Part shown: one piece after another, positions 1-45,380 of the stretch
Layout of the letters: each line of letters opens with the position of its first letter
Numbering within the stretch: position 1 is the stretch's first letter
Source of the DNA: a virus
Taxonomy: Duplodnaviria > Caudoviricetes
Virus record (IMG/VR): IMGVR_UViG_3300037834_000026
Coordinates: 1 to 45,380 of that record
Length of the DNA stretch: 45,380 nt
Direction: 5' to 3' (one strand)
Program-made: the position numbers and the translations under genes
The notes under the pieces: generated by a model
Database searches by the model: none
Told to the model about the DNA's origin: nothing
Seen by the model: only the letters and a program-made list of their open reading frames with translations

Positions 1-1167
1 ATGGCGAAGAAACCATCGGTACGGTACTGGGACAGCCGCGAAGCCTACGGCTGCTGGATCGACGGCACACAGCATATTCTAGCCAAAGGCCCGAACGACG
101 GCCCGAAGGGTCCGACGTACAAGGCGGCCGTGGCCCGCTTCCAAAAGCTGATCGCCATGGAGGCCGACAAGGGCACCGACGAATATCTGGTGTCGTCGCT
201 CCTGAACCAGTACCGCGTGCACCTGCACGCCACCCGCAAGAGCGGCGTGCCCGGCGTGTTCGACATCATGGCCCGCGACTTCGGCAAGAAGTTCGGATCG
301 AAGAAGGTCCGCGAGCTGAAGCCCCACGACTTCGACGGGTGGCTCGCCTCCCAGACGCAGTGGAACCCCACCAGCCAGGCCCACGCCGCCACGCTCATTC
401 TCGGAGCGCTGGGCTGGGCGAAGCGCAAGGGCTTCATCCAGAACGACCCGCTCACCGGCCGCATCGAGCGGCCGCAGCCGATCCTGCGGGGCCGCGACGC
501 GCGCATGAGCGAAGAACTCATGGACCTGCTCATCGGCGAGTGCTTCGCCAAGGCCACGTACCACCGCAAGAAGAGGACGAACACGCCGGCCGTTCACCAC
601 CGCAAGACCGGGTTCTCGGAGAAGTTCGGCAAGTTCCTGTGGCTCCTGCGGCTGACCGGCGCGCGGCCCATCGAAATCCGCATGGCCGAGGCGCACAACT
701 ACCAGAACGGCCGGATCGTCTACCGCTGGAACGCGACGCGTGGCTACGTCCACAAGACGGCGAAGAAGACGCAGCGGGACCGCGTTCTGTTCCTGACGCC
801 CGAGGCCCAGGCGTACGCCGAGGAGTGCATCAAGAAGTACCCGGAGGGGCCGATCTTCCGCACCTCGCGCGGCGACCCGTGGGGGCTGACCAACTGCACG
901 CAAAAGTGGCGGCAATGGCTGCTCAAGCGGCCCAAGGTCGTCGCGTACCTGAAAGAACACGACATCGACCCACGGCAAATCCGCATTTACAACTTCCGCC
1001 ATTCGTGGGCCTGTAACTACCTGGACCGGACGGGCGACGTGTTCGGCGCCGCCATGATGCTCGGCACGTCGGTGAAGATGTTGCAGACGCGGTACTTTCA
1101 CATGGACGAGGAGAAGCTGCACGCCCGGTATCTTGAGTTCATGGCGGGGCGGCAGAAGACGGAGTGA
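1..1167 (+). CDS. int: Tyrosine recombinase/integrase
   Basis: LTGARPIEI (catalytic R), YNFRHSW (HxxR box variant), LGTS..MLQTRY (catalytic Y). Confidence 0.93.
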   Translation: MAKKPSVRYWDSREAYGCWIDGTQHILAKGPNDGPKGPTYKAAVARFQKLIAMEADKGTDEYLVSSLLNQYRVHLHATRKSGVPGVFDIMARDFGKKFGSKKVRELKPHDFDGWLASQTQWNPTSQAHAATLILGALGWAKRKGFIQNDPLTGRIERPQPILRGRDARMSEELMDLLIGECFAKATYHRKKRTNTPAVHHRKTGFSEKFGKFLWLLRLTGARPIEIRMAEAHNYQNGRIVYRWNATRGYVHKTAKKTQRDRVLFLTPEAQAYAEECIKKYPEGPIFRTSRGDPWGLTNCTQKWRQWLLKRPKVVAYLKEHDIDPRQIRIYNFRHSWACNYLDRTGDVFGAAMMLGTSVKMLQTRYFHMDEEKLHARYLEFMAGRQKTE

Positions 1168-1428
1168 CTACCAGAGATCAATTCCCGGCCCGTTCCGCTT
1201 CGGCGCCGGGACCGTCTCCGGCTCGGACGGTTCCACCAGCGCTTCGGCGTCCTCGTTGTCCACGCGGCACGTGCGGAGAAAGGCGGCCAGGTCTTCCGGG
1301 GCGATGGAGATTTTCCCCCTTCGGCCACGGCCGCCAAGCCGAAGATGTGGCAGTCGGCGTTCGGCGCACCACTGATAGACCATCGCAGGCGACACGCCGG
1401 CCTGCTTCGCGGCTTCCTTAACGTTCAT
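1168..1428 (-). CDS. Excisionase-like HTH protein
   Basis: MNVKEAAKQAGVSPAMVYQWCAERRLPHLRLG; convergent with and abutting the integrase. Confidence 0.85.
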   Translation of the reverse strand: MNVKEAAKQAGVSPAMVYQWCAERRLPHLRLGGRGRRGKISIAPEDLAAFLRTCRVDNEDAEALVEPSEPETVPAPKRNGPGIDLW

Positions 1429-1621
1429 GACTCAACTCGTCCAGCACTCCGCAAAAGCGCATCAAGCACTGCCAGCAGAGCGTTTGCCTCGGCCTCTCGT
1501 GGCCTGGGAAGAACACCTCCGCGCCGCCGGTCACGCACCGGCAGCTCTGGCACTCCTTGCGCAGCCGCAGGATGACGGCGATGGGTTTCAGTTCATCTCG
1601 AACGTTCGCGGGTTCTGGCAC
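1418..1621 (-). CDS. Small Cys-rich (CxxC...CxxC) protein
   Basis: GTG at 1621 preceded by AAGGAGG; CQSC and CWQC. Confidence 0.55.
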   Translation of the reverse strand: MPEPANVRDELKPIAVILRLRKECQSCRCVTGGAEVFFPGHERPRQTLCWQCLMRFCGVLDELSHER

Positions 1622-1782
1622 GCTTCGATCCTCCTTCTCCGCTCCTCCCGCACCGCCTGGCCCCAGACGCGCAGGCAGAAGTACACGAAGCCTTCCACCA
1701 GTTCGTCGTCGGCCAGGAGGCACGGATAGTTGTTGTGCATCCACTCGATCACGTGATCGCGCAGTTCGTACTTGTCCATCAC
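1588..1782 (-). CDS. Hypothetical protein
   Basis: 64-aa ORF, start overlaps stop of upstream gene. Confidence 0.6.
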   Translation of the reverse strand: MMDKYELRDHVIEWMHNNYPCLLADDELVEGFVYFCLRVWGQAVREERRRRIEACQNPRTFEMN

Positions 1783-2027
1783 GACGGCTCGCCGCTGCGG
1801 GTGAACCGAACCTGGCAGGCGATCTGCGGGTCCGTCGGTTTGGGCATCAGGTCCGGGGACTGACTCCGAATGAGGCCGAACATCGCCGCCTTGCGGTACG
1901 CGGCGAACAGCGCGGGATTCTTCTTCTCCAGCTCCTTGAGCATCTGGCGAAGAGTCCGGCCCTTGCGGCGCCGACGCTCGCGGACGTTGCGCTTCACGAT
2001 CTGACAGACGGGCATTTGCTTCGGCAT
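1779..2027 (-). CDS. Hypothetical basic protein
   Basis: AAGGAG SD before ATG. Confidence 0.6.
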   Translation of the reverse strand: MPKQMPVCQIVKRNVRERRRRKGRTLRQMLKELEKKNPALFAAYRKAAMFGLIRSQSPDLMPKPTDPQIACQVRFTRSGEPS

Positions 2028-2101
2028 GGGTTGGCTCCTTGCGTTAACGTCGCTGACACATGCCAGCGACGTGGTAGTTTCGGGTGGCTCTGGTTAACAC
2101 A

Positions 2102-2320
2102 TCACTTCGCGGGCACGGCGTTGGCGGACACGGGCACCGCGGCGGGCGCTGCCTTCTTCGCCTGGCCGACCTTCATGGCGACGAGCTGTTGCAGCGCCTT
2201 CCAGGTGAGGAACGCGTTGTTCGCCGTCCCGTCCTCGAACGTGACGGTGATGCCCGGCCCCTCCTTGCCAGAGAGCGAGCAGGTGCCAGTGCCGGTGCTG
2301 TGGATGGTGAGCTTCAACAT
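2102..2320 (-). CDS. Hypothetical protein
   Basis: AAGGAG SD; 72 aa. Confidence 0.7.
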   Translation of the reverse strand: MLKLTIHSTGTGTCSLSGKEGPGITVTFEDGTANNAFLTWKALQQLVAMKVGQAKKAAPAAVPVSANAVPAK

Positions 2321-2511
2321 GACGGACTCCTTGGGATGGAAACGAAAGCCGGAGTTGGTGACGGTTCACCGTCGAAAGCCAACTACCGACCTTGAATCGG
2401 GTTGACGTTTTGGATCCAATTGTTGTGTGGTGAGCCCTCGTCAGCGCAACCGCCGCACGCAAAGCGGCCGGCCAGGGGGCTGCTTGCGGCTTCGCCGTGG
2501 GACTCGGCGAC

Positions 2512-3285
2512 TCACCGCTTTCCGAAATGCCGGTTGATCGCGTACACGATCTCCCCTTCCGACCAGGGCGGAACCGCGCACTGCGCGTTCCAGACATCCC
2601 GCAGGAACGCCAGCGTTTGCTCCGGCGTGCGCCCGGCGTCGCGCATGACGCACACCACGCGGACCAGTCCTTTGCTCCCGTTCTGGCCCTGAACGGAGGG
2701 GATTTTGAGGCAGTACGCTTCCGGGTTGGCGATCCGGCTCAAGCTGTCGCGGACCTCGCCGACAGCGCTTCCGGCAGGGCTCAAGATGATCCGCGCCGCC
2801 TTCTTGGTCCGCTCGCGCGTCCAGGCCACTTTGCACTTCGGCAGCTCGTCCAGGGCGGGGAGCCCTGGCCCGAGCCACTCGTAGCCCGGCGTCGGCGGGA
2901 TGATCGACAGGCCGATGCCGGTCAGCAGGTCCGCGTCTTCGCCCTTCACCTTGATGGTGCGCGAGCGTTCGACGCCCTTCCGCAGCAGGCCGTGGGCGTG
3001 CAGCCCGCCCGACGGCGTGCGGCAAATCGGCGCGTCTTTGAGTCCGCAGCGTTCCAGGATGTCGGCGGCGATGGCGCCGTCGTCCACGTCGATCACCACC
3101 AGCGGCTCGCGGGTGATGACGGCGATGCCGAAGGTCTCGCGCCACCCGCGCTGGATGTCCTCCACGGTGCGCGGCGCGGCGTACAGGTGACGCCACTTCT
3201 CGGCCGGCACCTTGCCTTCCAGCATGCTGACCGGCTCGTAGTCCAGTTGTTTCAGTTCCATTGCGATCTCCTTCATGGTCTTCAT
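2512..3285 (-). CDS. Bifunctional DNA primase/polymerase (Prim-Pol) with C-terminal PriCT-like helical domain
   Basis: LVVIDVDD (DxD), RTPSGGLH, IIPPT..GYEW; C-terminal WNAQCAVPPWSEGEI. Confidence 0.85.
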   Translation of the reverse strand: MKTMKEIAMELKQLDYEPVSMLEGKVPAEKWRHLYAAPRTVEDIQRGWRETFGIAVITREPLVVIDVDDGAIAADILERCGLKDAPICRTPSGGLHAHGLLRKGVERSRTIKVKGEDADLLTGIGLSIIPPTPGYEWLGPGLPALDELPKCKVAWTRERTKKAARIILSPAGSAVGEVRDSLSRIANPEAYCLKIPSVQGQNGSKGLVRVVCVMRDAGRTPEQTLAFLRDVWNAQCAVPPWSEGEIVYAINRHFGKR

Positions 3286-3293
3286 GGCGCGGA

Positions 3294-3446
3294 TTATCTC
3301 ACGGTCATCGCCATGATGACCGCGACGGCGACCGTCGCCGCCAGCGAGATCACCGCCAGCACGGCGTTCGTGTAGTCCTTCGGCGGCTCCGGCTGGGCCT
3401 GGTCTTCGACGTACTCGCGGCTAATTCTGACGTTCATCTTGGCCAT
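3294..3446 (-). CDS. 50-aa single-TM protein (not in ORF track)
   Basis: GGAG SD; MAKMNVRISREYVEDQAQPEPPKDYTNAVLAVISLAATVAVAVIMAMTVR. Confidence 0.65.
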   Translation of the reverse strand: MAKMNVRISREYVEDQAQPEPPKDYTNAVLAVISLAATVAVAVIMAMTVR

Positions 3447-3678
3447 TGCGGTTCTCCAGCATGGGGACGCTCTGGACGGTGGCGCCCTGGGTTTGGAAAG
3501 CGATCTGCATGCGGTTGGGCATGTTGTCGTTGAAAATCTGGCGGGCGATCAGCGGCGCGACCGCGTGCCCGATGGCCGTCGCGGACAGCGCCCCGGCGAT
3601 GGCCCCGGCCGACTTGGAAAGCTCGTCGCCGGTGGCCTCGATCTCGACAATGATTTCTTCTCGGTAGACTCGTGACAT
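3421..3678 (-). CDS. Hypothetical protein
   Basis: GGAG SD before ATG at 3678 (MSRVYREE...). Confidence 0.65.
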   Translation of the reverse strand: MSRVYREEIIVEIEATGDELSKSAGAIAGALSATAIGHAVAPLIARQIFNDNMPNRMQIAFQTQGATVQSVPMLENRNGQDERQN

Positions 3679-3724
3679 CGGTGTTCTCCAAAAGAAAGGC
3701 CTTCCGTGGCCCACGCGCGATCCG

Positions 3725-4099
3725 TCAGTTACCGCGCTCGTACACCGCGATGGCGCGGTCCAGGCGGTCCAGGACCTGTTGCGTCGCCGCGTCGTACTGC
3801 CGCTGCTCCCGGCGGAACTCCTCCACGTAATCGCCGCCGTATCCCGCGCCGTACGTTCCCGCCGGTCGGTAAGCCGGCTGGCGGGTGTACGAAGGCGTGT
3901 ACGCCGGCGTGCTGTACCGGCTCTCCAGCGCCGACAGCTTGCCCTCCACGTTGGCCAGGCGGTCCTCGATGCGGTTCATGCGCTGGTCCATCTTGTCCAG
4001 CACGTCGATGATGCGCGGCACGCGGGGGTCCGGTTGCTGCGCGAACGACGGGGCCGCCAGCAGGAGCGCGGCGGCGGAAGCGATCAGGTAACGAGACAT
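3725..4099 (-). CDS. Secreted coiled-coil protein
   Basis: GAGGTG SD; signal peptide MSRYLIASAAALLLAAPSFA; heptad-rich segments. Confidence 0.75.
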   Translation of the reverse strand: MSRYLIASAAALLLAAPSFAQQPDPRVPRIIDVLDKMDQRMNRIEDRLANVEGKLSALESRYSTPAYTPSYTRQPAYRPAGTYGAGYGGDYVEEFRREQRQYDAATQQVLDRLDRAIAVYERGN

Positions 4100-4102
4100 G
4101 AA

Positions 4103-4354
4103 TCACCTCGACTGGTTGGCCTCGATGCGCCCCAGCCGCTCCATGTCGCGCTGGATATCCGCGCGGTTCACGGCCGGCTGCGACGCAGCGGGGACGGGGG
4201 AGGAATCGGGCGGCATGACGACGATCTGGCCCGGCTTGGCGATGATGGGCGCCGGCTGGGACTCCTTGTTGCACCCGAAGATGGCGCAGACAGCCACGCC
4301 GATCACCAGGAGCAGGCCGCCGAAGATGGCGACCTTTTTCCAATCCACGGACAC
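4103..4354 (-). CDS. Membrane-anchored protein, possible lipoprotein
   Basis: AAGGAGG SD; N-terminal hydrophobic helix ending IFGC; Pro-rich linker. Confidence 0.7.
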   Translation of the reverse strand: MSVDWKKVAIFGGLLLVIGVAVCAIFGCNKESQPAPIIAKPGQIVVMPPDSSPVPAASQPAVNRADIQRDMERLGRIEANQSR

Positions 4355-4448
4355 GAGACACCTCCTTCAGAGCGCGCACCGCGTACGCAGCGCGCAACGT
4401 GCGAGCGTCGGGAACGCAGTGCATGGGAACGGGCGGGGCAGAGACGGG

Positions 4449-4733
4449 CTACTTGCCCGTCAGGATTCGCAGCCACAGCGGCCGCGTGTTCACGAACGGC
4501 TCGGCGGTCACGAGCGCGTCCACGTTCTTCTTGATCAGCTCGCGTGCCTTCTTCTGGGCCTCGTCAAGCGTGGCAGCTTCGATCTGCCAAATGGCGCAGC
4601 GGACACGGTACTTCATGGCTCGGCGGGGGAGGGAGTAATGCCCTCCCATCGCCCGGCGCAGGCCGTAGGGCAATGTGGAGACTTCGCAAAGTACTACATT
4701 GCCCGAAGGCCGAGCCGTGGCACACTTGGGCAT
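4449..4733 (-). CDS. Hypothetical protein (alternative start 4616)
   Basis: GGAGG SD before ATG 4733; the C-terminal 55 aa look most protein-like. Confidence 0.5.
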   Translation of the reverse strand: MPKCATARPSGNVVLCEVSTLPYGLRRAMGGHYSLPRRAMKYRVRCAIWQIEAATLDEAQKKARELIKKNVDALVTAEPFVNTRPLWLRILTGK

Positions 4734-4803
4734 TGCATCCTCCAGGCGGGCCTGGGCGGGTGGGTGGGAAAGTGCGTAAGTACTTAACCATCCCACTGGG
4801 TAT

Positions 4804-5604
4804 TCACGCATGCGCGGCAACCATGCCACCTTCGTGTCGCCCTTCGTTGCCCCCTTCGTGAATGGCGTATTTGCCACCGTCCAGGCCCGTCCAAATCCGC
4901 CCGTACGGGCTGGCGACCACGTGTTCGATGATGGCGAAGTAGGCATGCTCGCCCAGCGCCTTCGACCACCGCATCGCCCTCTCGATGCGCGAATCGTCCG
5001 GGCACACGATCAGCTTGTCGTCCTTGTTGCCCTCGTATTTTTTCCACCGGGCCTGCACCTGTTCGCGGCTCATGGTGCCGGTGTCGATCTCGACGTGGCA
5101 CGCCTTGCCGTCGATCACGAGGGTGGCGTCGGGCTGCAAAGCGGGGTCCACTTCGGCGCCCGTGAGGAACTTGTGCGGCCAGTACGCCAGGCAAACCTCC
5201 ATGACGTACGCCTCGTGTTCACGATTGCCGAGCTTGATGGAGCGGCTGCACCAGTGGTCTTCCGGGTGCGTGCGCAGCGCTTTCAGGTGCAGCTTTCCGA
5301 GCGGGTAGAGCTGCCGGTCGTCGTACAAGGCGCTCATGCGCCGGGACGCGCGCGTCTTCGTGCGGAACAGGCCGATGGCGATCAGGTGACGGAGCGTGAT
5401 CGGCCCCTTGCGTGCGAGCGCTACGATCGCCGCATCACGCTGCCTGCCTTTGGCGTTGCTGGAGATGATGGCGGTGGGGGTGGAACAGGCGGCAATTGTA
5501 CCACCGGCACCCTGTACTCCGGCCGCCGCTTGATCGCGTCCAGCAGGTCCAGGAACTTCTTTTCCGCCAGTGTCATCCCGTTTCGCAAAGAAAGACCAGA
5601 CCAT
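4804..5604 (-). CDS. Replication-relaxation (Replic_Relax-like) protein, putative relaxase
   Basis: N-terminal wHTH-like part, then HE..V..V, LQPDATL, HVEIDTGTMS, RWKKY (PD-(D/E)xK-type pattern); GGAGAGG SD; overlaps the 3' end of the ATPase gene. Confidence 0.75.
   Translation of the reverse strand: MVWSFFAKRDDTGGKEVPGPAGRDQAAAGVQGAGGTIAACSTPTAIISSNAKGRQRDAAIVALARKGPITLRHLIAIGLFRTKTRASRRMSALYDDRQLYPLGKLHLKALRTHPEDHWCSRSIKLGNREHEAYVMEVCLAYWPHKFLTGAEVDPALQPDATLVIDGKACHVEIDTGTMSREQVQARWKKYEGNKDDKLIVCPDDSRIERAMRWSKALGEHAYFAIIEHVVASPYGRIWTGLDGGKYAIHEGGNEGRHEGGMVAAHA
4829..4859. repeat. 3 x CCTTCGT at 12-bp spacing
   Basis: Copies at 4829, 4841, 4853, within the relaxase 3' end. Confidence 0.7.
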
Positions 5605-6926
5605 AATTCCCTCTCCATCGGCATGTACTCGGGTTCTTCGGTGGCGCTCACGCCGGCGATGAAGCAGTATCCGGGGCCGAGCGTGGTGATCTTCTGCGCG
5701 ACCTTCGCCGTCCACTCCTGGGGCGTGAAGTGCCGTGGCCGCTCCTCCACTTCCTCGCGGTACTTCGCCCGCGCCACGACGTTCGTGTTGCTGCTCTTGC
5801 CCTTCGTCTTCCCCTTGCCGTCCAGCTGCACGCCGCTGCTCGTCACCTCCTCGTACTCGTAGCCGTCGTGCACCTGGCGCTTGTGGAACTCCACGAACTT
5901 GACGCGCAGCGGGTCGTACAGTCTGCTCGCAACGTCCTCGGCGGCGAACTGCGCGGCCTTCGGCGATCCCTGCCGGAACCAGTAGTGCATCATGTTCTGC
6001 ATGACGTTCTCTTCGATTTCCTCGGTGGGAAACACCGCTTGCTGCACGATGATGTCGCACCACCAGTCCCACTTCCCGCCTTCTGCCAGCCCGCGCGAGA
6101 GCTGCGGCGTGACGAGCGCGGAGTTCACCGCCTCGTCGTAGACGTTCAGCACGGGCACCCGGAGCTTGCCGGAGCGCGCCAGCATGAGGACGGAGTGCGA
6201 CAGCGCCCGCATCATGGTCCCGCCGGCGTAGCGCGACAGGTTGCCGCGCGAACTGCCGTCCAGGATCAGCACCCCGTAGTTGTTCAGGAACTCCGCCAGG
6301 TCGAAGCTCGCGCCGTCGCGGACGTACACGCTCGGGCATTCGCAGAAGTTCTTGAGGATGCGCGTGGCCGGGCCGCACTTGTACTCCCACTGCGACGGCG
6401 ACAGCGTGTTGTAGTACTCGAACCGCGCCAGCACGCCGGGGTCCGTGCAGTGCCGCAGGAAGTCGCTCTGCTCCGGCCCTTCGCGGAAGACGCGGGCCAG
6501 CCAGCGGATCGGTGCGCGGCGGTCCTGGGCGAAGTACAGGTCCAGCGCGGCGTCCAGGCCTTCGCGGATGATCGGCGACGCGGAGTCGTCCATCATGCCG
6601 CGCTCGGAGAGCAGGGTTTCCTTGAACGACTGCTTGCGTTCGTCGTTCTCCTGCGCCCGTTGCAGCTCGTCCGGGTTGTTGCTTACCGCCAGGAATTCGT
6701 AGCCCAGCGTCCGGTCGGTGTCGGAGAGCCGGTCGTACAGCACCCGGCTCCGGGCGCCCTCCGCCGCCAGGCGCATCGCCAGCTTCATGGTGAACGTGCC
6801 GTGCGCGTCGTAGGCGACCACCGCGCACTCCCGGCGCTTCACCCGCCGGACGACGTAGCCGAGTTCGTGTTCGCTCTTGCCCGAGCGGGTGGCGCCGCAG
6901 ACAAGGCGGTGATAAAACTTGCTCAT
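5421..6926 (-). CDS. VirD4/TraD-like coupling ATPase (FtsK-HerA superfamily)
   Basis: Walker A GATRSGKS, Walker B LNVYDEA, LAEGGK...IIVQQ; adjacent to relaxase-like gene. Confidence 0.8.
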   Translation of the reverse strand: MSKFYHRLVCGATRSGKSEHELGYVVRRVKRRECAVVAYDAHGTFTMKLAMRLAAEGARSRVLYDRLSDTDRTLGYEFLAVSNNPDELQRAQENDERKQSFKETLLSERGMMDDSASPIIREGLDAALDLYFAQDRRAPIRWLARVFREGPEQSDFLRHCTDPGVLARFEYYNTLSPSQWEYKCGPATRILKNFCECPSVYVRDGASFDLAEFLNNYGVLILDGSSRGNLSRYAGGTMMRALSHSVLMLARSGKLRVPVLNVYDEAVNSALVTPQLSRGLAEGGKWDWWCDIIVQQAVFPTEEIEENVMQNMMHYWFRQGSPKAAQFAAEDVASRLYDPLRVKFVEFHKRQVHDGYEYEEVTSSGVQLDGKGKTKGKSSNTNVVARAKYREEVEERPRHFTPQEWTAKVAQKITTLGPGYCFIAGVSATEEPEYMPMERELWSGLSLRNGMTLAEKKFLDLLDAIKRRPEYRVPVVQLPPVPPPPPSSPATPKAGSVMRRS

Positions 6927-7189
6927 GGCTTGCTCTGTGGTCCCGTATCCTCTTGGTCCAGGTGTTCGTAATCCTCGGTGTAGGCGCGCACCTTCTCCGC
7001 CATCCGGTTGTAGGAGCCGACCGTCCACGCTTCGAGCATGTCGTCGGGCAGCACCCCGGCGTATCCGTTAATGAACTTCTGCCGTCGCAAATACCCGCCG
7101 ATGACTTGCTTTGCCTGGTCCTCGGTCAGACTCTCCCTCGGCGGCGGGAGGGTCAGTTTCGGCCAGCGCTTGAACAGCCAGGAGAGCAC
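6923..7189 (-). CDS. Hypothetical protein
   Basis: 88 aa; stop overlaps ATPase start (ATGA). Confidence 0.65.
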   Translation of the reverse strand: MLSWLFKRWPKLTLPPPRESLTEDQAKQVIGGYLRRQKFINGYAGVLPDDMLEAWTVGSYNRMAEKVRAYTEDYEHLDQEDTGPQSKP

Positions 7190-7198
7190 GGAACAAGT

Positions 7199-7507
7199 TT
7201 ACCAGCCCAGCTCGTCCCGCATGCGGCTCACCATCCGCTCCCGCGCCTGCTCCTTCAACGCTTCCTTCTCGTCGGTTTCCAGCGGCAGGCCGTCGATGGC
7301 CTGGACCGCCTTGGCGTACTCTTCCTTGGGCGACGGCGGCGGCTTGGGCGGCGGCGACGGGTAGCGGTCCACGTACACGACTCGCGGCGGCTTGTACGCC
7401 GGTTCCGCACGCGTGAACCAGCCCGACTTCCACAGCCTGCGCGCCCAGTAGATCAGCAGGCCCAGCACCACGAAGGTGACGATCTCGGCGCCTTCCGCTT
7501 CGTCCAT
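7199..7507 (-). CDS. Single-TM protein with Pro-rich linker
   Basis: IVTFVVLGLLIYW; PSPPPKPPPSP. Confidence 0.7.
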   Translation of the reverse strand: MDEAEGAEIVTFVVLGLLIYWARRLWKSGWFTRAEPAYKPPRVVYVDRYPSPPPKPPPSPKEEYAKAVQAIDGLPLETDEKEALKEQARERMVSRMRDELGW

Positions 7508-7510
7508 GGC

Positions 7511-8158
7511 TCACGGTGTCCTGTTACTCATGCCGCCATCGAAATCGAATCCGAGCGGAGCCTTGTCGAGTTGCGGCGCGCCGAAGTGCGCCACCTTCGT
7601 CAGCAGGTCGAACAGCAGTAGCCCGTAGCACCACCCGGTGCACACCGGCACCACCGTCCTGCCCGGCTCCACGCCTTTCAGGGCGTTGCCCTTCAGCCGC
7701 GACAACTCTGTGGCCAGAGCCCCGTCGCTCACACCCGCGCACCTTGCGATGCGCTTCCGTCCGTCGGTGCCCTTCACGTCGAATCCGTACAAGACATGCA
7801 GGACGATGCCGCGCTGGACGCCGTTGCTGGCGAACTCGCCGAGCTGGATGATTCGCTCGGTGACGATCTCCCCGTCTTCCCATGTCTGCTCCAGCGCCAC
7901 GTCGCCGGTGATGTCCTCCATCTCGCGCCGCTTCTCACGCCGCAGCGCGGCCGTGAAGCACTGAAACGCCAGCTCGTGAAGGAACGCCTTTGGATGCTCG
8001 ATAACCTTCTTCTGCTTGGCCAGAAAGAACTTCACCATCATTTCCTGGGCGATGTCATCCACGTCGTAGATGCCGACGCGCTGCCCGCCCATCGCCTTGC
8101 GGGCCTCGGCCTTGGCAACGCCAAGCAGCTCCTCGTATTCTCTCGTCAGGTCGCTCAT
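7511..8158 (-). CDS. ECF-type sigma-70 factor
   Basis: Region 2 DVDDIAQEMMVKF...PKAFLHELA...LRREKRR; region 4 IARCAGVSDGALATELSRLK; AGGAGG SD. Confidence 0.75.
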   Translation of the reverse strand: MSDLTREYEELLGVAKAEARKAMGGQRVGIYDVDDIAQEMMVKFFLAKQKKVIEHPKAFLHELAFQCFTAALRREKRREMEDITGDVALEQTWEDGEIVTERIIQLGEFASNGVQRGIVLHVLYGFDVKGTDGRKRIARCAGVSDGALATELSRLKGNALKGVEPGRTVVPVCTGWCYGLLLFDLLTKVAHFGAPQLDKAPLGFDFDGGMSNRTP

Positions 8159-8228
8159 GTCTTTCCCTCCTGCTTAAGTAGCAGCGCGAGATTTCCACAG
8201 ATTACACGGGTGAAGAAAAATTCTCGCA

Positions 8229-8260
8229 GAAAAGCCCCGGTATACCGTCGTACACCGGGG
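8229..8260 (-). terminator. Possible intrinsic terminator
   Basis: CCCCGGT/ACCGGGG stem (8235-8260) followed by CTTTTC on the minus strand. Confidence 0.4.
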
Positions 8261-8298
8261 GTCCGTCAGCCTCGCGGCTGGCGGCGGGGTCCGTCCCC

Positions 8299-8718
8299 TT
8301 AGAAGGGCGTTTCGGGCGTCACGGTCGTGCGGTTGTCCAGCGCGTAGCTGTGCGCCTTGGACAGCAGGAACATGAGGACCGGGATGTCGTGGGCACGCCA
8401 CGACGGCTTCTCCTGGCGCTGCCAGCCCTCGTCGGTTTTGTACGAGCGGTTGACGGTGAACGTCAGCTGTTCGTACTCCTCGCCGGACTGCGCGCGGTAC
8501 GTGTTCGACCAGCACGCCAGCTCGATGGACGTGGTTCGGTCACTCATCACCCGCCACGAGATCACCGGCCTGCGGCCGCCGTTGCCGTTGGAGGCGTGGG
8601 CGGGCTGGTCGGTGGCCTGGTCGGGCGGGTTCGTCGTCACGGTGTCGCCGTTCTGCTCGACGGGCAGGGCGACGGGGACTTCTTCACTCACGGCAGTCTC
8701 CTTCTTCTTGCGTGGCAT
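8299..8718 (-). CDS. Hypothetical protein, possible ssDNA-binding (PC4/SpoVG-like)
   Basis: IELACWSN...TFTVNRSYK..EGW..SWRAHDIP; family assignment from memory. Confidence 0.55.
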   Translation of the reverse strand: MPRKKKETAVSEEVPVALPVEQNGDTVTTNPPDQATDQPAHASNGNGGRRPVISWRVMSDRTTSIELACWSNTYRAQSGEEYEQLTFTVNRSYKTDEGWQRQEKPSWRAHDIPVLMFLLSKAHSYALDNRTTVTPETPF

Positions 8719-8763
8719 GGGATCACCTTCGCTTTCTTCCAGCGCGGACGCCGGAACTTGGGT

Positions 8764-9516
8764 TTACGCCGCATTGGCCAACACTCCCTGCTTGTCGATC
8801 AGGTGTTGCAGGGCGATGGTGAGCGCGGAGAAGCGCTGCGGGTTGGACCTGGAAACGTCGCCCAGAACGGTCGTGAACGCGTTGAACAGCGACCAGAGCG
8901 TGCGTTCGCCGAAGTCCTCGAACGTCGGGGTGCGCCACTCGGCCAGGACGCGCGGGAGCATGCGGTGGCTCACGATGTCCTGGTCGTAGGCGCGGAGCAT
9001 GATGCTCTCGGCCCGCTCGTCGGTGAGCGGCGTGTGCTGGAACTGGCGGACGCGCGCCTCCTCGGTTTCGCGGAACTGGTGGAGCGACTGGACGGCGCGG
9101 GACAGCGCTTCGCCGAAGCGGACTTCGCCGAACCGGGTGTGCTTGCGCGCGACGGTGATCTCTGACCGGAAGGCCAGGTTGTCGCACACGAACACTCGGG
9201 AACCGGCGCAGAACGCGATGGGCAGGGACTTGTCGATGCTGTTGCGGACGCCGACCGCGAGCGTGACGCCCGTGGCGACGGCCGACTCGAGATCGAGCGT
9301 CCCGAAGAACCGTGCGTTGCCGCGTGACAGGGCCATCCGAACCGTTCGGATGTTGAAGCCCGCCTGGTTCAGGCCGTCCTCGACGCGGCGCAGAACGGCG
9401 CCGTGCGAGAGCGGGAACCAAGTCTTGGTGGCCGGCGGTGCGGCCACGGCGTCCAACTCGGCGCGGTCAACGTGACGCGCGCCGGCGTGGACGACCAGAC
9501 TGCTGCTGGTGGACAC
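8764..9516 (-). CDS. DUF932-like phage/plasmid protein
   Basis: GVRNSIDKSL...FVCDNLAF...RKHT...TLWSLFNAFT; GTG start with GGAGG SD. Confidence 0.85.
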   Translation of the reverse strand: MSTSSSLVVHAGARHVDRAELDAVAAPPATKTWFPLSHGAVLRRVEDGLNQAGFNIRTVRMALSRGNARFFGTLDLESAVATGVTLAVGVRNSIDKSLPIAFCAGSRVFVCDNLAFRSEITVARKHTRFGEVRFGEALSRAVQSLHQFRETEEARVRQFQHTPLTDERAESIMLRAYDQDIVSHRMLPRVLAEWRTPTFEDFGERTLWSLFNAFTTVLGDVSRSNPQRFSALTIALQHLIDKQGVLANAA

Positions 9517-9590
9517 GGGTAGAGCCCTCCGATGGGGTAAAGGATCACTGGCCACAGCGGGGTGCTATGACTCGGCCAGTATCCACCCGT

Positions 9591-9695
9591 TCACCGGACG
9601 GGCGCAAACGGAAGATAGAGCAGGAAGGCGATGATTTGGGCCGCGACGATCACGGCCAGCCGTCTGTTGGGAAACGGCCAGTGCGTCAGGCGCAT
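9591..9695 (-). CDS. 34-aa TM peptide (not in ORF track)
   Basis: MRLTHWPFPNRRLAVIVAAQIIAFLLYLPFAPVR, 4 nt after the holin-like stop. Confidence 0.45.
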   Translation of the reverse strand: MRLTHWPFPNRRLAVIVAAQIIAFLLYLPFAPVR

Positions 9696-9699
9696 GCGC

Positions 9700-9882
9700 C
9701 TAGACGTTTTTGGGCGGCAGCGCGTGGCGCAGGCCCATGCCTTCCAGCGCGATGAGCGTGCCCGCGAAGGCCTCTTGCGCGGTCAGGGTTCCGGCCCACA
9801 CCTGCGACCACAGGTACACGATGCAGACGGTGCCGACGATGTACGTCTTCTTGCCGTTGATGATTTGCCAGAGGCGGATCAT
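9700..9882 (-). CDS. Putative holin
   Basis: NGKKTYI motif, two hydrophobic helices, GLRHAL; next to endolysin. Confidence 0.75.
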   Translation of the reverse strand: MIRLWQIINGKKTYIVGTVCIVYLWSQVWAGTLTAQEAFAGTLIALEGMGLRHALPPKNV

Positions 9883-9951
9883 TCGGGCTTGGGGAAAGGT
9901 GCCGCGATTCTATCACGGCGGAGCTTCACCGCGCGCCGGAAAGCCGGGATG

Positions 9952-10455
9952 TCAACCGTTCGGGTACGTGACCATGGAGGCGTCCCCGCCCTTCCAGAAC
10001 AGCAGGTAGGGCTCGAAATCGAAGTACCCGCTGTACCCGTTCCCGCCGTCGATCTCGCTGCCGTCCGCGCCGATCCGGCGCAGGCCGAGATGAAGGTGCA
10101 GGGCGGATGAGAAGCCGGTGTTGCCCATGACGCCCACGGCGTCGCCGAGCCGCACGCCATCGCCGGGCTTGACGCTGACCACGGAAAGGTGTGCCAGGAT
10201 CACTTCGCGCCGCGAGCCGGACACGTCGGGCGCGGTGCGCAGGCGGACGAACTTGCCGTACCCCTTGTCGCCCTGATCGCCGACTTCGTGGACCACGGCG
10301 TCGTAGGGCGAGAACACCGGCACGAGCTCTCCCGGACGCGCGCCGGTGAAATCGACGCCGTTGTGTCCTCTCAGGCCGAATTGCTTGTACACCTCCGGCC
10401 GCGCGCCGAAGTGCTGGGTGATGCGGCACGGCGATTTGACGGGGCAGAGGATCAT
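9952..10455 (-). CDS. M23 metallopeptidase endolysin
   Basis: HNGVDF (HxxxD), GYGKFV, AHLS, MGNTGFS..LHLH. Confidence 0.92.
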   Translation of the reverse strand: MILCPVKSPCRITQHFGARPEVYKQFGLRGHNGVDFTGARPGELVPVFSPYDAVVHEVGDQGDKGYGKFVRLRTAPDVSGSRREVILAHLSVVSVKPGDGVRLGDAVGVMGNTGFSSALHLHLGLRRIGADGSEIDGGNGYSGYFDFEPYLLFWKGGDASMVTYPNG

Positions 10456-10706
10456 TGCGTGCGGTACGAAGGGGATAGGGTGAACGATACGGAGTTTCCC
10501 AGGTCGATTTCTCGGCCCGCCATGAGCCGCGTTTGCAGCCGCTCTTCCACGAGGATCAGGCCGAGCGTGGAGTGCATTTCGTGCAGGTAGCGGACGTTGA
10601 TGACCACCAGGGCCACGACGGAAATCAGCGCGATCAGCGCGACCGTCCCGTCACGGTTGAACACACGGCTGTAAAGATCGGCAGAGGGGATAGGCAGCTT
10701 GTTCAT
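10452..10706 (-). CDS. Single-TM lysis-region protein
   Basis: VALIALISVVALVVI; TGGTATACT extended -10 upstream. Confidence 0.65.
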   Translation of the reverse strand: MNKLPIPSADLYSRVFNRDGTVALIALISVVALVVINVRYLHEMHSTLGLILVEERLQTRLMAGREIDLGNSVSFTLSPSYRTQ

Positions 10707-10759
10707 GCGGTAATGCCGCCGAGTATACCAGACGGCGGCTGTCCGCGCACCCGCACCGG

Positions 10760-12367
10760 CTAGTAGATGATCTGCACGTTGGAGCCCGCCGTTCCGCTGG
10801 AGCCGTTCGCCCCGGGGCTTCCCGAGCCGCCGCCCTCGCCGGCGATTCCTCCGGTGCCGCCGGAGCCCGCCGTCAGGGTGAACCCGCCGGACCACGAAGC
10901 CTTGTCGCGGTAGCCCAGAAGGACCGCTCCGCCGTTTCCGCCGGAGCCGCCGCCTCCGCCGCCGGCCTGCGACGAGGAGCTGAACCCGTTGCCTCCGTTC
11001 CCGCCGTTGCCGCCGATGGACTCGAAGTTCCAGGTGCCCGATAGGCGGTAGATGAAAGCCACGATGTTACCGCCGTTCGCGCCGCTGCCGCCGCCGCCTC
11101 CGCCTCCCGCGTTCGCGGCGTTGCCCGCTCCGCCGCCTCCGCCGCCCGATCCGGGCCCGGCGTTCAGGCGCGTGTACGTCCCGCCCGAGATGTCGGCGAA
11201 GAAGTACGCGAACTTCGGGCTGATCTGCGCGGTGTGGATCGTGGACGTTCCGGCCGCGCCGCCCGCGCCGCCCGTTCGGTTGCTCACGTCGCCGCCCGCT
11301 CCGCCCGCCGCGCCGGTGATGGCGATGACGGCGTTGGACTTCGACGGGCCTGCGGTCCCGGCGTTGCCGTTGTTCAGCCCGCTCGCTCCCGCGCCTCCGG
11401 CCACGCCCGCCTGGCCCGGCGTCACGGTCACTCCGGCCGCCGCAGTCCCGGCGGTCCCGGCGGTGCCGCCCGTGGAGTTCGATCCGTTGCCGCCGTTTCC
11501 GCCGTTGCCCCCCGTCGGCGCCTTGATCTTGCCGCTGCCCGAGCAGACGCCGCGCACGAACACGCGGTAGCCCGCCGTATTCAGCGTGAACGTCGAAAGG
11601 TTCAAATTCATGTAGTGCATGTCCCGCGTCAGGGTGGCGTCCCCGGTGAGCGTGACGTCGCCGTCCCTGCCGTCGCCGTAGTAGGACTCGTCCGTCTGCT
11701 CCTGGAGCGCCAGGGTCCAGTTCGTGCCGTCGAAGACGAACACGCCCGTCTGTTTGGGGTACAGGGTGGTGATGACGGTGGAGGACTGCTTCATGGTCAG
11801 CGCCACGCGGTCGTCCACGTTGCGGACGACGAAGTGGTTGCCCTCGCTCATGTTCGTGGTTTCCAGCGTCACGTCGCGGGCGGTGCCGTTGGGGTTCAGA
11901 ATCTGGTAGTACTTGGCGGTGGACGTGAGCGTCTTGTTGCCCGAGAGGGTTTCCACGTTGACCAGCGTGGACGATCCGAGCTCGCCGCCCACCACGTCGG
12001 GCTTCCAAATCGATATGGCGGTGATCTCCCCGCCCACGCAAGTCACGGTCCCGAGACGGCCGTTGGCGGTCGTCCAGGTCGTCGTGTTGATGGCGATGGT
12101 GTTGTCGCTCTTGATCTCCACATAGTTCGTGGCGTCATCCGTCAAGGCGATGTCGGTGTCGCCGCCGAACTGGCCGGTGGTGGTGCCGACGCGCCAGTTG
12201 AAGGGTGCGATGTCGATCATTAACGGCGTGCCCGACGCGGCCTCCCAAATGCGGCCACGGTCGTTGCCCAAGCTGTAGATGTCGTCCAGGTCTTCGTTGA
12301 TGTCCTGCAACCGGCTGGCGCTCACGTTGTCGCCGGTGTTCCAGGTGGATGAATGCTGGCGCGGCAT
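10760..12367 (-). CDS. Tail fibre/receptor-binding protein with Gly-rich C-terminus
   Basis: GGNGGNGG and GGGGG runs, YGDGRDGDVT motif, end of tail module. Confidence 0.8.
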   Translation of the reverse strand: MPRQHSSTWNTGDNVSASRLQDINEDLDDIYSLGNDRGRIWEAASGTPLMIDIAPFNWRVGTTTGQFGGDTDIALTDDATNYVEIKSDNTIAINTTTWTTANGRLGTVTCVGGEITAISIWKPDVVGGELGSSTLVNVETLSGNKTLTSTAKYYQILNPNGTARDVTLETTNMSEGNHFVVRNVDDRVALTMKQSSTVITTLYPKQTGVFVFDGTNWTLALQEQTDESYYGDGRDGDVTLTGDATLTRDMHYMNLNLSTFTLNTAGYRVFVRGVCSGSGKIKAPTGGNGGNGGNGSNSTGGTAGTAGTAAAGVTVTPGQAGVAGGAGASGLNNGNAGTAGPSKSNAVIAITGAAGGAGGDVSNRTGGAGGAAGTSTIHTAQISPKFAYFFADISGGTYTRLNAGPGSGGGGGGAGNAANAGGGGGGGSGANGGNIVAFIYRLSGTWNFESIGGNGGNGGNGFSSSSQAGGGGGGSGGNGGAVLLGYRDKASWSGGFTLTAGSGGTGGIAGEGGGSGSPGANGSSGTAGSNVQIIY

Positions 12368-12368
12368 G

Positions 12369-12962
12369 TCAGTTGATGGTGATGGAACAGTTGACGGTCA
12401 ATGTCTCGTTCGGCCCGATGGCCTGGTTGATGGCGGCGTGGGACAGCAGGTAGCCGCTGTTGGCGCTGCCGCTGCCGTCCACGAAGATGCCGGCTTCCAG
12501 GTAGGTGTTGCCGCCCACCTGGGCGTTGCCGAAGTACACGTTCAGGTACGCGACGTTGCTCTCGGCGAAGCGGTTGGTGAATTGCGCGCGCAGGGTTTCC
12601 GACTGGAGCATCATGTCCGAGTTGGCGGGTGCGGCGCTGCCGGTCCCCAGCGCGAAGTAGTTGGCCTTGAAGGTCGGCGTGACGGTCGTTCCCGAGATGA
12701 GCGTGGCCAGGGAGTTACGGAGTTGGCTGGGGACCAAGTTGCTGTACCGCTCTGCCGGGAAGTTGGTCATGCCCTTGGCCGTCATGTGCAGCCACGCCTT
12801 CAAAGCGTAGCCGCCCTCGCGGAAGGACCGGCGGATTTCCTCCTCGGCGATCTTGACTCGCTCCGCCCACGACTGCATGGTCAGGAACTCAACGATCTGG
12901 TCTTCGGTGGCGCGGATGAAGGAATAGTTCTCGCGGACGGCGAGCTGTGCGGCCTGCTTCAT
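12369..12962 (-). CDS. Tail tip/fibre-attachment protein
   Basis: YFALGTGSAAP..SD..L..E and EAGIF motifs. Confidence 0.7.
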   Translation of the reverse strand: MKQAAQLAVRENYSFIRATEDQIVEFLTMQSWAERVKIAEEEIRRSFREGGYALKAWLHMTAKGMTNFPAERYSNLVPSQLRNSLATLISGTTVTPTFKANYFALGTGSAAPANSDMMLQSETLRAQFTNRFAESNVAYLNVYFGNAQVGGNTYLEAGIFVDGSGSANSGYLLSHAAINQAIGPNETLTVNCSITIN

Positions 12963-15643
12963 GCTGCGGAGGAGAAGGATGCGACGGCCGGGTTGCTCTG
13001 GCTCTCGGCCACCGTCGGCGCGACCAGTATATCAGAGAACGCGATGGTCCCGGCCGCCTGGTACAGCGACAGTTCGATGCCGATGTACGCGGTGCTGGCC
13101 CCGGTGGTGAACGCGGCCTGCCGCCAGGCGAAATCCTGCTTGGCGGTGACGCCCGAGAAGAGGGTGTTCGTGACCAGGGCGGTGCCGCCCCGCGCCACGG
13201 AGTACTCCTTCACCAGCACGCGCGCGCCGCCCCCGGTTCCCACGTTGGTGAGCGCGGCCGCGACCTTGAGCCACACGCCGATGGTGTACGCGGTGCTGGC
13301 GTAGGCCGGCAGGTAGAACAGCAGGGTGGCCTTGGCCTCTTTGCCGCTGCCCCCGCCGGCGGCGGTGATGCGCAGCTCGGCGTCGTTGTTGTACTCCGAC
13401 GAGGCGAATTGGATGGTGCCGGTCTCGCCGCCCGCGAACGCGGCGTACCAGTTGGTGAAGCGTCTGGGGATTCCGTAAAGCGCGTCGTTGGCGCCGATGA
13501 TCCCGGTGGAGCTCGCCGAACCGGCGAGGCCTTCGAACCGGATGCGCCGGGAGTCCACGAGCGCGGCCGTGAAGGTCTTGCTTTTCTTGGAATACGTGGC
13601 GGCGTCGGCTACCGTGACCGTCTCGTCCACGTTCAGGATGATTTCCAGGAAGTCCGACGGTTTCAGGTCCACCGACTGCGCGCGCCGGACGAGCATCTGG
13701 AAGAACTCGATGACGCCGTACATGACGGACGCGGCGGTGACGGCGTAGTGGAAGCGGTCCCGGTATCGCTGCTTGTACTGGACGCGCTGGATGAGGAAGT
13801 CCTGGTCGATGCCACGGTTCACGTCGGTGATGCGGATGACCTGGCCGGCGTGCAGCCCGTCGTGGTCGGTCTCGAACGTGGCGGTCAGCACGGCGTTGGC
13901 GTACTGCGCCAGCTCCGCCCGCGCGCGGATCAGGGCGTCCTCGAAGGAGCCGATGGAGGCGTCGCTGATCGGCGCGCCGTCGAAGATGCCGTCCCCGCCC
14001 ACCAGGGACTTCATGAGCGCGATGGAAGCGTTGTCCTGCGCCCGCACGCGGATGGGCTTGTACGGGAACCCCGTGAAGACGACGACTTGGCCTTCGGTAG
14101 GCGTGCCGGCCGTGGACGTGCGGACCACTTTCTCCTGGAAGTTGGAGAGGTACTGCACCGTGTCGGGATCAACGAGGTTCTCCTCGCCGAGCGTCTGCGG
14201 CGTGCCGTCGATGGTCATGGACAGCGTCTTCATCTTGTAGTCCAGCGTGAACGACGACTGCTCGCCGTCGGCCACGATGGTTTGCGTGTACAGGTTGGCG
14301 TCCGGTGCCTCGCCGCCGAGCACGACGATGCGGTTGAGCAGGTGCGTGATGTCGGGGTCGATCTTGAGGTTCCCGTAATTGCTGGTGGCGCTGCCCGGCG
14401 TGTTGTCCAGGCTGAACGGCGCGGTCCCGGCCTGCTGCGGCGAGAGGTGCACGTCGCGGTTGTAGTCGATGTACCAGACGTCGGACAGCCGCTTGGCCAG
14501 GTCGTCGATCACGTCGGTGGGGCGGCGGTAACTCACGCGCAGGTCATCGAACTTCACCGGCCCGCGCACGCAGTTCTGGAGCGTGAAGCCGCCGGTGGTG
14601 GCGTGCATGTGGTCGAAGGAGAGCGCCGGGGACGCCATCGCGGCGGTTGCCGTCACCGAGAGCTGCAACCACGTCACGCCGTCGAGGGTCGGCGATCCGG
14701 CGGCGGCGGAGGGGCTGTCCAGCGTCACGCTCTCGTAGTTCCAGCAGTCGGAGAAGTCGCCGCCGATGTTGGCGATGTCGAACTCGTAGTAGTTGCTGGC
14801 GTCCTGCCCGATCCGCAGCTTGAGCGCGGTGACGACGTTGCCGAACCCGGCGGCCAGCTTCCACCAGAACCGCAGCTTGGAGTACGCGCGCAGGTCCACG
14901 GACGTCACCGTCTTCGTCCAGGTGGCGACCCCGGCGCCGGACGTGCCGGCGGCCTGCGAGTAGCTGCCCTGGATGCGGTCTGCGTTGTCGCTCATGGCCA
15001 GGCCCACGCCGCCGTGGGTCCATGCTGCATCGAACAGGTCTACGTTGTAGGACGTGTCGGGCGGGCAGAAGAAGTAGACGATGCGGCCCACGATCTCCCG
15101 CGCGTACTGGTTCAGGAAGTTCATCACCACCTGCTTGGCGTCGAACAGCAGCGACAGGTCGGCGCACTGGACGTTGTACGTGAACGTTCCGGTGTAGCCG
15201 ATCTCGGTTTCCGGGCACTTGATGCAAATGCCGGCGAACAGCGGCTCGCCGTCGTCGTGCAGCTTGCCGATCCTGGCGGTGGTGGCGAACGTCGCCGCCA
15301 GGTTGGCCGTCAGCGTCACCGTCTTCGCGGCGTGATCGACGGAGAGGACCGTGTACGTCGCCTGGTCCGCCCCGCCGATGCCGACGAGGAGCCGGACGCC
15401 GGCGGCTATCTTGTTGGTCTGCGGGTACGTGTCGGCCACGTTGAGGACCGGCTGGCCCGACGCGGCCGGCTGGGTGAGCTGCAAGCCCTCGTAGACGGTC
15501 ACCACCTGGCCGTAGGTGACGGCCTGCTGGAGCGTGGTGAAGCTCGCGGTGTCCCGCCGGCTCTGCAACTGCTCCGTCAGCTTGAAGGAGGACTCCTGCA
15601 CGGAGGCGGAAATGTCCGTGGAGTTGGCGAAGACCAGGAGCAT
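12959..15643 (-). CDS. Large tail hub/central tail protein (894 aa)
   Basis: ATG 15643 overlaps TMP stop; WYIDYNRDVH, NRIVVLGG, GLHAGQVIRI...FLIQRV; carbohydrate-binding-like C-terminus. Confidence 0.8.
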   Translation of the reverse strand: MLLVFANSTDISASVQESSFKLTEQLQSRRDTASFTTLQQAVTYGQVVTVYEGLQLTQPAASGQPVLNVADTYPQTNKIAAGVRLLVGIGGADQATYTVLSVDHAAKTVTLTANLAATFATTARIGKLHDDGEPLFAGICIKCPETEIGYTGTFTYNVQCADLSLLFDAKQVVMNFLNQYAREIVGRIVYFFCPPDTSYNVDLFDAAWTHGGVGLAMSDNADRIQGSYSQAAGTSGAGVATWTKTVTSVDLRAYSKLRFWWKLAAGFGNVVTALKLRIGQDASNYYEFDIANIGGDFSDCWNYESVTLDSPSAAAGSPTLDGVTWLQLSVTATAAMASPALSFDHMHATTGGFTLQNCVRGPVKFDDLRVSYRRPTDVIDDLAKRLSDVWYIDYNRDVHLSPQQAGTAPFSLDNTPGSATSNYGNLKIDPDITHLLNRIVVLGGEAPDANLYTQTIVADGEQSSFTLDYKMKTLSMTIDGTPQTLGEENLVDPDTVQYLSNFQEKVVRTSTAGTPTEGQVVVFTGFPYKPIRVRAQDNASIALMKSLVGGDGIFDGAPISDASIGSFEDALIRARAELAQYANAVLTATFETDHDGLHAGQVIRITDVNRGIDQDFLIQRVQYKQRYRDRFHYAVTAASVMYGVIEFFQMLVRRAQSVDLKPSDFLEIILNVDETVTVADAATYSKKSKTFTAALVDSRRIRFEGLAGSASSTGIIGANDALYGIPRRFTNWYAAFAGGETGTIQFASSEYNNDAELRITAAGGGSGKEAKATLLFYLPAYASTAYTIGVWLKVAAALTNVGTGGGARVLVKEYSVARGGTALVTNTLFSGVTAKQDFAWRQAAFTTGASTAYIGIELSLYQAAGTIAFSDILVAPTVAESQSNPAVASFSSAA

Positions 15644-17448
15644 TAAGCGGACGCGTAGGAGAGATGCGGCTGGAGCATTTTGACCAGCGTGTCGCCGATC
15701 TGCTGGGCGAACGACTCGTCGGCGTTTCCATAGAAGCTGTTGCCCTGCAAGATGATCGTGGTGCCGACCCCGGCCGCCCCGCCCTTCTTGAGCGGAACGA
15801 CGGCCTCGGGACCGGCCTCGCCGATCAGCGCGAAGGTCGGGCGCGTGACGATGCCGCCTTCCGCCAGCGGCGTGAAAGTCGGGAGCTTCAAGTTCCGCCC
15901 GCCAGGCACCTTGTCCAGCGCCGCGTTGTAGGTTTCGATGAATCCGTTCACGAACCGGATGATGGCGTTGATGCCGTCCTTGAACGTCTGCTTGATGCCT
16001 TCCCAGACCCGCGCCGCGACGCTCGCTATGCCGTCCATCATGGAGCCCCATCCGCTGGCGACGGCATCCGACCCGAGCTTCCACAGTGCGTTGACGCCGT
16101 CCCAGAACGCCCGGATTCCGAGCGTGATGAGTTCGAAGGAACCGATGGCGATAAGGTTCAGGCCTTCCCAAGCCGTCTGCCAGTTCAGCGTGATGACGCC
16201 AAGGGCGACCTTGAACAGCCCCTTCATCACATTCAGCACGCCCGAAAGGAAAAGCTGAATCCCGTTCCACACGGCCGTCGCCGTCGCTTGGATTCCGAAC
16301 ATGGCTGTTTCCCACGCGAACTTCAAGTCGTTGAACGCCTGGGTAAGCCCCATCGTGAAGAGGGTCCAGAAATCCAACAGGCTTTGAACGACCGGCATCA
16401 TGGCGTTTATTACGGATGTCACGATGCCCTGGAACCCAAGGAAGTTCGTTTCATACGCCTGGTAGATCAAGTACGCGACGGCAGCGACGGCCGCGCCGGC
16501 CGCGATGAACGGTGCGAGCGCCACGACGTTCGCGCTGGTGGCCGCCAGCATGCCGTAGAGGGCGGGTATGAGCGCGCCGACGATGGCCCCGGCGATGAGG
16601 AACCAGTACGGTTGCACCGTCTTGATGATCTCCACGAACCTGCGCATCATGCCGTCCGCGCCGCCGATGCTGTCCGTCCATCGGTTGAAGCCATGAATGG
16701 CTGGCCACAACACGTCCGCGATCGTGGATCCGATAATCTCCATGAAGTCACTCATGGTGTTTTTGGCGACTTCCACCTGCCCTTGGAACGTGTTGCGGAG
16801 GGTTTCGGCCATGCCGTCATACGTGCGGCCGAGAACCTCGGTGATCACGGCCACCTTTTCTTGCTCCGTGCCCGTCTTGAGAATCTGCTTCTGTAGGTCG
16901 GTGAAGATGAATCCCTGCTTGATGAGCGCGTCGGCCTGGCCGACGAGGGCTTTTCCGAAGCCCTGCGACAGCTGCTTCATTTCCTCCATCGAAATCGCGG
17001 CACCTTTCTCGGCTGCCGCCATGTCGAGGAAGCCGGGGATCAGTTTTTGAATGCTCTCGGACGAGATGTCGAACGTGGCGAACTGCGATTGAGCCATTAG
17101 AATGAGATCGTCACCATATGTGGTAACTTTCTGCATCGCGGCAGCCTGGTCGTAGAGCGCCTGCACATGCGCGGCAGTCGCACCCTCCTGGTTGAAAATC
17201 AGCTGCTCAAGGCGTGCGCCGACCTGCTCGGCCTGGTTGAACTCTTGCAGCGCATTGAAGCCAAGGGCGAGGGCCGCCGTGGCGGCGACGCCCAGCGCCA
17301 GCGCGAACTTCTTGGACGCGTCCTCCGCGCCCTTGAGAGCGGACTCAACGCGCGCCCCCATGCCCTCGGCGTTGTCGGCCACGTCACTGAGCTTGCCAGA
17401 CGCGTTGTCGTCGGCGTTGATCTCAACGGTGACTTGTTCGCTCGTCAT
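15643..17448 (-). CDS. Tape measure protein (601 aa)
   Basis: VTVEINADDNAS start, Ala/Gly-rich helical repeats with periodic W/F, LAEGGIVTRPTFALIGEAGPEAVVPL. Confidence 0.93.
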   Translation of the reverse strand: MTSEQVTVEINADDNASGKLSDVADNAEGMGARVESALKGAEDASKKFALALGVAATAALALGFNALQEFNQAEQVGARLEQLIFNQEGATAAHVQALYDQAAAMQKVTTYGDDLILMAQSQFATFDISSESIQKLIPGFLDMAAAEKGAAISMEEMKQLSQGFGKALVGQADALIKQGFIFTDLQKQILKTGTEQEKVAVITEVLGRTYDGMAETLRNTFQGQVEVAKNTMSDFMEIIGSTIADVLWPAIHGFNRWTDSIGGADGMMRRFVEIIKTVQPYWFLIAGAIVGALIPALYGMLAATSANVVALAPFIAAGAAVAAVAYLIYQAYETNFLGFQGIVTSVINAMMPVVQSLLDFWTLFTMGLTQAFNDLKFAWETAMFGIQATATAVWNGIQLFLSGVLNVMKGLFKVALGVITLNWQTAWEGLNLIAIGSFELITLGIRAFWDGVNALWKLGSDAVASGWGSMMDGIASVAARVWEGIKQTFKDGINAIIRFVNGFIETYNAALDKVPGGRNLKLPTFTPLAEGGIVTRPTFALIGEAGPEAVVPLKKGGAAGVGTTIILQGNSFYGNADESFAQQIGDTLVKMLQPHLSYASA

Positions 17449-17700
17449 GGCTTGGGGGGGGTGGAAGACTGCTGCTTGGAGTCGCGGATGCCCGCGATGA
17501 CGATCATGTCCTGCTTGAGATCGATGGGGAGGAGAACGTATTCCCACGGGGGAATCCAGCCGAATCGTTCTATGAATGCCAGGTAGTTCCAACGGTCCAC
17601 GGCCTCGCGCTTGAGCGGCGTGGATGTCTCCACGCTGCCCCCCGAGCTACAGGAAACCCAGAGGGCGTGCTTCTGCATCAAGCGCTCAAGCCTTTTTTTT
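17445..17700 (-). CDS. Tail assembly chaperone -1 frameshift extension (gpT-like)
   Basis: Open in the -1 frame from the A8 run to TGA 17445; RFGWIPPWEY.LP. Confidence 0.75.
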
Positions 17701-18049
17701 GCGCGTCTTCCTTCGAGAGCAAGTTCCCCTGCTCATCGAGAATCAAGGCGCCCGTGCACGCCTGCAACATGGCCAGAAGGTCGCGCTGGGTGAACCGCTT
17801 GAGAACGTCGGGCGTGCAAGGAAGCACCTGACCGTCCTGGCCGATATTCCATTTCACGAAACAGGCGACAATCGTGTCGATGGCCTGGTCGAAGCTGTTG
17901 GCCGCGCCCTTTTTGCCCTCATACTTCGAAGCGATGGCCGATTGATCCGCGCCCGTGAGAGATTTGTAGAGCGTCACCACTCCGCCCTTGGTGTCAAACA
18001 ACGATGCTTCTACGGTGTCCCGGCCGATGGAAACGATGGGGTTGCTCAT
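17678..18049 (-). CDS. Tail assembly chaperone (gpG-like)
   Basis: Between tail tube and TMP; ends GCG CAA AAA AAA GGC TTG AGC GCT TGA. Confidence 0.8.
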   Translation of the reverse strand: MSNPIVSIGRDTVEASLFDTKGGVVTLYKSLTGADQSAIASKYEGKKGAANSFDQAIDTIVACFVKWNIGQDGQVLPCTPDVLKRFTQRDLLAMLQACTGALILDEQGNLLSKEDAQKKGLSA

Positions 18050-18096
18050 ACGGAGAATGAAAGGAAGGAAGTAAGTAAGACGCCAATCCGGCGTTC

Positions 18097-19353
18097 CTAC
18101 GCGGTGTAGACGGTGCCGGCGCTGGCGTTCTGGACGACGAACTGGACCGCGCGCGCGTCGCTCGCGTCGTAGAACGCCTCGCACTCCACCGTCACGGCAT
18201 AGAGTTCGTCGGTGCCGGTCGGCATCTCGTGCGTCGTGATGCGCAGGTCGGACAGGTTGATCTTCACCTGATACTTGGCGGCGTTGGTGTCGGTGGCCGA
18301 GATGCGCACGCCGTTGTTGATCGTGAGGATGGCGGCCCGGCGGGTAATGTTCATGAAGGCGTCGCGGTCCTTCACGTCGGTGAAGTAGCGCGTGTACTTG
18401 AGCGTGCACGAGTACGCCAGCGGGGACAGCACGTTGGGGCCGAAGTGGCCGGCGGCCTGGGCCGTGCCGTACATCTCCTTGGCGTTGTTGCTGAACTCGA
18501 AGTCCCAGTTCTCGATGTTCTCGTACGAGGCGCTGGCGGCCGCCGACAGGTCGGCTCCGAACTGGATTTGCGCGTGGCCGAAGCTGAACAGCTGCGCCGG
18601 GACGGAATACGAGGGGGTCTGCGGGACCAGCTCCACCTTGGCGCCGTTGGCGACCGTGTAGCTGTTGCCCAGCGTGCCGATGGTGATGGACGGGTCGGCG
18701 GCGGTGATCGCGGCGATGGCGTCGGTCTCGTTCTGCGGCGTCGTGTCGTAGATGTTCACCGTGTCGGTGCTGGCCACCAGCCCTTCCACCGACGTCAGGT
18801 ACAGCTTCACGGTCGATCCGGCGTTGGCGTTCGCCGTGAGCAGGCTTTCGCGGAACTGCCCCATCGCCTTCACCTTGACGTCCATCTCGATGATGTTGTC
18901 CTTGCCCGAGATGGTGAAGCCGTCCACGATGCAGCCGAAGGAGCGCTCCACGAGTCGGTTCTGGCCGTTGTTGCTGGTGTCGGTCAGCGGCCCCTTGGCC
19001 TGCTCCAGGGTGAACGACGGGATGGTGGTGGCCGGGGTGATCGTGTGCTGGTAGACGCTGGCGTCGGTCCCGCTGCTGATGTCCGACGTGGAGAGGGTTC
19101 CCAGCGCGTCGGCGATCCACTGCACGCACTCGTTGGCGTCCAGGTCGAGCGTGTAGCCGCCCTCGATGGTCTGCTTTCCCTTCACGACGTTGAGCGCCTT
19201 GGCGCGGTTGTTCTGGATGGGGTTGTTGACGATCACGTCCTGCTTGACGATCATGTCGCCGCTCTTGAAGCGGAGGAAGTGGGTGGGCACGACGGCGACG
19301 CCCTGGGTGGACTCGCGCTTCTTGGCGAGGTATCCGATGCGGGTAATGGCCAT
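18097..19353 (-). CDS. Major tail tube protein
   Basis: 418 aa; RESTQGVAVVPT.FL, YQHTITP..IPSFTLEQ; position. Confidence 0.85.
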   Translation of the reverse strand: MAITRIGYLAKKRESTQGVAVVPTHFLRFKSGDMIVKQDVIVNNPIQNNRAKALNVVKGKQTIEGGYTLDLDANECVQWIADALGTLSTSDISSGTDASVYQHTITPATTIPSFTLEQAKGPLTDTSNNGQNRLVERSFGCIVDGFTISGKDNIIEMDVKVKAMGQFRESLLTANANAGSTVKLYLTSVEGLVASTDTVNIYDTTPQNETDAIAAITAADPSITIGTLGNSYTVANGAKVELVPQTPSYSVPAQLFSFGHAQIQFGADLSAAASASYENIENWDFEFSNNAKEMYGTAQAAGHFGPNVLSPLAYSCTLKYTRYFTDVKDRDAFMNITRRAAILTINNGVRISATDTNAAKYQVKINLSDLRITTHEMPTGTDELYAVTVECEAFYDASDARAVQFVVQNASAGTVYTA

Positions 19354-19389
19354 GGGTTAGAGGAATGTGGATAGAAAGAGTCGCTGGTG

Positions 19390-19584
19390 TCATTCGGCCT
19401 CAACGGCCTTGAAACGTTCCTTCCTGGCGGCGGGTGCCGGCGCGGCCGTCACCTCGGCCATCGCCTTGGACATGAGGAGTTCGGCGGCCTCGGCCTCCGT
19501 GACGTCGCGCTCCTCTCCGGGGGCGAACGGGGCGAAGTTGCTGAACGTCTGGGGGTCGCCGCTGATGTTCTTGACTTTCTTCAT
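19390..19584 (-). CDS. Small virion-associated protein
   Basis: FAPGEERDVTEAEAAELL. Confidence 0.7.
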   Translation of the reverse strand: MKKVKNISGDPQTFSNFAPFAPGEERDVTEAEAAELLMSKAMAEVTAAPAPAARKERFKAVEAE

Positions 19585-19603
19585 TGAATGGTTTGGGAAG
19601 TGA

Positions 19604-20125
19604 TTAAGAGCGGTCGCCGATGACCGTGGCTTCCATGGTCACGATGATCTCGAAGGTGGGGAATCCGCGTGCGGAGTTGAAGACGTAGTTCACGCGGGTG
19701 ACGCGAGCGTCCTGGGCAGCCACCGTGGGATCGCCGCCCTCCGGCGTGTACGGCAGCGTCGGGTTGCTCTGGATGACGCCGCAGACGGACAGCACGGACG
19801 TGCCGGACTGCGACACCAGGAGCTCCACCTTGTCGATGGCGTCGGCCACCGAAAACACCTTGTACGGGTTGCTGGCGCTGCGGCCAACGAAGGTCTTCAC
19901 GTTGTACACGAGCCGGATTTCCACCGTGTGACGCTTCTGGTCGTACTGGGTGCCGCGCCGGGCGTACTCCGTGGACACGGGGTGGACGACGAGGGCGGGC
20001 TGGTCGCTCTCGCCGATCATGACCGGGTCGCCCCACCATATGGACTTCACCGTGTTGAGCGGTGAGCTGCCGTTTGCCTTTGCTGCCGTGAGAAGCTGGA
20101 CGACAGCTTCTATCACATTGTTCAT
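19604..20125 (-). CDS. Putative tail terminator/completion protein
   Basis: Position and size; PALVVHP motif. Confidence 0.65.
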   Translation of the reverse strand: MNNVIEAVVQLLTAAKANGSSPLNTVKSIWWGDPVMIGESDQPALVVHPVSTEYARRGTQYDQKRHTVEIRLVYNVKTFVGRSASNPYKVFSVADAIDKVELLVSQSGTSVLSVCGVIQSNPTLPYTPEGGDPTVAAQDARVTRVNYVFNSARGFPTFEIIVTMEATVIGDRS

Positions 20126-20206
20126 GCCCCGGAAGGAAGAAAGGAAAGCAAGAAGGGGGACGAGCCGATATGTTGGCGGGATTGTACCACGCTTCCGCGC
20201 GGCGTC

Positions 20207-20695
20207 CTACAACTGCCTTCCAAACACGCCCTGCGTCTGCATGATGAATGCCTGGAGGAGCCGCACGATCTCGGCGGCCGTAGGGTTGTCGATGTCGATG
20301 ATGACGCGGCGCGGCGGTCGTCCGCCGTTGCCCTCCTGGTGCCACGCCGCCTTGGGGTCCGTGAACTGGAGTTGTCCGAAGCTGTCGTTCACGTTCTTCA
20401 CCCGGGCTTCCTGCATCGCGCCCGTCCAGCGCAGCACCGACGGGTTATTCGGGGTGTTCTTGTAGTAGCCCCATCCCCTTTCGCGGGCCTTGAGCGTGGA
20501 CGGTGCCAGCGGCGCCCACGTGTTGGCCTTCTCGACGCTTCTGCCCTGGTCGGCGAAAATCTGGTTGGTCCGGGCCTCGATGAGCCCGATGGCATCGCGG
20601 AAGAACGGCGCAAGATGCTGAATGCGGTCGGCGGTCAGACGCAGGTTGCGGCTCACCTGGACGTGGCCGTTGACGGAGAACGTGACCTGCGGCAC
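20207..20695 (-). CDS. Virion morphogenesis protein (Mu gpG-like)
   Basis: WAPLAPST, LRWTGAM, AAWHQEG, PPRRVI; GTG start 6 nt after TATACT. Confidence 0.8.
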   Translation of the reverse strand: MPQVTFSVNGHVQVSRNLRLTADRIQHLAPFFRDAIGLIEARTNQIFADQGRSVEKANTWAPLAPSTLKARERGWGYYKNTPNNPSVLRWTGAMQEARVKNVNDSFGQLQFTDPKAAWHQEGNGGRPPRRVIIDIDNPTAAEIVRLLQAFIMQTQGVFGRQL

Positions 20696-20709
20696 GCGGC
20701 CAGTATACG

Positions 20710-21198
20710 CTAGAACGTGTCGTCCACGGAGAACTTGCGGTCGGACGGCTCGGCGCCCGCGACGGTCGGCGCGTCCTGGTCGTAGGCGGGCATGTTCAGC
20801 ACCGGCCCGTCCACGCTGGGGTTGCTGGCCTGCTGGGCGTAGATCGCGCCGTTGCTGTCCAGCAGGAGCATGTCCCCGTCGGCGATCATGCACAGCAGGT
20901 CCATCGCCATCTTGATCTTCTCCTTGCCGCTCTTCTCCCCCACGTTCTCGGCGCCGTACTCCTTGGCCAGCAAGTAGCCGGCGGCCAGCAGTTCCTCGCA
21001 GCGCTGGAGCGTGGCCTCGGCCTGGGAGCCCGAGAAGTTCGCGGTGAACGTGGACGGCGCGTACCGGAAAAAGACCTTGCCGTTCACGATGTTCGTGGCC
21101 TGGTCGAGATACGCCTGGATGTACGCGTCGGTGACGTTGGCGTTCCCGTCGAAGCCGGCCTCGGTGCGGACGCGCGCTACGGTGGAGTAGTTGGCCAT
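20710..21198 (-). CDS. Head-tail adaptor (Mu gp36/gpJ-like)
   Basis: YST...V, LDQATNIVNG...RY, AMDLL.MIADG.M.L. Confidence 0.75.
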   Translation of the reverse strand: MANYSTVARVRTEAGFDGNANVTDAYIQAYLDQATNIVNGKVFFRYAPSTFTANFSGSQAEATLQRCEELLAAGYLLAKEYGAENVGEKSGKEKIKMAMDLLCMIADGDMLLLDSNGAIYAQQASNPSVDGPVLNMPAYDQDAPTVAGAEPSDRKFSVDDTF

Positions 21199-21200
21199 GC

Positions 21201-21668
21201 CTACTTCTTGGCGGTATCAGTGACCTTCAAGCCGGAAGGCAGCCAGGCGGGTCCGGCCTTGTCATCGAGGGAGGCGGTACCAGATTTGCCAGGCGTGCCT
21301 GCGGTGCCGCTCTGGGTGGTCTCGGCGGCGGACGCTGGGGTGCCGGCCGTGCCCGTCTGCGTTCCCTCCTTCTCGGCCGCGTTGGGCTTCAAATCGGGCT
21401 TCTCCTGCGGCTTCGGCAGCGGCTGGCCGTGTACGTCCAGGCCCAGCTTGGCAAGCTCCCGTTCGCAGAACTCGATGCCGCAGGCCTCGCACCACGCGCG
21501 CGAGCCGTGCGGCGCCTTCACGAGATACGCGTCGTCCTCCAGCTGCTTGATGACCTCGGGCTTGTCCTCCACCATCTGGAACGTCGGCGTGATCTTGTAC
21601 CCGGCGACGATGTACTGCCTGGACGGGTGGTCGGGGCGGACACAGACGACGATGCGCTGCTTTTCCAT
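21201..21668 (-). CDS. Hypothetical head-associated protein
   Basis: YIVAGYKIT...QLEDDAYL then low-complexity tail; follows capsid gene. Confidence 0.65.
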   Translation of the reverse strand: MEKQRIVVCVRPDHPSRQYIVAGYKITPTFQMVEDKPEVIKQLEDDAYLVKAPHGSRAWCEACGIEFCERELAKLGLDVHGQPLPKPQEKPDLKPNAAEKEGTQTGTAGTPASAAETTQSGTAGTPGKSGTASLDDKAGPAWLPSGLKVTDTAKK

Positions 21669-21731
21669 GGCTTGAGGGGAAGAGGCTATGCGGGGGAACG
21701 GTAGCACCGTCCCCCCATGATCTCAACTCGA

Positions 21732-22685
21732 TTAGGCGTCGCCCTGGCAGCGGTACGCGTACCGCCAGTTTCCGTAGCCCATGTTGTAGCGCTCGTCCAC
21801 GCCGTAGATGAGGCGGCGGCGCATGAAGTTCTCCTGGGAGTCGGGCTTGTCCAGCGACACGAATTCCGCGTCCTTCCGCTTCTGGAAGATGAACGGCTTG
21901 GTCGGCTGCCCGAGATCGAAGAAGAAGTACGGGCCGTACTGGATGTTGGCGGCGTCCGCCAGCGTCATGTACGGGTTGACGATGATCTTGAGGCGGCCCT
22001 TGAAGAGCACGGTCGCCACGGTCGATCCGGTGGCCTGGGCGATGACCGACGGGTCCAGCACGTAGCGGGCGTCGAACTCGTTGGCCGGGTGGACCATGAT
22101 GTGCGTGGTGCCCGCGCCGGCGATCTTGCCCTGGTCGTCCTTGAACAGGCGCATGGCCGTGATCACCTTGGCGATCACGGACGGAAGGTTGGCCTGCGTG
22201 ATGTTGTACGTGGACGAAGCGGCCGGGGCGTTGCTCTGCGTGCCCGAGTTGCCTTCGCTGTGCGTGGTGGAGAAGAACGGCTGTCCGTCGTAGCACAGGT
22301 TGGACGTGCCGGCCTCCAGCAGGGTCGTGAAGTACACGTCCTTGTAGCGGGCGGCCTCCTGGCCGAGCTGCATGACGCGCTGCTTGATCTGGCCGTACAG
22401 GTCGTCGTCCAGCGTGTTGCGGTCCACTTCGATGGAAGCCTCGAAGTGCTTGTTCTTGAGCTTGAAGTTGTGTTCCAGCATCCCCTTGGGAGCGCGCTCG
22501 TTGAGCCACTCGCGCATGGTGGGAGTTGAGCCGAGCCAGTCGTACGTCTCCTCGTTCTTGTTGGAGTCGATAGGCGTGCAGCACTCCTGCCAGATGCCGG
22601 CGACGTACTGCGTGTACCCCTGCATGAAGACCTCTTGGAGGCCCGCAGTCATCAGGTACGGTACGTCGGACTTGGTGATACCCAT
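21732..22685 (-). CDS. Major capsid protein (Mu gpT-like)
   Basis: ETYDWLGSTPTMREW, IEVDRNTLDDD.YG, CYDGQPFFSTTH, KPFIFQKR, YGVDERYNMGYG.W. Confidence 0.93.
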   Translation of the reverse strand: MGITKSDVPYLMTAGLQEVFMQGYTQYVAGIWQECCTPIDSNKNEETYDWLGSTPTMREWLNERAPKGMLEHNFKLKNKHFEASIEVDRNTLDDDLYGQIKQRVMQLGQEAARYKDVYFTTLLEAGTSNLCYDGQPFFSTTHSEGNSGTQSNAPAASSTYNITQANLPSVIAKVITAMRLFKDDQGKIAGAGTTHIMVHPANEFDARYVLDPSVIAQATGSTVATVLFKGRLKIIVNPYMTLADAANIQYGPYFFFDLGQPTKPFIFQKRKDAEFVSLDKPDSQENFMRRRLIYGVDERYNMGYGNWRYAYRCQGDA

Positions 22686-22734
22686 TATCTGAAAGGTGGA
22701 AGTGAAGTAGAAAGGCGTTCGTCGTGCGGCGCGG

Positions 22735-23601
22735 CTAGAGCACGCGCAGGTAGACGTCGAACTTGCCGGCGGTGAGCGCGGCGGTGCCGACAACGGCGGT
22801 CAGCGTGCGGCTGGCGGTCGTCTTCACGGCGGTGGCGGCGGTGCCGACCGGGACGATGTTCTTGAGCCCGGTGGTGCTCCACGGGGCGCCCGAGATCGCG
22901 GCGGCGGCCACGATGTCGTCGGCGGCGTTGAGCTGCACGGCGACGGTAGCGGAACCGCCCGACGTCGGCGCGGTGATGACGTCGAGCATGCCGTCCGAGA
23001 CGATCACGCCCGAAGGCACCGTCAAGGGGAGGCTGATCGAGCCGACGGCCCCGCCGTGGACGGCGAAGTCGTAGGTGGCGCGCAGAATCTTGTCGCTGGG
23101 CAGACCGCCGGGGGCGACGGTGTTGCCGACGGCGGAGTCGATGCGGACGTAAGCGCTTCCGGCGCTGACGAACTCATCGAGCACGCCGATCTTGCAGCCG
23201 AGGTACGCGAAGGCCGGCGTGATCGTGGTCGTGCCGTCCTTGCCGTTGTTGTCCTGGAAGACCGACATGCCGGTCTTGGCTGCGGTCAGGGTGTCCGTGC
23301 AGGGCAGCAGGAACGAGCCCGACTTCATGACGTTGACGTTCAGGGAGCCGTTCGTGCCGTAGCCGGTCGGGTTGCCGACCGCCGTGTTGTCCACCGTCTC
23401 GGTGGCGATGCCTTCGAAGCGGTCGCCGAACGCCAGGGTGTTGACCACGCCGTCCGGGGTGAACGCGTAGCCCGCGTTCGCTCCCGACTGCTTGGTGTAC
23501 ACCGCAGCGCCCTTGAGAATCTTCGTCGCGGTCATCACCGGCAGGGTGCCGAGGATGCCGTCTTTCCGCGCCGTTTCGAGGGCGGAAGTGAGGATGGCCA
23601 T
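22735..23601 (-). CDS. Capsid cement/decoration protein with extra C-terminal domain
   Basis: KILKGAAV...FEGIATETVDN...VNV.KSGSF; position before capsid gene. Confidence 0.7.
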   Translation of the reverse strand: MAILTSALETARKDGILGTLPVMTATKILKGAAVYTKQSGANAGYAFTPDGVVNTLAFGDRFEGIATETVDNTAVGNPTGYGTNGSLNVNVMKSGSFLLPCTDTLTAAKTGMSVFQDNNGKDGTTTITPAFAYLGCKIGVLDEFVSAGSAYVRIDSAVGNTVAPGGLPSDKILRATYDFAVHGGAVGSISLPLTVPSGVIVSDGMLDVITAPTSGGSATVAVQLNAADDIVAAAAISGAPWSTTGLKNIVPVGTAATAVKTTASRTLTAVVGTAALTAGKFDVYLRVL

Positions 23602-23645
23602 TTGCTAATGGTGAAAGGAAATAGAAAGGGTCTCGTCGCGCGCCG

Positions 23646-24431
23646 CTACTTCTTGAGGCTCGCGTAGTAGCGCTTGGTGGCCGCAGTGGCGGCCTTGTCG
23701 TCCATGTGCATCTTCTCGCGGTAGAACTGGTAGTGCTCGTTGCTCTCGCGGGTGGCCTCGTTGAAGACGCCGGTTTCCACGTCATCGCCGCTGCCCTTCT
23801 TTTTCAAGTCGGGCGCGCGCTTGAGGTTCTTGATAATGTCCATGAACTGCTTCGCCATCGGCTCGGAGAGCTGACAGGCGAACTTGGCGATGGGCTTCAC
23901 GTCCTTGGGTAGCAAGACACCGGCGGCGTTCTTGTCGCTGAACTGGAGCTTGCGCAGGGCGCGCTTGGTCTCGCTGAACCGCAGCGACTGCTTGGCCTTG
24001 GCGGCCTCGCGCTCGGAGGCGGTCAGCGCCTTCTTCACCTTCTCCATGTCGTCGGCGGAGAAGACGAAGTTACCGTCCTTGTCCTGCTTGACTTCGTTAA
24101 AGACTTCGGACATGGCGGCCGGCTTCTCTTCGTCGTCGGCCGGCTCCTCTTCCTCGTCTTCCTCGTCGTCATCGCCTTCGGCGGCGGCGACGGGCTTGTC
24201 GCCTTCGGTGCCGCCGGGATTGTCGGCGGGCTTGTCGTCTTTGGGCTTGTCGCCTTCCGGCGCTTCGCCCTCGTCGGACTTGGCCTTCATCTCCTCCACG
24301 GCGGCGTCCAGCTTGGCGTTGTGGTCCGCCTCCGGCAGCTCCGCGTAGGCCTGTTCCAGCTCCTGGACGTCGTTCTTGGAGAGGGTCTTCTGCTCCGCAA
24401 ACTTTTCCATGAGCTTCAAAAACTTACCCAT
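23646..24431 (-). CDS. Nested in-frame scaffold protein (Mu gpZ-like)
   Basis: Internal ATG preceded by TTTATTTTTTTCCGATTCTCAACAC, the phage's leader style. Confidence 0.65.
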   Translation of the reverse strand: MGKFLKLMEKFAEQKTLSKNDVQELEQAYAELPEADHNAKLDAAVEEMKAKSDEGEAPEGDKPKDDKPADNPGGTEGDKPVAAAEGDDDEEDEEEEPADDEEKPAAMSEVFNEVKQDKDGNFVFSADDMEKVKKALTASEREAAKAKQSLRFSETKRALRKLQFSDKNAAGVLLPKDVKPIAKFACQLSEPMAKQFMDIIKNLKRAPDLKKKGSGDDVETGVFNEATRESNEHYQFYREKMHMDDKAATAATKRYYASLKK

Positions 24432-25268
24432 GTGTTGAGAATCGGAAAAAAATAAAGCCTGGTTCGATGGCTCGCCGGGGGCCGGTCCCTCCGACATCTG
24501 CAAGGGCTGCATGCCCTTGAAGAATGGCCGGTTGGTTAGTCCGCCTCCGATGAGGACATTGCGATGTTCGGTGCCGGTCTCCGCGTCCGTATACCGGAAC
24601 GCGATCTCCGGGCTGAAATACCTGTACTCCCCGTTGTTCACCTTGTCGGCGCCGAGCTTGGTCAGCGACATCCTGGCGAACAGGCGGTCCCTGTCGCCGT
24701 CCTTGAAGAACAGTTCGGTGTACCACGCCAGCGCCTTGTGGTCCTCCTCGTGGTTCTCGTCCACGGCCAGGTCGATGCCGCGCACCTTGTCGTCGAAATT
24801 CTTCTTCACCTCCTTGAGCGTCTGGCGCGTCACCTCCACGTCGCCGTACTCCGGGTGCTCCCACTTGCCCACCCGCATGATCTGGATTTCGATGGTGTCG
24901 CCCGCCGCGTAGGTCTTGCCCTTCTCGCCGAACTCGGTGAAGAACCACGCGCCAGCCGGGCGGTCAGCGAGCGCGGTTGCCAACGCCTCCGGGGTTTCCG
25001 CACACGACACGCACTCGGGTACTCCGCCGCACCACTTGGCGCGGTCGGCGATCAGTCCGTCGATGACGGCCTCAAGATCGGCGTCCTTCATCCGCTCGAC
25101 TTCCGGCCACAACCGCTCGCGGATGAACTGCTCCCGAATCCTCCACAGAACGCTGTTGAAGTCCTCGGCGGTGAGTTTCTTGGCGTAGACCATCCCCAGC
25201 ACCTTCCTGGCAAGGTCTTCGGAAACGCCGACTGCTTCTGCGAACAGTGCGGGCGTGAAGTGCTTCAT
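23646..25268 (-). CDS. Prohead protease-scaffold (Mu gpI-like)
   Basis: LAVDENH, ALAWY, YRYFSPEI, GGGLTNRPF; acidic C-terminal half. Confidence 0.88.
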   Translation of the reverse strand: MKHFTPALFAEAVGVSEDLARKVLGMVYAKKLTAEDFNSVLWRIREQFIRERLWPEVERMKDADLEAVIDGLIADRAKWCGGVPECVSCAETPEALATALADRPAGAWFFTEFGEKGKTYAAGDTIEIQIMRVGKWEHPEYGDVEVTRQTLKEVKKNFDDKVRGIDLAVDENHEEDHKALAWYTELFFKDGDRDRLFARMSLTKLGADKVNNGEYRYFSPEIAFRYTDAETGTEHRNVLIGGGLTNRPFFKGMQPLQMSEGPAPGEPSNQALFFSDSQHMGKFLKLMEKFAEQKTLSKNDVQELEQAYAELPEADHNAKLDAAVEEMKAKSDEGEAPEGDKPKDDKPADNPGGTEGDKPVAAAEGDDDEEDEEEEPADDEEKPAAMSEVFNEVKQDKDGNFVFSADDMEKVKKALTASEREAAKAKQSLRFSETKRALRKLQFSDKNAAGVLLPKDVKPIAKFACQLSEPMAKQFMDIIKNLKRAPDLKKKGSGDDVETGVFNEATRESNEHYQFYREKMHMDDKAATAATKRYYASLKK

Positions 25269-25633
25269 AGCTTGGAGAGGAGAGAGTGGTCTACGAGGAA
25301 GGTCTGGTCGGGCGGCGCGTTTCTGATCTTTTCGAGCCGGAGTTCCATCGCCTGCTTGGCGTACTCGTAGGCCTCGATGGCCCGGTCGCGCGGCAGTGAT
25401 TGCTCGCCAGTATACACGGGTTGCCTCTCCGGCGCGACTTCCACCTTCGTCTGCGCCGCCGGCGGCTGGCCCGGTGCGGCGGTGATGATGTGCTTGAGCA
25501 GCAGCAGCTTCACGCTCTCCATCGAGCCGATGAGCGCCGTAGTCAGCACCGGGTCTCCCTGGAACTGCCAATCCACCTTGAACGTGTCGTCCGTGTAGAT
25601 CGTCACCTGCGCGCGGCGCTGTGGCTGGCTCAT
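25265..25633 (-). CDS. Hypothetical protein
   Basis: ATGA overlaps at both ends. Confidence 0.7.
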   Translation of the reverse strand: MSQPQRRAQVTIYTDDTFKVDWQFQGDPVLTTALIGSMESVKLLLLKHIITAAPGQPPAAQTKVEVAPERQPVYTGEQSLPRDRAIEAYEYAKQAMELRLEKIRNAPPDQTFLVDHSLLSKL

Positions 25634-25770
25634 CGGAACATGGCGAAAGCAGCCGCTACCGCGAAAGCGAGCACCAAAGGAATTCCGATCATGGCCATGA
25701 CTTTGGCTGGCTTGCCATCAGGCATTTCATCGCCGGACTCCTGCGGATGCTCATACTCGTAGTCGTTCAT
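25630..25770 (-). CDS. 46-aa TM peptide (not in ORF track)
   Basis: MNDYEYEHPQESGDEMPDGKPAKVMAMIGIPLVLAFAVAAAFAMFR; ATGA overlaps at both ends. Confidence 0.65.
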   Translation of the reverse strand: MNDYEYEHPQESGDEMPDGKPAKVMAMIGIPLVLAFAVAAAFAMFR

Positions 25771-28406
25771 GCGTCAGGTTGGAAATGAATGCCGGAAGCA
25801 GACAAGCGTTCCTTCAACTCGCCAAAGTCAAGGGCGTCCTCCAGGTCGGCGATGCGGGCCAGGTGCTGCTCGATGCGCTGCGGGTGCGTGCCGGCCGCCC
25901 GGTACTCCTCCACCTTGGCGCGGCGCTCCTCCAGCTCGCGGCGGAACACGCGCGCGGCCGCGCTCCCTTCCTTGATTTCCGGCACGTCGATGTCCTCGTA
26001 CTCTTGGAGCGTCCCGATGGTCGGGATGCTGTCCGGCACATCCTCAATCTCGGGCTTGAACTCCTCATCCATCAGGATTTCCACCAACAGGCAGCGGCAT
26101 TCCCAGTGCCCCGGAGGCTGGTAGCGGGCCAGGGCCACGGCGGGCTCCATCACCCGGCCGTCCATGGACAGGCAGTAGTCGCACGTGGCGTTGTCCAGGA
26201 TGGCGCTGTACTGCATGGCGTGCACGCGCTCGGGGTAGCGCTCGAACACGGTGGCGCGGCCAAGGTTGAACGCGCCCATGACAGACAGCGTGCGCATGGT
26301 GGCCGTGTCGGCCATCACGTCGTCAATGGCGCTGGCGGCGGACTCCAGCGCGTCGGCGACATCGGTGTCGCTGATCCGGCCGGCGCTCTTGCTCGTCAGC
26401 TGCGTCACGCTGCTCTGCACGGCGTGTTCCAAGTCCTGGCCGAACTTGTCCACCATGGCGTCGTTCTGCACCCGCATTGCCCCGCGCACCTCGGCGCTGG
26501 TTGCCGGCACGCGGACGCCGAGTTCGTTGGCGGCCGCCTTCTTGCCGCGCTCGAACATCTCCTTGCGAACGTCGGTGAGCGCCCTGGCCATCTCGCCGCC
26601 GTACTGGGCCTCGATGCGGCCGACGGCCTTGATGTCGTTGTTCGCCACCGCCTGCTTCACCTGATGCAGCAGGTCCGCCTTCTGCATGGCGGTGATGTGC
26701 GTAAGCTGCTCGTCCAGCGCCGTCTCGAACTCGTCCACGGTGTCGCGGATGCTGCCCAGCTTGATCTTGCGTTCCGCGAACGTCAGCGGGCGCCAGAACT
26801 TGCCCTCGTCATCGCTGAACTTGAAGCCTTTTTTTTTTAGCTTCTCGACCTCCTCGGGCGAAGCGGCGGCCTTCTGGAGCCGGAGTATCAGGCCGTTGTC
26901 GATGAGCGCGCTGAACCGCCGGTAGCGCTCGTTGGCCTTCACCTTCTCGTCGGGCTTCTTCTGCGGCGTGTCGGCCGGCTCCGGCGCGTCCTTGGCGCCG
27001 GGCTTCCCCGGCAGAGGCTGGCCGTCGGGCCCGACCTGCGGCGGATCCAGGCTGGGGCGCGGCGGCGCGTCGTCGGCCTTGGGCGGCAGGTCCAGCAGGT
27101 CGCGCACGTGCTTCTCGGTCGGGTCGTCCGGCACGATCACTTTGACCTGTACGAGCTTCTGGAGCGCGTCCACCACCAGCGCGAACTTGTCGCTGCCTAT
27201 CTTCTTGAACTTGAGCTCCGGGTACTGCTCCACGCCGTCGAAGTTCAGGTCCACGAGCTCCGGGATGACGTAGCGGTTGAACGTGTCGGCGATCTGCTGC
27301 GCGATGGCCTGGAGCGACAGGTAGAAGAAGGCGCTGTGGTCCTCGCTGGTGGCCTTGGCCCCGCCGGAGCCGGAGTGCCCGCCGATCTCCACGAACTGCG
27401 CCAGGATGTTCTTGGCGATCTCGCGGTTGTGGTGCTCCACCGACGTGTACAGGTCGGTGAGCGATCCCACCTTGTAGTCCGGGAACAGGAAATCCCACTC
27501 GAAGGGAATCACCAGCCCGGCGCGCTCGTTGACGCGGATGCCGTCCACGATGGCCTGCGCCTTGGCGATGTCCTTCTTGCTCGCGTTCTTCGGCATCTTG
27601 ATCGTGGGCAGGCCCACGGCCATGCGCTCCTGGCGCACGGCGTCGAACTTGTAGAACGAGTCCTTCATCAGCCAGTGCTTGTACGCCGAGCGCAGCACCG
27701 AAACGCCCTGGTAGTTGCTGCCCTCGCGGCGGAAGGTGAAGACCAGAAGCTTGGCGGCCGGGATCGACACCGTGTTCTTGCCCTGGTTCTCCCCGGCGGG
27801 CTTCATGTAGGGCAGTATCTGGGTGACGCCGGGCGCTCCGTCCTCGGTCTCCCACTTGTGGATCGTGCGCTGCTTGCGGCTCTCCAGCGCCTTGAGCCAC
27901 ACGTGTTCGCCGTCGATCTCGTAGACCTTCTCGTGGACGGAGAAGCCGAACGGCAGCATGGTGAGGATTTCGCGCAGCGTGTCGTCCCACGTCTGGTGCA
28001 TGCGCTTGAACAGCGCGTTCTCCACGAACTCGGCTACCTCCTCGGCCTGGGCGTCGCTCGTGCCGTGCTTGTCCTTGGCCGGGTCGATGTACCACGTGGT
28101 GCCACGGATGGGGTACTCGATGGCGCAGAGCGTGGCGAACACCTGGCCGTCGCTTTTGCGCATGCGGTCGAACTGGTCCAGCCCGGCGACGCCGGCCAGC
28201 TTGGCAAGGTAATCCTGCTCGAGGAAGCCGTTGACCAGGATGGTGCCGGAGCCGCCGAGATCGGCCACCAAGTCTTTGAGCTGGACTTCGGACGGTTCTA
28301 CGGCGGTGGGCGCGATCTGCGCGGCCGACGACTTGGTGATCTTGCCCGCCGACGGTTTGCTGTTCTTGGCTTTGCCGACTTTCTCTGCGCGGTTCGGGGA
28401 GGGCAT
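25767..28406 (-). CDS. Portal (DUF935/Mu gp29-like) fused to MuF/SPP1 gp7-like minor head domain
   Basis: ILTMLPFGFSVHE, GVSVLRSAY, HNREIAKNIL, IPELVDLNF; C-terminal YSAILD..TCDYC.SMDGR...PPGHWECRC. Confidence 0.88.
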   Translation of the reverse strand: MPSPNRAEKVGKAKNSKPSAGKITKSSAAQIAPTAVEPSEVQLKDLVADLGGSGTILVNGFLEQDYLAKLAGVAGLDQFDRMRKSDGQVFATLCAIEYPIRGTTWYIDPAKDKHGTSDAQAEEVAEFVENALFKRMHQTWDDTLREILTMLPFGFSVHEKVYEIDGEHVWLKALESRKQRTIHKWETEDGAPGVTQILPYMKPAGENQGKNTVSIPAAKLLVFTFRREGSNYQGVSVLRSAYKHWLMKDSFYKFDAVRQERMAVGLPTIKMPKNASKKDIAKAQAIVDGIRVNERAGLVIPFEWDFLFPDYKVGSLTDLYTSVEHHNREIAKNILAQFVEIGGHSGSGGAKATSEDHSAFFYLSLQAIAQQIADTFNRYVIPELVDLNFDGVEQYPELKFKKIGSDKFALVVDALQKLVQVKVIVPDDPTEKHVRDLLDLPPKADDAPPRPSLDPPQVGPDGQPLPGKPGAKDAPEPADTPQKKPDEKVKANERYRRFSALIDNGLILRLQKAAASPEEVEKLKKKGFKFSDDEGKFWRPLTFAERKIKLGSIRDTVDEFETALDEQLTHITAMQKADLLHQVKQAVANNDIKAVGRIEAQYGGEMARALTDVRKEMFERGKKAAANELGVRVPATSAEVRGAMRVQNDAMVDKFGQDLEHAVQSSVTQLTSKSAGRISDTDVADALESAASAIDDVMADTATMRTLSVMGAFNLGRATVFERYPERVHAMQYSAILDNATCDYCLSMDGRVMEPAVALARYQPPGHWECRCLLVEILMDEEFKPEIEDVPDSIPTIGTLQEYEDIDVPEIKEGSAAARVFRRELEERRAKVEEYRAAGTHPQRIEQHLARIADLEDALDFGELKERLSASGIHFQPDA

Positions 28407-28420
28407 GAGGCGGGCGGGGG

Positions 28421-29857
28421 TTACCACTGCTGGCGCAGGAAGTTCGGCGATGCCCGTTCGTTCTGCTCGTCGTCCTCGCGGTCCTTTTCCTCCGGGCTGC
28501 TGAGTTCCGGTGACGTGAACCCGCTGCGTCGCTTGAGCGATTCGTTCACCGGGTCCAGCGCGTCGATGGACTCAAGAGTACCAGAAAACTCCATGAGGCC
28601 ATAGCGAAGAGCGTCGGCGGCGTGATCCTCCAGGCCGGTGTCCAGGTCTTCCACGTCCTTCTCGTCGTGGATCATCTCCGGCAGCGTGCGGATCAGGTTG
28701 GCGCAGTTGCTCGTGATGCGCAGCCTGGCCGTGAGCCGCCCGCCGTTGGGGTCCGGGCGCGGCGCCAGGAACTTGTGAACCACGTTCCAGCCTTCCAGGC
28801 GCTCGTTGTTGGCCAGCGACACGGAAACGCCGTGGTCGCGGAACGCCTGCGAGAACGTGTTGCCCGCCTCGTTCTCCTTCTCCACCACGGACGGGTCGAA
28901 CACGCCGTAATCGATGTCCTCGTCCTGCGTGGTCAGCGCCTCCACGCGCGCCGCCAGCTCGTCGTACAGCAGGCCGGTCACGTACAGCTCCCGGTAGCAG
29001 ACCACGGTGTCGTCGTTCATCAGCGCCAGCCACAGCACGCACGACGGCTTCTTGAACCCGTAGTCTCCGCAGACGATGCGCTTCTTCACGCCGCGCACCG
29101 GGATGAACGGAGGGACGACGTGGACGTCGCGGTTGAACTCGGTGAAGTACTGGCCCTCGAACACGTCCCAGTCGCCCAGCAGGTACGCCCGGCGCTGGTT
29201 GTCCGGCAGGTCTTCTAAGTCGCGCAGGTACTGCGGGTTGTTCTCGGTGATGAAGCGGTTGTCGTAGACGCGGGCCGGGATGAACGCGTAGTCGGCCGGG
29301 TTCTCCGACTTGTGGAACCGGCGGTCGATCCATATGCGGCGCACCCACGCGTGGCCGACGCCGCCGGGGTTGGTGGAGCCGAAGAAGTTGGGGACGATGC
29401 CGCGCCGCGACGTTCGCAGCGACGTCTTGAGAATCTTGAACTCCTTCTCCTGCCAGTGCGTGAGCTCCTCGATGCACTCGAAGTCGTATTCGATGCCCTG
29501 GTATTGCAGCACGTCCTTGAAGTTCCGGCAGTAGCCGAAGCGGACGGTGCTGCCGTTTCGGAACGTCAGAATGCCCTTGGTCGCGTTGTAATCGTAGATG
29601 CCTTTGGGGAGTTCGGAGAGCATGGGGACCACCATGTTCTCCTCGATCTCCGGGAACGTGCGGCGCAGCGCCAGGCCGCGCACGTTGGGCGCCGACAGCG
29701 CCTGGCGGACGCACTCCATTCGCATGGCGTGGCTCTTGCCGCCGCCCTTGGCCCCGCCGTACAGGCGGAAGCGAGCGGGGCACTGCATGAACTCCCACTG
29801 CTTGGGCTGGATGACCTGATAGGCCGGGATTTGGACGGTGCCGCTAGGCTTGGCCAT
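28421..29857 (-). CDS. terL: Terminase large subunit
   Basis: YGGAKGGGKS, CIEEL, STNPGG.GH.W, GDYGF, EDHAADALRY. Confidence 0.95.
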   Translation of the reverse strand: MAKPSGTVQIPAYQVIQPKQWEFMQCPARFRLYGGAKGGGKSHAMRMECVRQALSAPNVRGLALRRTFPEIEENMVVPMLSELPKGIYDYNATKGILTFRNGSTVRFGYCRNFKDVLQYQGIEYDFECIEELTHWQEKEFKILKTSLRTSRRGIVPNFFGSTNPGGVGHAWVRRIWIDRRFHKSENPADYAFIPARVYDNRFITENNPQYLRDLEDLPDNQRRAYLLGDWDVFEGQYFTEFNRDVHVVPPFIPVRGVKKRIVCGDYGFKKPSCVLWLALMNDDTVVCYRELYVTGLLYDELAARVEALTTQDEDIDYGVFDPSVVEKENEAGNTFSQAFRDHGVSVSLANNERLEGWNVVHKFLAPRPDPNGGRLTARLRITSNCANLIRTLPEMIHDEKDVEDLDTGLEDHAADALRYGLMEFSGTLESIDALDPVNESLKRRSGFTSPELSSPEEKDREDDEQNERASPNFLRQQW

Positions 29858-30503
29858 CTCCGTAGGTGGGCGCGATCTGCGGGATGACGGGACAGTCAGC
29901 GGCACCCTTGCCCAGCACCTCCCCAAGCTGCTTTCCGTGCTTCTCCGCCACGCTCTCGCGCGGCTTCTGCTCCTCCTCGGGCTTCATGAACTGCGAGGCC
30001 GGGAAGCCGAACACGGCCACCGGCTTGTCCGTCTCCACCTTGTGCGTCTCCTTGAACTGCTCGATGACCTGCAACCACAGCTTCGCGGCCGGCACCGGGT
30101 TGGCCACGGCAACGCTGGTCTGGGCCGCCTCAGCGATGTTCGCCAGGATGTCCGGCGTCTGCTCGCGGAAGACGACCAGCATCAGGTCGTAGCGGAAGTC
30201 GATGAAGTCCTGGTCGTGGCGCCAGCGCCAGAGTGTGGCGGGGTCGCGGCCGAGAACGCGCGCCATCTGTTCCTGGGTCGGCCGCTGCCCCTTCGGCTGG
30301 AGCATGTAGAAGGCGTAGGCCACCTTCTCGGTCTCCATGTCCTTGTAATCCGGCTTTTTCTTGCACAGACGTGCGAACGGCTCGACAAGCTCGGTCAGCA
30401 CCTTACGGCGCACCTCTGCGTCTTCCTTGTCCATCTTCTCCTGCTCCGCGTCCCGCAAGAGCCTGGCGGCCGGATCAGCCGACGCCGGCGGGGTGTCTGG
30501 CAT
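29844..30503 (-). CDS. Putative terminase small subunit (HTH)
   Basis: TQEQMARVLGRDPATLWRW; AAKLWLQ; directly upstream of terL. Confidence 0.75.
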   Translation of the reverse strand: MPDTPPASADPAARLLRDAEQEKMDKEDAEVRRKVLTELVEPFARLCKKKPDYKDMETEKVAYAFYMLQPKGQRPTQEQMARVLGRDPATLWRWRHDQDFIDFRYDLMLVVFREQTPDILANIAEAAQTSVAVANPVPAAKLWLQVIEQFKETHKVETDKPVAVFGFPASQFMKPEEEQKPRESVAEKHGKQLGEVLGKGAADCPVIPQIAPTYGDGQA

Positions 30504-31030
30504 TACGCGGCGGGTACTTCCGGCTGCTCGTGCGCGGCCTTCACTTGGTCGTCCTTGGCATTCTGCGCCTGCTCCGTTGTCACCTCGGCCACGTTGGCCG
30601 GATCGAAGGCGCGCGACACCTCGGCGATGTACTTCATTTGCAGGTCGCCGCTGACGCCCTTGGCCTTCACGTCCTCACGCTCGAACAGGCCGGTGAAGAT
30701 CGACTGTAGCATGTCGAAGGTGTGCGGGCGCAGGTAGACCGACACGCGCCTGTTGGCCTCCACGGCCAACTCGGTCTCGTACTCCTCCAGCTTTTCCAGC
30801 GGGATTTTGAACTGGTCGCGCTCGTTGCCCTGGGGGTCGCGGAACACGGCGGGGACGCGGTACTTCTTCTGGATTTTCTTGGCAGCGCGGTCGTAGACGC
30901 CCTTGGCCGGCGTCAGGTCTTCGAAGACGTCTTTCAGGTTCTTGGCGTCGTCCAGAACCTTGACCGGGTGTTCGTTGGCGATGGCCCAAAGAAAGGCAAT
31001 CGCCTCCTGGGCAATGGAGATATGCTTCAT
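30503..31030 (-). CDS. Hypothetical protein
   Basis: ATG 7 nt after TTGCCA-N17-TACCGT. Confidence 0.7.
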   Translation of the reverse strand: MKHISIAQEAIAFLWAIANEHPVKVLDDAKNLKDVFEDLTPAKGVYDRAAKKIQKKYRVPAVFRDPQGNERDQFKIPLEKLEEYETELAVEANRRVSVYLRPHTFDMLQSIFTGLFEREDVKAKGVSGDLQMKYIAEVSRAFDPANVAEVTTEQAQNAKDDQVKAAHEQPEVPAA

Positions 31031-31037
31031 GGCCCGG

Positions 31038-31066
31038 ACGGTACACCCGCCCCCGGCGCCTGGCAA
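31038..31066 (-). promoter_or_regulatory. Sigma70-type promoter at head of packaging/late genes (leaderless)
   Basis: TTGCCA (31066-31061), 17 nt, TACCGT (31043-31038). Confidence 0.55.
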
Positions 31067-31237
31067 GGGAATCGGACATGGTGGGCGGAAATTCCGCTGA
31101 CCGCTCGCCACGTGAAGGTCAGCCACCCGCCCGGAGCCGGGCGCGATGCCGGAGGAACGGTGTGGGCAGACCTTAGCGCGTTCCGTTTTCCCGGCAGGGA
31201 CTACGACCCCCGACACCGTCGCGCGCCGGCGCGGATG

Positions 31238-31885
31238 CTACGCCTGCTCGCCGCCCTTCGCCAACTCCTTCTCCCAGTGAATACATCGGGAATAGAAACT
31301 TGACGGACTGTCGATTCCGTTGCCCCTGCGCCACTCCGACCAGGCCTTGGCGACCGCCTGCGGGCGGGCCCGGCGGCGGAGTGAGGCGACGTAGGCCTTC
31401 GGGTTTCCCACTCCCTCGTATCGGGCGAGTTCTCGTTCGATTTCGAAATCGATGCCCCCGGTGTTCGTGTGATTTGGTTCTGGTGACTTGCTACTCATGT
31501 CTTTATTCATTGGTTCACCTTTGCGTTCACCTTGCCGTTCACCTTTGCGTTCACCAACCCGTTCACCCTGCCTCTGGTATTTGGCATAGTTTACAACAAA
31601 ATACCGTTCACCTTTTCGTTCACTCCATCGTTCACCTTGCCGTTCACTTGTGCGTTCACCAACTTTTGTGATCTGGTCTTCTTTCATCCAGTAAGCCATC
31701 CACTTGAACACCGTGCTCTTCCCAACACGCCAACGGTTGGCCAGAAAGCCGTAGCTGACGGTGACGATTCCATTCTCGAAGTTCGTCAGCGTGAGCAGGT
31801 CGATCCAAGCCAAGGTACGCTCCGGCGTTTTCCACTCCTCGGGCGTGATGCCTTGCCGGTGCAGGAGGATGTATCCGTCCCTCAT
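31238..31885 (-). CDS. Phage replication initiator (lambda O-like)
   Basis: GYILLHR...W...AWIDLL N-terminus, HTH-like SYGFLANRWRVGKSTV, internal iterons. Confidence 0.8.
   Translation of the reverse strand: MRDGYILLHRQGITPEEWKTPERTLAWIDLLTLTNFENGIVTVSYGFLANRWRVGKSTVFKWMAYWMKEDQITKVGERTSERQGERWSERKGERYFVVNYAKYQRQGERVGERKGERQGERKGEPMNKDMSSKSPEPNHTNTGGIDFEIERELARYEGVGNPKAYVASLRRRARPQAVAKAWSEWRRGNGIDSPSSFYSRCIHWEKELAKGGEQA
31513..31659. repeat. Iteron array, putative replication origin
   Basis: GTTCAC at 31513, 31525, 31537, 31549, 31561 and 31606, 31618, 31630, 31642, 31654, flanking an AT-rich spacer. Confidence 0.85.
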
Positions 31886-31984
31886 AGCATCTCAACAGTA
31901 ACAGCCCCGCACACGACAAAGCCCGACAGCTTGGTGTACGAGGCCATTACTGGTGAGATGCTGTCGGGCATCGCCGGCACCATA
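31886..31984 (-). promoter_or_regulatory. Structured leader of the rep gene
   Basis: TATGGT -10 (31984-31979); inverted repeats 31921-31930/31960-31969 and 31886-31901/31947-31962. Confidence 0.6.
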
Positions 31985-32097
31985 GCGCAAGAAGACGACA
32001 GCGCCCAGGACTTCTTTCCCGAGTCGGCTTGCCAGACCGGCCAAATGTGGCTCTGGCAAGGTGGCGCGGCACCGCCGGCGCCGGTACGCTGCGCGCG

Positions 32098-32535
32098 ATG
32101 GAACACGTCATCTCGTTCACGGTGCCGGGCCTGCCGCGTGGGAAGGGCCGCCCACGGTTCTCGGTGCAGGGCGGCTTCGCCCGCGCATACACCGACGCCC
32201 AGACCCGCAGCTACGAAGCCGAGGTGAAGGCGTGCGCGATCCAGGCCGGTGCCACGCCCATCGACGGTCCGGTGCGCATCGAGGTCCGCGCCTATTTCCC
32301 GATCCCGAAGAGTTACCCAAAGTGGGTGGCGGCCGCATGCGCCAGCGAACAGTTCCGGTACGTGAAGAAGCCGGACACCGACAACCTGAGCAAGATCAAA
32401 GACGCGCTGAACGGCGTGGCATGGGCCGACGATTCGCAGGTGTACGACGAGCGGGTGATGAAGGCGTACAGCGCGTGCCCGCGCTTGGAAGTAACTATCT
32501 GGTACGAGCGGCAGCCTCTTCGTGCGGCGGGGTGA
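32098..32535 (+). CDS. rusA: RusA-family Holliday junction resolvase
   Basis: PRGKGRPRF, KKPDTDNL.K..DALNGVAWADDSQV. Confidence 0.92.
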   Translation: MEHVISFTVPGLPRGKGRPRFSVQGGFARAYTDAQTRSYEAEVKACAIQAGATPIDGPVRIEVRAYFPIPKSYPKWVAAACASEQFRYVKKPDTDNLSKIKDALNGVAWADDSQVYDERVMKAYSACPRLEVTIWYERQPLRAAG

Positions 32536-32704
32536 AGGACCGGGATCGCTCGACCGGCTTACCGCGATTCACTTCCACGTACTTCTTGCACCCGTTGCAC
32601 CAGAACACCCGGATGGAAAAGGGCGACGGCATCACCGAACGGCCGCAATTGGGGCAGCGGGGGCCAGGCAGGTGATCGGCCGGCGACGACGTGATGTCGG
32701 TCAT
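32495..32704 (-). CDS. Small Zn-ribbon protein
   Basis: CPNCG...WCNGCK. Confidence 0.55.
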   Translation of the reverse strand: MTDITSSPADHLPGPRCPNCGRSVMPSPFSIRVFWCNGCKKYVEVNRGKPVERSRSFTPPHEEAAARTR

Positions 32705-32846
32705 AGCGCACGGGTGGAGCCACAGCGGAGGCAGATATAGAACCTCCGACCGCCGCACGAATGGGAATACTCGTAATTGTGGTGTAGTTGCCCAATACAG
32801 TACGGGGCGATGGAAAGCCAGACGAGGAATTGTTCGAGAAGTTGCC

Positions 32847-33050
32847 TCATGATTCAGGGAACAAGAACCAAAGGTGCAGCCGCGCGCACGTCTGCTCGAT
32901 CCGCTCGCGGTCCTCGGCGTAGCTGGTGGCGGCGTTCAGGCGACGGAAGACGCAGAAGTGGTACTCGCCCCAGCGGGTGACGGACTGAATTCCGACCAGC
33001 ACGGCCAGGATGGCGGCCACGGTGCCGGTGGTGGTGAGGCGGTTGGTCAT
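32847..33050 (-). CDS. Small membrane/secreted protein
   Basis: N-terminal hydrophobic helix; ATGA-coupled. Confidence 0.6.
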   Translation of the reverse strand: MTNRLTTTGTVAAILAVLVGIQSVTRWGEYHFCVFRRLNAATSYAEDRERIEQTCARLHLWFLFPES

Positions 33051-33280
33051 TCAGCCGGGAACAACAGCTTGTGCATGTAATAGTCCATCAGGACAAGGTA
33101 GTTTTCTGCCAGGACCTTGCCCTGGCCAAGCTCGAATCGTGCGATGCTGGCGATGCTCAGGCCGGTATCCGCTGCAACTTCTTCCAGCGTGATCTCGTTC
33201 GCGCGTCGCCTGCATCGGAAATCCTCACCCTGCTTCTTGATATGTTCCTGTGCCCGCGAGCGGAGATTCGAGGCGTTCAT
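33047..33280 (-). CDS. XRE/Cro-family HTH regulator
   Basis: RRRANEITLEEVAADTGLSIASIARFELG. Confidence 0.85.
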   Translation of the reverse strand: MNASNLRSRAQEHIKKQGEDFRCRRRANEITLEEVAADTGLSIASIARFELGQGKVLAENYLVLMDYYMHKLLFPAE

Positions 33281-34770
33281 GCGGCGACAGCAGGAGCGGG
33301 CAGGCCGAACTGAGCGCGGACCATCGCGGCCGCGTTCGGCGGACAGACAGAGTTGCCGCACATCCTGACCTGGGCGGTCTTGCTCAGCGGCTTGCCCCGG
33401 AACTCCGGGTCGATCTGGTAGTCGTCCGGGAAGCCCTGCGCGCGGTACAGTTCGCGCGGCGTGAGCATCCGCAGGCCGATGTCGGCGATGACGTACTGCT
33501 CGCCGCGGATCGTTACCACCGGCTCGGCGCGACCGTCCCCGTCGTGATTGACCAGGAATGTCCGGACCTCGGCCAGATGCTGGCCCTGGGCGCTGATCGT
33601 CGCCATGGGGTCCGTCACGGGCTGACCGTGGCGGCACGTTCCACGCAGCTTCACGAGGCTCGACGTCACGACGGTGTGGTGTGCCCCGGTGGTGACGGTC
33701 TTGAGCGGCGCTCGCGGCGACGTTGGCGCGTTCCCGGTCGTGTTGTGCATCAGGTTGGCGACGACCAGGCTGTGGTGGTCCCTAGCTGTCACCGTCCCCA
33801 TCGCGTCTTTCATCTTGCTGCCGACCACTCCGGTGTAATGCTTGGCCAGGAACGCCGTGACCAGGGCGTGCTTCTGCCCGCCGGCGACTACGGTTCCGAG
33901 CGGCTTGTCCAGGCCCGGAGCGCGCGGTGCCTGGCCGTCACGCTCGCCGTACCCGGTCTGGACCAGGGTGGCACCGGCGCCATGCACGACGAACGGGTCC
34001 GGTGACTCGATGACGAACCGGCGCAGCCCGGCGGCGACGCGGCGCAGCGTGTTCTTTGCCAGCGGCTTCTTGCGGCCGAAGATGGACGGACACGGGATCG
34101 ACCAGTCGATGCATTCCGCCGCAGTCCGCCATGGTTGCAACTCGCCGCCTTTCGGGCCGTATTGCGGCTCCGGGAAGATGATGGGCTTCTCGTCGCAGCG
34201 CGCCACGATGAACAGGCGTTTTCGGATGGTGGGCGCACCGTAGTCACACGCCCGCAGGGGCTTGGCCTTTACGGCGTAGCCCAGGGTTTTCAGTTGCTTC
34301 TCCCAGCGATCATACGTGGAGCCCTTCCGCTGCTTGCAGGGCAGGCCAGTGTCATCCAGCGGCCCCCAGTCCCGGAACTCCTCGACGTTCTCCAGGATGA
34401 TGACGCGCGGCCGGACCGCCTTCGCCCACTTCACGACGATCCAGGCGAGGCCGCGAATCTTCTTGCTGACGGGCTTGCCGCCCTTCGCCTTGGAGAAATG
34501 CTTGCAGTCCGGGCTGAACCAGGCCAGGCCTACGGGGCGGCCGGCGCAGGCATCGGCGGGGTCCACTGTCCACACGTCCTCGCAGTAGTGGCGCGTAGCC
34601 GGATGGTTGGCCCGGTGCATTGCGATGGCTTCCGGGTCATGGTTGATGGCGATGTCCGGCGAGCGGCGCAGCGCCATTTCGATCCCGAGCGATGCGCCGC
34701 CACCGCCGGCGAAATTATCGACGATGAGTTCGCCGGGGAGGAGGCCGACGGCGGCGCCCAGCGTGCTCAT
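33277..34770 (-). CDS. Phage-type orphan C5 cytosine methyltransferase
   Basis: DNFAGGGG, FSPDCKHFS, LENVEEF, RKRLF, RMLTPREL..AQGFP, CGNSVCP. Confidence 0.93.
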   Translation of the reverse strand: MSTLGAAVGLLPGELIVDNFAGGGGASLGIEMALRRSPDIAINHDPEAIAMHRANHPATRHYCEDVWTVDPADACAGRPVGLAWFSPDCKHFSKAKGGKPVSKKIRGLAWIVVKWAKAVRPRVIILENVEEFRDWGPLDDTGLPCKQRKGSTYDRWEKQLKTLGYAVKAKPLRACDYGAPTIRKRLFIVARCDEKPIIFPEPQYGPKGGELQPWRTAAECIDWSIPCPSIFGRKKPLAKNTLRRVAAGLRRFVIESPDPFVVHGAGATLVQTGYGERDGQAPRAPGLDKPLGTVVAGGQKHALVTAFLAKHYTGVVGSKMKDAMGTVTARDHHSLVVANLMHNTTGNAPTSPRAPLKTVTTGAHHTVVTSSLVKLRGTCRHGQPVTDPMATISAQGQHLAEVRTFLVNHDGDGRAEPVVTIRGEQYVIADIGLRMLTPRELYRAQGFPDDYQIDPEFRGKPLSKTAQVRMCGNSVCPPNAAAMVRAQFGLPAPAVAA

Positions 34771-34849
34771 GCGGCGAGGCGTTCGGCCAGCATTTGCTCT
34801 CGGGTGGGTTCACTGGGCATGTTCAGGTTGGGAAAGGGGGGCAGGGGGG

Positions 34850-35146
34850 TCAATCATCGCCGTAGTGATCGCAGACGTACTCCATGATCTCTTCCAGCGT
34901 CGGCCGCGTGACTGTCTCCCGGTTGACGTGGTAGCACATCACCAGGCAGCGGAATTGCTCGGCTGCGCGGTCCCACCAGACGATGCCGCAGAAGTTCCAC
35001 CCGCTGTATTGCATGGCGATTTCTTCGGTCTTCAACCTCGCCTCCAGGCACTTGTCGATGGAATGGTCGAAGTTGGTCATGACGGACTCGTCGATGAACG
35101 GGTACGGCGGTTCGATGATGACATTCGCGCTGTTATTGCTCGTCAT
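34850..35146 (-). CDS. Hypothetical protein
   Basis: 98 aa in operon context. Confidence 0.7.
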   Translation of the reverse strand: MTSNNSANVIIEPPYPFIDESVMTNFDHSIDKCLEARLKTEEIAMQYSGWNFCGIVWWDRAAEQFRCLVMCYHVNRETVTRPTLEEIMEYVCDHYGDD

Positions 35147-35399
35147 TGGGGGTGGGGAAGGTTAAATCCTCGACTTGCTGGGCGAGAAAAAGAGACAGAA
35201 TGAAAACGATGCCGATGTTTCCAATCGCCAGGATTAAGCCCATCGGTCGATGCGCGATAATCCAGTCATTTAACGCGGTTGTAAAAGTGCCGAGAAGCAT
35301 CCCGTAAAACGTGAAGAGAAGCGCCCAGAGAAACGCCAGTCGGTCCAGCTTTTCCCGCAACTCCTGGTCATGGGCCGGTTCTGATGCGGCGGTGTTCAT
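35133..35399 (-). CDS. Two-TM membrane protein
   Basis: LAFLWALLFTFYGMLLG and LILAIGNIGIVFILSLFL; locally AT-richer. Confidence 0.65.
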   Translation of the reverse strand: MNTAASEPAHDQELREKLDRLAFLWALLFTFYGMLLGTFTTALNDWIIAHRPMGLILAIGNIGIVFILSLFLAQQVEDLTFPTPNDEQ

Positions 35400-35731
35400 G
35401 CAGCGACGCGGTTTACGAGGCCAAGGGCAACGTTGACATCCATCCAGAAAGCGACGTTTCCGTTCTCGGCGTCCATCCAATTGCATGCCATCTTCCACTC
35501 GCCATCTTCGCGGACGAGGATGCCCTGCTCTCGGATGCGCGCAATGATCTCGCGGATGCGCGGGCGCGACAGGGACACGAGCGGTGCCAGCTGCCGGAGG
35601 GTCGGCAGGTAGCCGGTGCCAACGGCCAGCAGGATCACGGCGACCTGGAAGGCTACGTCCTCTTCGCTCAACTTCGGATCAAGGTCGTGGGCCAGTGCTT
35701 TGACTTCTTCCGGGGTGAGGTTGGCGCTCAT
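35396..35731 (-). CDS. Possible winged-helix protein
   Basis: LRQLAPLVSLSRPRIREIIARIREQGIL. Confidence 0.6.
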   Translation of the reverse strand: MSANLTPEEVKALAHDLDPKLSEEDVAFQVAVILLAVGTGYLPTLRQLAPLVSLSRPRIREIIARIREQGILVREDGEWKMACNWMDAENGNVAFWMDVNVALGLVNRVAA

Positions 35732-35790
35732 AACGTGAGGAGTGAAAGGATGGGTCCGCCGATGCAGAGGGCGTAGAAGATGGTGGTCAT
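35728..35790 (-). CDS. 20-aa hydrophobic peptide
   Basis: MTTIFYALCIGGPILSLLTL; ATGA overlaps at both ends. Confidence 0.5.
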   Translation of the reverse strand: MTTIFYALCIGGPILSLLTL

Positions 35791-35942
35791 TTGGCTTTTG
35801 GAGAAGGCGGCGGACAGCGGAGCCAGTGGCGCCATAAACCGGTGTTTGTCTTGATGCCGTTTTCCTTCCGGCGCTTGGCGGCCAGGGCGCGGTCCTCGTC
35901 GTCCATGTAGATGGTGGTGGGCTTGGGGTTCTGTAACGTCAT
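35787..35942 (-). CDS. 51-aa ribbon-helix-helix-like regulator (not in ORF track)
   Basis: MTLQNPKPTTIYMDDEDRALAAKRRKENGIKTNTGLWRHWL...; ATG 6 nt after TATCCT. Confidence 0.65.
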   Translation of the reverse strand: MTLQNPKPTTIYMDDEDRALAAKRRKENGIKTNTGLWRHWLRCPPPSPKAK

Positions 35943-35948
35943 GGCCAA

Positions 35949-36017
35949 AGGATACATGAGCTAGTGCAAGATGCAATAGACAAACCTATTGCATTATGAT
36001 GTTACCCGTGCTACTAT
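35949..36017. promoter_or_regulatory. Divergent promoter pair/genetic switch
   Basis: Rightward TTGCAT-N17-TACTAT (35989-36017); leftward TTGCAT-N16-TATCCT (35976-35949); inverted repeat ATGCAATAG-N6-CTATTGCAT. Confidence 0.75.
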
Positions 36018-36044
36018 GTTCACGTCACTTCCCCACACATCTCT

Positions 36045-36461
36045 ATGGCTCTCAAGCCACTCACCCCGGAAGAACTCGCCACCGAAGAGGCGCGCATCCA
36101 GGCCTACGAAGACCAGGGCATGACGCGCAGCGATGCGCAGGGACGCGTCGAAGCCGAAGACAGGTTCCCGGAGGACAAGACCACAGCACCGGCGCACACT
36201 CCTGGACCGTGGAAAGCCCTCAACTGGATGGTGTACGACGGAAACGACAAGCCGATCTGCGAATGCAAAGGCAAGGTGGTCGGGGCTGGCCTCTCCGCTC
36301 CCGACCACAATGCCAACCGCATCGTCGCCTGCGTGAACGCCTGCGAGGGGTTGAACCCGGAGGCCGTGAAGGAAATGTACGAAATGCTCCGCGTCCTGAA
36401 CGAACGCCTGGATGATCCCGAAATTGACGCCCTGCTCGCCAAAGCCGAAGGCCGTTCCTGA
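36045..36461 (+). CDS. Phage early protein
   Basis: HTPGPW and ANRIVACVNACEG motifs common in phage early genes. Confidence 0.75.
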   Translation: MALKPLTPEELATEEARIQAYEDQGMTRSDAQGRVEAEDRFPEDKTTAPAHTPGPWKALNWMVYDGNDKPICECKGKVVGAGLSAPDHNANRIVACVNACEGLNPEAVKEMYEMLRVLNERLDDPEIDALLAKAEGRS

Positions 36462-36485
36462 TTCATTTCATCCTTCCTTCCTATC

Positions 36486-36899
36486 ATGGCCACCGCCAAC
36501 CCCACAGCACCGGCACGACTCGCCATCTTCGTCGCCACGAAGCAGACCCAGGGCAAACGCCGTTCGGATTTCTGCTGGTGCGAAGAGGACGAGCCGGTTC
36601 ACTTCTCGTCCCAGTGCGACGGCAACGACACCATCGACGGCGGTTGCGGGTGCCAGCGGTCCATGTCCGGTATGACCACGCTCAAGGCAACGACGACGGT
36701 TCGCGTGAAGGAATCGGACATGACCCGTGAGCAGTACATTCAGATGCTCGTGGACAGCTACAAGAAGGGAGGCTGGGGCGGCCTCATTCCATCTACTGAA
36801 ATCCACGCGGAAGCGGATGAACTACTCCGCCTCGCCGCTGCTTTCCCCGTTGGGACCGTTATCGAGAAACGCGGCGACGAATTGCGACAGCGAGCCTAG
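36486..36899 (+). CDS. Cys-rich uncharacterised protein
   Basis: VATKQTQG..SDFCW.EE.E...DGGCGC.RS.SG....ATTT. Confidence 0.75.
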   Translation: MATANPTAPARLAIFVATKQTQGKRRSDFCWCEEDEPVHFSSQCDGNDTIDGGCGCQRSMSGMTTLKATTTVRVKESDMTREQYIQMLVDSYKKGGWGGLIPSTEIHAEADELLRLAAAFPVGTVIEKRGDELRQRA

Positions 36900-36905
36900 C
36901 GTTGT

Positions 36906-36944
36906 GCGGCTCGTTGGAGCCGCCCCTGGTGGGCTTACTCACCA
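36906..36944 (+). repeat. Two-hairpin intergenic motif, copy 1
   Basis: GCGGCTC/GAGCCGC then TGGTGGG-CTTA-CTCACCA. Confidence 0.6.
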
Positions 36945-36971
36945 CTGCTCTATCACAGCAAAGGCAACCAA

Positions 36972-37145
36972 ACGAGGATCGGAAGCTGGCGTGGTATCAA
37001 CGCGGGACCGCTAATGCAATCCCGCACATCGGGACGCCGAGCCACACATGGCAGGTGCGTACGCCCGGTTCGCAACCGGAAACGCCTAGCGCACGAAGTG
37101 GGCAGGGGGAAAGTATGCCCCCTGCCGCCAGCTTCCGGTCCTCGT
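36972..37145 (+). ncRNA. Putative multibranched structured RNA
   Basis: 20-bp closing stem (one U.G) enclosing at least five internal stems. Confidence 0.65.
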
Positions 37146-37161
37146 CTTATCCAATACCAAC

Positions 37162-37248
37162 ATGCCTCCCATGTACTACTTCGAACCCCAGGAAGTCCGT
37201 CTCACGACGTTCTCCGGCAACGTGATCGTCCTGCCCCTCCGATGGTAG
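37162..37248 (+). CDS. 28-aa peptide
   Basis: MPPMYYFEPQEVRLTTFSGNVIVLPLRW; overlaps next start. Confidence 0.4.
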   Translation: MPPMYYFEPQEVRLTTFSGNVIVLPLRW

Positions 37249-37337
37249 CCGCGATCATCGCCCTCATCATCGGCCTCTGCATCATCATCGATCTCGTCCG
37301 GCACCTGCTGGACGGCACTTCCATCTTCCTCCCATGA
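37242..37337 (+). CDS. 31-aa hydrophobic peptide
   Basis: MVAAIIALIIGLCIIIDLVRHLLDGTSIFLP; ATGA-coupled to next gene. Confidence 0.6.
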   Translation: MVAAIIALIIGLCIIIDLVRHLLDGTSIFLP

Positions 37338-38110
37338 CACACAACACCTTCACCATCGGCCGCCCGCGCCGGCCCCTGTTCCACTTCGTCCCCGCCGCAG
37401 AGAACGCGGCACCCGCTCGCCGCTCCGTCGGCACGGTCCTGCACGGAAAGTTTCTGGATTGGCTGGCCGCTTCCGACATCCGCAAGCTGGCAACCCGCTC
37501 CGCCATGATCCTCCTGCTGGCCGGGCTCGTCGGCAGCACCCAGTTCACGCTCGGCCTGCTCACCGCCGCCGCCAAGTGGAACGGCTACCGCATCCCGCTC
37601 TTCCTCGCGCTGCTCGCTCTGACGTTGAACGCCAAGACCATTTTCCTGGCATCAAGAAAATGGTCGCTCAGACGCCGGGGTGCCAATCAGCACACGTACC
37701 AGGGGCTCCCCGTGGACGAACTGGCGAGCTACCTGCTGGAGACGCGCGCCTTCACCCGCGACGCCGCGTGCCTCAAGTTCGCCATTTCCTGGAAGAAGCA
37801 CCAGCGCATCGCCGACGAACTCATGCACCACCAAGTGCTGGTCCGTGGCCCGGTGAACAACGCCCGCGTCCTCAACGAGAAGATCACCCGCGAGCAACTT
37901 GTCCGCCAGCTGCGCGAGAACTTCCCGCTCGCCTTCGCGGACGGGGAGTGGGTGGAGAGGCGCGGCAGCTACCACCTCTTTCTGCGGGACAAGGAACGCG
38001 CCGAGCAGAAGGAGCGCGAGCGCGTGGAACGCCTGGAGCGCCGGGCCGACCGGGCGGAACGAAAGCTCACCCGGACGACTGGCCTTCAAAGGCTGTTCGC
38101 GCAGACGTAG
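37334..38110 (+). CDS. Two-TM protein with FtsK-gamma-like winged helix and coiled coil
   Basis: Two hydrophobic helices; FAISWKKHQRIADELMHHQVLVRGPVNNARVL; KERERVERLERR tail. Confidence 0.65.
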   Translation: MTHNTFTIGRPRRPLFHFVPAAENAAPARRSVGTVLHGKFLDWLAASDIRKLATRSAMILLLAGLVGSTQFTLGLLTAAAKWNGYRIPLFLALLALTLNAKTIFLASRKWSLRRRGANQHTYQGLPVDELASYLLETRAFTRDAACLKFAISWKKHQRIADELMHHQVLVRGPVNNARVLNEKITREQLVRQLRENFPLAFADGEWVERRGSYHLFLRDKERAEQKERERVERLERRADRAERKLTRTTGLQRLFAQT

Positions 38111-38206
38111 CCGGTTGCAACGGCCGGAAAACCGGGGTTAAGCGGGGTTGCAACCGCCCGAGCAAACCGATGGCAAAACACACCGCTTATCCGCTTCCCG
38201 TGTCCC

Positions 38207-38626
38207 ATGCTGCAATTCTTCCCGATAGGCCTGACCTTCGCCGCGAGCATCGCGTTCGCGGACCAACCGCCGCCGGTTCCGCCGCGCACGCTCACCGTGA
38301 CCACAACGAGTTATAATCCCGAGCCCGGCCAGACGGACCACGCCCCGTGCATCGGCGCCTCCGGCCGCGACTTGTGCCTGGCCGCCCGCGAGGGCGACCG
38401 GACCATCGCGCTCTCCCGCGACCTGCTTGCGTACTACGGGCTGGGCGGGCGCTACCGCTGGCACGACAAGGTACGCCTCCGCTCCGCCGCGCCGGGCTGC
38501 AACGGCGTGTTCTCCGTCGAAGACACCATGAACGTCCGGTTCAGCCGCCGGGCTGACATCTTCTCCGCCGACCGCGCCCAGAATGTCGGCCGGTGCATTG
38601 CCACCGTGGAACCATTCGGGCAATAA
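38207..38626 (+). CDS. Secreted 3D-domain (MltA/RlpA-like) protein
   Basis: Signal peptide; TTTSYN...QTD..PCIGASG, IALSRDL, VEDTMN.RF..RADIF. Confidence 0.8.
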   Translation: MLQFFPIGLTFAASIAFADQPPPVPPRTLTVTTTSYNPEPGQTDHAPCIGASGRDLCLAAREGDRTIALSRDLLAYYGLGGRYRWHDKVRLRSAAPGCNGVFSVEDTMNVRFSRRADIFSADRAQNVGRCIATVEPFGQ

Positions 38627-38655
38627 TTCCCTTACTTCCTTTTCTTTTTCATCCC

Positions 38656-39036
38656 ATGCAAAAGTCATACATCGTCCCGTACTCGCTGGCCGCCGCCGCC
38701 CTCGCCATCGCGGGCCTGCTCCTGCTCACTGCGCAGAAGGCATCCGCCGCCGACTTCTCCAACGTCATCGGCGTCGATGCCGAACTGCGCATCGTGGAGC
38801 GCGTCACGGACAAGACCATTTTCCAGGACATCCGCCGCGTGCAGTCCTACCGCGTCACCGAAGTCAATGGCTCCGGCGCGCTGGTCACTCGCACGGAGAC
38901 GAACGAGTCCGCCGTGATCGCCAACAGCGACGTGGTAATCGACATCTGCCAGAAGGTGCAGCAACTCCTTGGTCTTTCCACCGAGGGCTGCGGGGTCAAA
39001 TCCGCTGGCCGCACCCGCCAGCCGAACGAGCGTTAA
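38656..39036 (+). CDS. Secreted hypothetical protein
   Basis: Signal peptide ...LAIAGLLLLTAQKASA. Confidence 0.7.
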   Translation: MQKSYIVPYSLAAAALAIAGLLLLTAQKASAADFSNVIGVDAELRIVERVTDKTIFQDIRRVQSYRVTEVNGSGALVTRTETNESAVIANSDVVIDICQKVQQLLGLSTEGCGVKSAGRTRQPNER

Positions 39037-39056
39037 TCCGCCGCGCACCGCGCGAG

Positions 39057-39083
39057 AGGCCCATCCGAACGGTGGGCCTTTTT
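39057..39083 (+). terminator. Intrinsic terminator
   Basis: AGGCCCATC-CGAAC-GGTGGGCCT-TTTT. Confidence 0.8.
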
Positions 39084-39195
39084 CGTGCAGAGAGCGGCAC
39101 CGAAGCTGCCCAAGACAGCGCGTCGGTGCCGCGTCAATTGCTTTGCGGATTCAGCCGTGCTAACAATGCTCGCCGTCCTTTCTCCTTCACCATCC

Positions 39196-39390
39196 ATGCC
39201 AGCACAAGTCAGCGATCAAATCCCACTGGACGAGTGGGCAGACTCCAAGAACGTCCCGCAGCGCACGGCGAACGGCTGGGCCAAGAGCGGCAAGATCAAG
39301 GCCAGAATGCAGACCGCGCTTGTGACCGTAACTGTCACCAGGAAGGTGCGGAAATACTTCGTGAACAAGAGCGAACCACTCCCGCAATAA
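39196..39390 (+). CDS. Small MerR/Xis-like HTH protein
   Basis: LDEWADSKNVPQRTANGWAKSGKIKA. Confidence 0.7.
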   Translation: MPAQVSDQIPLDEWADSKNVPQRTANGWAKSGKIKARMQTALVTVTVTRKVRKYFVNKSEPLPQ

Positions 39391-39405
39391 GTCAACGACT
39401 TCTTC

Positions 39406-39434
39406 TTGCGCGTTCAGCCACGCTGATATAGCAT
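39406..39434 (+). promoter_or_regulatory. Promoter containing a palindromic operator (leaderless)
   Basis: TTGCGC-N17-TAGCAT, ATG 6 nt later; TCAGC-CAC-GCTGA in spacer. Confidence 0.65.
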
Positions 39435-39440
39435 ACAGCC

Positions 39441-39632
39441 ATGCTTTCCACTGCCACCCCCGCCGTCACGAATCCTTGCCCGTGCTGCCTCGAAGAAGGA
39501 CACGAAATCCAGCTGCACCGCGTGACCGAAAACCCGGAAGGATACGGCGTCGTTCCCTTCTTCTACTGCGAACGCTGCGAGTACATGACGGACGAGGACA
39601 GCGGGCAGCCGGAAGTAGACGAACACAAATAG
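39441..39632 (+). CDS. Small Zn-ribbon protein
   Basis: CPCC...CERC. Confidence 0.7.
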   Translation: MLSTATPAVTNPCPCCLEEGHEIQLHRVTENPEGYGVVPFFYCERCEYMTDEDSGQPEVDEHK

Positions 39633-39661
39633 CACTTTCTTATTTCCATCCATCCCTTTCC

Positions 39662-40102
39662 ATGCTCCTCTCCGAAGCCCTCGCAGACCTCAAAGCCAGC
39701 TACCTCGCCGTTCAGAGTGAGAACGTCCAACGCCAGGCCATCATGGAAACGCCGGAGTACAAGGCGCTCAAAGAGAAGATGGACGCTATGCTCGCCGTCG
39801 TTCCTGACAGTTCCGATGAATACGCCGCCGACCTGGCCGCCACGCTCAAGTTCATGAACGAGAACGGGATTCACAAGGCCGAAGGATTCGTGGTCAAGAC
39901 CCGGGCCACCCGAAGCGTCGATGTCCTGGCCGTACTCCGCGCGATGGGCGGCGACATCGACAACCTCATGCTCGTTACGAACGTCACGCAGAAGAGCCTG
40001 GAGAAATTCATCAAAGACAACCCCGGCTACAAGGCCGACCTGCGCGCCTGCATTAAGGACGAGGGCGTTAAGGTTGTCGATGTCGCGCCACAAACCGTTT
40101 AG
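39662..40102 (+). CDS. Hypothetical protein
   Basis: Pyrimidine-rich leader; 146 aa. Confidence 0.7.
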   Translation: MLLSEALADLKASYLAVQSENVQRQAIMETPEYKALKEKMDAMLAVVPDSSDEYAADLAATLKFMNENGIHKAEGFVVKTRATRSVDVLAVLRAMGGDIDNLMLVTNVTQKSLEKFIKDNPGYKADLRACIKDEGVKVVDVAPQTV

Positions 40103-40128
40103 CTTTTATTTCCATTCTCCCCACGACG

Positions 40129-40359
40129 ATGAAAACTCAATCCGCCTGGGCCACCATCAGCGGCAAAGTGTACGTCTCGCAGGACGAAATTGACGACCTG
40201 CTCGCCGCCGGTGAAGACGAGGCCGGAAACAAGATCACGACGGAGCAAGACGCATTTAAACACCTGGCTGAGGCCAAGTTGTTCGCCCTGTTCCCGACCG
40301 ACGACCCGTTCAAGCACAACGAAACCGTGATCGACATGACTTCGCTGCGAACCAGCTAG
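40129..40359 (+). CDS. Hypothetical protein
   Basis: Pyrimidine-rich leader; 76 aa. Confidence 0.7.
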   Translation: MKTQSAWATISGKVYVSQDEIDDLLAAGEDEAGNKITTEQDAFKHLAEAKLFALFPTDDPFKHNETVIDMTSLRTS

Positions 40360-40370
40360 AGCCCAGCGGG

Positions 40371-40417
40371 TGCGGCCCGTGTCGTGGGGCCGGGCCGCAG
40401 CCGGTGCGCTTTGCACT
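40371..40417 (+). repeat. Two-hairpin intergenic motif, copy 2
   Basis: TGCGGCCCG/CGGGCCGCA then GGTGCG-CTT-TGCACT. Confidence 0.55.
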
Positions 40418-40438
40418 CATTCATTCCCAATTCACTCC

Positions 40439-40654
40439 ATGCCGACGTTCACCGTCCACCGCAAGGAATCCGTTGTCTCCGCCGCCGAGATCGAAGCCCG
40501 CGACGAGGCCCACGCGCTGCAAATCGCGCGCGCCCTTGAGGGCACCGAGAACCAGCCGAAGTACGCGGAGCAGTCGCGGTCGTCGCCGCGCCTGTCGATC
40601 CCCGGCTACTCGCCGCGCAAGGGCGACAAGCCCGACGATTCGGAGCAAGCCTAG
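40439..40654 (+). CDS. Hypothetical protein
   Basis: MPTFTV...EIEARDEAHALQIA. Confidence 0.7.
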   Translation: MPTFTVHRKESVVSAAEIEARDEAHALQIARALEGTENQPKYAEQSRSSPRLSIPGYSPRKGDKPDDSEQA

Positions 40655-40660
40655 CGGTGA

Positions 40661-40699
40661 GCCGCATGCCCCGCGTGCGGCCCCCGGTGGGCTTCCACC
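40661..40699 (+). repeat. Two-hairpin intergenic motif, copy 3
   Basis: GCCGCATGC/GCGTGCGGC then GGTGG-GCTT-CCACC. Confidence 0.6.
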
Positions 40700-40729
40700 A
40701 ATTTTTTACCCCATTCTCCCATTCTTACC

Positions 40730-41644
40730 ATGACTACCGCAGTCGCTACCAAGGAGGAGACGGCCCTGGCCGGACTCTCCGAAGACGAACAGGCGGCCCT
40801 CAAGGCCGACCGCGAAAAGCTGGGCGGCAAGTTCCCGTCCATCCCCATGATCCGCCTGGCGAACAAGGACATGGAACAGGCGCCCGAAGGCGAGTACTTC
40901 ATTGAGAAGCGCCTCGGCGACCAAGTGGAAATCACTCCCATCGGCAAAGACCCCGTCATCACCATCCTGTACCGCACGTTCACGTACAGCTACTACACGC
41001 CGGAACTGGGCCTGGTGGCCTGGACCAGCGACATCCACGGATTCACCGACTTGGATGACGTGGTGCTGTACAAGAAGGTCAACGGCCAGGTGGTCATCGA
41101 CTTCGAAGGCGTGTACCCGGCGCTCAAGAGGCACATGGAGGCCAAGTACAAGCAGAACGATCCCGTCACCGGCAAGGCCAAGAAGCTGCTCAAGTTCAAG
41201 ACCGTGCTGTACGTGAACTACAACGGCGGCATCTACAAGATGTTCGTCTCCAACGCCTCGTCGGCCGGCGTCGATCACGACGGGAACCCCAGCTTCGACA
41301 AGGCGCAGCCGAACTCGCTACAGGCCGTCATGGACGGCTACCGCAAGCAGAAGCGGGTGAGTTACGAGTTCTCCGTGATGCTCGGTTCCAAGCTGGTGAA
41401 GGGCGAGAAAAAGCCGTTCTACATCATGACCTTCGCGTCGCTGGCTCAACTGGACTCCGGCATGCTCCGGCAGTCCATGAAGCTGTCCCACGAAGTGCAG
41501 AAAACCATCGTCATGATCGATGACGCCCGCAAGGCGTGGAACAAGCGGGAGCAGGACAGTGAGTCGGAACCGATTCATGTTGAAGCGGATGTAGATAACG
41601 ACGAATACCTGTCCAAGATCAAGCCGGAAGATTTGCCCTTCTAG
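40730..41644 (+). CDS. Putative ssDNA-binding/annealing protein
   Basis: 304 aa with acidic tail ending EDLPF (SSB-like); early-region position. Confidence 0.6.
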   Translation: MTTAVATKEETALAGLSEDEQAALKADREKLGGKFPSIPMIRLANKDMEQAPEGEYFIEKRLGDQVEITPIGKDPVITILYRTFTYSYYTPELGLVAWTSDIHGFTDLDDVVLYKKVNGQVVIDFEGVYPALKRHMEAKYKQNDPVTGKAKKLLKFKTVLYVNYNGGIYKMFVSNASSAGVDHDGNPSFDKAQPNSLQAVMDGYRKQKRVSYEFSVMLGSKLVKGEKKPFYIMTFASLAQLDSGMLRQSMKLSHEVQKTIVMIDDARKAWNKREQDSESEPIHVEADVDNDEYLSKIKPEDLPF

Positions 41645-41646
41645 CC

Positions 41647-41850
41647 ATGCCAGCCACCCGCTCACCTTCGGCGCCGATCTGCCCGAACTGCTCCGTTCAA
41701 ATGGTGCTTCGGCGCCGGAAGGTAGACGGGCATCCGTTCTACGGGTGCCCCAAGTTTCCCCGGTGCAGCGAAACCGCGCCGCACGAGGACGACGACCTGG
41801 CCGAAACCGTCACTCCGTATGACCGTCCCGATTCCGATTACGACGACTGA
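41647..41850 (+). CDS. Topoisomerase-type C4 zinc-finger protein
   Basis: CPNC..MVLR......FYGC.KFPRC. Confidence 0.8.
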   Translation: MPATRSPSAPICPNCSVQMVLRRRKVDGHPFYGCPKFPRCSETAPHEDDDLAETVTPYDRPDSDYDD

Positions 41851-41852
41851 CC

Positions 41853-42134
41853 ATGGCTTTCGGTGAGCCCATCCGCCGGGCCGTCGTCGTGATCGACCCG
41901 ATCACCAAGGAGAAGCTGCGCCAGTGCGAACGTCCGGGCTGCGGGAAGATGCACGACAAGGTGAAAGAACCGCTGTGCAAGGAGTGCCGCAAGAACGCCG
42001 TTTGCTCCCGCCGCGACGACGGCCACTGCCCGCTATCCTGGACGATCTACCCCTGCCCGGACGGCACCGTGTACGCCAAGTGCGGCGACTGTCAGAAGCA
42101 GTACGTCCACACCTATCCGCCTTCCCGAAGCTGA
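41853..42134 (+). CDS. Cys-rich Zn-binding protein
   Basis: CERPGC, CKEC, CGDC. Confidence 0.7.
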   Translation: MAFGEPIRRAVVVIDPITKEKLRQCERPGCGKMHDKVKEPLCKECRKNAVCSRRDDGHCPLSWTIYPCPDGTVYAKCGDCQKQYVHTYPPSRS

Positions 42135-42136
42135 CC

Positions 42137-42421
42137 ATGGCTATCGAACACGAGCGAACCGAGGACGTGACCTGCCCGTTCTGCGGCTATGAGTTCGATT
42201 TCGGGCGGTCCAGGGACATGGTGGAGTACGAAGATTACGAGTGCGAGAAGTGCAAACGGGTTTTCTACCTGGCCAGCGCGGAGAAGCTGTACACGACGTA
42301 CGGAGCTTGCGCCAGGTACGGCGGCGAGCCGAGCCACGACTGGCAGCCGACCGTGGCAGAAGGGTACGAGAAGTGCGCGCGGTGCCGCGATGTCCGCAAG
42401 GTTCCCGTGCCTGCCGCATGA
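42137..42421 (+). CDS. Zn-ribbon protein
   Basis: CPFCG, CEKC, CARC. Confidence 0.7.
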   Translation: MAIEHERTEDVTCPFCGYEFDFGRSRDMVEYEDYECEKCKRVFYLASAEKLYTTYGACARYGGEPSHDWQPTVAEGYEKCARCRDVRKVPVPAA

Positions 42422-42729
42422 AGGAATACCCGGCCGTCCTCCGGGGCTTCCAGGTCAGACGTGACGACGCGGGCGTGCTGCGCTACAGCCTGGCCGTCGA
42501 GTTCGATGAATTCGGGATGACCGCCGTGGAGGGTCCGGCGGGGACGGCCGAACATCCCGGCACCGTGCTGACGGTCCTGGTGGCCAGGCTTCTGGAACAC
42601 TTCTGGGCTGCGTCCACGGACGACCTGCGGGACATCGCGTGCGTCATCCGCGCCGACGACGAGCGCGGGGAACGGATTGTCGCCGTGCGCTCGTTCGCGC
42701 GCACGGACTGGCTGGAGCTGGCACGATGA
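42418..42729 (+). CDS. Hypothetical protein
   Basis: ATGA-coupled; 103 aa. Confidence 0.65.
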   Translation: MKEYPAVLRGFQVRRDDAGVLRYSLAVEFDEFGMTAVEGPAGTAEHPGTVLTVLVARLLEHFWAASTDDLRDIACVIRADDERGERIVAVRSFARTDWLELAR

Positions 42730-42873
42730 GCGCGACTATGCCGATGATTCCGGCCCGCGCGAGCCGGATGTCTTTGCGGCAGGCGAGGAACCAGTTTTTC
42801 GTCTTCCCTACTGACCTTGCGGCGGTTAATATACTCCCGTATAGAGGAGTGGTGCGCGCCGGGGGCGTAAGCC

Positions 42874-43296
42874 ATGGACATGTTCACCAAGGAGCGGCGT
42901 TCCGAGATCATGGCCCGAATAACCGGCAAGGACACCAAGCCGGAGATTCTGGTCAGGAGGCTCCTGCACCGCATGGGGTTCCGGTTTCGGATTCACAGGA
43001 CGGATTTGCCTGGGAAGCCTGACATCGTGCTGCCGAAGTACAAGTCCGTGGTCTTCGTTCACGGGTGCTTCTGGCACGGGCACGATTGCAAGAAGGGAAG
43101 CTCGACGCGCCGCCCCAAGAGCAACACCGGCTACTGGAACCAGAAGCTGGACCGCAATCGGACACGTGACGCACGTAACGCAGAGCAGCTGCGAGACCTG
43201 GGCTGGAGGCGGATTGTCATATGGGCCTGCGAAATGGCAGACCTGGAAAGTCTAGAACGCCGGCTGCGAACGGAGTTGGAAAGCACTCCGTCGTGA
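42874..43296 (+). CDS. vsr: Very short patch repair endonuclease
   Basis: RSEIMARI.GKDTKPE, LPGKPDIV, FVHGCFWHGH, LGW....WACE. Confidence 0.95.
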   Translation: MDMFTKERRSEIMARITGKDTKPEILVRRLLHRMGFRFRIHRTDLPGKPDIVLPKYKSVVFVHGCFWHGHDCKKGSSTRRPKSNTGYWNQKLDRNRTRDARNAEQLRDLGWRRIVIWACEMADLESLERRLRTELESTPS

Positions 43297-44240
43297 AGCC
43301 GACGGTGGCCTCGTTTTTCTCGGGCATCGGCGGCTTCGATCTGGGTTTCGAGCGTGCCGGGTTCAGTGTGACTTACCAGTGTGAGATCAATGCATACTGC
43401 CGATCAATCCTCCAGAAACACTGGCCGATCCTCACGCCGAGCGAGGACATCAAAAAAGCCACCGACCGAACAGCCATCCCTGTTTCCGATGTCTGGGCCG
43501 GAGGATTCCCCTGCCAAGACGTCTCCTTGGCTCGCATGGGGCCGAGAGCTGGGCTTAAAGGGCGACAGTCTGGACTCTTTCATGAGTTTTCTCGGTTGGT
43601 TGGAGAGCACCGCCCCAGAGTTGTTCTCATCGAAAACGTGCCAGGTCTTCTCTCTTCCCACGAAGGGCGAGACTTCCTCGTTGTCGTTCAAACTCTGGCC
43701 GAACTCGGGTATGGTGTGGGATGGCGTGTGCTTAACAGCAAAAACTTCGGAATCCCCCAGTCACGCCAGCGAGTCTTCATTGTGGGAACTCATGGAGAAA
43801 GGGGAGGTCCCGCAGAAGTACTTTTTGAGTCCGAATGCGGCGAAGGGAATTCTGCGCCGCGCGGACCGGATGAAGCGCGAGCTGTTTCCCCCTTTAAGGA
43901 AAGCGTTGGAGATCCTATCAAAGGCCCAATCGTGAAGCGGATGGCGCACTGCCTGTACGCCTGCTCGGCACGCCATACCGGGACCGACTGGAGCCGGAAT
44001 TACGCCGTCTACCCCGAAGGCCGAGTCCGCCGGTTCGTGCCCGTTGAGTGCGAGCGGTTGCAAGGCTTCCCGGACGGTTGGACCATACCGGCAGAGGGCT
44101 CGCCGTTCTGCTGCGCCGACGACCTCGACTCGCTGCGGTACTACGCCCTTGGCAACGCTGTTTCTGTTCCCGTCGCCGAGTGGCTTGCTACCCGCATCGC
44201 CCGCTACCTCGCCAACCATCCGACATCAGCCAAAAAGTAA
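43293..44240 (+). CDS. C5 cytosine methyltransferase (alpha polypeptide)
   Basis: FFSGIGG, GGFPCQD, IENVPG, QSRQRVF, ECERLQGFPD, GNAVSVPV; GTG overlaps vsr stop. Confidence 0.95.
   Translation: MKPTVASFFSGIGGFDLGFERAGFSVTYQCEINAYCRSILQKHWPILTPSEDIKKATDRTAIPVSDVWAGGFPCQDVSLARMGPRAGLKGRQSGLFHEFSRLVGEHRPRVVLIENVPGLLSSHEGRDFLVVVQTLAELGYGVGWRVLNSKNFGIPQSRQRVFIVGTHGERGGPAEVLFESECGEGNSAPRGPDEARAVSPFKESVGDPIKGPIVKRMAHCLYACSARHTGTDWSRNYAVYPEGRVRRFVPVECERLQGFPDGWTIPAEGSPFCCADDLDSLRYYALGNAVSVPVAEWLATRIARYLANHPTSAKK
43381..43935 (+). CDS. Overprinted +1-frame ORF, putative MTase beta polypeptide
   Basis: 184 codons inside the MTase gene; WPNSGM...SESPS...SSL..LME...PQKYFLSP.AA.GILRRA; start uncertain. 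Confidence 0.7.
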   Translation: MRSMHTADQSSRNTGRSSRRARTSKKPPTEQPSLFPMSGPEDSPAKTSPWLAWGRELGLKGDSLDSFMSFLGWLESTAPELFSSKTCQVFSLPTKGETSSLSFKLWPNSGMVWDGVCLTAKTSESPSHASESSLWELMEKGEVPQKYFLSPNAAKGILRRADRMKRELFPPLRKALEILSKAQS

Positions 44241-45380
44241 CGTCTCCAGCGCGGCCAGCGCTTCCGGCGACGGCCGCTCCGCAGCGCTCGCCGGGAGTCT
44301 CGGCGACGGGATCGTTCCGCTGCCCCGCAAGACCGCCTCGTCAATTTGAACGCCGGCGTCCTGCATCCTCTCCGCCGACGCCGCCGGAACGATGACCTCG
44401 TATGCGGTGCCGTTCCAGCGCACCAGGATCAGCCCCTCGTCAAACGCCCAGTGGTGCAGCTTGCACAGGCAGATGCCGTTGCGCGCGTGGTCCAGGTCGT
44501 ACTCCGCGTATGGCAGGATGTGCGCCGAGTCCACGCCGGGGCATCCGCCGCTGCCGACCGGCGGCAGGCGAAGGCCGCAGACCGCACAGGTGAACCGCCA
44601 AGCCCGCTGCACCTGGCGCCGGAACCGCACCGCAGAACCTCCCCGCGCGGCGGCCCATCTGCGCTGTTGGGCGATGGTCCGGCGCCGAAGCACGATATCC
44701 TCTTGCGGGATCGCCGTCGGGTTGATGTTCGCCTCGGGCGGGTCGATCTGGATGATGCTCTCCAGCGTGGGAAGCGGGTCGGTGTTCGGCGCGGCGGGCA
44801 CCACGTCATAGTCCGCCGCCGTCTCCGCCATACGCTGCTGTAGGTCGTCGGTGATCCTCAATGCGTCGTGAGACACCATCCCGCCGCCCTGCATGAGCTG
44901 GCGATGCTCGGCCAACAGGTCTCTAACATCGTCCTCGTACCTGGCCGCGTGGTCCCACAGCCGAACAACCTCGGCGTAGCGGTCGGCGAACGCGAACTCA
45001 TGCTGTCCCGACTGGTTGCGCACCTCCACCAGACGGACGGTCACGACCGCCAGCCCCGGCTGCGTCACGTCCACTGCGCCGAGCCGCAGGTGCATGATGC
45101 CGTACTCCCGGTTGCGCATGATTGGCTGGCCGGGCATCCAGGCGTCCTCATCGCGGGCCGGTCGTGGAAGCAGGAGCGCTCCGGCGACGTGCCAGTGTGG
45201 ATACAGGTCGCGCCCGCCGGCCTGGTCGGCAGCGAGCCGTATACGATGCTTGCCGCCCTGCTCGCCAAAGATCGATCCGGTGTCGATGGTGTTCCCGTCG
45301 GGAAGGCGGATGCGGATGCGACGCCCGAGAAGGACGTCCTGCTGCGGGTCTCCGGTCTGGAAGTCCGGGTCCCCCGGCAT
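44226..45380 (-). CDS. HNH endonuclease, putative cognate restriction enzyme
   Basis: CAVCG...DSAHILP....D..RNGICLCKLHHWAFDEGLI; convergent with MTase. Confidence 0.85.
   Translation of the reverse strand: MPGDPDFQTGDPQQDVLLGRRIRIRLPDGNTIDTGSIFGEQGGKHRIRLAADQAGGRDLYPHWHVAGALLLPRPARDEDAWMPGQPIMRNREYGIMHLRLGAVDVTQPGLAVVTVRLVEVRNQSGQHEFAFADRYAEVVRLWDHAARYEDDVRDLLAEHRQLMQGGGMVSHDALRITDDLQQRMAETAADYDVVPAAPNTDPLPTLESIIQIDPPEANINPTAIPQEDIVLRRRTIAQQRRWAAARGGSAVRFRRQVQRAWRFTCAVCGLRLPPVGSGGCPGVDSAHILPYAEYDLDHARNGICLCKLHHWAFDEGLILVRWNGTAYEVIVPAASAERMQDAGVQIDEAVLRGSGTIPSPRLPASAAERPSPEALAALETLLFG

Follow-up and report, generated by a model that had tools for sequence, protein, structure and literature searches.

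A phage genome nested in an integrative mobilizable element on a planctomycete contig

The window analysed here, a 45,380-bp stretch of DNA (IMG/VR record IMGVR_UViG_3300037834_000026), has a nested arrangement in which a phage part (9.7-42.7 kb) lies within a mobile element on a planctomycete contig. The initial annotation had placed a tailed phage beside a relaxase/coupling-protein module. Its account of the gene content of the two parts stands, but the side-by-side layout gives way to nesting. The two parts have separate ancestries, and the phage likely comes from a CPR-infecting lineage, to judge from its sequence relatives. The explanation that we prefer, with somewhat better than even confidence, is a one-off capture of this phage by an integrative mobilizable element (IME) of a planctomycete (Gemmataceae), the element itself being likely inserted where a tatD-like gene starts. 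Capture as IME cargo, which the initial annotation had listed only as an alternative, fits best among the readings considered.

The mobilizable element and its ends

By sequence comparison the 1-9.6 kb part is a member of a common IME family of Gemmatales. The window starts at the ATG of a tyrosine integrase (1..1167, plus strand; phrog_1, E 1e-23) of a tatD-targeting Gemmatales family, which has full-length Gemmatales relatives of 57-79% identity and the motifs R, xxxR-H, and Y. All of the other genes in this part are on the minus strand. They begin with an excisionase-like HTH_17 protein (1168..1428; PF12728, E 1e-9), a Prim-Pol gene with a bifunctional primase/polymerase N-terminal domain (2512..3285; PF09250 above cut-off), and small ORFs (3294..4354), two of which (3294-3446 and 4103-4354) have a strongly hydrophobic segment with hydropathy of 2.7-2.8 over 19 residues. 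The putative relaxase (4804..5604) is of the Replic_Relax (MobC-like) type, with a winged helix and a nuclease-like domain. It scores 22.1 bits against PF13814, below the cut-off of 25.3; the same family matches seven of its nine aligned homologs (best E 6e-7), and the motif D..ExD is invariant. Fold search gave weak nuclease matches (best E 5e-3) and nothing at E 0.001 or better. The coupling ATPase (5421..6926) has a VirD4/TrwB fold according to its structure model, which has a pLDDT of 84 and is closest to Cag-beta (E 1.6e-10) and TrwB (E 4e-8). Its sequence has the Walker A motif GATRSGKS, no hydrophobic segment, and no membrane anchor of its own. Next come two conserved IME genes, one of them sigma-factor-like (7511..8718; weak NF009179 match), with 41-49% homologs in Gemmatales IMEs. 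The final IME gene before the phage encodes DUF932 (8764..9516; PF06067), and homologs of 48-60% are present at four IME loci of Gemmatales.

The left part thus has, as an IME does, its own integrase and excisionase, and no mating-pore family was found among its ORFs scanned. This agrees with its initial description as int/xis, Prim-Pol, a Replic_Relax-like gene, and a VirD4-like ATPase lacking a pore, with the PF13814 match remaining below cut-off. A profile of the ATPase matches in 21 of 267 Gemmatales genomes and in none of the IMG/VR contigs, and the gene order ATPase-relaxase-PrimPol-xis-int is repeated in loci L082 and L194. Virion families are absent from all 89 ORFs scanned at 10 related Gemmatales loci. 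No viral contig carrying the IME ATPase, integrase, or relaxase was found, and among cultured phages and plasmids the ATPase has no homolog.

The phage is followed by restriction-modification-like cargo within the element, namely vsr, a C5 methylase (dcm), and an HNH nuclease (42874..45380). The unit had been described as ending at 42729; it continues through these genes to an att site past the window end. The attR candidate consists of the stranded first codons of tatD (L282:10914-10932), 880 bp beyond the window, where 18 of 20 positions agree with the start of tatD in a near relative of the host. Shuffled sequences reach 12-15, and the best match within the window is 15. All ten integrase relatives lie 116-183 bp from a tatD start, which suggests an attL outside the readable DNA; for only one of the ten was the att site found twice. 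At locus L204, a 20-bp direct repeat with copies 10.4 kb apart flanks a TraG-like gene. Searches within the window found no att site, terminal repeats, or tRNA targets. In a synteny comparison for attR, the genes after attR do not adjoin tatD in 15 stretches from kin, and the CAP-like gene was not found in five kin genomes; the comparison is uninformative because the upstream neighbour of tatD varies. Taken together, IME, phage, and restriction-modification cargo are likely enclosed by a single att pair and span about 46.4 kb. The initial view of one integrase for both parts holds, probably with one att pair; separate att pairs were not found.

The phage genome and its relatives

The phage part is an intact 33-kb genome, one of a clade whose members measure 33-45 kb. 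Its genes were annotated by PHROGs and Pfam profile search. The lysis end (9700..10706, minus strand) has a holin-like small membrane protein, labelled from its size, position, and hydropathy, an M23 endolysin (PF01551, E 1e-15), and a small ORF. The tail and neck module (10760..21198, minus strand) encodes fibre, hub, tape measure, tail tube, neck, and adaptor proteins; it is defined by profile matches and is syntenic in relatives, with fibre, hub, and adaptor named by position and the tail tube (18097-19353, minus strand) named from PF18906 labels on its homologs. No tail sheath was seen in this module. Head and packaging genes (21732..30503, minus strand; phrog_371, 1731, 328, 113, 241, 979, and 7344) encode a Mu gpT-type capsid, a decoration protein, a protease, a portal fused to a head-morphogenesis domain, TerL, and TerS. 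A DnaD/O-like initiator (31238..31885, minus strand; phrog_186) contains ten iteron-like repeats spaced by 12 bp (31512-31660). It forms, as initially annotated, a second replication module in addition to the Prim-Pol on the left. RusA, a C5 methylase (33277-34770), and small leftward early genes occupy 32098..35957 (PHROGs/Pfam matches). The rightward early operon (36045..42729, plus strand) includes a clade marker (37334-38110), with a homolog in seven of 17 relatives and no Atlas lead above 0.76, and a Pam3 gp34-like protein (40730-41644; Atlas score 0.96).

The core virion genes are intact and of normal length. Among clusters common to at least five of 13 relatives, only a Sak4-like one has no match in the window; these shared-gene counts are lower bounds because the code-25 ORF calls include wrong-strand frames. 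The phage part was initially called morphogenetically complete without integrase or transposase, and the profile searches agree, with genes found from terminase to lysis and no such matches. In the search for an integrase or resolvase, phrog_1 matches only at 115-1128 and PF00239 nowhere; the phage has no integrase or att sites of its own in 9.6-42.8 kb. A Mu-like transposable phage was considered and rejected: the Mu-type genes are those of the head only, no transposase was matched, and end repeats are not above chance.

The left phage junction (9517..9699) has no repeat in common with the right one and contains a 34-codon hydrophobic ORF. The gap between the lysis genes and DUF932, initially put at less than 100 bp, is actually 184 bp (stop 9700, start 9516). 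At the right junction (42730..42873), an ORF whose start overlaps the last phage stop (42726) reads into the vsr leader. The longest word shared by the phage ends is 9 bp, within the 7-12 bp of random pairs, in line with the earlier remark that no att-like repeat is seen there.

In 12 of 19 relatives TGA is read mostly as Gly, which is the code of Gracilibacteria/Absconditabacteria. Codes 11 and 25 are intermixed in a quick tail-tube tree (AU p 0.019), and a quick TerL tree places the window in a starred clade with 10 code-25 rows. The window phage itself is not code-25-compatible. Its last host used code 11, given that TGA terminates 21 of its 46 genes; its conserved genes are free of in-frame stops (none across 134 alignments with relatives). 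TGA avoidance was also looked for in the phage and not seen. Of the 23 relatives searched, 10 are at least 90% complete, and neither phrog_1 nor PF00239 is found in any; the IME genes, including the ATPase, are found in none of the 17 relatives read. The clade may nonetheless have integrating members, given a provirus-classed relative whose sister lies on a contig of 499,835 bp. Three of the 21 relatives with sizes have terminal repeats (37.3-39.5 kb), and the largest is 44.7 kb.

Several signals set the phage apart from its surroundings. Shine-Dalgarno motifs precede none of 30 phage genes, compared with 28 of 59 genes of host kin and 6 of 11 IME genes; the counts are 10 of 27 in other Gemmatales IMEs and 5 of 22 in a native Gemmatales prophage region. 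Phage gene leaders are pyrimidine-richer than even those of non-SD Gemmatales genes (p 9e-10). Neither these gene-start signals nor the code-25 members of the lineage figure in the initial annotation. The tail tube was not found in the 401 Planctomycetota genomes searched, where positive controls worked, and the TerL profile finds only distant matches in Gemmatales (9 of 267 genomes, best E 5e-49). Among cultured phages and plasmids, TerL reaches at best 41% and the tail tube has no match. Phage GC is about 64%, like that of the host, and three phage genes have Gemmatales homologs (C5 methylase 58%, gene 36486 55%, and initiator 41%). Codon usage and tetranucleotide composition were rejected as signals of origin: Gemmatales loci score 0.30-0.83 and unrelated high-GC viral loci 0.60-0.75 (p 0.39), and by this same test the value of 0.85 to host kin is non-discriminating.

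Contiguity and competing explanations

Could the nesting be an assembly chimera, in which a free CPR phage of the same culture was joined to a planctomycete contig at two points? The two parts do differ in ancestry and signals, and the stretch is present in only one public run, possibly its source. A 53,383-bp Logan contig, however, spans both junctions with zero differences, and a 130,329-bp contig with proteins from each of the two parts spans the right junction. Depth is 14.6 for the contig, while neighbouring host contigs have 16.6 and 17.1, indicating a single copy, and the summed depth of the left junction bin is 15.1. A repeat-driven mis-join would moreover leave a long word common to both ends, and the longest is the 9-bp word given above. 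The junctions are thus both crossed by a single contig whose depth is that of the host. In favour of a chimera, this evidence is from assembled contigs and not raw reads, and both assemblies, and hence all contiguity evidence, may derive from one sample. On balance we regard a chimera as improbable.

The initial annotation had suggested a possible hybrid that spreads both by virion and by conjugative mobilization. In a form that takes account of the present data, a code-11 member of the CPR-phage lineage, now in a planctomycete, would have adopted the integrase and att of the IME, so that a 46.4-kb circle would be packaged and mobilizable. We consider this unlikely, if worth keeping in mind. 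The intact core virion genes, the probable single att pair around everything, the host-like GC, and the three genes with Gemmatales homologs all speak for it, and IME and cargo occupy what we take to be the position of int/attP in a temperate phage (the lambda layout). Phages co-targeted by CRISPR of CPR and non-CPR bacteria also favour it, as far as the accessible text of the report goes (PMC10746230). On the other side, no search of viral contigs, 17 phage relatives, and 401 Planctomycetota genomes found a second example; the leaders differ from those of host genes, other Gemmatales IMEs, and the native Gemmatales prophage region; 46.4 kb exceeds all 21 relatives; and depth is not raised. 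An established hybrid of this kind is not supported: no 1-9.6 kb gene occurs in any of the 17 phage relatives, which is an outcome initially named as speaking against it, and no virion family was matched among the ORFs scanned at the 10 Gemmatales loci. That a CPR-lineage phage crossed into the planctomycete and became temperate by the IME integrase, with one 46-kb circle serving both virion and conjugative mobilization, is likewise doubtful. An ordinary temperate phage that integrated into the IME by its own integrase and att, later lost, is less probable again. The phage is opened at what is presumably the usual int/attP position, and the provirus-classed relative also fits, but no integrase or resolvase was detected in any of the 23 relatives and the phage ends show neither an integrase remnant nor an att-like repeat. 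Nesting of this kind is published for Phage::ICE (PMC13651849, from the part accessible). Least probable by far is a satellite adjoining its helper, another of the alternatives first proposed. The int-xis-PrimPol set resembles a satellite core. This proposal is rejected, however: the left part includes a relaxase-like gene and a coupling gene, it is not divided from the phage by an att site or by an att pair of its own, and its relatives occur without nearby virion genes.

Under the preferred explanation, capture by the IME, phage DNA would have reached the planctomycete either out of an epibiont carrying the infection or through mis-injection. The phage would have been opened where early and lysis genes converge and joined to the IME by homology-free recombination. 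The integrase and excisionase of the IME would excise the whole 46.4-kb circle, and for its transfer by the relaxase and coupling ATPase another element would have to supply the mating pore. In this host, expression of the phage genes is probably poor or nil. What counts against the explanation is that all core structural genes are intact and the phage is opened at its sole operon-sparing site, as would not be expected of random capture. Further points against it are the single relative with a second att copy, the host-like GC, the TGA stops, the three phage genes with Gemmatales homologs, and the provirus-classed relative with its sister.

Relation to known systems

Nested Phage::ICE composites and phage-ICE tandems have been published (Huang et al. 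2026, PMC13651849). In the accessible text, these composites are alike in having a prophage inside a conjugation-related integrative element that could excise and move as a unit. They differ in that the outer element of the window lacks a mating pore, its sole integrase is that of the IME, and its phage has no att of its own and apparently belongs to a lineage of another phylum. Another comparable system is streptococcal IME class 8 which, in the portion of PMC5357655 available, combines a Rel_PF13814/MobC relaxase and a VirD4 coupling protein with a serine integrase. It shares the compact layout of coupling protein, PF13814 relaxase, excisionase, and integrase without a pore, whereas the element in the window has a tyrosine integrase, targets tatD, includes Prim-Pol and DUF932 genes in addition, resides in a planctomycete, and has 33 kb of phage inside. 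Planctomycete chromosomal relaxases (bioRxiv 10.1101/2024.01.22.576637, partial text) also occur with a coupling protein and without a complete mating-pore system; that survey reports MOBF and MOBP only, as far as its accessible part goes, while the family in the window is PF13814-like, below the Pfam cut-off.

Phages of Gracilibacteria/Absconditabacteria, some co-targeted by non-CPR CRISPR spacers, are described by Liu et al. 2023 (PMC10746230, accessible sections). They resemble close relatives of the window phage in reading TGA as Gly, and the lineage of the window phage mixes codes 25 and 11; the window phage differs in ending many genes in TGA. In the literature as far as it was accessible, including these sections, evidence for phages crossing between CPR and other phyla consists of spacer matches. 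Here it is an entire genome, located within a non-CPR contig. The presence of a complete phage genome of CPR lineage in a planctomycete chromosome would directly evidence entry and retention in a non-CPR cell. It also points to a partnership of CPR bacteria with Gemmataceae in an algal community, which is open to testing. If the phage did cross and is temperate as a 46-kb circle, the element would physically document phage movement linking a CPR epibiont with its host, and Gemmataceae would be identified as the partner of an uncultured CPR group. Cluster look-ups yielded a single host name, a Calditrichia MAG label on a 42,433-bp contig that may be a binned phage. Two Gemmatales families are outlined by the analysis as well, one of tatD-targeting integrases and one of PF13814/VirD4 IMEs, neither listed in the accessible part of a published plasmidome survey, together with the phage clade with its intermixed codes 11 and 25.

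Contig continuity and limits of the element

The initial annotation described a tailed phage joined to a relaxase/coupling-protein module, with one integrase. The structure is real. The record is a virus record of class provirus, and since the integrase ATG is its first base, the window was trimmed out of a longer contig. One public run (labelled as an algae metagenome, and possibly the source) contains the window. A 53,383-bp contig of this run spans window positions 1-19,900; at the corresponding offset it also spans the window's right end and 5.9 kb further, with 0 differences in both stretches. Its depth is 14.6, against 16.6 and 17.1 for neighbouring host contigs. A pattern scan also found L282, a stretch of a 130,329-bp contig; bases 1-10,033 of L282 are identical to the window's end, and the rest runs on past it. 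Further along L282 are a sugar isomerase-like gene, a ferredoxin-NADP reductase gene, a kinase gene and accA. All of these but accA share 80-82% DNA identity with four Gemmatales genomes; the host is therefore a Gemmatales planctomycete, likely of the family Gemmataceae.

In all ten integrase relatives examined, the distance to the opening codons of a tatD-like gene is 116-183 bp. This Gemmatales family (loci L194, L195, L197, L199, L201, L203, L204, L206, L207 and L208) integrates into these codons and appears to restore the start of the gene. In L204, the element is 10.4 kb long, carries a TraG-like gene and is flanked by a 20-bp direct repeat of the tatD first codons; the DNA retrieved around the remaining nine showed no second copy. 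Cargo at these loci varies widely among genomes, and three copies align piecewise.

The window has no copy of the tatD-start site at up to 3 mismatches. At L282:10914-10932, 880 bp beyond it, the opening codons of tatD can be read on the reverse strand, agreeing with the tatD start of a near relative at 18/20 positions (12-15 in 40 shuffles; best value 15 in the whole window). From this sequence match, the site is read as attR, and attL would be expected immediately before position 1. On this reading the element is about 46.4 kb long, consisting of integrative mobilizable element (IME) genes, phage, and vsr-dcm-HNH cargo. This cargo (42874-45380 and L282:8879-10261) encodes Vsr, a C5 methylase, and, in convergent orientation, an HNH nuclease that has a reading frame continuing past the window end and weakly resembles phosphorothioate-dependent restriction enzymes. 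Directly beyond the putative attR, L282:10965-10990 has CAGGATACC followed by ATG, resembling the integrase leader of the relatives, with a short frame next. Motif and frame are possibly left over from a previous insertion here.

The two parts and their relatives

Profile searches confirmed the integrase, excisionase, Prim-Pol, and DUF932 genes first annotated in the left part (about 1-9.6 kb). The 501-aa ATPase has no Pfam match and no membrane segment in its sequence. The best fold matches of its model (pLDDT 84, 38 sequences) are Cag-beta and TrwB, and 5 of the 38 homologs weakly match TrwB_AAD_bind. The neighbouring gene, a putative relaxase, matches Replic_Relax (PF13814) below the cut-off, as do 7/9 of its aligned homologs at some score; its fold search gave weak matches only, to nucleases and winged helices. 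In streptococcal IMEs, PF13814 is equated with MobC and occurs paired with VirD4 (PMC5357655, available text). The ATPase profile matches 21/267 Gemmatales genomes and none of the viral contigs in IMG/VR. The gene order ATPase, relaxase, Prim-Pol, xis, integrase is preserved in the Gemmatales loci L082 and L194; past the IME module, L082 also carries type I restriction as a system of its own genes. No virion family is matched by any of 89 ORFs from 10 loci related to the IME (89 of 104 ORFs, leaving out those over already matched IME genes). Another locus, L209 (genome G184), contains two relaxase-ATPase pairs of this family, 10 kb apart, and next to them an integrase located at tRNA-Phe; hence the module teams with other integrases and sites as well. 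Upstream of DUF932, positions 9543-9590 (+ strand) form a short imperfect inverted repeat, GGATCACTGGCC ... GGCCAGTATCC, a candidate operator or oriT.

The phage part (about 9.7-42.7 kb) is morphogenetically complete, as had been proposed, with genes for the head, the tail, packaging, and lysis all present, as well as an initiator gene. A tail-tube profile search of IMG/VR found 21 relatives (10 at least 90% complete; 3 with terminal repeats, at 37.3-39.5 kb), and TerL added 2. Relatives G273-G291 form a tailed-phage clade of 33-45 kb and 26-58% GC, mixed between code 11 and code 25 (TGA read as Gly), with no integrase detected. The 17 relatives that were read over all or nearly all of their length are syntenic with the window phage (identity 41-57% for the tube, 45-53% for TerL). 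None of these 17 has a match to any IME gene or the ATPase. Likewise phrog_1 and PF00239 are absent from all 23 phage relatives; the phrog_1 control was positive in the window and in control genomes. Among gene clusters common to at least 5/13 relatives, only a Sak4-like one is missing from the window, and no stops occur in the window phage genes across 134 alignments. In the relatives, the clade marker 37334 (37334-38110) and the fibre gene converge with a few kb between them, and the window phage is opened in that interval. Repeats common to the phage ends are not above chance, consistent with the earlier observation of no att-like repeat at the junction.

Ancestry of the phage part

The conserved virion genes of 12/19 relatives (two near-identical) have 30-193 TGA codons in frame, most of them aligned to Gly; reading TGA through raises coding density from 0.07-0.55 to 0.83-0.92. 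This reassignment is a mark of Gracilibacteria, Absconditabacteria, and their prophages (PMC10746230, available text). A quick TerL tree places the window inside a clade with 10 code-25 rows (SH-aLRT 98-99), and in the tube tree monophyly of the code-25 members is rejected (AU p 0.019). The window phage uses code 11, TGA ending 21/46 genes. Code-11 relatives of Gracilibacteria and Absconditabacteria exist, namely Peribacteria and Peregrinibacteria.

Translation signals also point to a foreign origin. Shine-Dalgarno (SD) motifs are found for 0/30 window phage genes versus 28/59 genes of host kin and 6/11 of the window IME (p 6e-7), 10/27 in other IMEs, 5/22 around a native Gemmatales prophage, and 0-12% in phage relatives; one rule served all sets, and these are estimates as starts were chosen by a simple rule. 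Pyrimidine content of the phage leaders, estimated from starts chosen in the same way, is 0.70 versus 0.48 in 101 non-SD Gemmatales leaders (p 9e-10). The tube was not found in 401 sampled Planctomycetota genomes, where positive controls worked.

Against a foreign origin, the GC content of the phage part is host-like, and Gemmatales assemblies hold homologs of the early methylase (58%), gene 36486 (55%), and the initiator (41%). The early region has DNA matches in 6/267 Gemmatales genomes, five of them via the methylase. Codon and tetranucleotide patterns are uninformative. One phage relative is of class provirus and its sister is on a 499,835-bp contig; no direct host identification was obtained for any clade member. 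The 41% identical homolog of the initiator (31238-31885) is at L411, on a Gemmatales MAG contig of 3.4 kb, where the following gene has a pyrimidine-rich leader. This contig may be mis-binned phage DNA.

The cross-phylum signal is surprising and testable. Literature searches, with most subscription papers outside coverage, listed no planctomycete element described as containing a CPR-lineage phage, and the available main texts of PMC10746230, PMC12911398, and PMC12647753 contain no word beginning 'planctomy'. Comparable cases could be among those tabulated with PMC13651849 and PMC10746230. The kind of structure is already known, because nested Phage::ICE structures are published (PMC13651849, available text).

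Origin of the composite

The gene content, the nesting on one contig, the attR-like site, and the separate ancestries of the two parts are established. As to their joining, the initial annotation's alternative of a phage as IME cargo is preferred to its hybrid. That foreign phage DNA was captured once is rated slightly more likely than not, because the searches never show the IME and phage families together, the whole unit exceeds every phage relative in size, and depth gives no sign of replication. A working hybrid of phage and IME would agree with the intact phage genes and the clean opening point of the phage, and is given roughly one chance in five. An assembly chimera is improbable, requiring two joins with no common repeat in two assemblies, although these may share reads.

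The IME integrase would excise the whole unit, and the relaxase and coupling ATPase would depend on a borrowed mating pore. According to the available text of one survey (bioRxiv 10.1101/2024.01.22.576637), planctomycete chromosomes were not found to carry a complete pore system.

Between integrase and excisionase, L194:5040-6500 (genome G190) contains four small genes with pyrimidine-rich leaders without SD. They have no match among the viral loci compared; window 36486-36899 is 55% identical to one of them. This stretch may represent another capture event at the tatD hotspot, again of similar phage-type DNA.

Follow-up and report, generated by a model that had tools for sequence, protein, structure and literature searches.

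A candidate Peribacteria-type phage joined to a Gemmataceae-type integrative module, with a switch in leader style at the junction

A 45,380-nucleotide viral sequence (IMG/VR record IMGVR_UViG_3300037834_000026, positions 1 to 45,380; hereafter the window) joins parts of two lineages that differ in translation-initiation signals. Judged from its genes, the left part (1-9516) is a Gemmataceae-type integrative-mobilizable module, and the middle (~9590-42729) is a predicted intact phage without an integrase of its own. We read the whole as a two-host element that would persist in Gemmataceae as a prophage and be lytic in an attached Peribacteria-like CPR episymbiont, and give this reading a probability of roughly 45%; the link to an episymbiont is one that we infer.

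Results

The switch from SD-led to SD-less leaders at ~9.6 kb, claimed in the earlier note, is real. In a curated gene set, an SD motif preceded 11/18 left genes and 0/45 phage genes, and anti-SD pairing energies, proposed in that note as a check, contrasted clearly between segments (dG <= -5 in 12/18 left versus 1/45 phage genes; Fisher p=8e-8). The best change point fell between 9516 and 9882 and was reached by 0/5000 permutations. Leader G content was 0.29 on the left and 0.15 in the phage, leaders of at least 75% pyrimidine numbered 1/17 and 21/45, respectively, and start regions were less folded in the phage (-6.0 versus -9.2 kcal/mol, p=0.003). Internal in-frame ATGs, used as a control, passed the dG cut-off equally in the two parts (20% of 49 sites and 21% of 184 sites), so composition is not the cause of the switch. 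Ten entries had been removed beforehand to give the curated set, two without upstream sequence and eight with doubtful starts; one of these eight, at 42726, had an SD motif.

All nine left starts quoted in the earlier note have GGAG upstream (anti-SD pairing, -6.4 to -13.0 kcal/mol), but the literal AGGAG or GGAGG stands at just six, with GGAG alone at 3446, 3678, and 5604. Six of the seven quoted phage leaders are exact; the one at 38656 was given one T too many. The SD-less block, said to end at 41000, runs to 42729 and is followed by a third, non-phage block (42874-45380). In a reference comparison with approximate start sites (called automatically with a home-made gene caller), phage parts had an SD fraction of 0.05-0.07 and a fraction of leaders with at least 75% pyrimidine of 0.47-0.53, two named planctomycete plasmids had 0.48-0.49 and 0.00-0.04, and four high-GC genomes of the class of G001 (a Candidatus Peribacteria contig, below) had an SD fraction of 0.12-0.14.

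The left module opens with a Gemmataceae-type tyrosine integrase (1..1167, + strand; phrog_1, E=1e-23), the sole integrase detected in the window, 68% identical to that of Gemmata sp. G18 and up to 82% to metagenome proteins. Among the 120 matches listed, the organism-named homologues were all from Planctomycetota (4/4, the best being Gemmata sp. G18), as the earlier note had proposed for the left proteins; homologues were found in 0/401 genomes of G001's class, and a viral scan with the integrase gave 0 matches. Next come an excisionase-like HTH protein (1168..1428, - strand; PF12728, E=1.3e-9; phrog_66), with a counterpart in an independent 48-kb record, G002, and a prim-pol replication protein (2512..3285, - strand; PF09250, E=9.5e-7), 31% identical to its counterpart in G002, the only record matched in a viral scan with the prim-pol alignment. 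A 55-aa module gene (4449..4616, - strand) has a pyrimidine-rich SD-less leader, and its weak homologue in the G002 module (phmmer, E=0.002) has a leader of like style.

The Replic_Relax-like protein at 4804..5604 (- strand) is likely a relaxase. It scores 22.1 bits against PF13814, under the 25.3 cut-off that its homologue in locus L354 passes at 29.1, and its model (pLDDT 77.5) predicts a winged helix and a PD-(D/E)xK-like domain; Foldseek returned no match to this model at E<=1e-3, and the weak matches were mostly restriction-type nucleases. The TrwB/TraG-like coupling ATPase (5421..6926, - strand) was assigned with ESM Atlas (0.97 to T4CP clusters) and fold comparison (TM 0.73-0.78 to TrwB_AAD_bind-type models), a Pfam search giving no match. 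The module ends with a sigma-factor-like protein (7511..8158, - strand; weak NCBIfam match, E=6e-4), a conserved small gene (8299..8718, - strand) that follows DUF932 in related modules (27-36% identity in L354, L358, L359, L363, and L369), and the last SD-led gene, a DUF932 protein (8764..9516, - strand; PF06067) 43% identical to a Planctomyces sp. SH-PL62 plasmid gene and found in 0/301 class genomes. Mating-pair gene families were absent from the window's 66 proteins.

The phage part starts with a lysis cassette (9591..10706, - strand) of a 34-aa hydrophobic peptide, a 60-aa holin-like protein, an M23 peptidase (41% identical to that of G002; a stretch of class genome G220 matches it at 39%), and an 84-aa membrane protein; a crude scan saw no lipobox (spanin-like) gene in it, nor in G308. 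The tail module (10760..21668, - strand; fibre-like, tail tip, tape measure, chaperones, tail tube, neck, and adaptor) was recognized by PHROG matches to tape measure and neck and by near full-length orthologues in G317, G319, and G320. Head and packaging genes (21732..30503, - strand; Mu gpT-like capsid, decoration, protease, portal-MuF fusion, TerL, and TerS) keep the order of the G001 prophage. Replication and regulation (31238..35942) comprise a DnaD-like initiator with internal 12-nt repeats, RusA, HTH, and a C5 methylase. A putative early-promoter stretch (36000..36034, + strand) is 94% identical with G002 over 36 aligned columns, and a search of four module-free relatives did not turn up its 13-nt core; the early genes (36045..42729, + strand), all SD-less, have homologues in module-free G313 and G314, and nothing matching the protein at 38207 was seen among 43 genomes from the order of G001. 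A phage satellite was ruled out by the full head and tail set on the same molecule.

The best genome match of the phage part was a prophage (G001) in a 499,835-bp Ca. Peribacteria MAG contig, with 12 orthologues in shared order, host genes on both flanks, and its own serine recombinase. Sister phages G317 and G320 read TGA as Gly (73 and 48 in-frame TGA codons; Gly opposite at 31/61 and 26/40 ungapped positions), and the sisters' TerL is open under code 25; the window phage uses code 11. DUF932 was found in 0/9 module-free relatives, which fall in two families and include three with terminal repeats. TerL relatives also lie on contigs binned as Neomarinimicrobiota (55%) and Calditrichia. Window positions 22800-42780 matched 3/401 class genomes (two by distant TerL DNA, one by a low-complexity repeat), and homologues of the M23 lysin and the G002 fibre occur in class genomes. 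A 36-bp match in G244 was rejected as a spacer, being a 9-nt tandem repeat. Best-hit taxonomy gives two lineages, Planctomycetota for the left part and the Ca. Peribacteria prophage for the phage, and the resemblance to phages of SD-poor Patescibacteria/CPR that the earlier note had suggested is borne out.

The left junction (9517..9590) coincides with the leader change point. A repeat search found no terminal repeat or att site there, and att-like repeats were seen at neither junction in the window, whose limits coincide with gene ends; promoter scans of both junctions found none, tRNA, tmRNA, and Rfam searches within the window had no matches, and no conserved end could be clearly made out when the regions upstream of DUF932 were aligned. 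For each of integrase, TerL, and HNH, the record places the gene on a contig of 130,329 bp. That the junction is an assembly chimera, as had been suspected, we consider very improbable. The sequence is present in one run only, which may be its source, but one 53,383-bp contig crosses the left junction with no differences or joints at 9.6 kb, read depth is ~15 throughout and even over the junction, a common codon signature spans it, and G002 repeats the architecture.

On the right, the Vsr, C5 methylase (Dcm), and HNH nuclease genes (42874..45380) form a non-CPR block. Vsr and Dcm have counterparts in phage-free locus L356 (59% and 36% identity, respectively) that lie upstream of its DUF932 gene, and the best organism-named HNH homologue is from Isosphaeraceae (39%), with CPR accounting for 0/6 of those named. 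This block is likely cargo of the planctomycete element. The phage has non-CPR flanks on both sides, which fits a two-host element.

In G002, the same module follows the lysis genes of a different CPR-type phage, with module order and polarity as in the window (integrase, excisionase, prim-pol, relaxase-like, ATPase, DUF932) and phage head genes unrelated to the window's. The two ends of G002 meet within the ATPase gene and keep its frame (603 open codons, covering window ATPase residues 8-471 in a single alignment), and the record appears to be one circle. Its tRNA-Phe, just before the integrase, matches class tRNAs at best at 81% identity over its length, with Tsukamurella (86.7%) the best match in a plasmid collection. 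In the DUF932 tree, the window pairs with phage-free L341 (97/98), G002 nests among phage-free elements (100/100), and sisterhood of the two is rejected (AU p=7e-13); on this phylogeny, the two module-phage joins are independent, and a single origin is rejected. Among 11 viral records with a close DUF932, the module lies beside a phage in four (G002, G003, G308, and G309), six have DUF932 but, over the stretch seen, no coupling-ATPase module, and one is too short. The phages of G003, G308, and G309, which have related modules, are SD-led, so joins of this kind are not confined to CPR phages. A single capture event, implied earlier, is not supported, given this independent recurrence and the codon usage and GC shared by the parts.

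Fifteen phage-free loci carry differing cargo at the site upstream of DUF932, as would be expected if the phage were foreign DNA picked up by planctomycete elements and now an inert passenger. We regard this as quite improbable, as the virion genes are full length, G002 seems a single circle, and leaders still G-depleted after compositional convergence call for continuing selection.

Codon profiles per segment, also proposed in the earlier note, gave one signature across both parts: GC, GC3, and codon usage are unchanged across the left junction and are thus useless as its marker. The codon model of the phage's own module fits better for 24/34 window phage genes and 35/37 G002 phage genes (p=5e-11), and module and phage GC track in 5/5 composites, including G308 at 0.507/0.493. 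Shared GC and codon habits point to long replication together. The window has 64% GC versus 42-53% in CPR-type phage relatives, but genomes of G001's class with 61-63% GC exist, so the phage GC needs no planctomycete. Assignment of a host by codons was dropped as unreliable: the classifier scored the window phage at -0.001 and miscalled 33/54 genes of class genome G031 and 9/14 of L359, which makes the host unreadable from codons.

These high-GC class genomes have a phage-like leader style, and G001 is lysogenised by a relative, both in keeping with a module that entered a high-GC Peribacteria lineage, the whole element now residing in CPR cells. This is improbable given the SD sites retained in module genes, the lack of integrase and DUF932 in the class genomes searched, the non-CPR right flank, the low identity of the G002 tRNA-Phe to class tRNAs, and TIGR02996 in the G002 module.

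Discussion

A two-host element could have arisen as follows. The module would have entered the phage between the converging late and early operons, where it would disrupt least; planctomycete ribosomes would translate the SD-led integrase, excisionase, and prim-pol, by which the whole unit would integrate, excise, and be maintained; and long replication in the planctomycete would give both parts a single GC and codon signature. The two further steps are the least secure. Phage leaders would be kept G-poor and pyrimidine-rich by selection, as they would be translated in the CPR cell, and the excised circle would enter that cell by one of three routes: mobilization by a helper transfer system acting with the relaxase-like protein and coupling ATPase, uptake of DNA, or virions. 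A Peribacter and planctomycetes became enriched together in one culture, for which direct association could not be established (PMC9040852).

Many planctomycete genes are reported as non-SD (PMC5397173), which counts against two hosts, and unstructured SD-less leaders could work in planctomycetes. The lack of mating-pair families in the window and the sub-cut-off score of the relaxase-like protein weigh in the same direction, as do the SD-led phages of G003, G308, and G309 and the TerL relatives binned outside CPR. A CPR-derived phage may instead have jumped hosts and now lyse planctomycetes, with the captured module as its lysogeny unit and its leaders inherited and tolerated. Such a jump fits the composition common to phage and module, the lack of a strong SD in about half of the planctomycete plasmid genes, and the weaker folding of phage start regions, and the basic hydrophobic 30-34-aa peptide that ends the lysis cassettes of both CPR-type composites could replace spanins. 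We nonetheless think it rather unlikely: the SD motif is still at 0/45 phage genes despite long co-replication, pyrimidine tracts of this kind are almost absent from planctomycete references, the lysin and G002 fibre have homologues in class genomes, and phages would have had to jump from CPR to a diderm phylum twice, independently.

If the two-host reading is extended to the family of integrative-mobilizable elements, planctomycetes would harbour intact phages of CPR episymbionts as prophages and pass them to the attached cell, in a life cycle spanning two phyla with a separate translation style for each host, Gemmataceae hosting Peribacteria; we offer this tentatively, as somewhat short of an even chance, and phages of other parasites or predators would perhaps be carried too. 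To our knowledge, the hosts of Peribacteria are not established. A phage of Peribacteria lineage physically joined to a Gemmataceae element, twice, makes that pairing testable, and two hosts would point to a larger bacterium as host of Peribacteria-like symbionts. Both leading readings are unusual, one a phage needing two phyla and the other a cross-phylum host jump legible from leader style. Where an integrase or flanking DNA is used to predict the host, the lytic host can be misnamed; leader style offers an inexpensive marker of such composites.

Among known systems, Mu-like phages share head families with the window (gpT-like capsid, I-like protease, portal, and MuF), and these alone; no DDE transposase MuA or MuB matched among its 66 proteins. 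Mavirus in Cafeteria is an endogenous virophage, eukaryotic and dependent on a helper giant virus. As there, the host would carry an integrated virus acting against its parasite, an analogy for the inferred step only. The G001 prophage, G317, G319, and G320 share head-tail gene order (25-59% identity) and SD-less leaders with the window, whereas G001 encodes a serine recombinase of its own, DUF932 is absent from the free relatives, and the window, which uses code 11, has 64% GC against 42-53% in these relatives. Code-25 phages of Peribacteria/Gracilibacteria-type CPR are described in PMC10746230 and PMC13059738. An iMOB IME is defined in PMC11389934 as an integrative mobilizable element with a relaxase; the window likewise has an integrase, an excisionase, a coupling protein, and a relaxase-like protein and lacks a mating-pair system, but its element is joined to the complete lytic set of a phage from another phylum's lineage and supplies that phage's only integrase. 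Some phages are co-targeted by CPR and non-CPR CRISPR spacers, mainly of Saccharibacteria/Actinobacteria (PMC10746230), and so are tied, like the window phage, to a CPR bacterium and a larger one; the link there is by spacers, whereas in the window it is a physical join with translation signals kept separate in each module.

The 45,380-nt window holds a phage joined to an integrative mobilizable element (IME), and we regard this recurrent phage-IME composite spanning two phyla as real and its anatomy as well supported. The left block (up to 9516; the module) carries an integrase, an excisionase, a prim-pol, a Replic_Relax-like protein, a coupling ATPase, a sigma-like protein, and DUF932. The phage part (~9590 to 42729) carries genes for lysis, tail, head, packaging, and replication together with early genes, and among the 66 proteins scanned none in this part matched an integrase or a transposase; the right block (42874 to 45380) carries Vsr, a C5 methylase, and HNH. 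The window starts on the integrase ATG and ends on the HNH ATG, as would fit a provirus whose ends were trimmed to gene boundaries, and a 130,329-bp contig is on record for each of integrase, TerL, and HNH. The first tail-chaperone gene has, at its end, an A run followed by G (17694 to 17702, minus strand; second frame overlapping at 17445 to 17678) that is likely the usual programmed frameshift, and a 12-nt-period repeat in eight copies (31489 to 31672), within the DnaD-like initiator gene, is likely the replication origin.

The assembly artefact raised in the earlier note is unlikely. A single 53,383-bp contig spans positions 1 to 20000 (no differences, no joints at 9.6 kb, depth 14.6), and the window sequence was present in one run only, which may be its source. 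Recurrence is the stronger argument: in an independent composite, G002 (IMGVR_UViG_3300020215_000063; 48,338 bp, whole contig), the same module, with gene order and polarity unchanged, follows immediately after the lysis genes of a phage that has pyrimidine leaders and head genes unrelated to those of the window. The G002 ends join in frame within the coupling ATPase, and G002 is therefore probably a single circle; there is a tRNA-Phe ahead of its integrase, and its module contains a TIGR02996 protein. In both CPR-type composites a basic, hydrophobic peptide of 30 to 34 amino acids closes the lysis cassette just before the module (window 9591 to 9695; L323:2660-2752). An early-promoter stretch, a possible operator, is near-identical between window 36000 to 36034 and G002 35933 to 35968 despite the unrelated head genes; its core was not found in four module-free phage relatives (G313, G314, G317, and G319).

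The switch in initiation style claimed at ~9.6 kb is real. Anti-Shine-Dalgarno pairing of −5 kcal/mol or better occurred in 12/18 genes up to 9516 versus 1/45 genes from 9882 to 42418 (Fisher P = 8e-8), and a Shine-Dalgarno (SD) motif in 11/18 versus 0/45, on a curated list from which ten entries had been removed beforehand (two without upstream DNA, eight with doubtful starts). Internal ATGs passed the −5 kcal/mol cutoff equally often on the left (20%) and in the phage (21%), and the best change point, between 9516 and 9882, was reached by 0/5,000 permutations. Small module genes adjoining the relaxase-like gene (window 4449 to 4616; G002 46322 to 46689) have pyrimidine, SD-less leaders, unlike their neighbors.

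The suggested likeness of the phage to those of SD-poor CPR hosts also held. The best genome match of TerL (59%; 28/64 parts scanned) lies on a 499,835-bp contig titled Ca. Peribacteria, in genome G001, where an SD-poor prophage with its own serine recombinase keeps 12 orthologues in the same order, with host genes around. Two module-free phages found as tail-tube relatives, G317 and G320, have 73 and 48 in-frame TGA codons within the alignments, with Gly opposite TGA at 31/61 and 26/40 ungapped positions; coding cover with TGA read through rises from 0.20 to 0.94 and from 0.27 to 0.93, respectively, and the TerL frame of G317 stays open under code 25, which PMC9297842 gives as the genetic code of Gracilibacteria and Absconditabacteria. 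We infer that the class of G001 is GTDB Gracilibacteria; 18/20 stretches from that class have an SD fraction of ≤0.21. Against CPR ancestry, TerL relatives also lie on contigs binned as Neomarinimicrobiota and Calditrichia. One stretch in a genome of the class (L452, G065:C8), with 63% SD-led genes, is unlike the rest and possibly a misbinned phage contig; a 9.6-kb fragment (L161; 63% GC, window-type head module, SD-poor leaders) might belong to a further composite. The module-free CPR-type phage G313 encodes an RtcB RNA ligase (L488:14153-15319).

For the module, the Planctomycetota likeness suggested in the earlier note is upheld: among the 120 integrase matches listed, all four organism-named homologues were Planctomycetota (Gemmata sp. 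G18, 68% and 64%; Urbifossiella, 65%; Planctomycetaceae, 57%), and DUF932 matched a Planctomyces sp. SH-PL62 plasmid (43%). Searches without a positive control found no DUF932 in 301 genomes and no integrase in 401 genomes of the G001 class. Close DUF932 copies occur in fifteen metagenome loci that look like cellular elements, with 0/75 upstream proteins matching head, tail, connector, or lysis PHROGs (cutoff, 1e-8). In one of them (L356), Vsr (59%) and Dcm lie upstream of DUF932, which makes it likely that the right block and the module are parts of one element, with the phage sitting inside it. In the ESM Atlas, the highest-ranked cluster for the coupling ATPase (5421 to 6926) is 82% viral (56 members), which hints that phages may carry many further copies. 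The Planctopirus limnophila "plasmid" pPLIM01 (L470; NC_014149.1) is a circular prophage by its annotations, which include terminase, portal, capsid, and tail genes as well as two integrases.

The window and G002 DUF932 proteins are not sisters, each clustering with phage-free elements (AU test against one clade, P = 7e-13, for a group named after the tree was seen). DUF932 was not found in relatives of either phage (0/4 and 0/5), and in both G313 and G314 the lysis genes run directly toward the early genes, and no module separates them. Three further composites, G003, G308, and G309, come from a related family of SD-led phages; where their late and early genes converge, as in the window, they carry a module that runs from DUF932 to the coupling ATPase. 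That of G309 is flipped, with a TrwC relaxase, and G003 ends inside its module. Our search, which covered open-licence literature and not subscription papers, found no description of such a join; the supplements of PMC9040852 may list such phages.

Codon fit and GC tracking indicate long co-residence of phage and module. With the window and G002 modules as the two models, 24/34 window and 35/37 G002 phage genes fitted their own module better (P = 5e-11); the reciprocal fits were 11/13 and 6/10. When all five modules served as models, the own module ranked first for 21/34 (window), 29/37 (G002), 22/49 (G003), and 46/46 (G308) phage genes and tied in G309 (16/47). Module and phage GC track each other in 5/5 composites, and no change was found at the left junction in GC, GC3 (0.875 versus 0.878), or most codon families. 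Module-free relatives have 42 to 53% GC. Because the codon-based host classifier was unreliable and genomes at 61 to 63% GC exist in the G001 class, the shared signature may have been set by a planctomycete or by a CPR host.

The whole unit probably replicates in a planctomycete, because the module keeps SD sites, its integrase family is that of living Gemmataceae, and the flanks are non-CPR. The intact phage part and its kept G-poor leaders (of a kind found in 15 to 32% of genes in high-GC genomes of the class versus 0 to 6% in planctomycete references) suggest translation of the phage genes in a CPR cell. Together, these points favor a two-host element, and we give the hypothesis of a two-host cycle a probability of about 0.45. 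A host jump of the phage into planctomycetes, which agrees equally well with the shared composition, seems unlikely; if true, the phage leaders would work in planctomycetes. In a two-host cycle, transfer would involve the coupling ATPase and the predicted relaxase-like protein, which falls below the Pfam cutoff and has a structure model (pLDDT, 77.5) with weak matches only, to restriction-type nucleases. Restriction-like relaxases are a known class, MOBC (PMC11389934).

Follow-up and report, generated by a model that had tools for sequence, protein, structure and literature searches.

Described slippage and recoding systems

The closest described counterpart of the gene analyzed here is dnaX of Thermus thermophilus, in which an A9 run leads to mRNAs that vary in length, and the short form arises at stops in both of the other frames, with the two products at about 1:1 (PMC5009743, PMC1088944). 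The window, which is the whole stretch of DNA analyzed, a 45,380-nt provirus record of 64% GC, carries a gene for a portal protein fused to a MuF domain. This gene is similar to dnaX (tau/gamma) in encoding the long product in one ORF and in containing an A run with near stops in both non-zero frames, and here too the short form is predicted to come from slipped transcripts and to be one of two subunits of one complex. It differs in belonging to a phage head, where dnaX belongs to the replisome, in having A10 rather than A9, in the enrichment of a 5' hairpin, and in that its slippage is predicted from sequence. A second comparator is the slippage in Roseiflexus IS630 (PMC5009743), where a hairpin in the nascent RNA likewise sits immediately 5' to the slip motif; in that case the motif is a T5C5 heteropolymer, the slippage is a one-way deletion and the long product is made, whereas the portal-MuF gene has a pure A run, a hairpin whose register is variable and which is weak in the window, and slippage that is predicted to shorten the product. 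In the case of Citrobacter rodentium tssM1 (PMC4256274), poly-A slippage on A11 yields two length variants of a structural subunit whose ratio matters, though that protein is a T6SS membrane protein and its short form is made without slipping.

Among phages, the frameshifts that produce lambda gpG/gpGT and the extended capsid and tail-tube proteins (PMC5009743, PMC6316719) similarly use recoding to fix the ratio of a short to an extended form, but the cases described in the available text of these sources are tail chaperones, the major capsid protein and the tail tube, and the shift yields the longer, minority form. The same two domains in the same order are present in the fusions of Microbacterium phage clusters EA3/EA5/EA8 and EB, for which the available text reports no slip site (PMC7302621). 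The SPP1 proteins gp6 and gp7 have that domain order as well, although they are the products of two genes and bind non-covalently, with gp7 bound to the portal at one to few copies per head (PMC5576092, PMC6316719). A description of portal-gene recoding was not found in the available text of the open-licence PubMed Central or bioRxiv literature; the word "portal" is absent from the available part of the Atkins review and from the GeneTack survey, and the accessible parts of PMC5512222, PMC2628397 and PMC4493119 contain nothing on portal recoding. What the present case adds is a reverse polarity, with an in-frame fusion and a predicted slipped short form, as well as a hairpin on the 5' side and the occurrence of canonical heptamers at the portal/MuF junction of cultured phages.

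The portal-MuF gene and its neighbors

The fusion ORF lies on the minus strand at 25767..28427 and encodes 886 aa from a GTG, or 879 aa from the likely ATG at 28406, and it has 45 further homologous proteins. The late genes on this strand run in the order terminase, portal-MuF, a small ORF, a Mu-like protease/scaffold, and then capsid and tail genes, and the gene is a fusion in the sense that a portal domain is followed in frame by MuF (PF04233), with terminase and protease genes on either side. The portal domain (PF06074; 27096..28178, minus strand; Pfam aa 84-444) has fold matches to portals of the G20c/P23-45/P74-26 type, and it is followed by a Pro/Lys-rich linker that is predicted to be disordered (26934..27095, minus strand; aa 445-498; pLDDT below 50 at 454-465 and 470-515) and that closes on a KANE motif, which may be a candidate prohead-protease site. 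A short conserved helical segment (26871..26933, minus strand; aa 499-519) comes next; in split relatives the portal ORF has this segment as its C-terminal end, and the predicted slipped product retains it. The SPP1 gp7-like MuF half occupies 25767..26828 on the minus strand, with PF04233 at aa 719-781 (26273-26085). In the structure model the portal fold persists until about aa 444, confidence is low until 523, and MuF is confidently modeled from about aa 545, with the best fold matches being portals. The A10 tract is placed just ahead of MuF, at the portal/MuF boundary.

The closest relatives of the window are uncultured, two being inside Ca. Peribacteria MAGs and one inside a Patescibacteria MAG, and of 401 genomes from the phylum of the Peribacteria MAG two had a match, these being the prophages of L088 and probably L086. 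A Patescibacteria host for the window's phage is likely, because its relatives lie in Peribacteria and Patescibacteria MAGs, because TGA is a sense codon in many of those relatives, and because the window's genes start without Shine-Dalgarno (SD) sequences (0 of 17 likely starts, with three of the start coordinates off by 3 nt).

The A10 tract and its predicted shifted products

The first-pass annotation had read the minus strand at the junction as AAG CTA AAA AAA AAA GGC TTC, with A10 at 26838-26829, and this reading is confirmed. The candidate slip site, CTA AAA AAA AAA (tract at 26829..26838, minus strand; codons 530-533 of ORF 28427-25767), contains the sole A or T run of at least 9 within the 45,380 nt at 64% GC, the runner-up being an A8 at 17700-17693. 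The gene does mostly write Lys as AAG, as had been claimed, with 56 AAG against 9 AAA, three of the latter inside the tract, and the CTA before the tract is unique among its 71 Leu codons. When product lengths are computed for altered tracts, one extra A gives 532 aa, one fewer gives 540 aa, and A10 or A13 restores the full fusion. The -1 frame, entered by A11 or A8 transcripts, closes within 6 codons at the TGA at 26809..26811 (minus strand) and would give a portal of 531-532 aa with the end RLQVQR, in agreement with the KKKRLQVQR-TGA (26811-26809) and the roughly 532 aa that had been predicted for it; the 532 aa are counted here from the ATG. The +1 frame, entered by A9 or A12 transcripts, had been expected to stop within about 18 codons and stops after 14, at the TGA at 26783..26785 (26785-26783 in reading order, minus strand), to give a predicted portal of 540-541 aa with the end ASSSAMTRASSGAR.

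Our best explanation, to which we give a probability of roughly 0.55, is that host RNA polymerase slips on the A10 of this in-frame portal-MuF gene, producing transcripts of mixed A count. Those with 10 (or 13) A's would encode the 879-aa portal-MuF fusion, and those with 8, 9, 11 or 12 A's would encode plain portal of 531-541 aa. A nascent-RNA hairpin just upstream of the tract may raise slippage. Plain and fused subunits would then co-assemble in the portal ring, metering MuF into the head, and the prohead protease may afterwards cut MuF free. The slip would let a single gene supply both plain and MuF-bearing subunits, and at an efficiency like that of dnaX, MuF would be on half the ring. 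The parts of this proposal differ in strength: that there is some programmed slip at A10 we regard as quite probable, while RNA polymerase is favored by a small degree as the machine that slips. The first-pass annotation had also proposed slippage with the short form as the shifted product, and the conservation of AAA codons and the early stops in both frames, described below, support it. It had allowed for either ribosomal or transcriptional slippage, between which the evidence leans to the polymerase.

That annotation had offered phase variation as an alternative, in which replication slippage would switch MuF on or off within the phage population. Homopolymers of 10 are mutable, and in one relative, L109, the tract is A9 and MuF is out of frame. 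However, no length variant is present within the eight multi-member tract clusters, some members of which are the same contig filed twice, and nearly all loci keep the tract at 9-10 and in frame, which the searches had not demanded as regards frame. The sequencing run that contains this DNA, which may be the window's own source, gave a single contig at depth 14.6 with no length variant, although contigs drop rare variants. The 5' hairpin is also not predicted by phase variation, which finds little support and is the least probable of the explanations weighed here.

Conservation of the tract among relatives

The sample consisted of 165 related loci, with the window's own record (L090) and L084 left out. 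A junction profile at E≤1e-9 retrieved 54 sequences including the window, of which two were dropped for having no upstream sequence, and the remaining 52 formed 34 clusters at 80% identity. Lys-Lys-Lys occupies the homologous place in 17 of these 34 clusters, and the codon before it ends in A (Leu, Ile, Val or Ala) in 16 of the 17. AAG codons at this place in homologs had been named beforehand as the observation that would count against slippage, and none occur in the 17 lineages with KKK, where 51 of 51 Lys codons are AAA. The run is A10 in 16 of the KKK clusters and A9 in the other (L102). The AAA share in the remainder of these genes is 5-80%, and the product of codon-usage probabilities for all-AAA coding comes to about 1e-30, falling back to about 1e-24 when the window is left out; these figures, like the pooled p-values given below, overstate independence because the lineages share ancestry. 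Even so, the portals of 16 of the KKK clusters are only 35-77% identical (median 47%). The tract is, as in dnaX, a coding A/T run of at least 9, and it is kept beyond codon bias.

An explanation at the protein level, in which an LKKKG motif needs its lysines, was ruled out. The middle lysine is free to vary, with KKK in 31 of the 45 homologous proteins and KAK, KQK, KSK, RAR and others in the rest, and the motif is inadequate because A9-10 is also found at non-homologous linker positions in 11 further loci, 12-180 nt ahead of MuF. In two of these loci (L046 and L111) the codon phase differs and the length is still 10. Across the fused loci, runs of at least 10 A's number 24 in 34,464 nt of linker, against none in the flanking portal and MuF domains (174,033 nt), with 6 in 1,120,437 nt elsewhere. 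In a tree of 102 portals the tract-bearing rows are spread over several clades and interleaved with tract-less rows. As judged from these comparisons, the A10 is under selection as a DNA feature.

Fusions without a tract and the prohead protease

The 79 clusters defined at 80% portal identity comprise 44 that are fused without a run of at least 9 A's in the linker, 25 that are fused with a tract, 2 that are mixed and about 8 that are split, a tally in which L013 and L087 were assigned to the fused class by hand. Among clusters at least 38% identical to the window's portal, 10 are fused without a tract and 17 with one; L043 carries A10, and 12 loci at 80% or greater portal identity are without the tract. 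A scan of 61 tract-less fused loci for runs of at least 6 and for -1 heptamers found nothing consistent as another slip signal. Rings in which every subunit is fused appear viable, because so many fusions are without a tract or other slip signal, and the many fused relatives without a tract also mean that a low MuF share is not obligatory.

The Mu-like prohead protease/scaffold gene (23646..25268, minus strand) is rich in [AFMLY][SNA][ED] motifs and is a candidate processor of the fusion. This motif was defined post hoc, after inspection of the data, and in 31 protease/scaffold ORFs it is observed 350 times against 146 expected, an enrichment that is absent from the capsid, tube and terminase proteins. 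Cleavage after x-x-E is known for prohead proteases from T4-like and phiKZ-like phages. The motif is also present on both sides of the portal/MuF junction, and proteolysis may be able to release MuF whether or not slippage occurs.

The tract-less clusters (44 of 79), the enrichment of the protease motif and its flanking of the junction, and the constitutive portal-MuF fusions of Microbacterium phages (PMC7302621) are all in keeping with a simpler scheme, in which the fusion is essentially the sole product, MuF is cut loose by the prohead protease once assembly is complete, and the tract either survives as a relic or plays a minor part. We consider this scheme unlikely. It leaves unexplained the all-AAA coding across portals of 35-77% identity, the tracts at several linker positions, the double stop and the hairpin, and a relic would be expected to decay to AAG at 64% GC. 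Proteolysis and slippage are also compatible with each other.

Early stops in both shifted frames

Slippage as in dnaX also involves near stops in both frames other than the zero frame, and in the window these fall at 6 and 14 codons. It had been suggested that homologs be checked for nearby out-of-frame stops, and both frames do close early in the relatives, with the first stop in 17 clusters at a median of 4 codons in the -1 frame and 3 in the +1 frame. By synonymous resampling with Fisher combination, joint closure of both frames has p=0.0006 in 19 tract clusters versus about 1 in 11 tract-less clusters, while the single frames in the 19 tract clusters have p=0.78 for -1, which is not significant, and p=0.034 for +1, which is marginal. 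In the 11 loci with tracts at other positions, of which L111 is already among the 19, the values are 0.59 for -1, 0.18 for +1 and 0.003 for the two jointly. Significance of each frame alone, seen against a positional null, was not upheld by synonymous resampling, which upheld joint closure alone. The lack of significance in the -1 frame by itself fits slippage that is blind to direction.

A hairpin upstream of the tract

A predicted RNA hairpin (26840..26864, minus strand; stem 26864-26860 with 26844-26840) ends 1 nt short of the A run in the window. Hairpins ending 0-4 nt before the run were first spotted by eye in the data and then tested. In 17 tract clusters the folding of the 33 nt upstream of the tract is stronger than in synonymous resamplings (mean z -1.5, Fisher p=1e-6), and this 33-nt segment is the strongest of 28 sliding segments, while the same test in 9 tract-less clusters gives p=0.67. 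The 11 other-position loci, which were not used for its discovery, show a weaker effect in the same direction (p=0.024). In the window itself the hairpin is not above chance (synonymous p=0.63; shuffles z=+1.9), so that the Roseiflexus-type 5' hairpin is enriched across relatives and at chance level in the window. The stem register varies among relatives, as in terminators, and hairpin and run adjoin one another as they do in a terminator. This suggests a further scheme, in which the hairpin and A run act as a pause or partial terminator, or the poly-lysine stalls the ribosome, and the short portal is the product of a truncated message or of peptide release. Yet the sense-strand run is A and not U, an antisense terminator would have its elements in another order, and the protease and capsid genes are still to come downstream. 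Early stops in both shifted frames would also be unnecessary, and we regard this scheme as very unlikely.

Polymerase or ribosome as the candidate slipping machine

The same two products could also be made by the ribosome, through -1 tandem slippage at A_AAA_AAA, which occurs twice in xxA AAA AAA AAA, or through poly-A sliding, and this is the most serious rival to polymerase slippage, though a clearly less probable one. Of the features of -1 ribosomal frameshifting, the in-frame heptamer A AAA AAA is present twice and a conserved stimulator is not. The xxA AAA AAA AAA phase predominates among the tracts and the median distance to the -1 stop is 4 codons, but that stop is no closer than synonymous resampling predicts (p=0.78 and 0.59, above), and the in-frame run ends in AAA in 17 of 17 clusters rather than in the shiftier AAG. 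A 3' stimulator is absent, as no conserved 3' structure was found in the 17 clusters (mean z -0.5, from folding without pseudoknots). A GAGGAGG lies 11 nt upstream of the tract in the window, where its pairing is strong, but no SD-like element near the tract is conserved in the clusters and this phage's genes start without SD, and it was ruled out as a stimulator. A hairpin that abuts the slip site would better suit the exit channel of a polymerase. Among published observations, runs of T make E. coli RNA polymerase slip more easily than runs of A do (PMC6260861), which favors the ribosome, while in the PURE system ribosome sliding yielded little product from A9 or A10 (PMC4363877), which does not. 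The ribosomal explanation keeps its weight because the Firmicutes relatives described below use heptamers of ribosomal type and because E. coli polymerase prefers T runs. Polymerase slippage is preferred over a -1 ribosomal shift because both frames are closed, because length is kept over phase, because 3' and SD stimulators are missing and because the hairpin lies on the 5' side. A9-A10 slide little in vitro and A11 much (PMC4363877), so that an A added by the polymerase may also feed ribosome sliding.

Split relatives and cultured phages

In the split relatives L026, L036, L050, L061, L071, L113 and L114, the portal ORF includes the helix that precedes the tract and stops a few codons on, and MuF is in another frame than the portal. 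The portal of L026 ends on GTA AAA AAA AAA TCC TAA, with the same A10, and its MuF is open in the -1 frame, while in L109, with A9, MuF is open in the +1 frame; both have a possible ATG start for MuF. On this comparison of ORF ends, the tract site is the natural end of the portal.

The in-frame form was found over 80% of its length in no cultured phage searched, and tblastn among cultured phages returned distant relatives in Firmicutes phages. Twelve cultured records were taken from the top rows (phiT1, Anath, S4-2, 1_ICo-2020, MVC_VPHSA2, DZ1, GBK1, vB_BpsS-36, 019DV002, Andromeda, Jayan and Leo2). In all 12 the portal ends on a -1 heptamer or one codon past it, this being G GGA AAG in seven, which is the heptamer given for TP901-1 gpG, A AAA AAG in three and G GGA AAA in two. 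The -1 frame is open through MuF in 11 of them, with MVC_VPHSA2 stopping 20 codons on, and the -1 reading in the 11 gives K-V/I-x-x-S-E/D and then T/S-F/Y-G/A-E/D-R, which resembles LTFAERK in the window, though phiT1 diverges. These phages are related to one another (MuF 33-61% identical to that of GBK1), but selection for shifting would be expected to leave just such a swap of one heptamer type for another. Portal and MuF are annotated as separate genes in 11 of the records, S4-2 being unannotated, and the MuF starts of the cultured Bacillus subtilis and B. pumilus phages are probably mis-annotated. The family seems able to use the ribosome, since these relatives carry the ribosomal-type heptamers GGGAAAG and AAAAAAG.

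Taken together with the window, these relatives make it reasonably likely that recoding at the junction is a general, unannotated rule in a large family of Mu-protease phages, where it would set the number of MuF-bearing subunits. Three solutions would be in use: -1 heptamers in the cultured Bacillus phages, poly-A with an out-of-frame MuF, and an inverted, hairpin-boosted in-frame A10 that makes the essential plain portal the slipped product. Portals are modeled as 12 identical subunits, with MuF/gp7 as a separately made passenger. If the rule is true, many phages build mixed portal rings in which the proportion of MuF-bearing subunits is fixed genetically, with consequences for the metering of MuF, and of the toxin or enzyme cargo it has, into heads. 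The portal would join the short list of recoded phage genes, and the A10 would be a natural example of polymerase slippage on a homopolymer with the assistance of a hairpin. It would also stand for a class of slip site that is hidden within intact ORFs and overlooked by searches for broken genes, and the cultured B. subtilis and B. pumilus phages with heptamers at the junction allow a direct test of the core claim.

The tail-chaperone region

The first-pass annotation had also drawn attention to the AAAAAAAAGGCTT context that the A10 shares with a tail-chaperone frameshift site, and this sharing is true in the window but is not kept in relatives at either site; the common GGCTT was ruled out as a signal on that ground. 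The second run itself, the A8 at 17693..17700 (minus strand), lies at the end of what is probably the tail-chaperone gene (18049-17678), and from there the -1 frame stays open as far as 17445, making it a G/GT-type site. In 7 of 11 relatives a run of A7-A9 follows the tube gene at a comparable distance.

Probable frameshift signals at the portal end of cultured phages

A heptamer of the ribosomal -1 frameshift type is located at the portal end, at the stop codon, in 12/12 of the cultured Firmicutes phages examined (loci L169-L171 and L176-L184; GenBank PQ069204, PV767480, MG983742, MT700412, OR670592, and OR338916 for the first half of the set, and MN727882, MH884513, MN176220, KC330684, PQ299153, and KU836751 for the second), and in 11 of these the -1 frame is open into MuF. 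The records of these phages carry no frameshift annotation for the heptamers.

Variation in the linker and at the probable tail-chaperone site

In the related loci L006 and L007, a lineage otherwise without the usual portal tract, an A9 run (ACA AAA AAA AAG) lies 784 nt before MuF, close to where a long linker insertion begins, and the -1 frame meets a stop one codon further on; this run is absent from the close relatives L012, L013, L096, and L097. Linker insertions of ~0.9-1.4 kb, between the portal and the conserved helix preceding the tract, are found in L004, L006, L008, L014, L016, L027, L095, and L102, and these would remain on the short portal as well. Locus L150 has an extra domain on its portal ORF after the portal domain, which by eye looks like an ADP-ribosyltransferase, and its MuF is in a different frame.

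At the probable G/GT tail-chaperone site of the window, an A8 run (17700-17693, minus strand) is followed 26 nt downstream by a predicted 12-bp stem-loop (17666-17637), and a second hairpin is predicted upstream of the run. Runs of A7-A9 occupy this site in relatives, including L019 and L029, both of which lack the portal tract.

Probable prohead processing, translation signals, and other genes

The motif [AFMLY][SNA][ED] is 2.4-fold enriched in the protease/scaffold ORF (23646-25268, minus strand) together with 30 related ORFs, with further copies flanking the junction of portal and MuF and close to the C-terminal end of MuF, and it is probably a cleavage site for self- and prohead processing.

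Shine-Dalgarno motifs were not found upstream of the late-gene starts of the window, where pyrimidine-rich leaders are present in their place. The related locus L085, on a contig assigned to a Neomarinimicrobiota MAG, has 30 in-frame TGA codons within its portal-MuF domains, so it probably belongs to a phage of a code-25 host and was binned there in error. The window also encodes two C5 cytosine methyltransferases (33277-34770, minus strand; 43221-44240, plus strand), a primase-polymerase at 2512-3285, and, at 44226-45380, an HNH endonuclease.

Follow-up and report, generated by a model that had tools for sequence, protein, structure and literature searches.

The stretch of DNA analysed here, hereafter the window, covers the entire record of a provirus (45,380 nt) which, according to Pfam and PHROG assignments, encodes an integrase, Mu-like head genes, a terminase, a tape measure protein and two cytosine methylases. 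A 174-nt structured element is located among small rightward genes, with a DUF7715 gene upstream, and two tiny ORFs followed by a gene coding for a 258-aa protein downstream (Table 1). Pyrimidine-rich leaders precede the gene starts and Shine-Dalgarno sequences are absent. No promoter match was found in the window just ahead of the small ORFs, unlike in the related loci L001, L003, L005 and L009, so that the three genes downstream of the element depend on read-through. For the 258-aa protein no firm family was obtained from a PDB sequence search or from the Atlas; its structural model has a pLDDT of 77.8, and the top Foldseek rows correspond to FtsK-gamma and MarR, none of them at E<=0.001. 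A single DNA run, which may be the source of the record, showed neither a variant nor a joint.

Other structured or mobile features were noticed along the window. The hairpin that follows the DUF7715 gene has two look-alikes on the same strand, at 40358-40413 and 40646-40697; the three are interrupted hairpins placed at or just past early-operon stop codons (z -4.2 to -4.4), they have a closing sequence in common, and they are possible processing or antitermination sites. An 18-bp inverted repeat (35702-36077) flanks the divergent promoter region that separates the leftward operon from the rightward one, and a perfect 16-bp inverted repeat (18 bp with one mismatch; 39951-40086, z -4.6) lies within a conserved 146-aa gene, in its coding sequence. 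A plasmid-like module at the end of this tailed prophage (4804-7028, - strand) consists of a Replic_Relax-like gene and the gene next to it, both shared with the L001 prophage. Immediately downstream of the Replic_Relax-like gene, itself on the - strand, there is a strong fold with a long hairpin (4583-4756, z -4.6). A DnaD-like replication gene contains 12-nt tandem repeats (31489-31672), possibly an origin. The right end (42874-45380) carries a Vsr endonuclease, a cytosine methylase and a cut-off HNH_2 gene, and the second cytosine methylase is encoded mid-genome (33277-34770).

Table 1. Features of the element and its operon, and of the stem-closed ORFs of G304. Coordinates are those of the window unless a locus is named.
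Feature	Coordinates	Strand	Remarks
Promoter of the early operon (predicted; sigma70-type, extended -10), from which transcription would pass through the element	35989-36017	+	Consensus match only; unlisted by a generic scanner
Operon gene 1, 138 aa	36045-36461	+	Weak homologue in L001, same position
DUF7715 gene, immediately 5' of the element	36486-36899	+	PF24831, E 6.5e-36
Separate intergenic hairpin	36891-36937	+	z -4.2; one of three look-alikes
P1 5' arm	36972-36991	+	Outer part like the L005 stem; inner part identical to the L003 cassette stem
Loop of ~110 nt, confined to the 5' side; contains four or five small helices	36992-37101	+	Position of the 11-30-nt promoter-bearing loop of the cassettes
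P2 5' strand	37101-37109	+	p 1.0; counterpart strand in four HNH cassettes
P2 loop, 8 nt; site of the -10 box and HNH gene in relatives	37110-37117	+	Aligns with the last L003 and L064 HNH codons
P2 and P1 3' strand, unbroken	37118-37145	+	
ORF1, 28 aa	37162-37248	+	Start 16 nt past P1; small ORFs likewise placed in L001, L003 and L005
ORF2, 31 aa, small, hydrophobic	37242-37337	+	
258-aa protein, hydrophobic N-terminal helices and winged-helix-like domain	37334-38110	+	Anchor for relatives
G304 stem-closed ORFs, 84, 100 and 155 aa	L100 18342-18670; L101 10459-10853; L101 10996-11613	+; -; -	27-29-bp stems

The pairing of 36972-36991 with 37126-37145, from which the sequence-only reading of this locus had started, was borne out. 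This closing helix, P1, comprises 19 Watson-Crick pairs and one U.G on the + strand, forms with a probability of 0.98 and is the longest near-perfect inverted repeat within 600 nt across the 45.4-kb genome; taken alone it scores 25.8 and beats, narrowly, the maxima (19.7-24.1) of eight out of eight block-shuffled genomes. The whole 174-mer has a minimum free energy of -102.7 kcal/mol on the + strand (z -8.48, with none of 200 shuffles as good), and the - strand folds with equal energy (z -7.45). All the inner helices that had been named also occur in the ensemble, five of six with p>=0.89, namely 37002-37007/37020-37025 (p 0.99), 37029-37032/37037-37040 (p 0.96), 37055-37060/37089-37094 (p 0.89), 37065-37070/37074-37079 (p 0.94) and P2, 37101-37109/37118-37126 (p 1.0); the sixth, 37041-37044/37049-37052, reaches p 0.57 and has a competing alternative at 0.38. 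When P1 is removed (36992-37125) the z-score falls to -2.05, with 10 of 300 shuffles as good, and the interior deprived of both P1 and P2 (36992-37099) gives a z of -1.32, with 33 of 300 shuffles as good. The fold is real; its strength is owed to the 20-bp P1 and the stacked 8-9-bp P2, and the multibranched interior is not unusual.

The statement that no credible ORF covers the element needs qualification, as two 107-codon frames overlap it (36902-37225 and 37014-37337), although the second of these has no Pfam or PHROG match. The exclusion of known RNAs held: Rfam 15 returned no window hit at the gathering cut-off (the best match inside the element at E<=10, Chlorobi-1, scored 11.9 bits against a threshold of 50), ARAGORN called no tRNA or tmRNA, and the hammerhead core is absent. 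Group I and II intron cores, RNase P, SRP, Y RNA and T-box were dropped on inspection against their generally known consensus. An rRNA intervening sequence was also considered; the element is intergenic in a phage operon and gave no rRNA hit.

Relatives of the locus were fetched via the 258-aa protein, for which at least 14 hits including itself were obtained, and the alignment gave ten loci, one of them being the window's own record. Among the nine relatives there is one full cassette (L003) and one outer-stem look-alike (L005), six have no match to the element and one (L010) has no upstream DNA; such patchy presence at one site among related phages is a mark of free-standing homing endonucleases. 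In L003 a 22-bp stem (1006-1470) is placed upstream of the same small-ORF and 258-aa genes. Its inner 5' arm (10 nt) and its 3' strand over 17 nt (37116-37132 of the window) are identical to those of the window, and the outer arms differ yet pair. This stem encloses a 128-aa ORF matching PHROG endonuclease (2e-11) and HNH (9e-8) families. L005 presents, at the same gene position, an 88-nt HNH-free stem-loop (348-435, z -5.7) with another interior, whose outer arm shares 14 of 16 positions with that of the window (10-11 in the seven other loci tested) and which keeps 16 of 17 pairs, three of them with two-sided changes. L001 has an unrelated 69-nt stem-loop; this locus adjoins a tRNA-Ala and its contig carries planctomycete-type genes. 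No match to the element was found in L004 and L006-L009; nested inverted repeats are clustered in L007 (2175-2503) and a 25-bp hairpin occurs in L006 (11042-11109). The 258-aa family was detected in one of the 301 genomes of the family of G001, that is, in G001 alone, and searches of IMG/VR with the neighbour proteins confirmed none.

The enclosed gene of L003 gave access to a wider set of elements. At least 22 database relatives of its HNH protein were found, and an 18-sequence alignment fetched 32 viral loci; taking as full-length a match running from residue 1 to beyond residue 100, six of 33 loci qualify. In four of these six (L003, L061, L064 and L065) a shell encloses the gene, with stems of 21-31 bp scoring 16.9-27.1, while L062 and L063 have a full-length HNH gene and no enclosing stem; the best enclosing stem among the 27 loci with partial matches, a few of which are incomplete, scores 15.0. 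In L063 the 3' end of the shell-less HNH gene overlaps the 5' end of a tRNA-like gene, which is followed by a tRNA-Asn (2355-2426). The four cassettes, each with an HNH-type ORF at an intergenic site as in free-standing HNH cassettes, have a common architecture: the stem begins 59-76 nt before the ATG and ends 2-39 nt past the stop codon, the 3' strand is unbroken, and the 5' strand is divided into two blocks, P1 and P2, by a gap of 30, 11, 13 and 13 nt in L003, L061, L064 and L065, respectively, the corresponding gap in the window being of ~110 nt. All four have a -35 match within this 5'-side gap and, 6 nt upstream of the ATG, the end of an extended -10, from which a leaderless HNH message is predicted. 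Together with the window, the enclosed elements span 174-473 nt and their duplexes 20-31 bp, and no Rfam match was found over the elements of L003, L005, L061, L064 and L065. The AlphaFold model of the L003 HNH protein has a pLDDT of 88; a wide structural search placed two HNH nicking endonucleases on top, with low Z (4.4 and 4.3), and Foldseek gave no match at E<=0.001. Within its phylum the HNH family was found in two of 401 genomes, as partial matches, and the profile detected no shell there.

Stem-closed genes are not confined to this family. In 144.5 kb from five HNH-bearing viral records, five stems score >=18 over >=150 nt: the L065 cassette, one stem within a repeat-rich gene, and three in G304 that each surround one whole ORF (Table 1), the longest of which, with 155 aa, resembles another zinc-binding HNH by eye. 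Read on the strand of the gene, two of the G304 stems show four and five G.U and no A.C, and the third two and four. Closing by a stem may be a general way to lodge genes in operons, with this HNH family as one case.

Several comparisons link the window to these cassettes. The stretch 37108-37145 aligned to L003 and to L064 with none of 500 shuffles as good in each case, and the 5' arm of the window aligned to that of L003 with 4 of 500 shuffles as good. The 5' parts of L061 and L065, and of L064 and L065, are related to each other, with none of 500 shuffles as good in either pair. The window, compared directly with L061 and L065, showed no significant similarity (93 and 59 of 500 shuffles), and it is linked to these two only through L064. 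The P2 loop of the window aligns with the terminal codons of the L003 and L064 HNH genes, and in the frame 37014-37337 the 3' strand still encodes seven residues found near the end of the L003 protein. With an invariant GCC as the anchor, 66 of 72 P1 cells remain paired, 34 of them through changes on both sides, as do 25 of 28 P2 cells, counts that are descriptive and do not amount to a formal covariation test, because the helices were picked for pairing. On the sense strand G.U exceeds A.C by 11 to 5 (p 0.105), a bias that does not establish selection at the RNA level. What relatives share with the element is the closing shell, which in them wraps an HNH gene that the sequence-only reading could not see, and not the multibranched interior. 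The ~110-nt loop, which makes up over half of the element, has no significant match in the cassettes: 68-486 of 500 shuffles did as well, and for the L003 loop 90 and 142 of 2000 did. A remnant of the HNH protein in the interior was sought and rejected, as the best tblastn matches (E 0.046 and 0.079) both extend into the shared 3' strand. No gene of the HNH family was found in the provirus, in a search that had no positive control.

Wider searches retrieved no further copies. An nhmmer profile of the 3' strand run over 99 sequences (612 kb) returned only the five elements on which it was trained; the element matched annotated phage DNA in one chance 25-nt hit and plasmids in six short chance hits, and the L061 5' arm gave 13 weak hits in phages. 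In IMG/VR, scans gave no hit for the closing-stem pattern, three for the 17-mer of the 3' strand, all due to chance, and three for the L061/L065 pattern, corresponding to the two known loci and one chance match; the outer-arm pattern gave 37 hits, none of which pairs at more than 14 of 17 positions, compared with 17 in the window and 16 in L005.

Taken together, these data suggest, with a probability that we put at about 55%, that the element is the gene-less remnant of a mobile HNH cassette with paired ends, and a predicted RNase III processing or insulating site in an early polycistronic transcript. Homing endonuclease genes are described as decaying and then being lost following fixation, and a deletion within the P2 loop is the simplest account of the window; loss is the probable direction and not a proven one, since gain by the relatives, with an HNH gene entering an ancestral loop, would produce an identical alignment. 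According to the model that we propose, read-through transcripts of full cassettes would fold the shell, which would loop the HNH gene out of the operon message and put the upstream stop codon near the downstream start, and the 20-31-bp shell duplex would be offered for a predicted cleavage by RNase III. The internal promoter, with its -35 box in the 5'-side loop and its -10 box six nt before the ATG, would produce a leaderless HNH message, which would stay unfolded because both 5' arms are missing from this transcript. In the window the HNH gene and its -10 box would have been deleted and the shell would still be cut, which would separate the DUF7715 cistron from the three genes that follow it and set free, as a by-product, a stem-closed RNA of ~130-170 nt. 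With 20 bp in P1 and 8-9 bp in P2, the element has the kind of duplex expected of RNase III substrates (~10-36 bp, long-range pairing allowed), and a predicted RNase III-excisable, stem-closed + strand RNA, as the sequence-only reading had proposed, is the likeliest physical reading.

Other explanations were weighed against a cassette remnant. The element could be a trans-acting phage ncRNA, either one whose P2 loop was invaded by the HNH gene in relatives or one for which the shell was re-used to hold a new structured RNA. The interior is indeed packed with helices, five of the six being highly probable, the stretch 36995-37055 gives a z of -3.3 (having been chosen after the fact), P1 is almost perfect, which speaks against long decay, and in L005 a stem whose outer arm is similar carries no HNH gene. 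However, the interior as a whole is no more stable than a z of -1.3, a second copy of it was not found in phage, plasmid, IMG/VR, relative-locus or profile searches, and the longest complement elsewhere in the genome is 12 nt, in a head gene, shorter targets being indistinguishable from chance. Moreover, the shell travels with the HNH gene and not with the interior, because L061, L064 and L065 are unrelated contigs with only 11-13-nt loops. We regard a trans-acting RNA as unlikely, and the roles of immunity RNA, anti-defence decoy or leader switch suggested from the sequence alone did not find support: no match of >=13 nt to the element exists elsewhere in the genome on either strand, the provirus has no reverse transcriptase, no Nop-domain gene and no tigRNA unit, and the Rfam C4 families have no match in the window. 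A role at the DNA level, in which an HNH-mobilised element would have the arms as its terminal inverted repeats and the window would contain a MITE-like non-autonomous derivative, would be in agreement with the inner junction sequence, conserved across five elements whatever the reading frame, and with the equal folding of both strands and the non-significant G.U bias. A MITE match had been named beforehand as grounds for giving up the RNA interpretation, and the 20-bp terminal inverted repeats do fit, but neither multiple copies nor target-site duplications were found, the element being single-copy in the provirus and the ends of six elements showing no duplication. The outer arms also vary between elements while pairing persists, and the 5' arm is interrupted, whereas the arms of transposase-bound repeats are not known to be interrupted or variable in such a manner. 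A DNA-level role appears quite improbable.

Three further possibilities concern the RNA itself. The coaxial arrangement of P1 and P2 without a 3'-side linker recalls the top half of a tRNA, and a tRNA-derived mimic could be envisaged in which the inner 7 bp of P1 serve as the acceptor stem, with U8-G9 next to it, and P2 corresponds to a T-stem with a replaced loop; the 5' loop of L003 even looks D-arm-like by eye, judged by the tRNA consensus. This last likeness is explained by the -35 box that lies there, and the T-loop consensus, an anticodon arm and a CCA at the stem end are all absent. ARAGORN found nothing at default settings and at relaxed thresholds made inconsistent calls with other ends, and no element has an Rfam tRNA hit, all of which makes a mimic very improbable. 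It is just as doubtful that the element works in cis, as a leader switching the three genes downstream, an idea suggested by the start of ORF1, only 16 nt after P1, and by the missing promoter of these genes mentioned above. The start region is not sequestered in the fold, no U-run follows the stem, no Rfam riboswitch match was obtained, and a P1 that is paired with a probability of 0.98 leaves little room for switching. Retron msr-msd RNAs are of comparable size and have a closing inverted repeat, so that an orphan retron ncRNA was considered, together with a stem-loop tigRNA serving as a decoy. Stem-loop tigRNAs exist in phages, according to the available text of PMC12045711, and a stem-loop TIGR guide RNA is characterized, in the accessible part of its description, by two box C-9 nt-box D units in the stem, an array and a Nop-domain gene alongside (bioRxiv 10.64898/2026.09.09.750476). 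The provirus gave no match to PF00078, for which three of 14 control genomes were positive, and none to PF01798, a profile from which Tas proteins are possibly too remote; in the element a box C-9 nt-box D unit of the strict form is absent, a single relaxed pair has a stem of only 1 bp, and there is no array. As the relatives enclose an HNH gene, a decoy of either kind is hardly credible.

The cassettes can be compared with several known systems. ORF-bearing intervening sequences of 23S rRNA consist of a long stem that closes an ORF, and are excised by RNase III without religation. The cassettes are similar in their ORF closed by a long stem and in their predicted removal by RNase III without religation, and differ in lying outside rRNA, in carrying HNH cargo instead of a four-helix bundle, and in possessing an internal promoter and a one-sided loop. 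The T-even homing endonucleases (I-TevI/II/III, segB and Aeh1 mobE) are described, in the available text of PMC2988022, as silenced on read-through transcripts by a structure that is missing from the transcripts of their own promoters. As far as that text goes, they resemble the cassettes in having an intergenic endonuclease gene, a structure present only on read-through transcripts, an own-promoter transcript without the 5' half of the structure (for the cassettes, a prediction), and an ORF whose 3' end runs into the structure, as in L003 and L065. In the T-even cases covered there, a local hairpin hides the Shine-Dalgarno sequence, whereas in the cassettes a long-range duplex closes the whole gene; the predicted leaderless start, the sigma70-like promoter and the lack of an intron core also set the cassettes apart, and the window is geneless. 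Bacillus subtilis RNase III is reported, in the accessible part of PMC11780869, to cut duplexes of 10-36 bp with sites up to 505 nt apart, and both the duplexes and the spans of the cassettes are inside these ranges, cleavage of the cassettes being a prediction; unlike the bacterial mRNA duplexes considered there, the cassette duplex belongs to a mobile unit. The PeSL cassettes of T4-type phages, as presented in the available portion of PMC2839356, are alike in being an optional promoter-plus-stem module in a variable early region, but their stems are local terminators with many repeats, and the stem of the element is long-range and single-copy and has no U-run. In the way they would work, the cassettes parallel free-standing homing endonucleases under structural control as well as rRNA intervening sequences that bear an ORF, and are a strict member of neither. 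A shell around a whole gene with a looped-out -35 box was not found described in the open-access literature searched, and motif catalogues other than Rfam may include one. A bolder proposal, which we consider clearly unlikely, is that the cassettes are undescribed mRNA intervening sequences, in which the conserved P1/loop/P2 junction is a dedicated signal, bound by the HNH protein or used in processing, through which the unit leaves phage operon transcripts as a stable RNA, either stem-closed or circular, and that the shell can shed its nuclease and take new RNA cargo; if true, the cassette shell would be a route by which phages gain new ncRNAs.

How free-standing homing endonucleases insert harmlessly into tightly coupled phage operons is a question answered only in part, and the control of most T4 examples is described as not obvious in the available text of PMC2988022. 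A shell that closes the gene and loops the -35 box out of one of its arms is a compact solution, seen in four phage contigs. The findings also call for caution, since some ornate stem-closed phage RNAs picked from one genome are cassette shells. For the life cycle of these elements, the window would mark a late stage, in which the shell is retained and the gene is gone.
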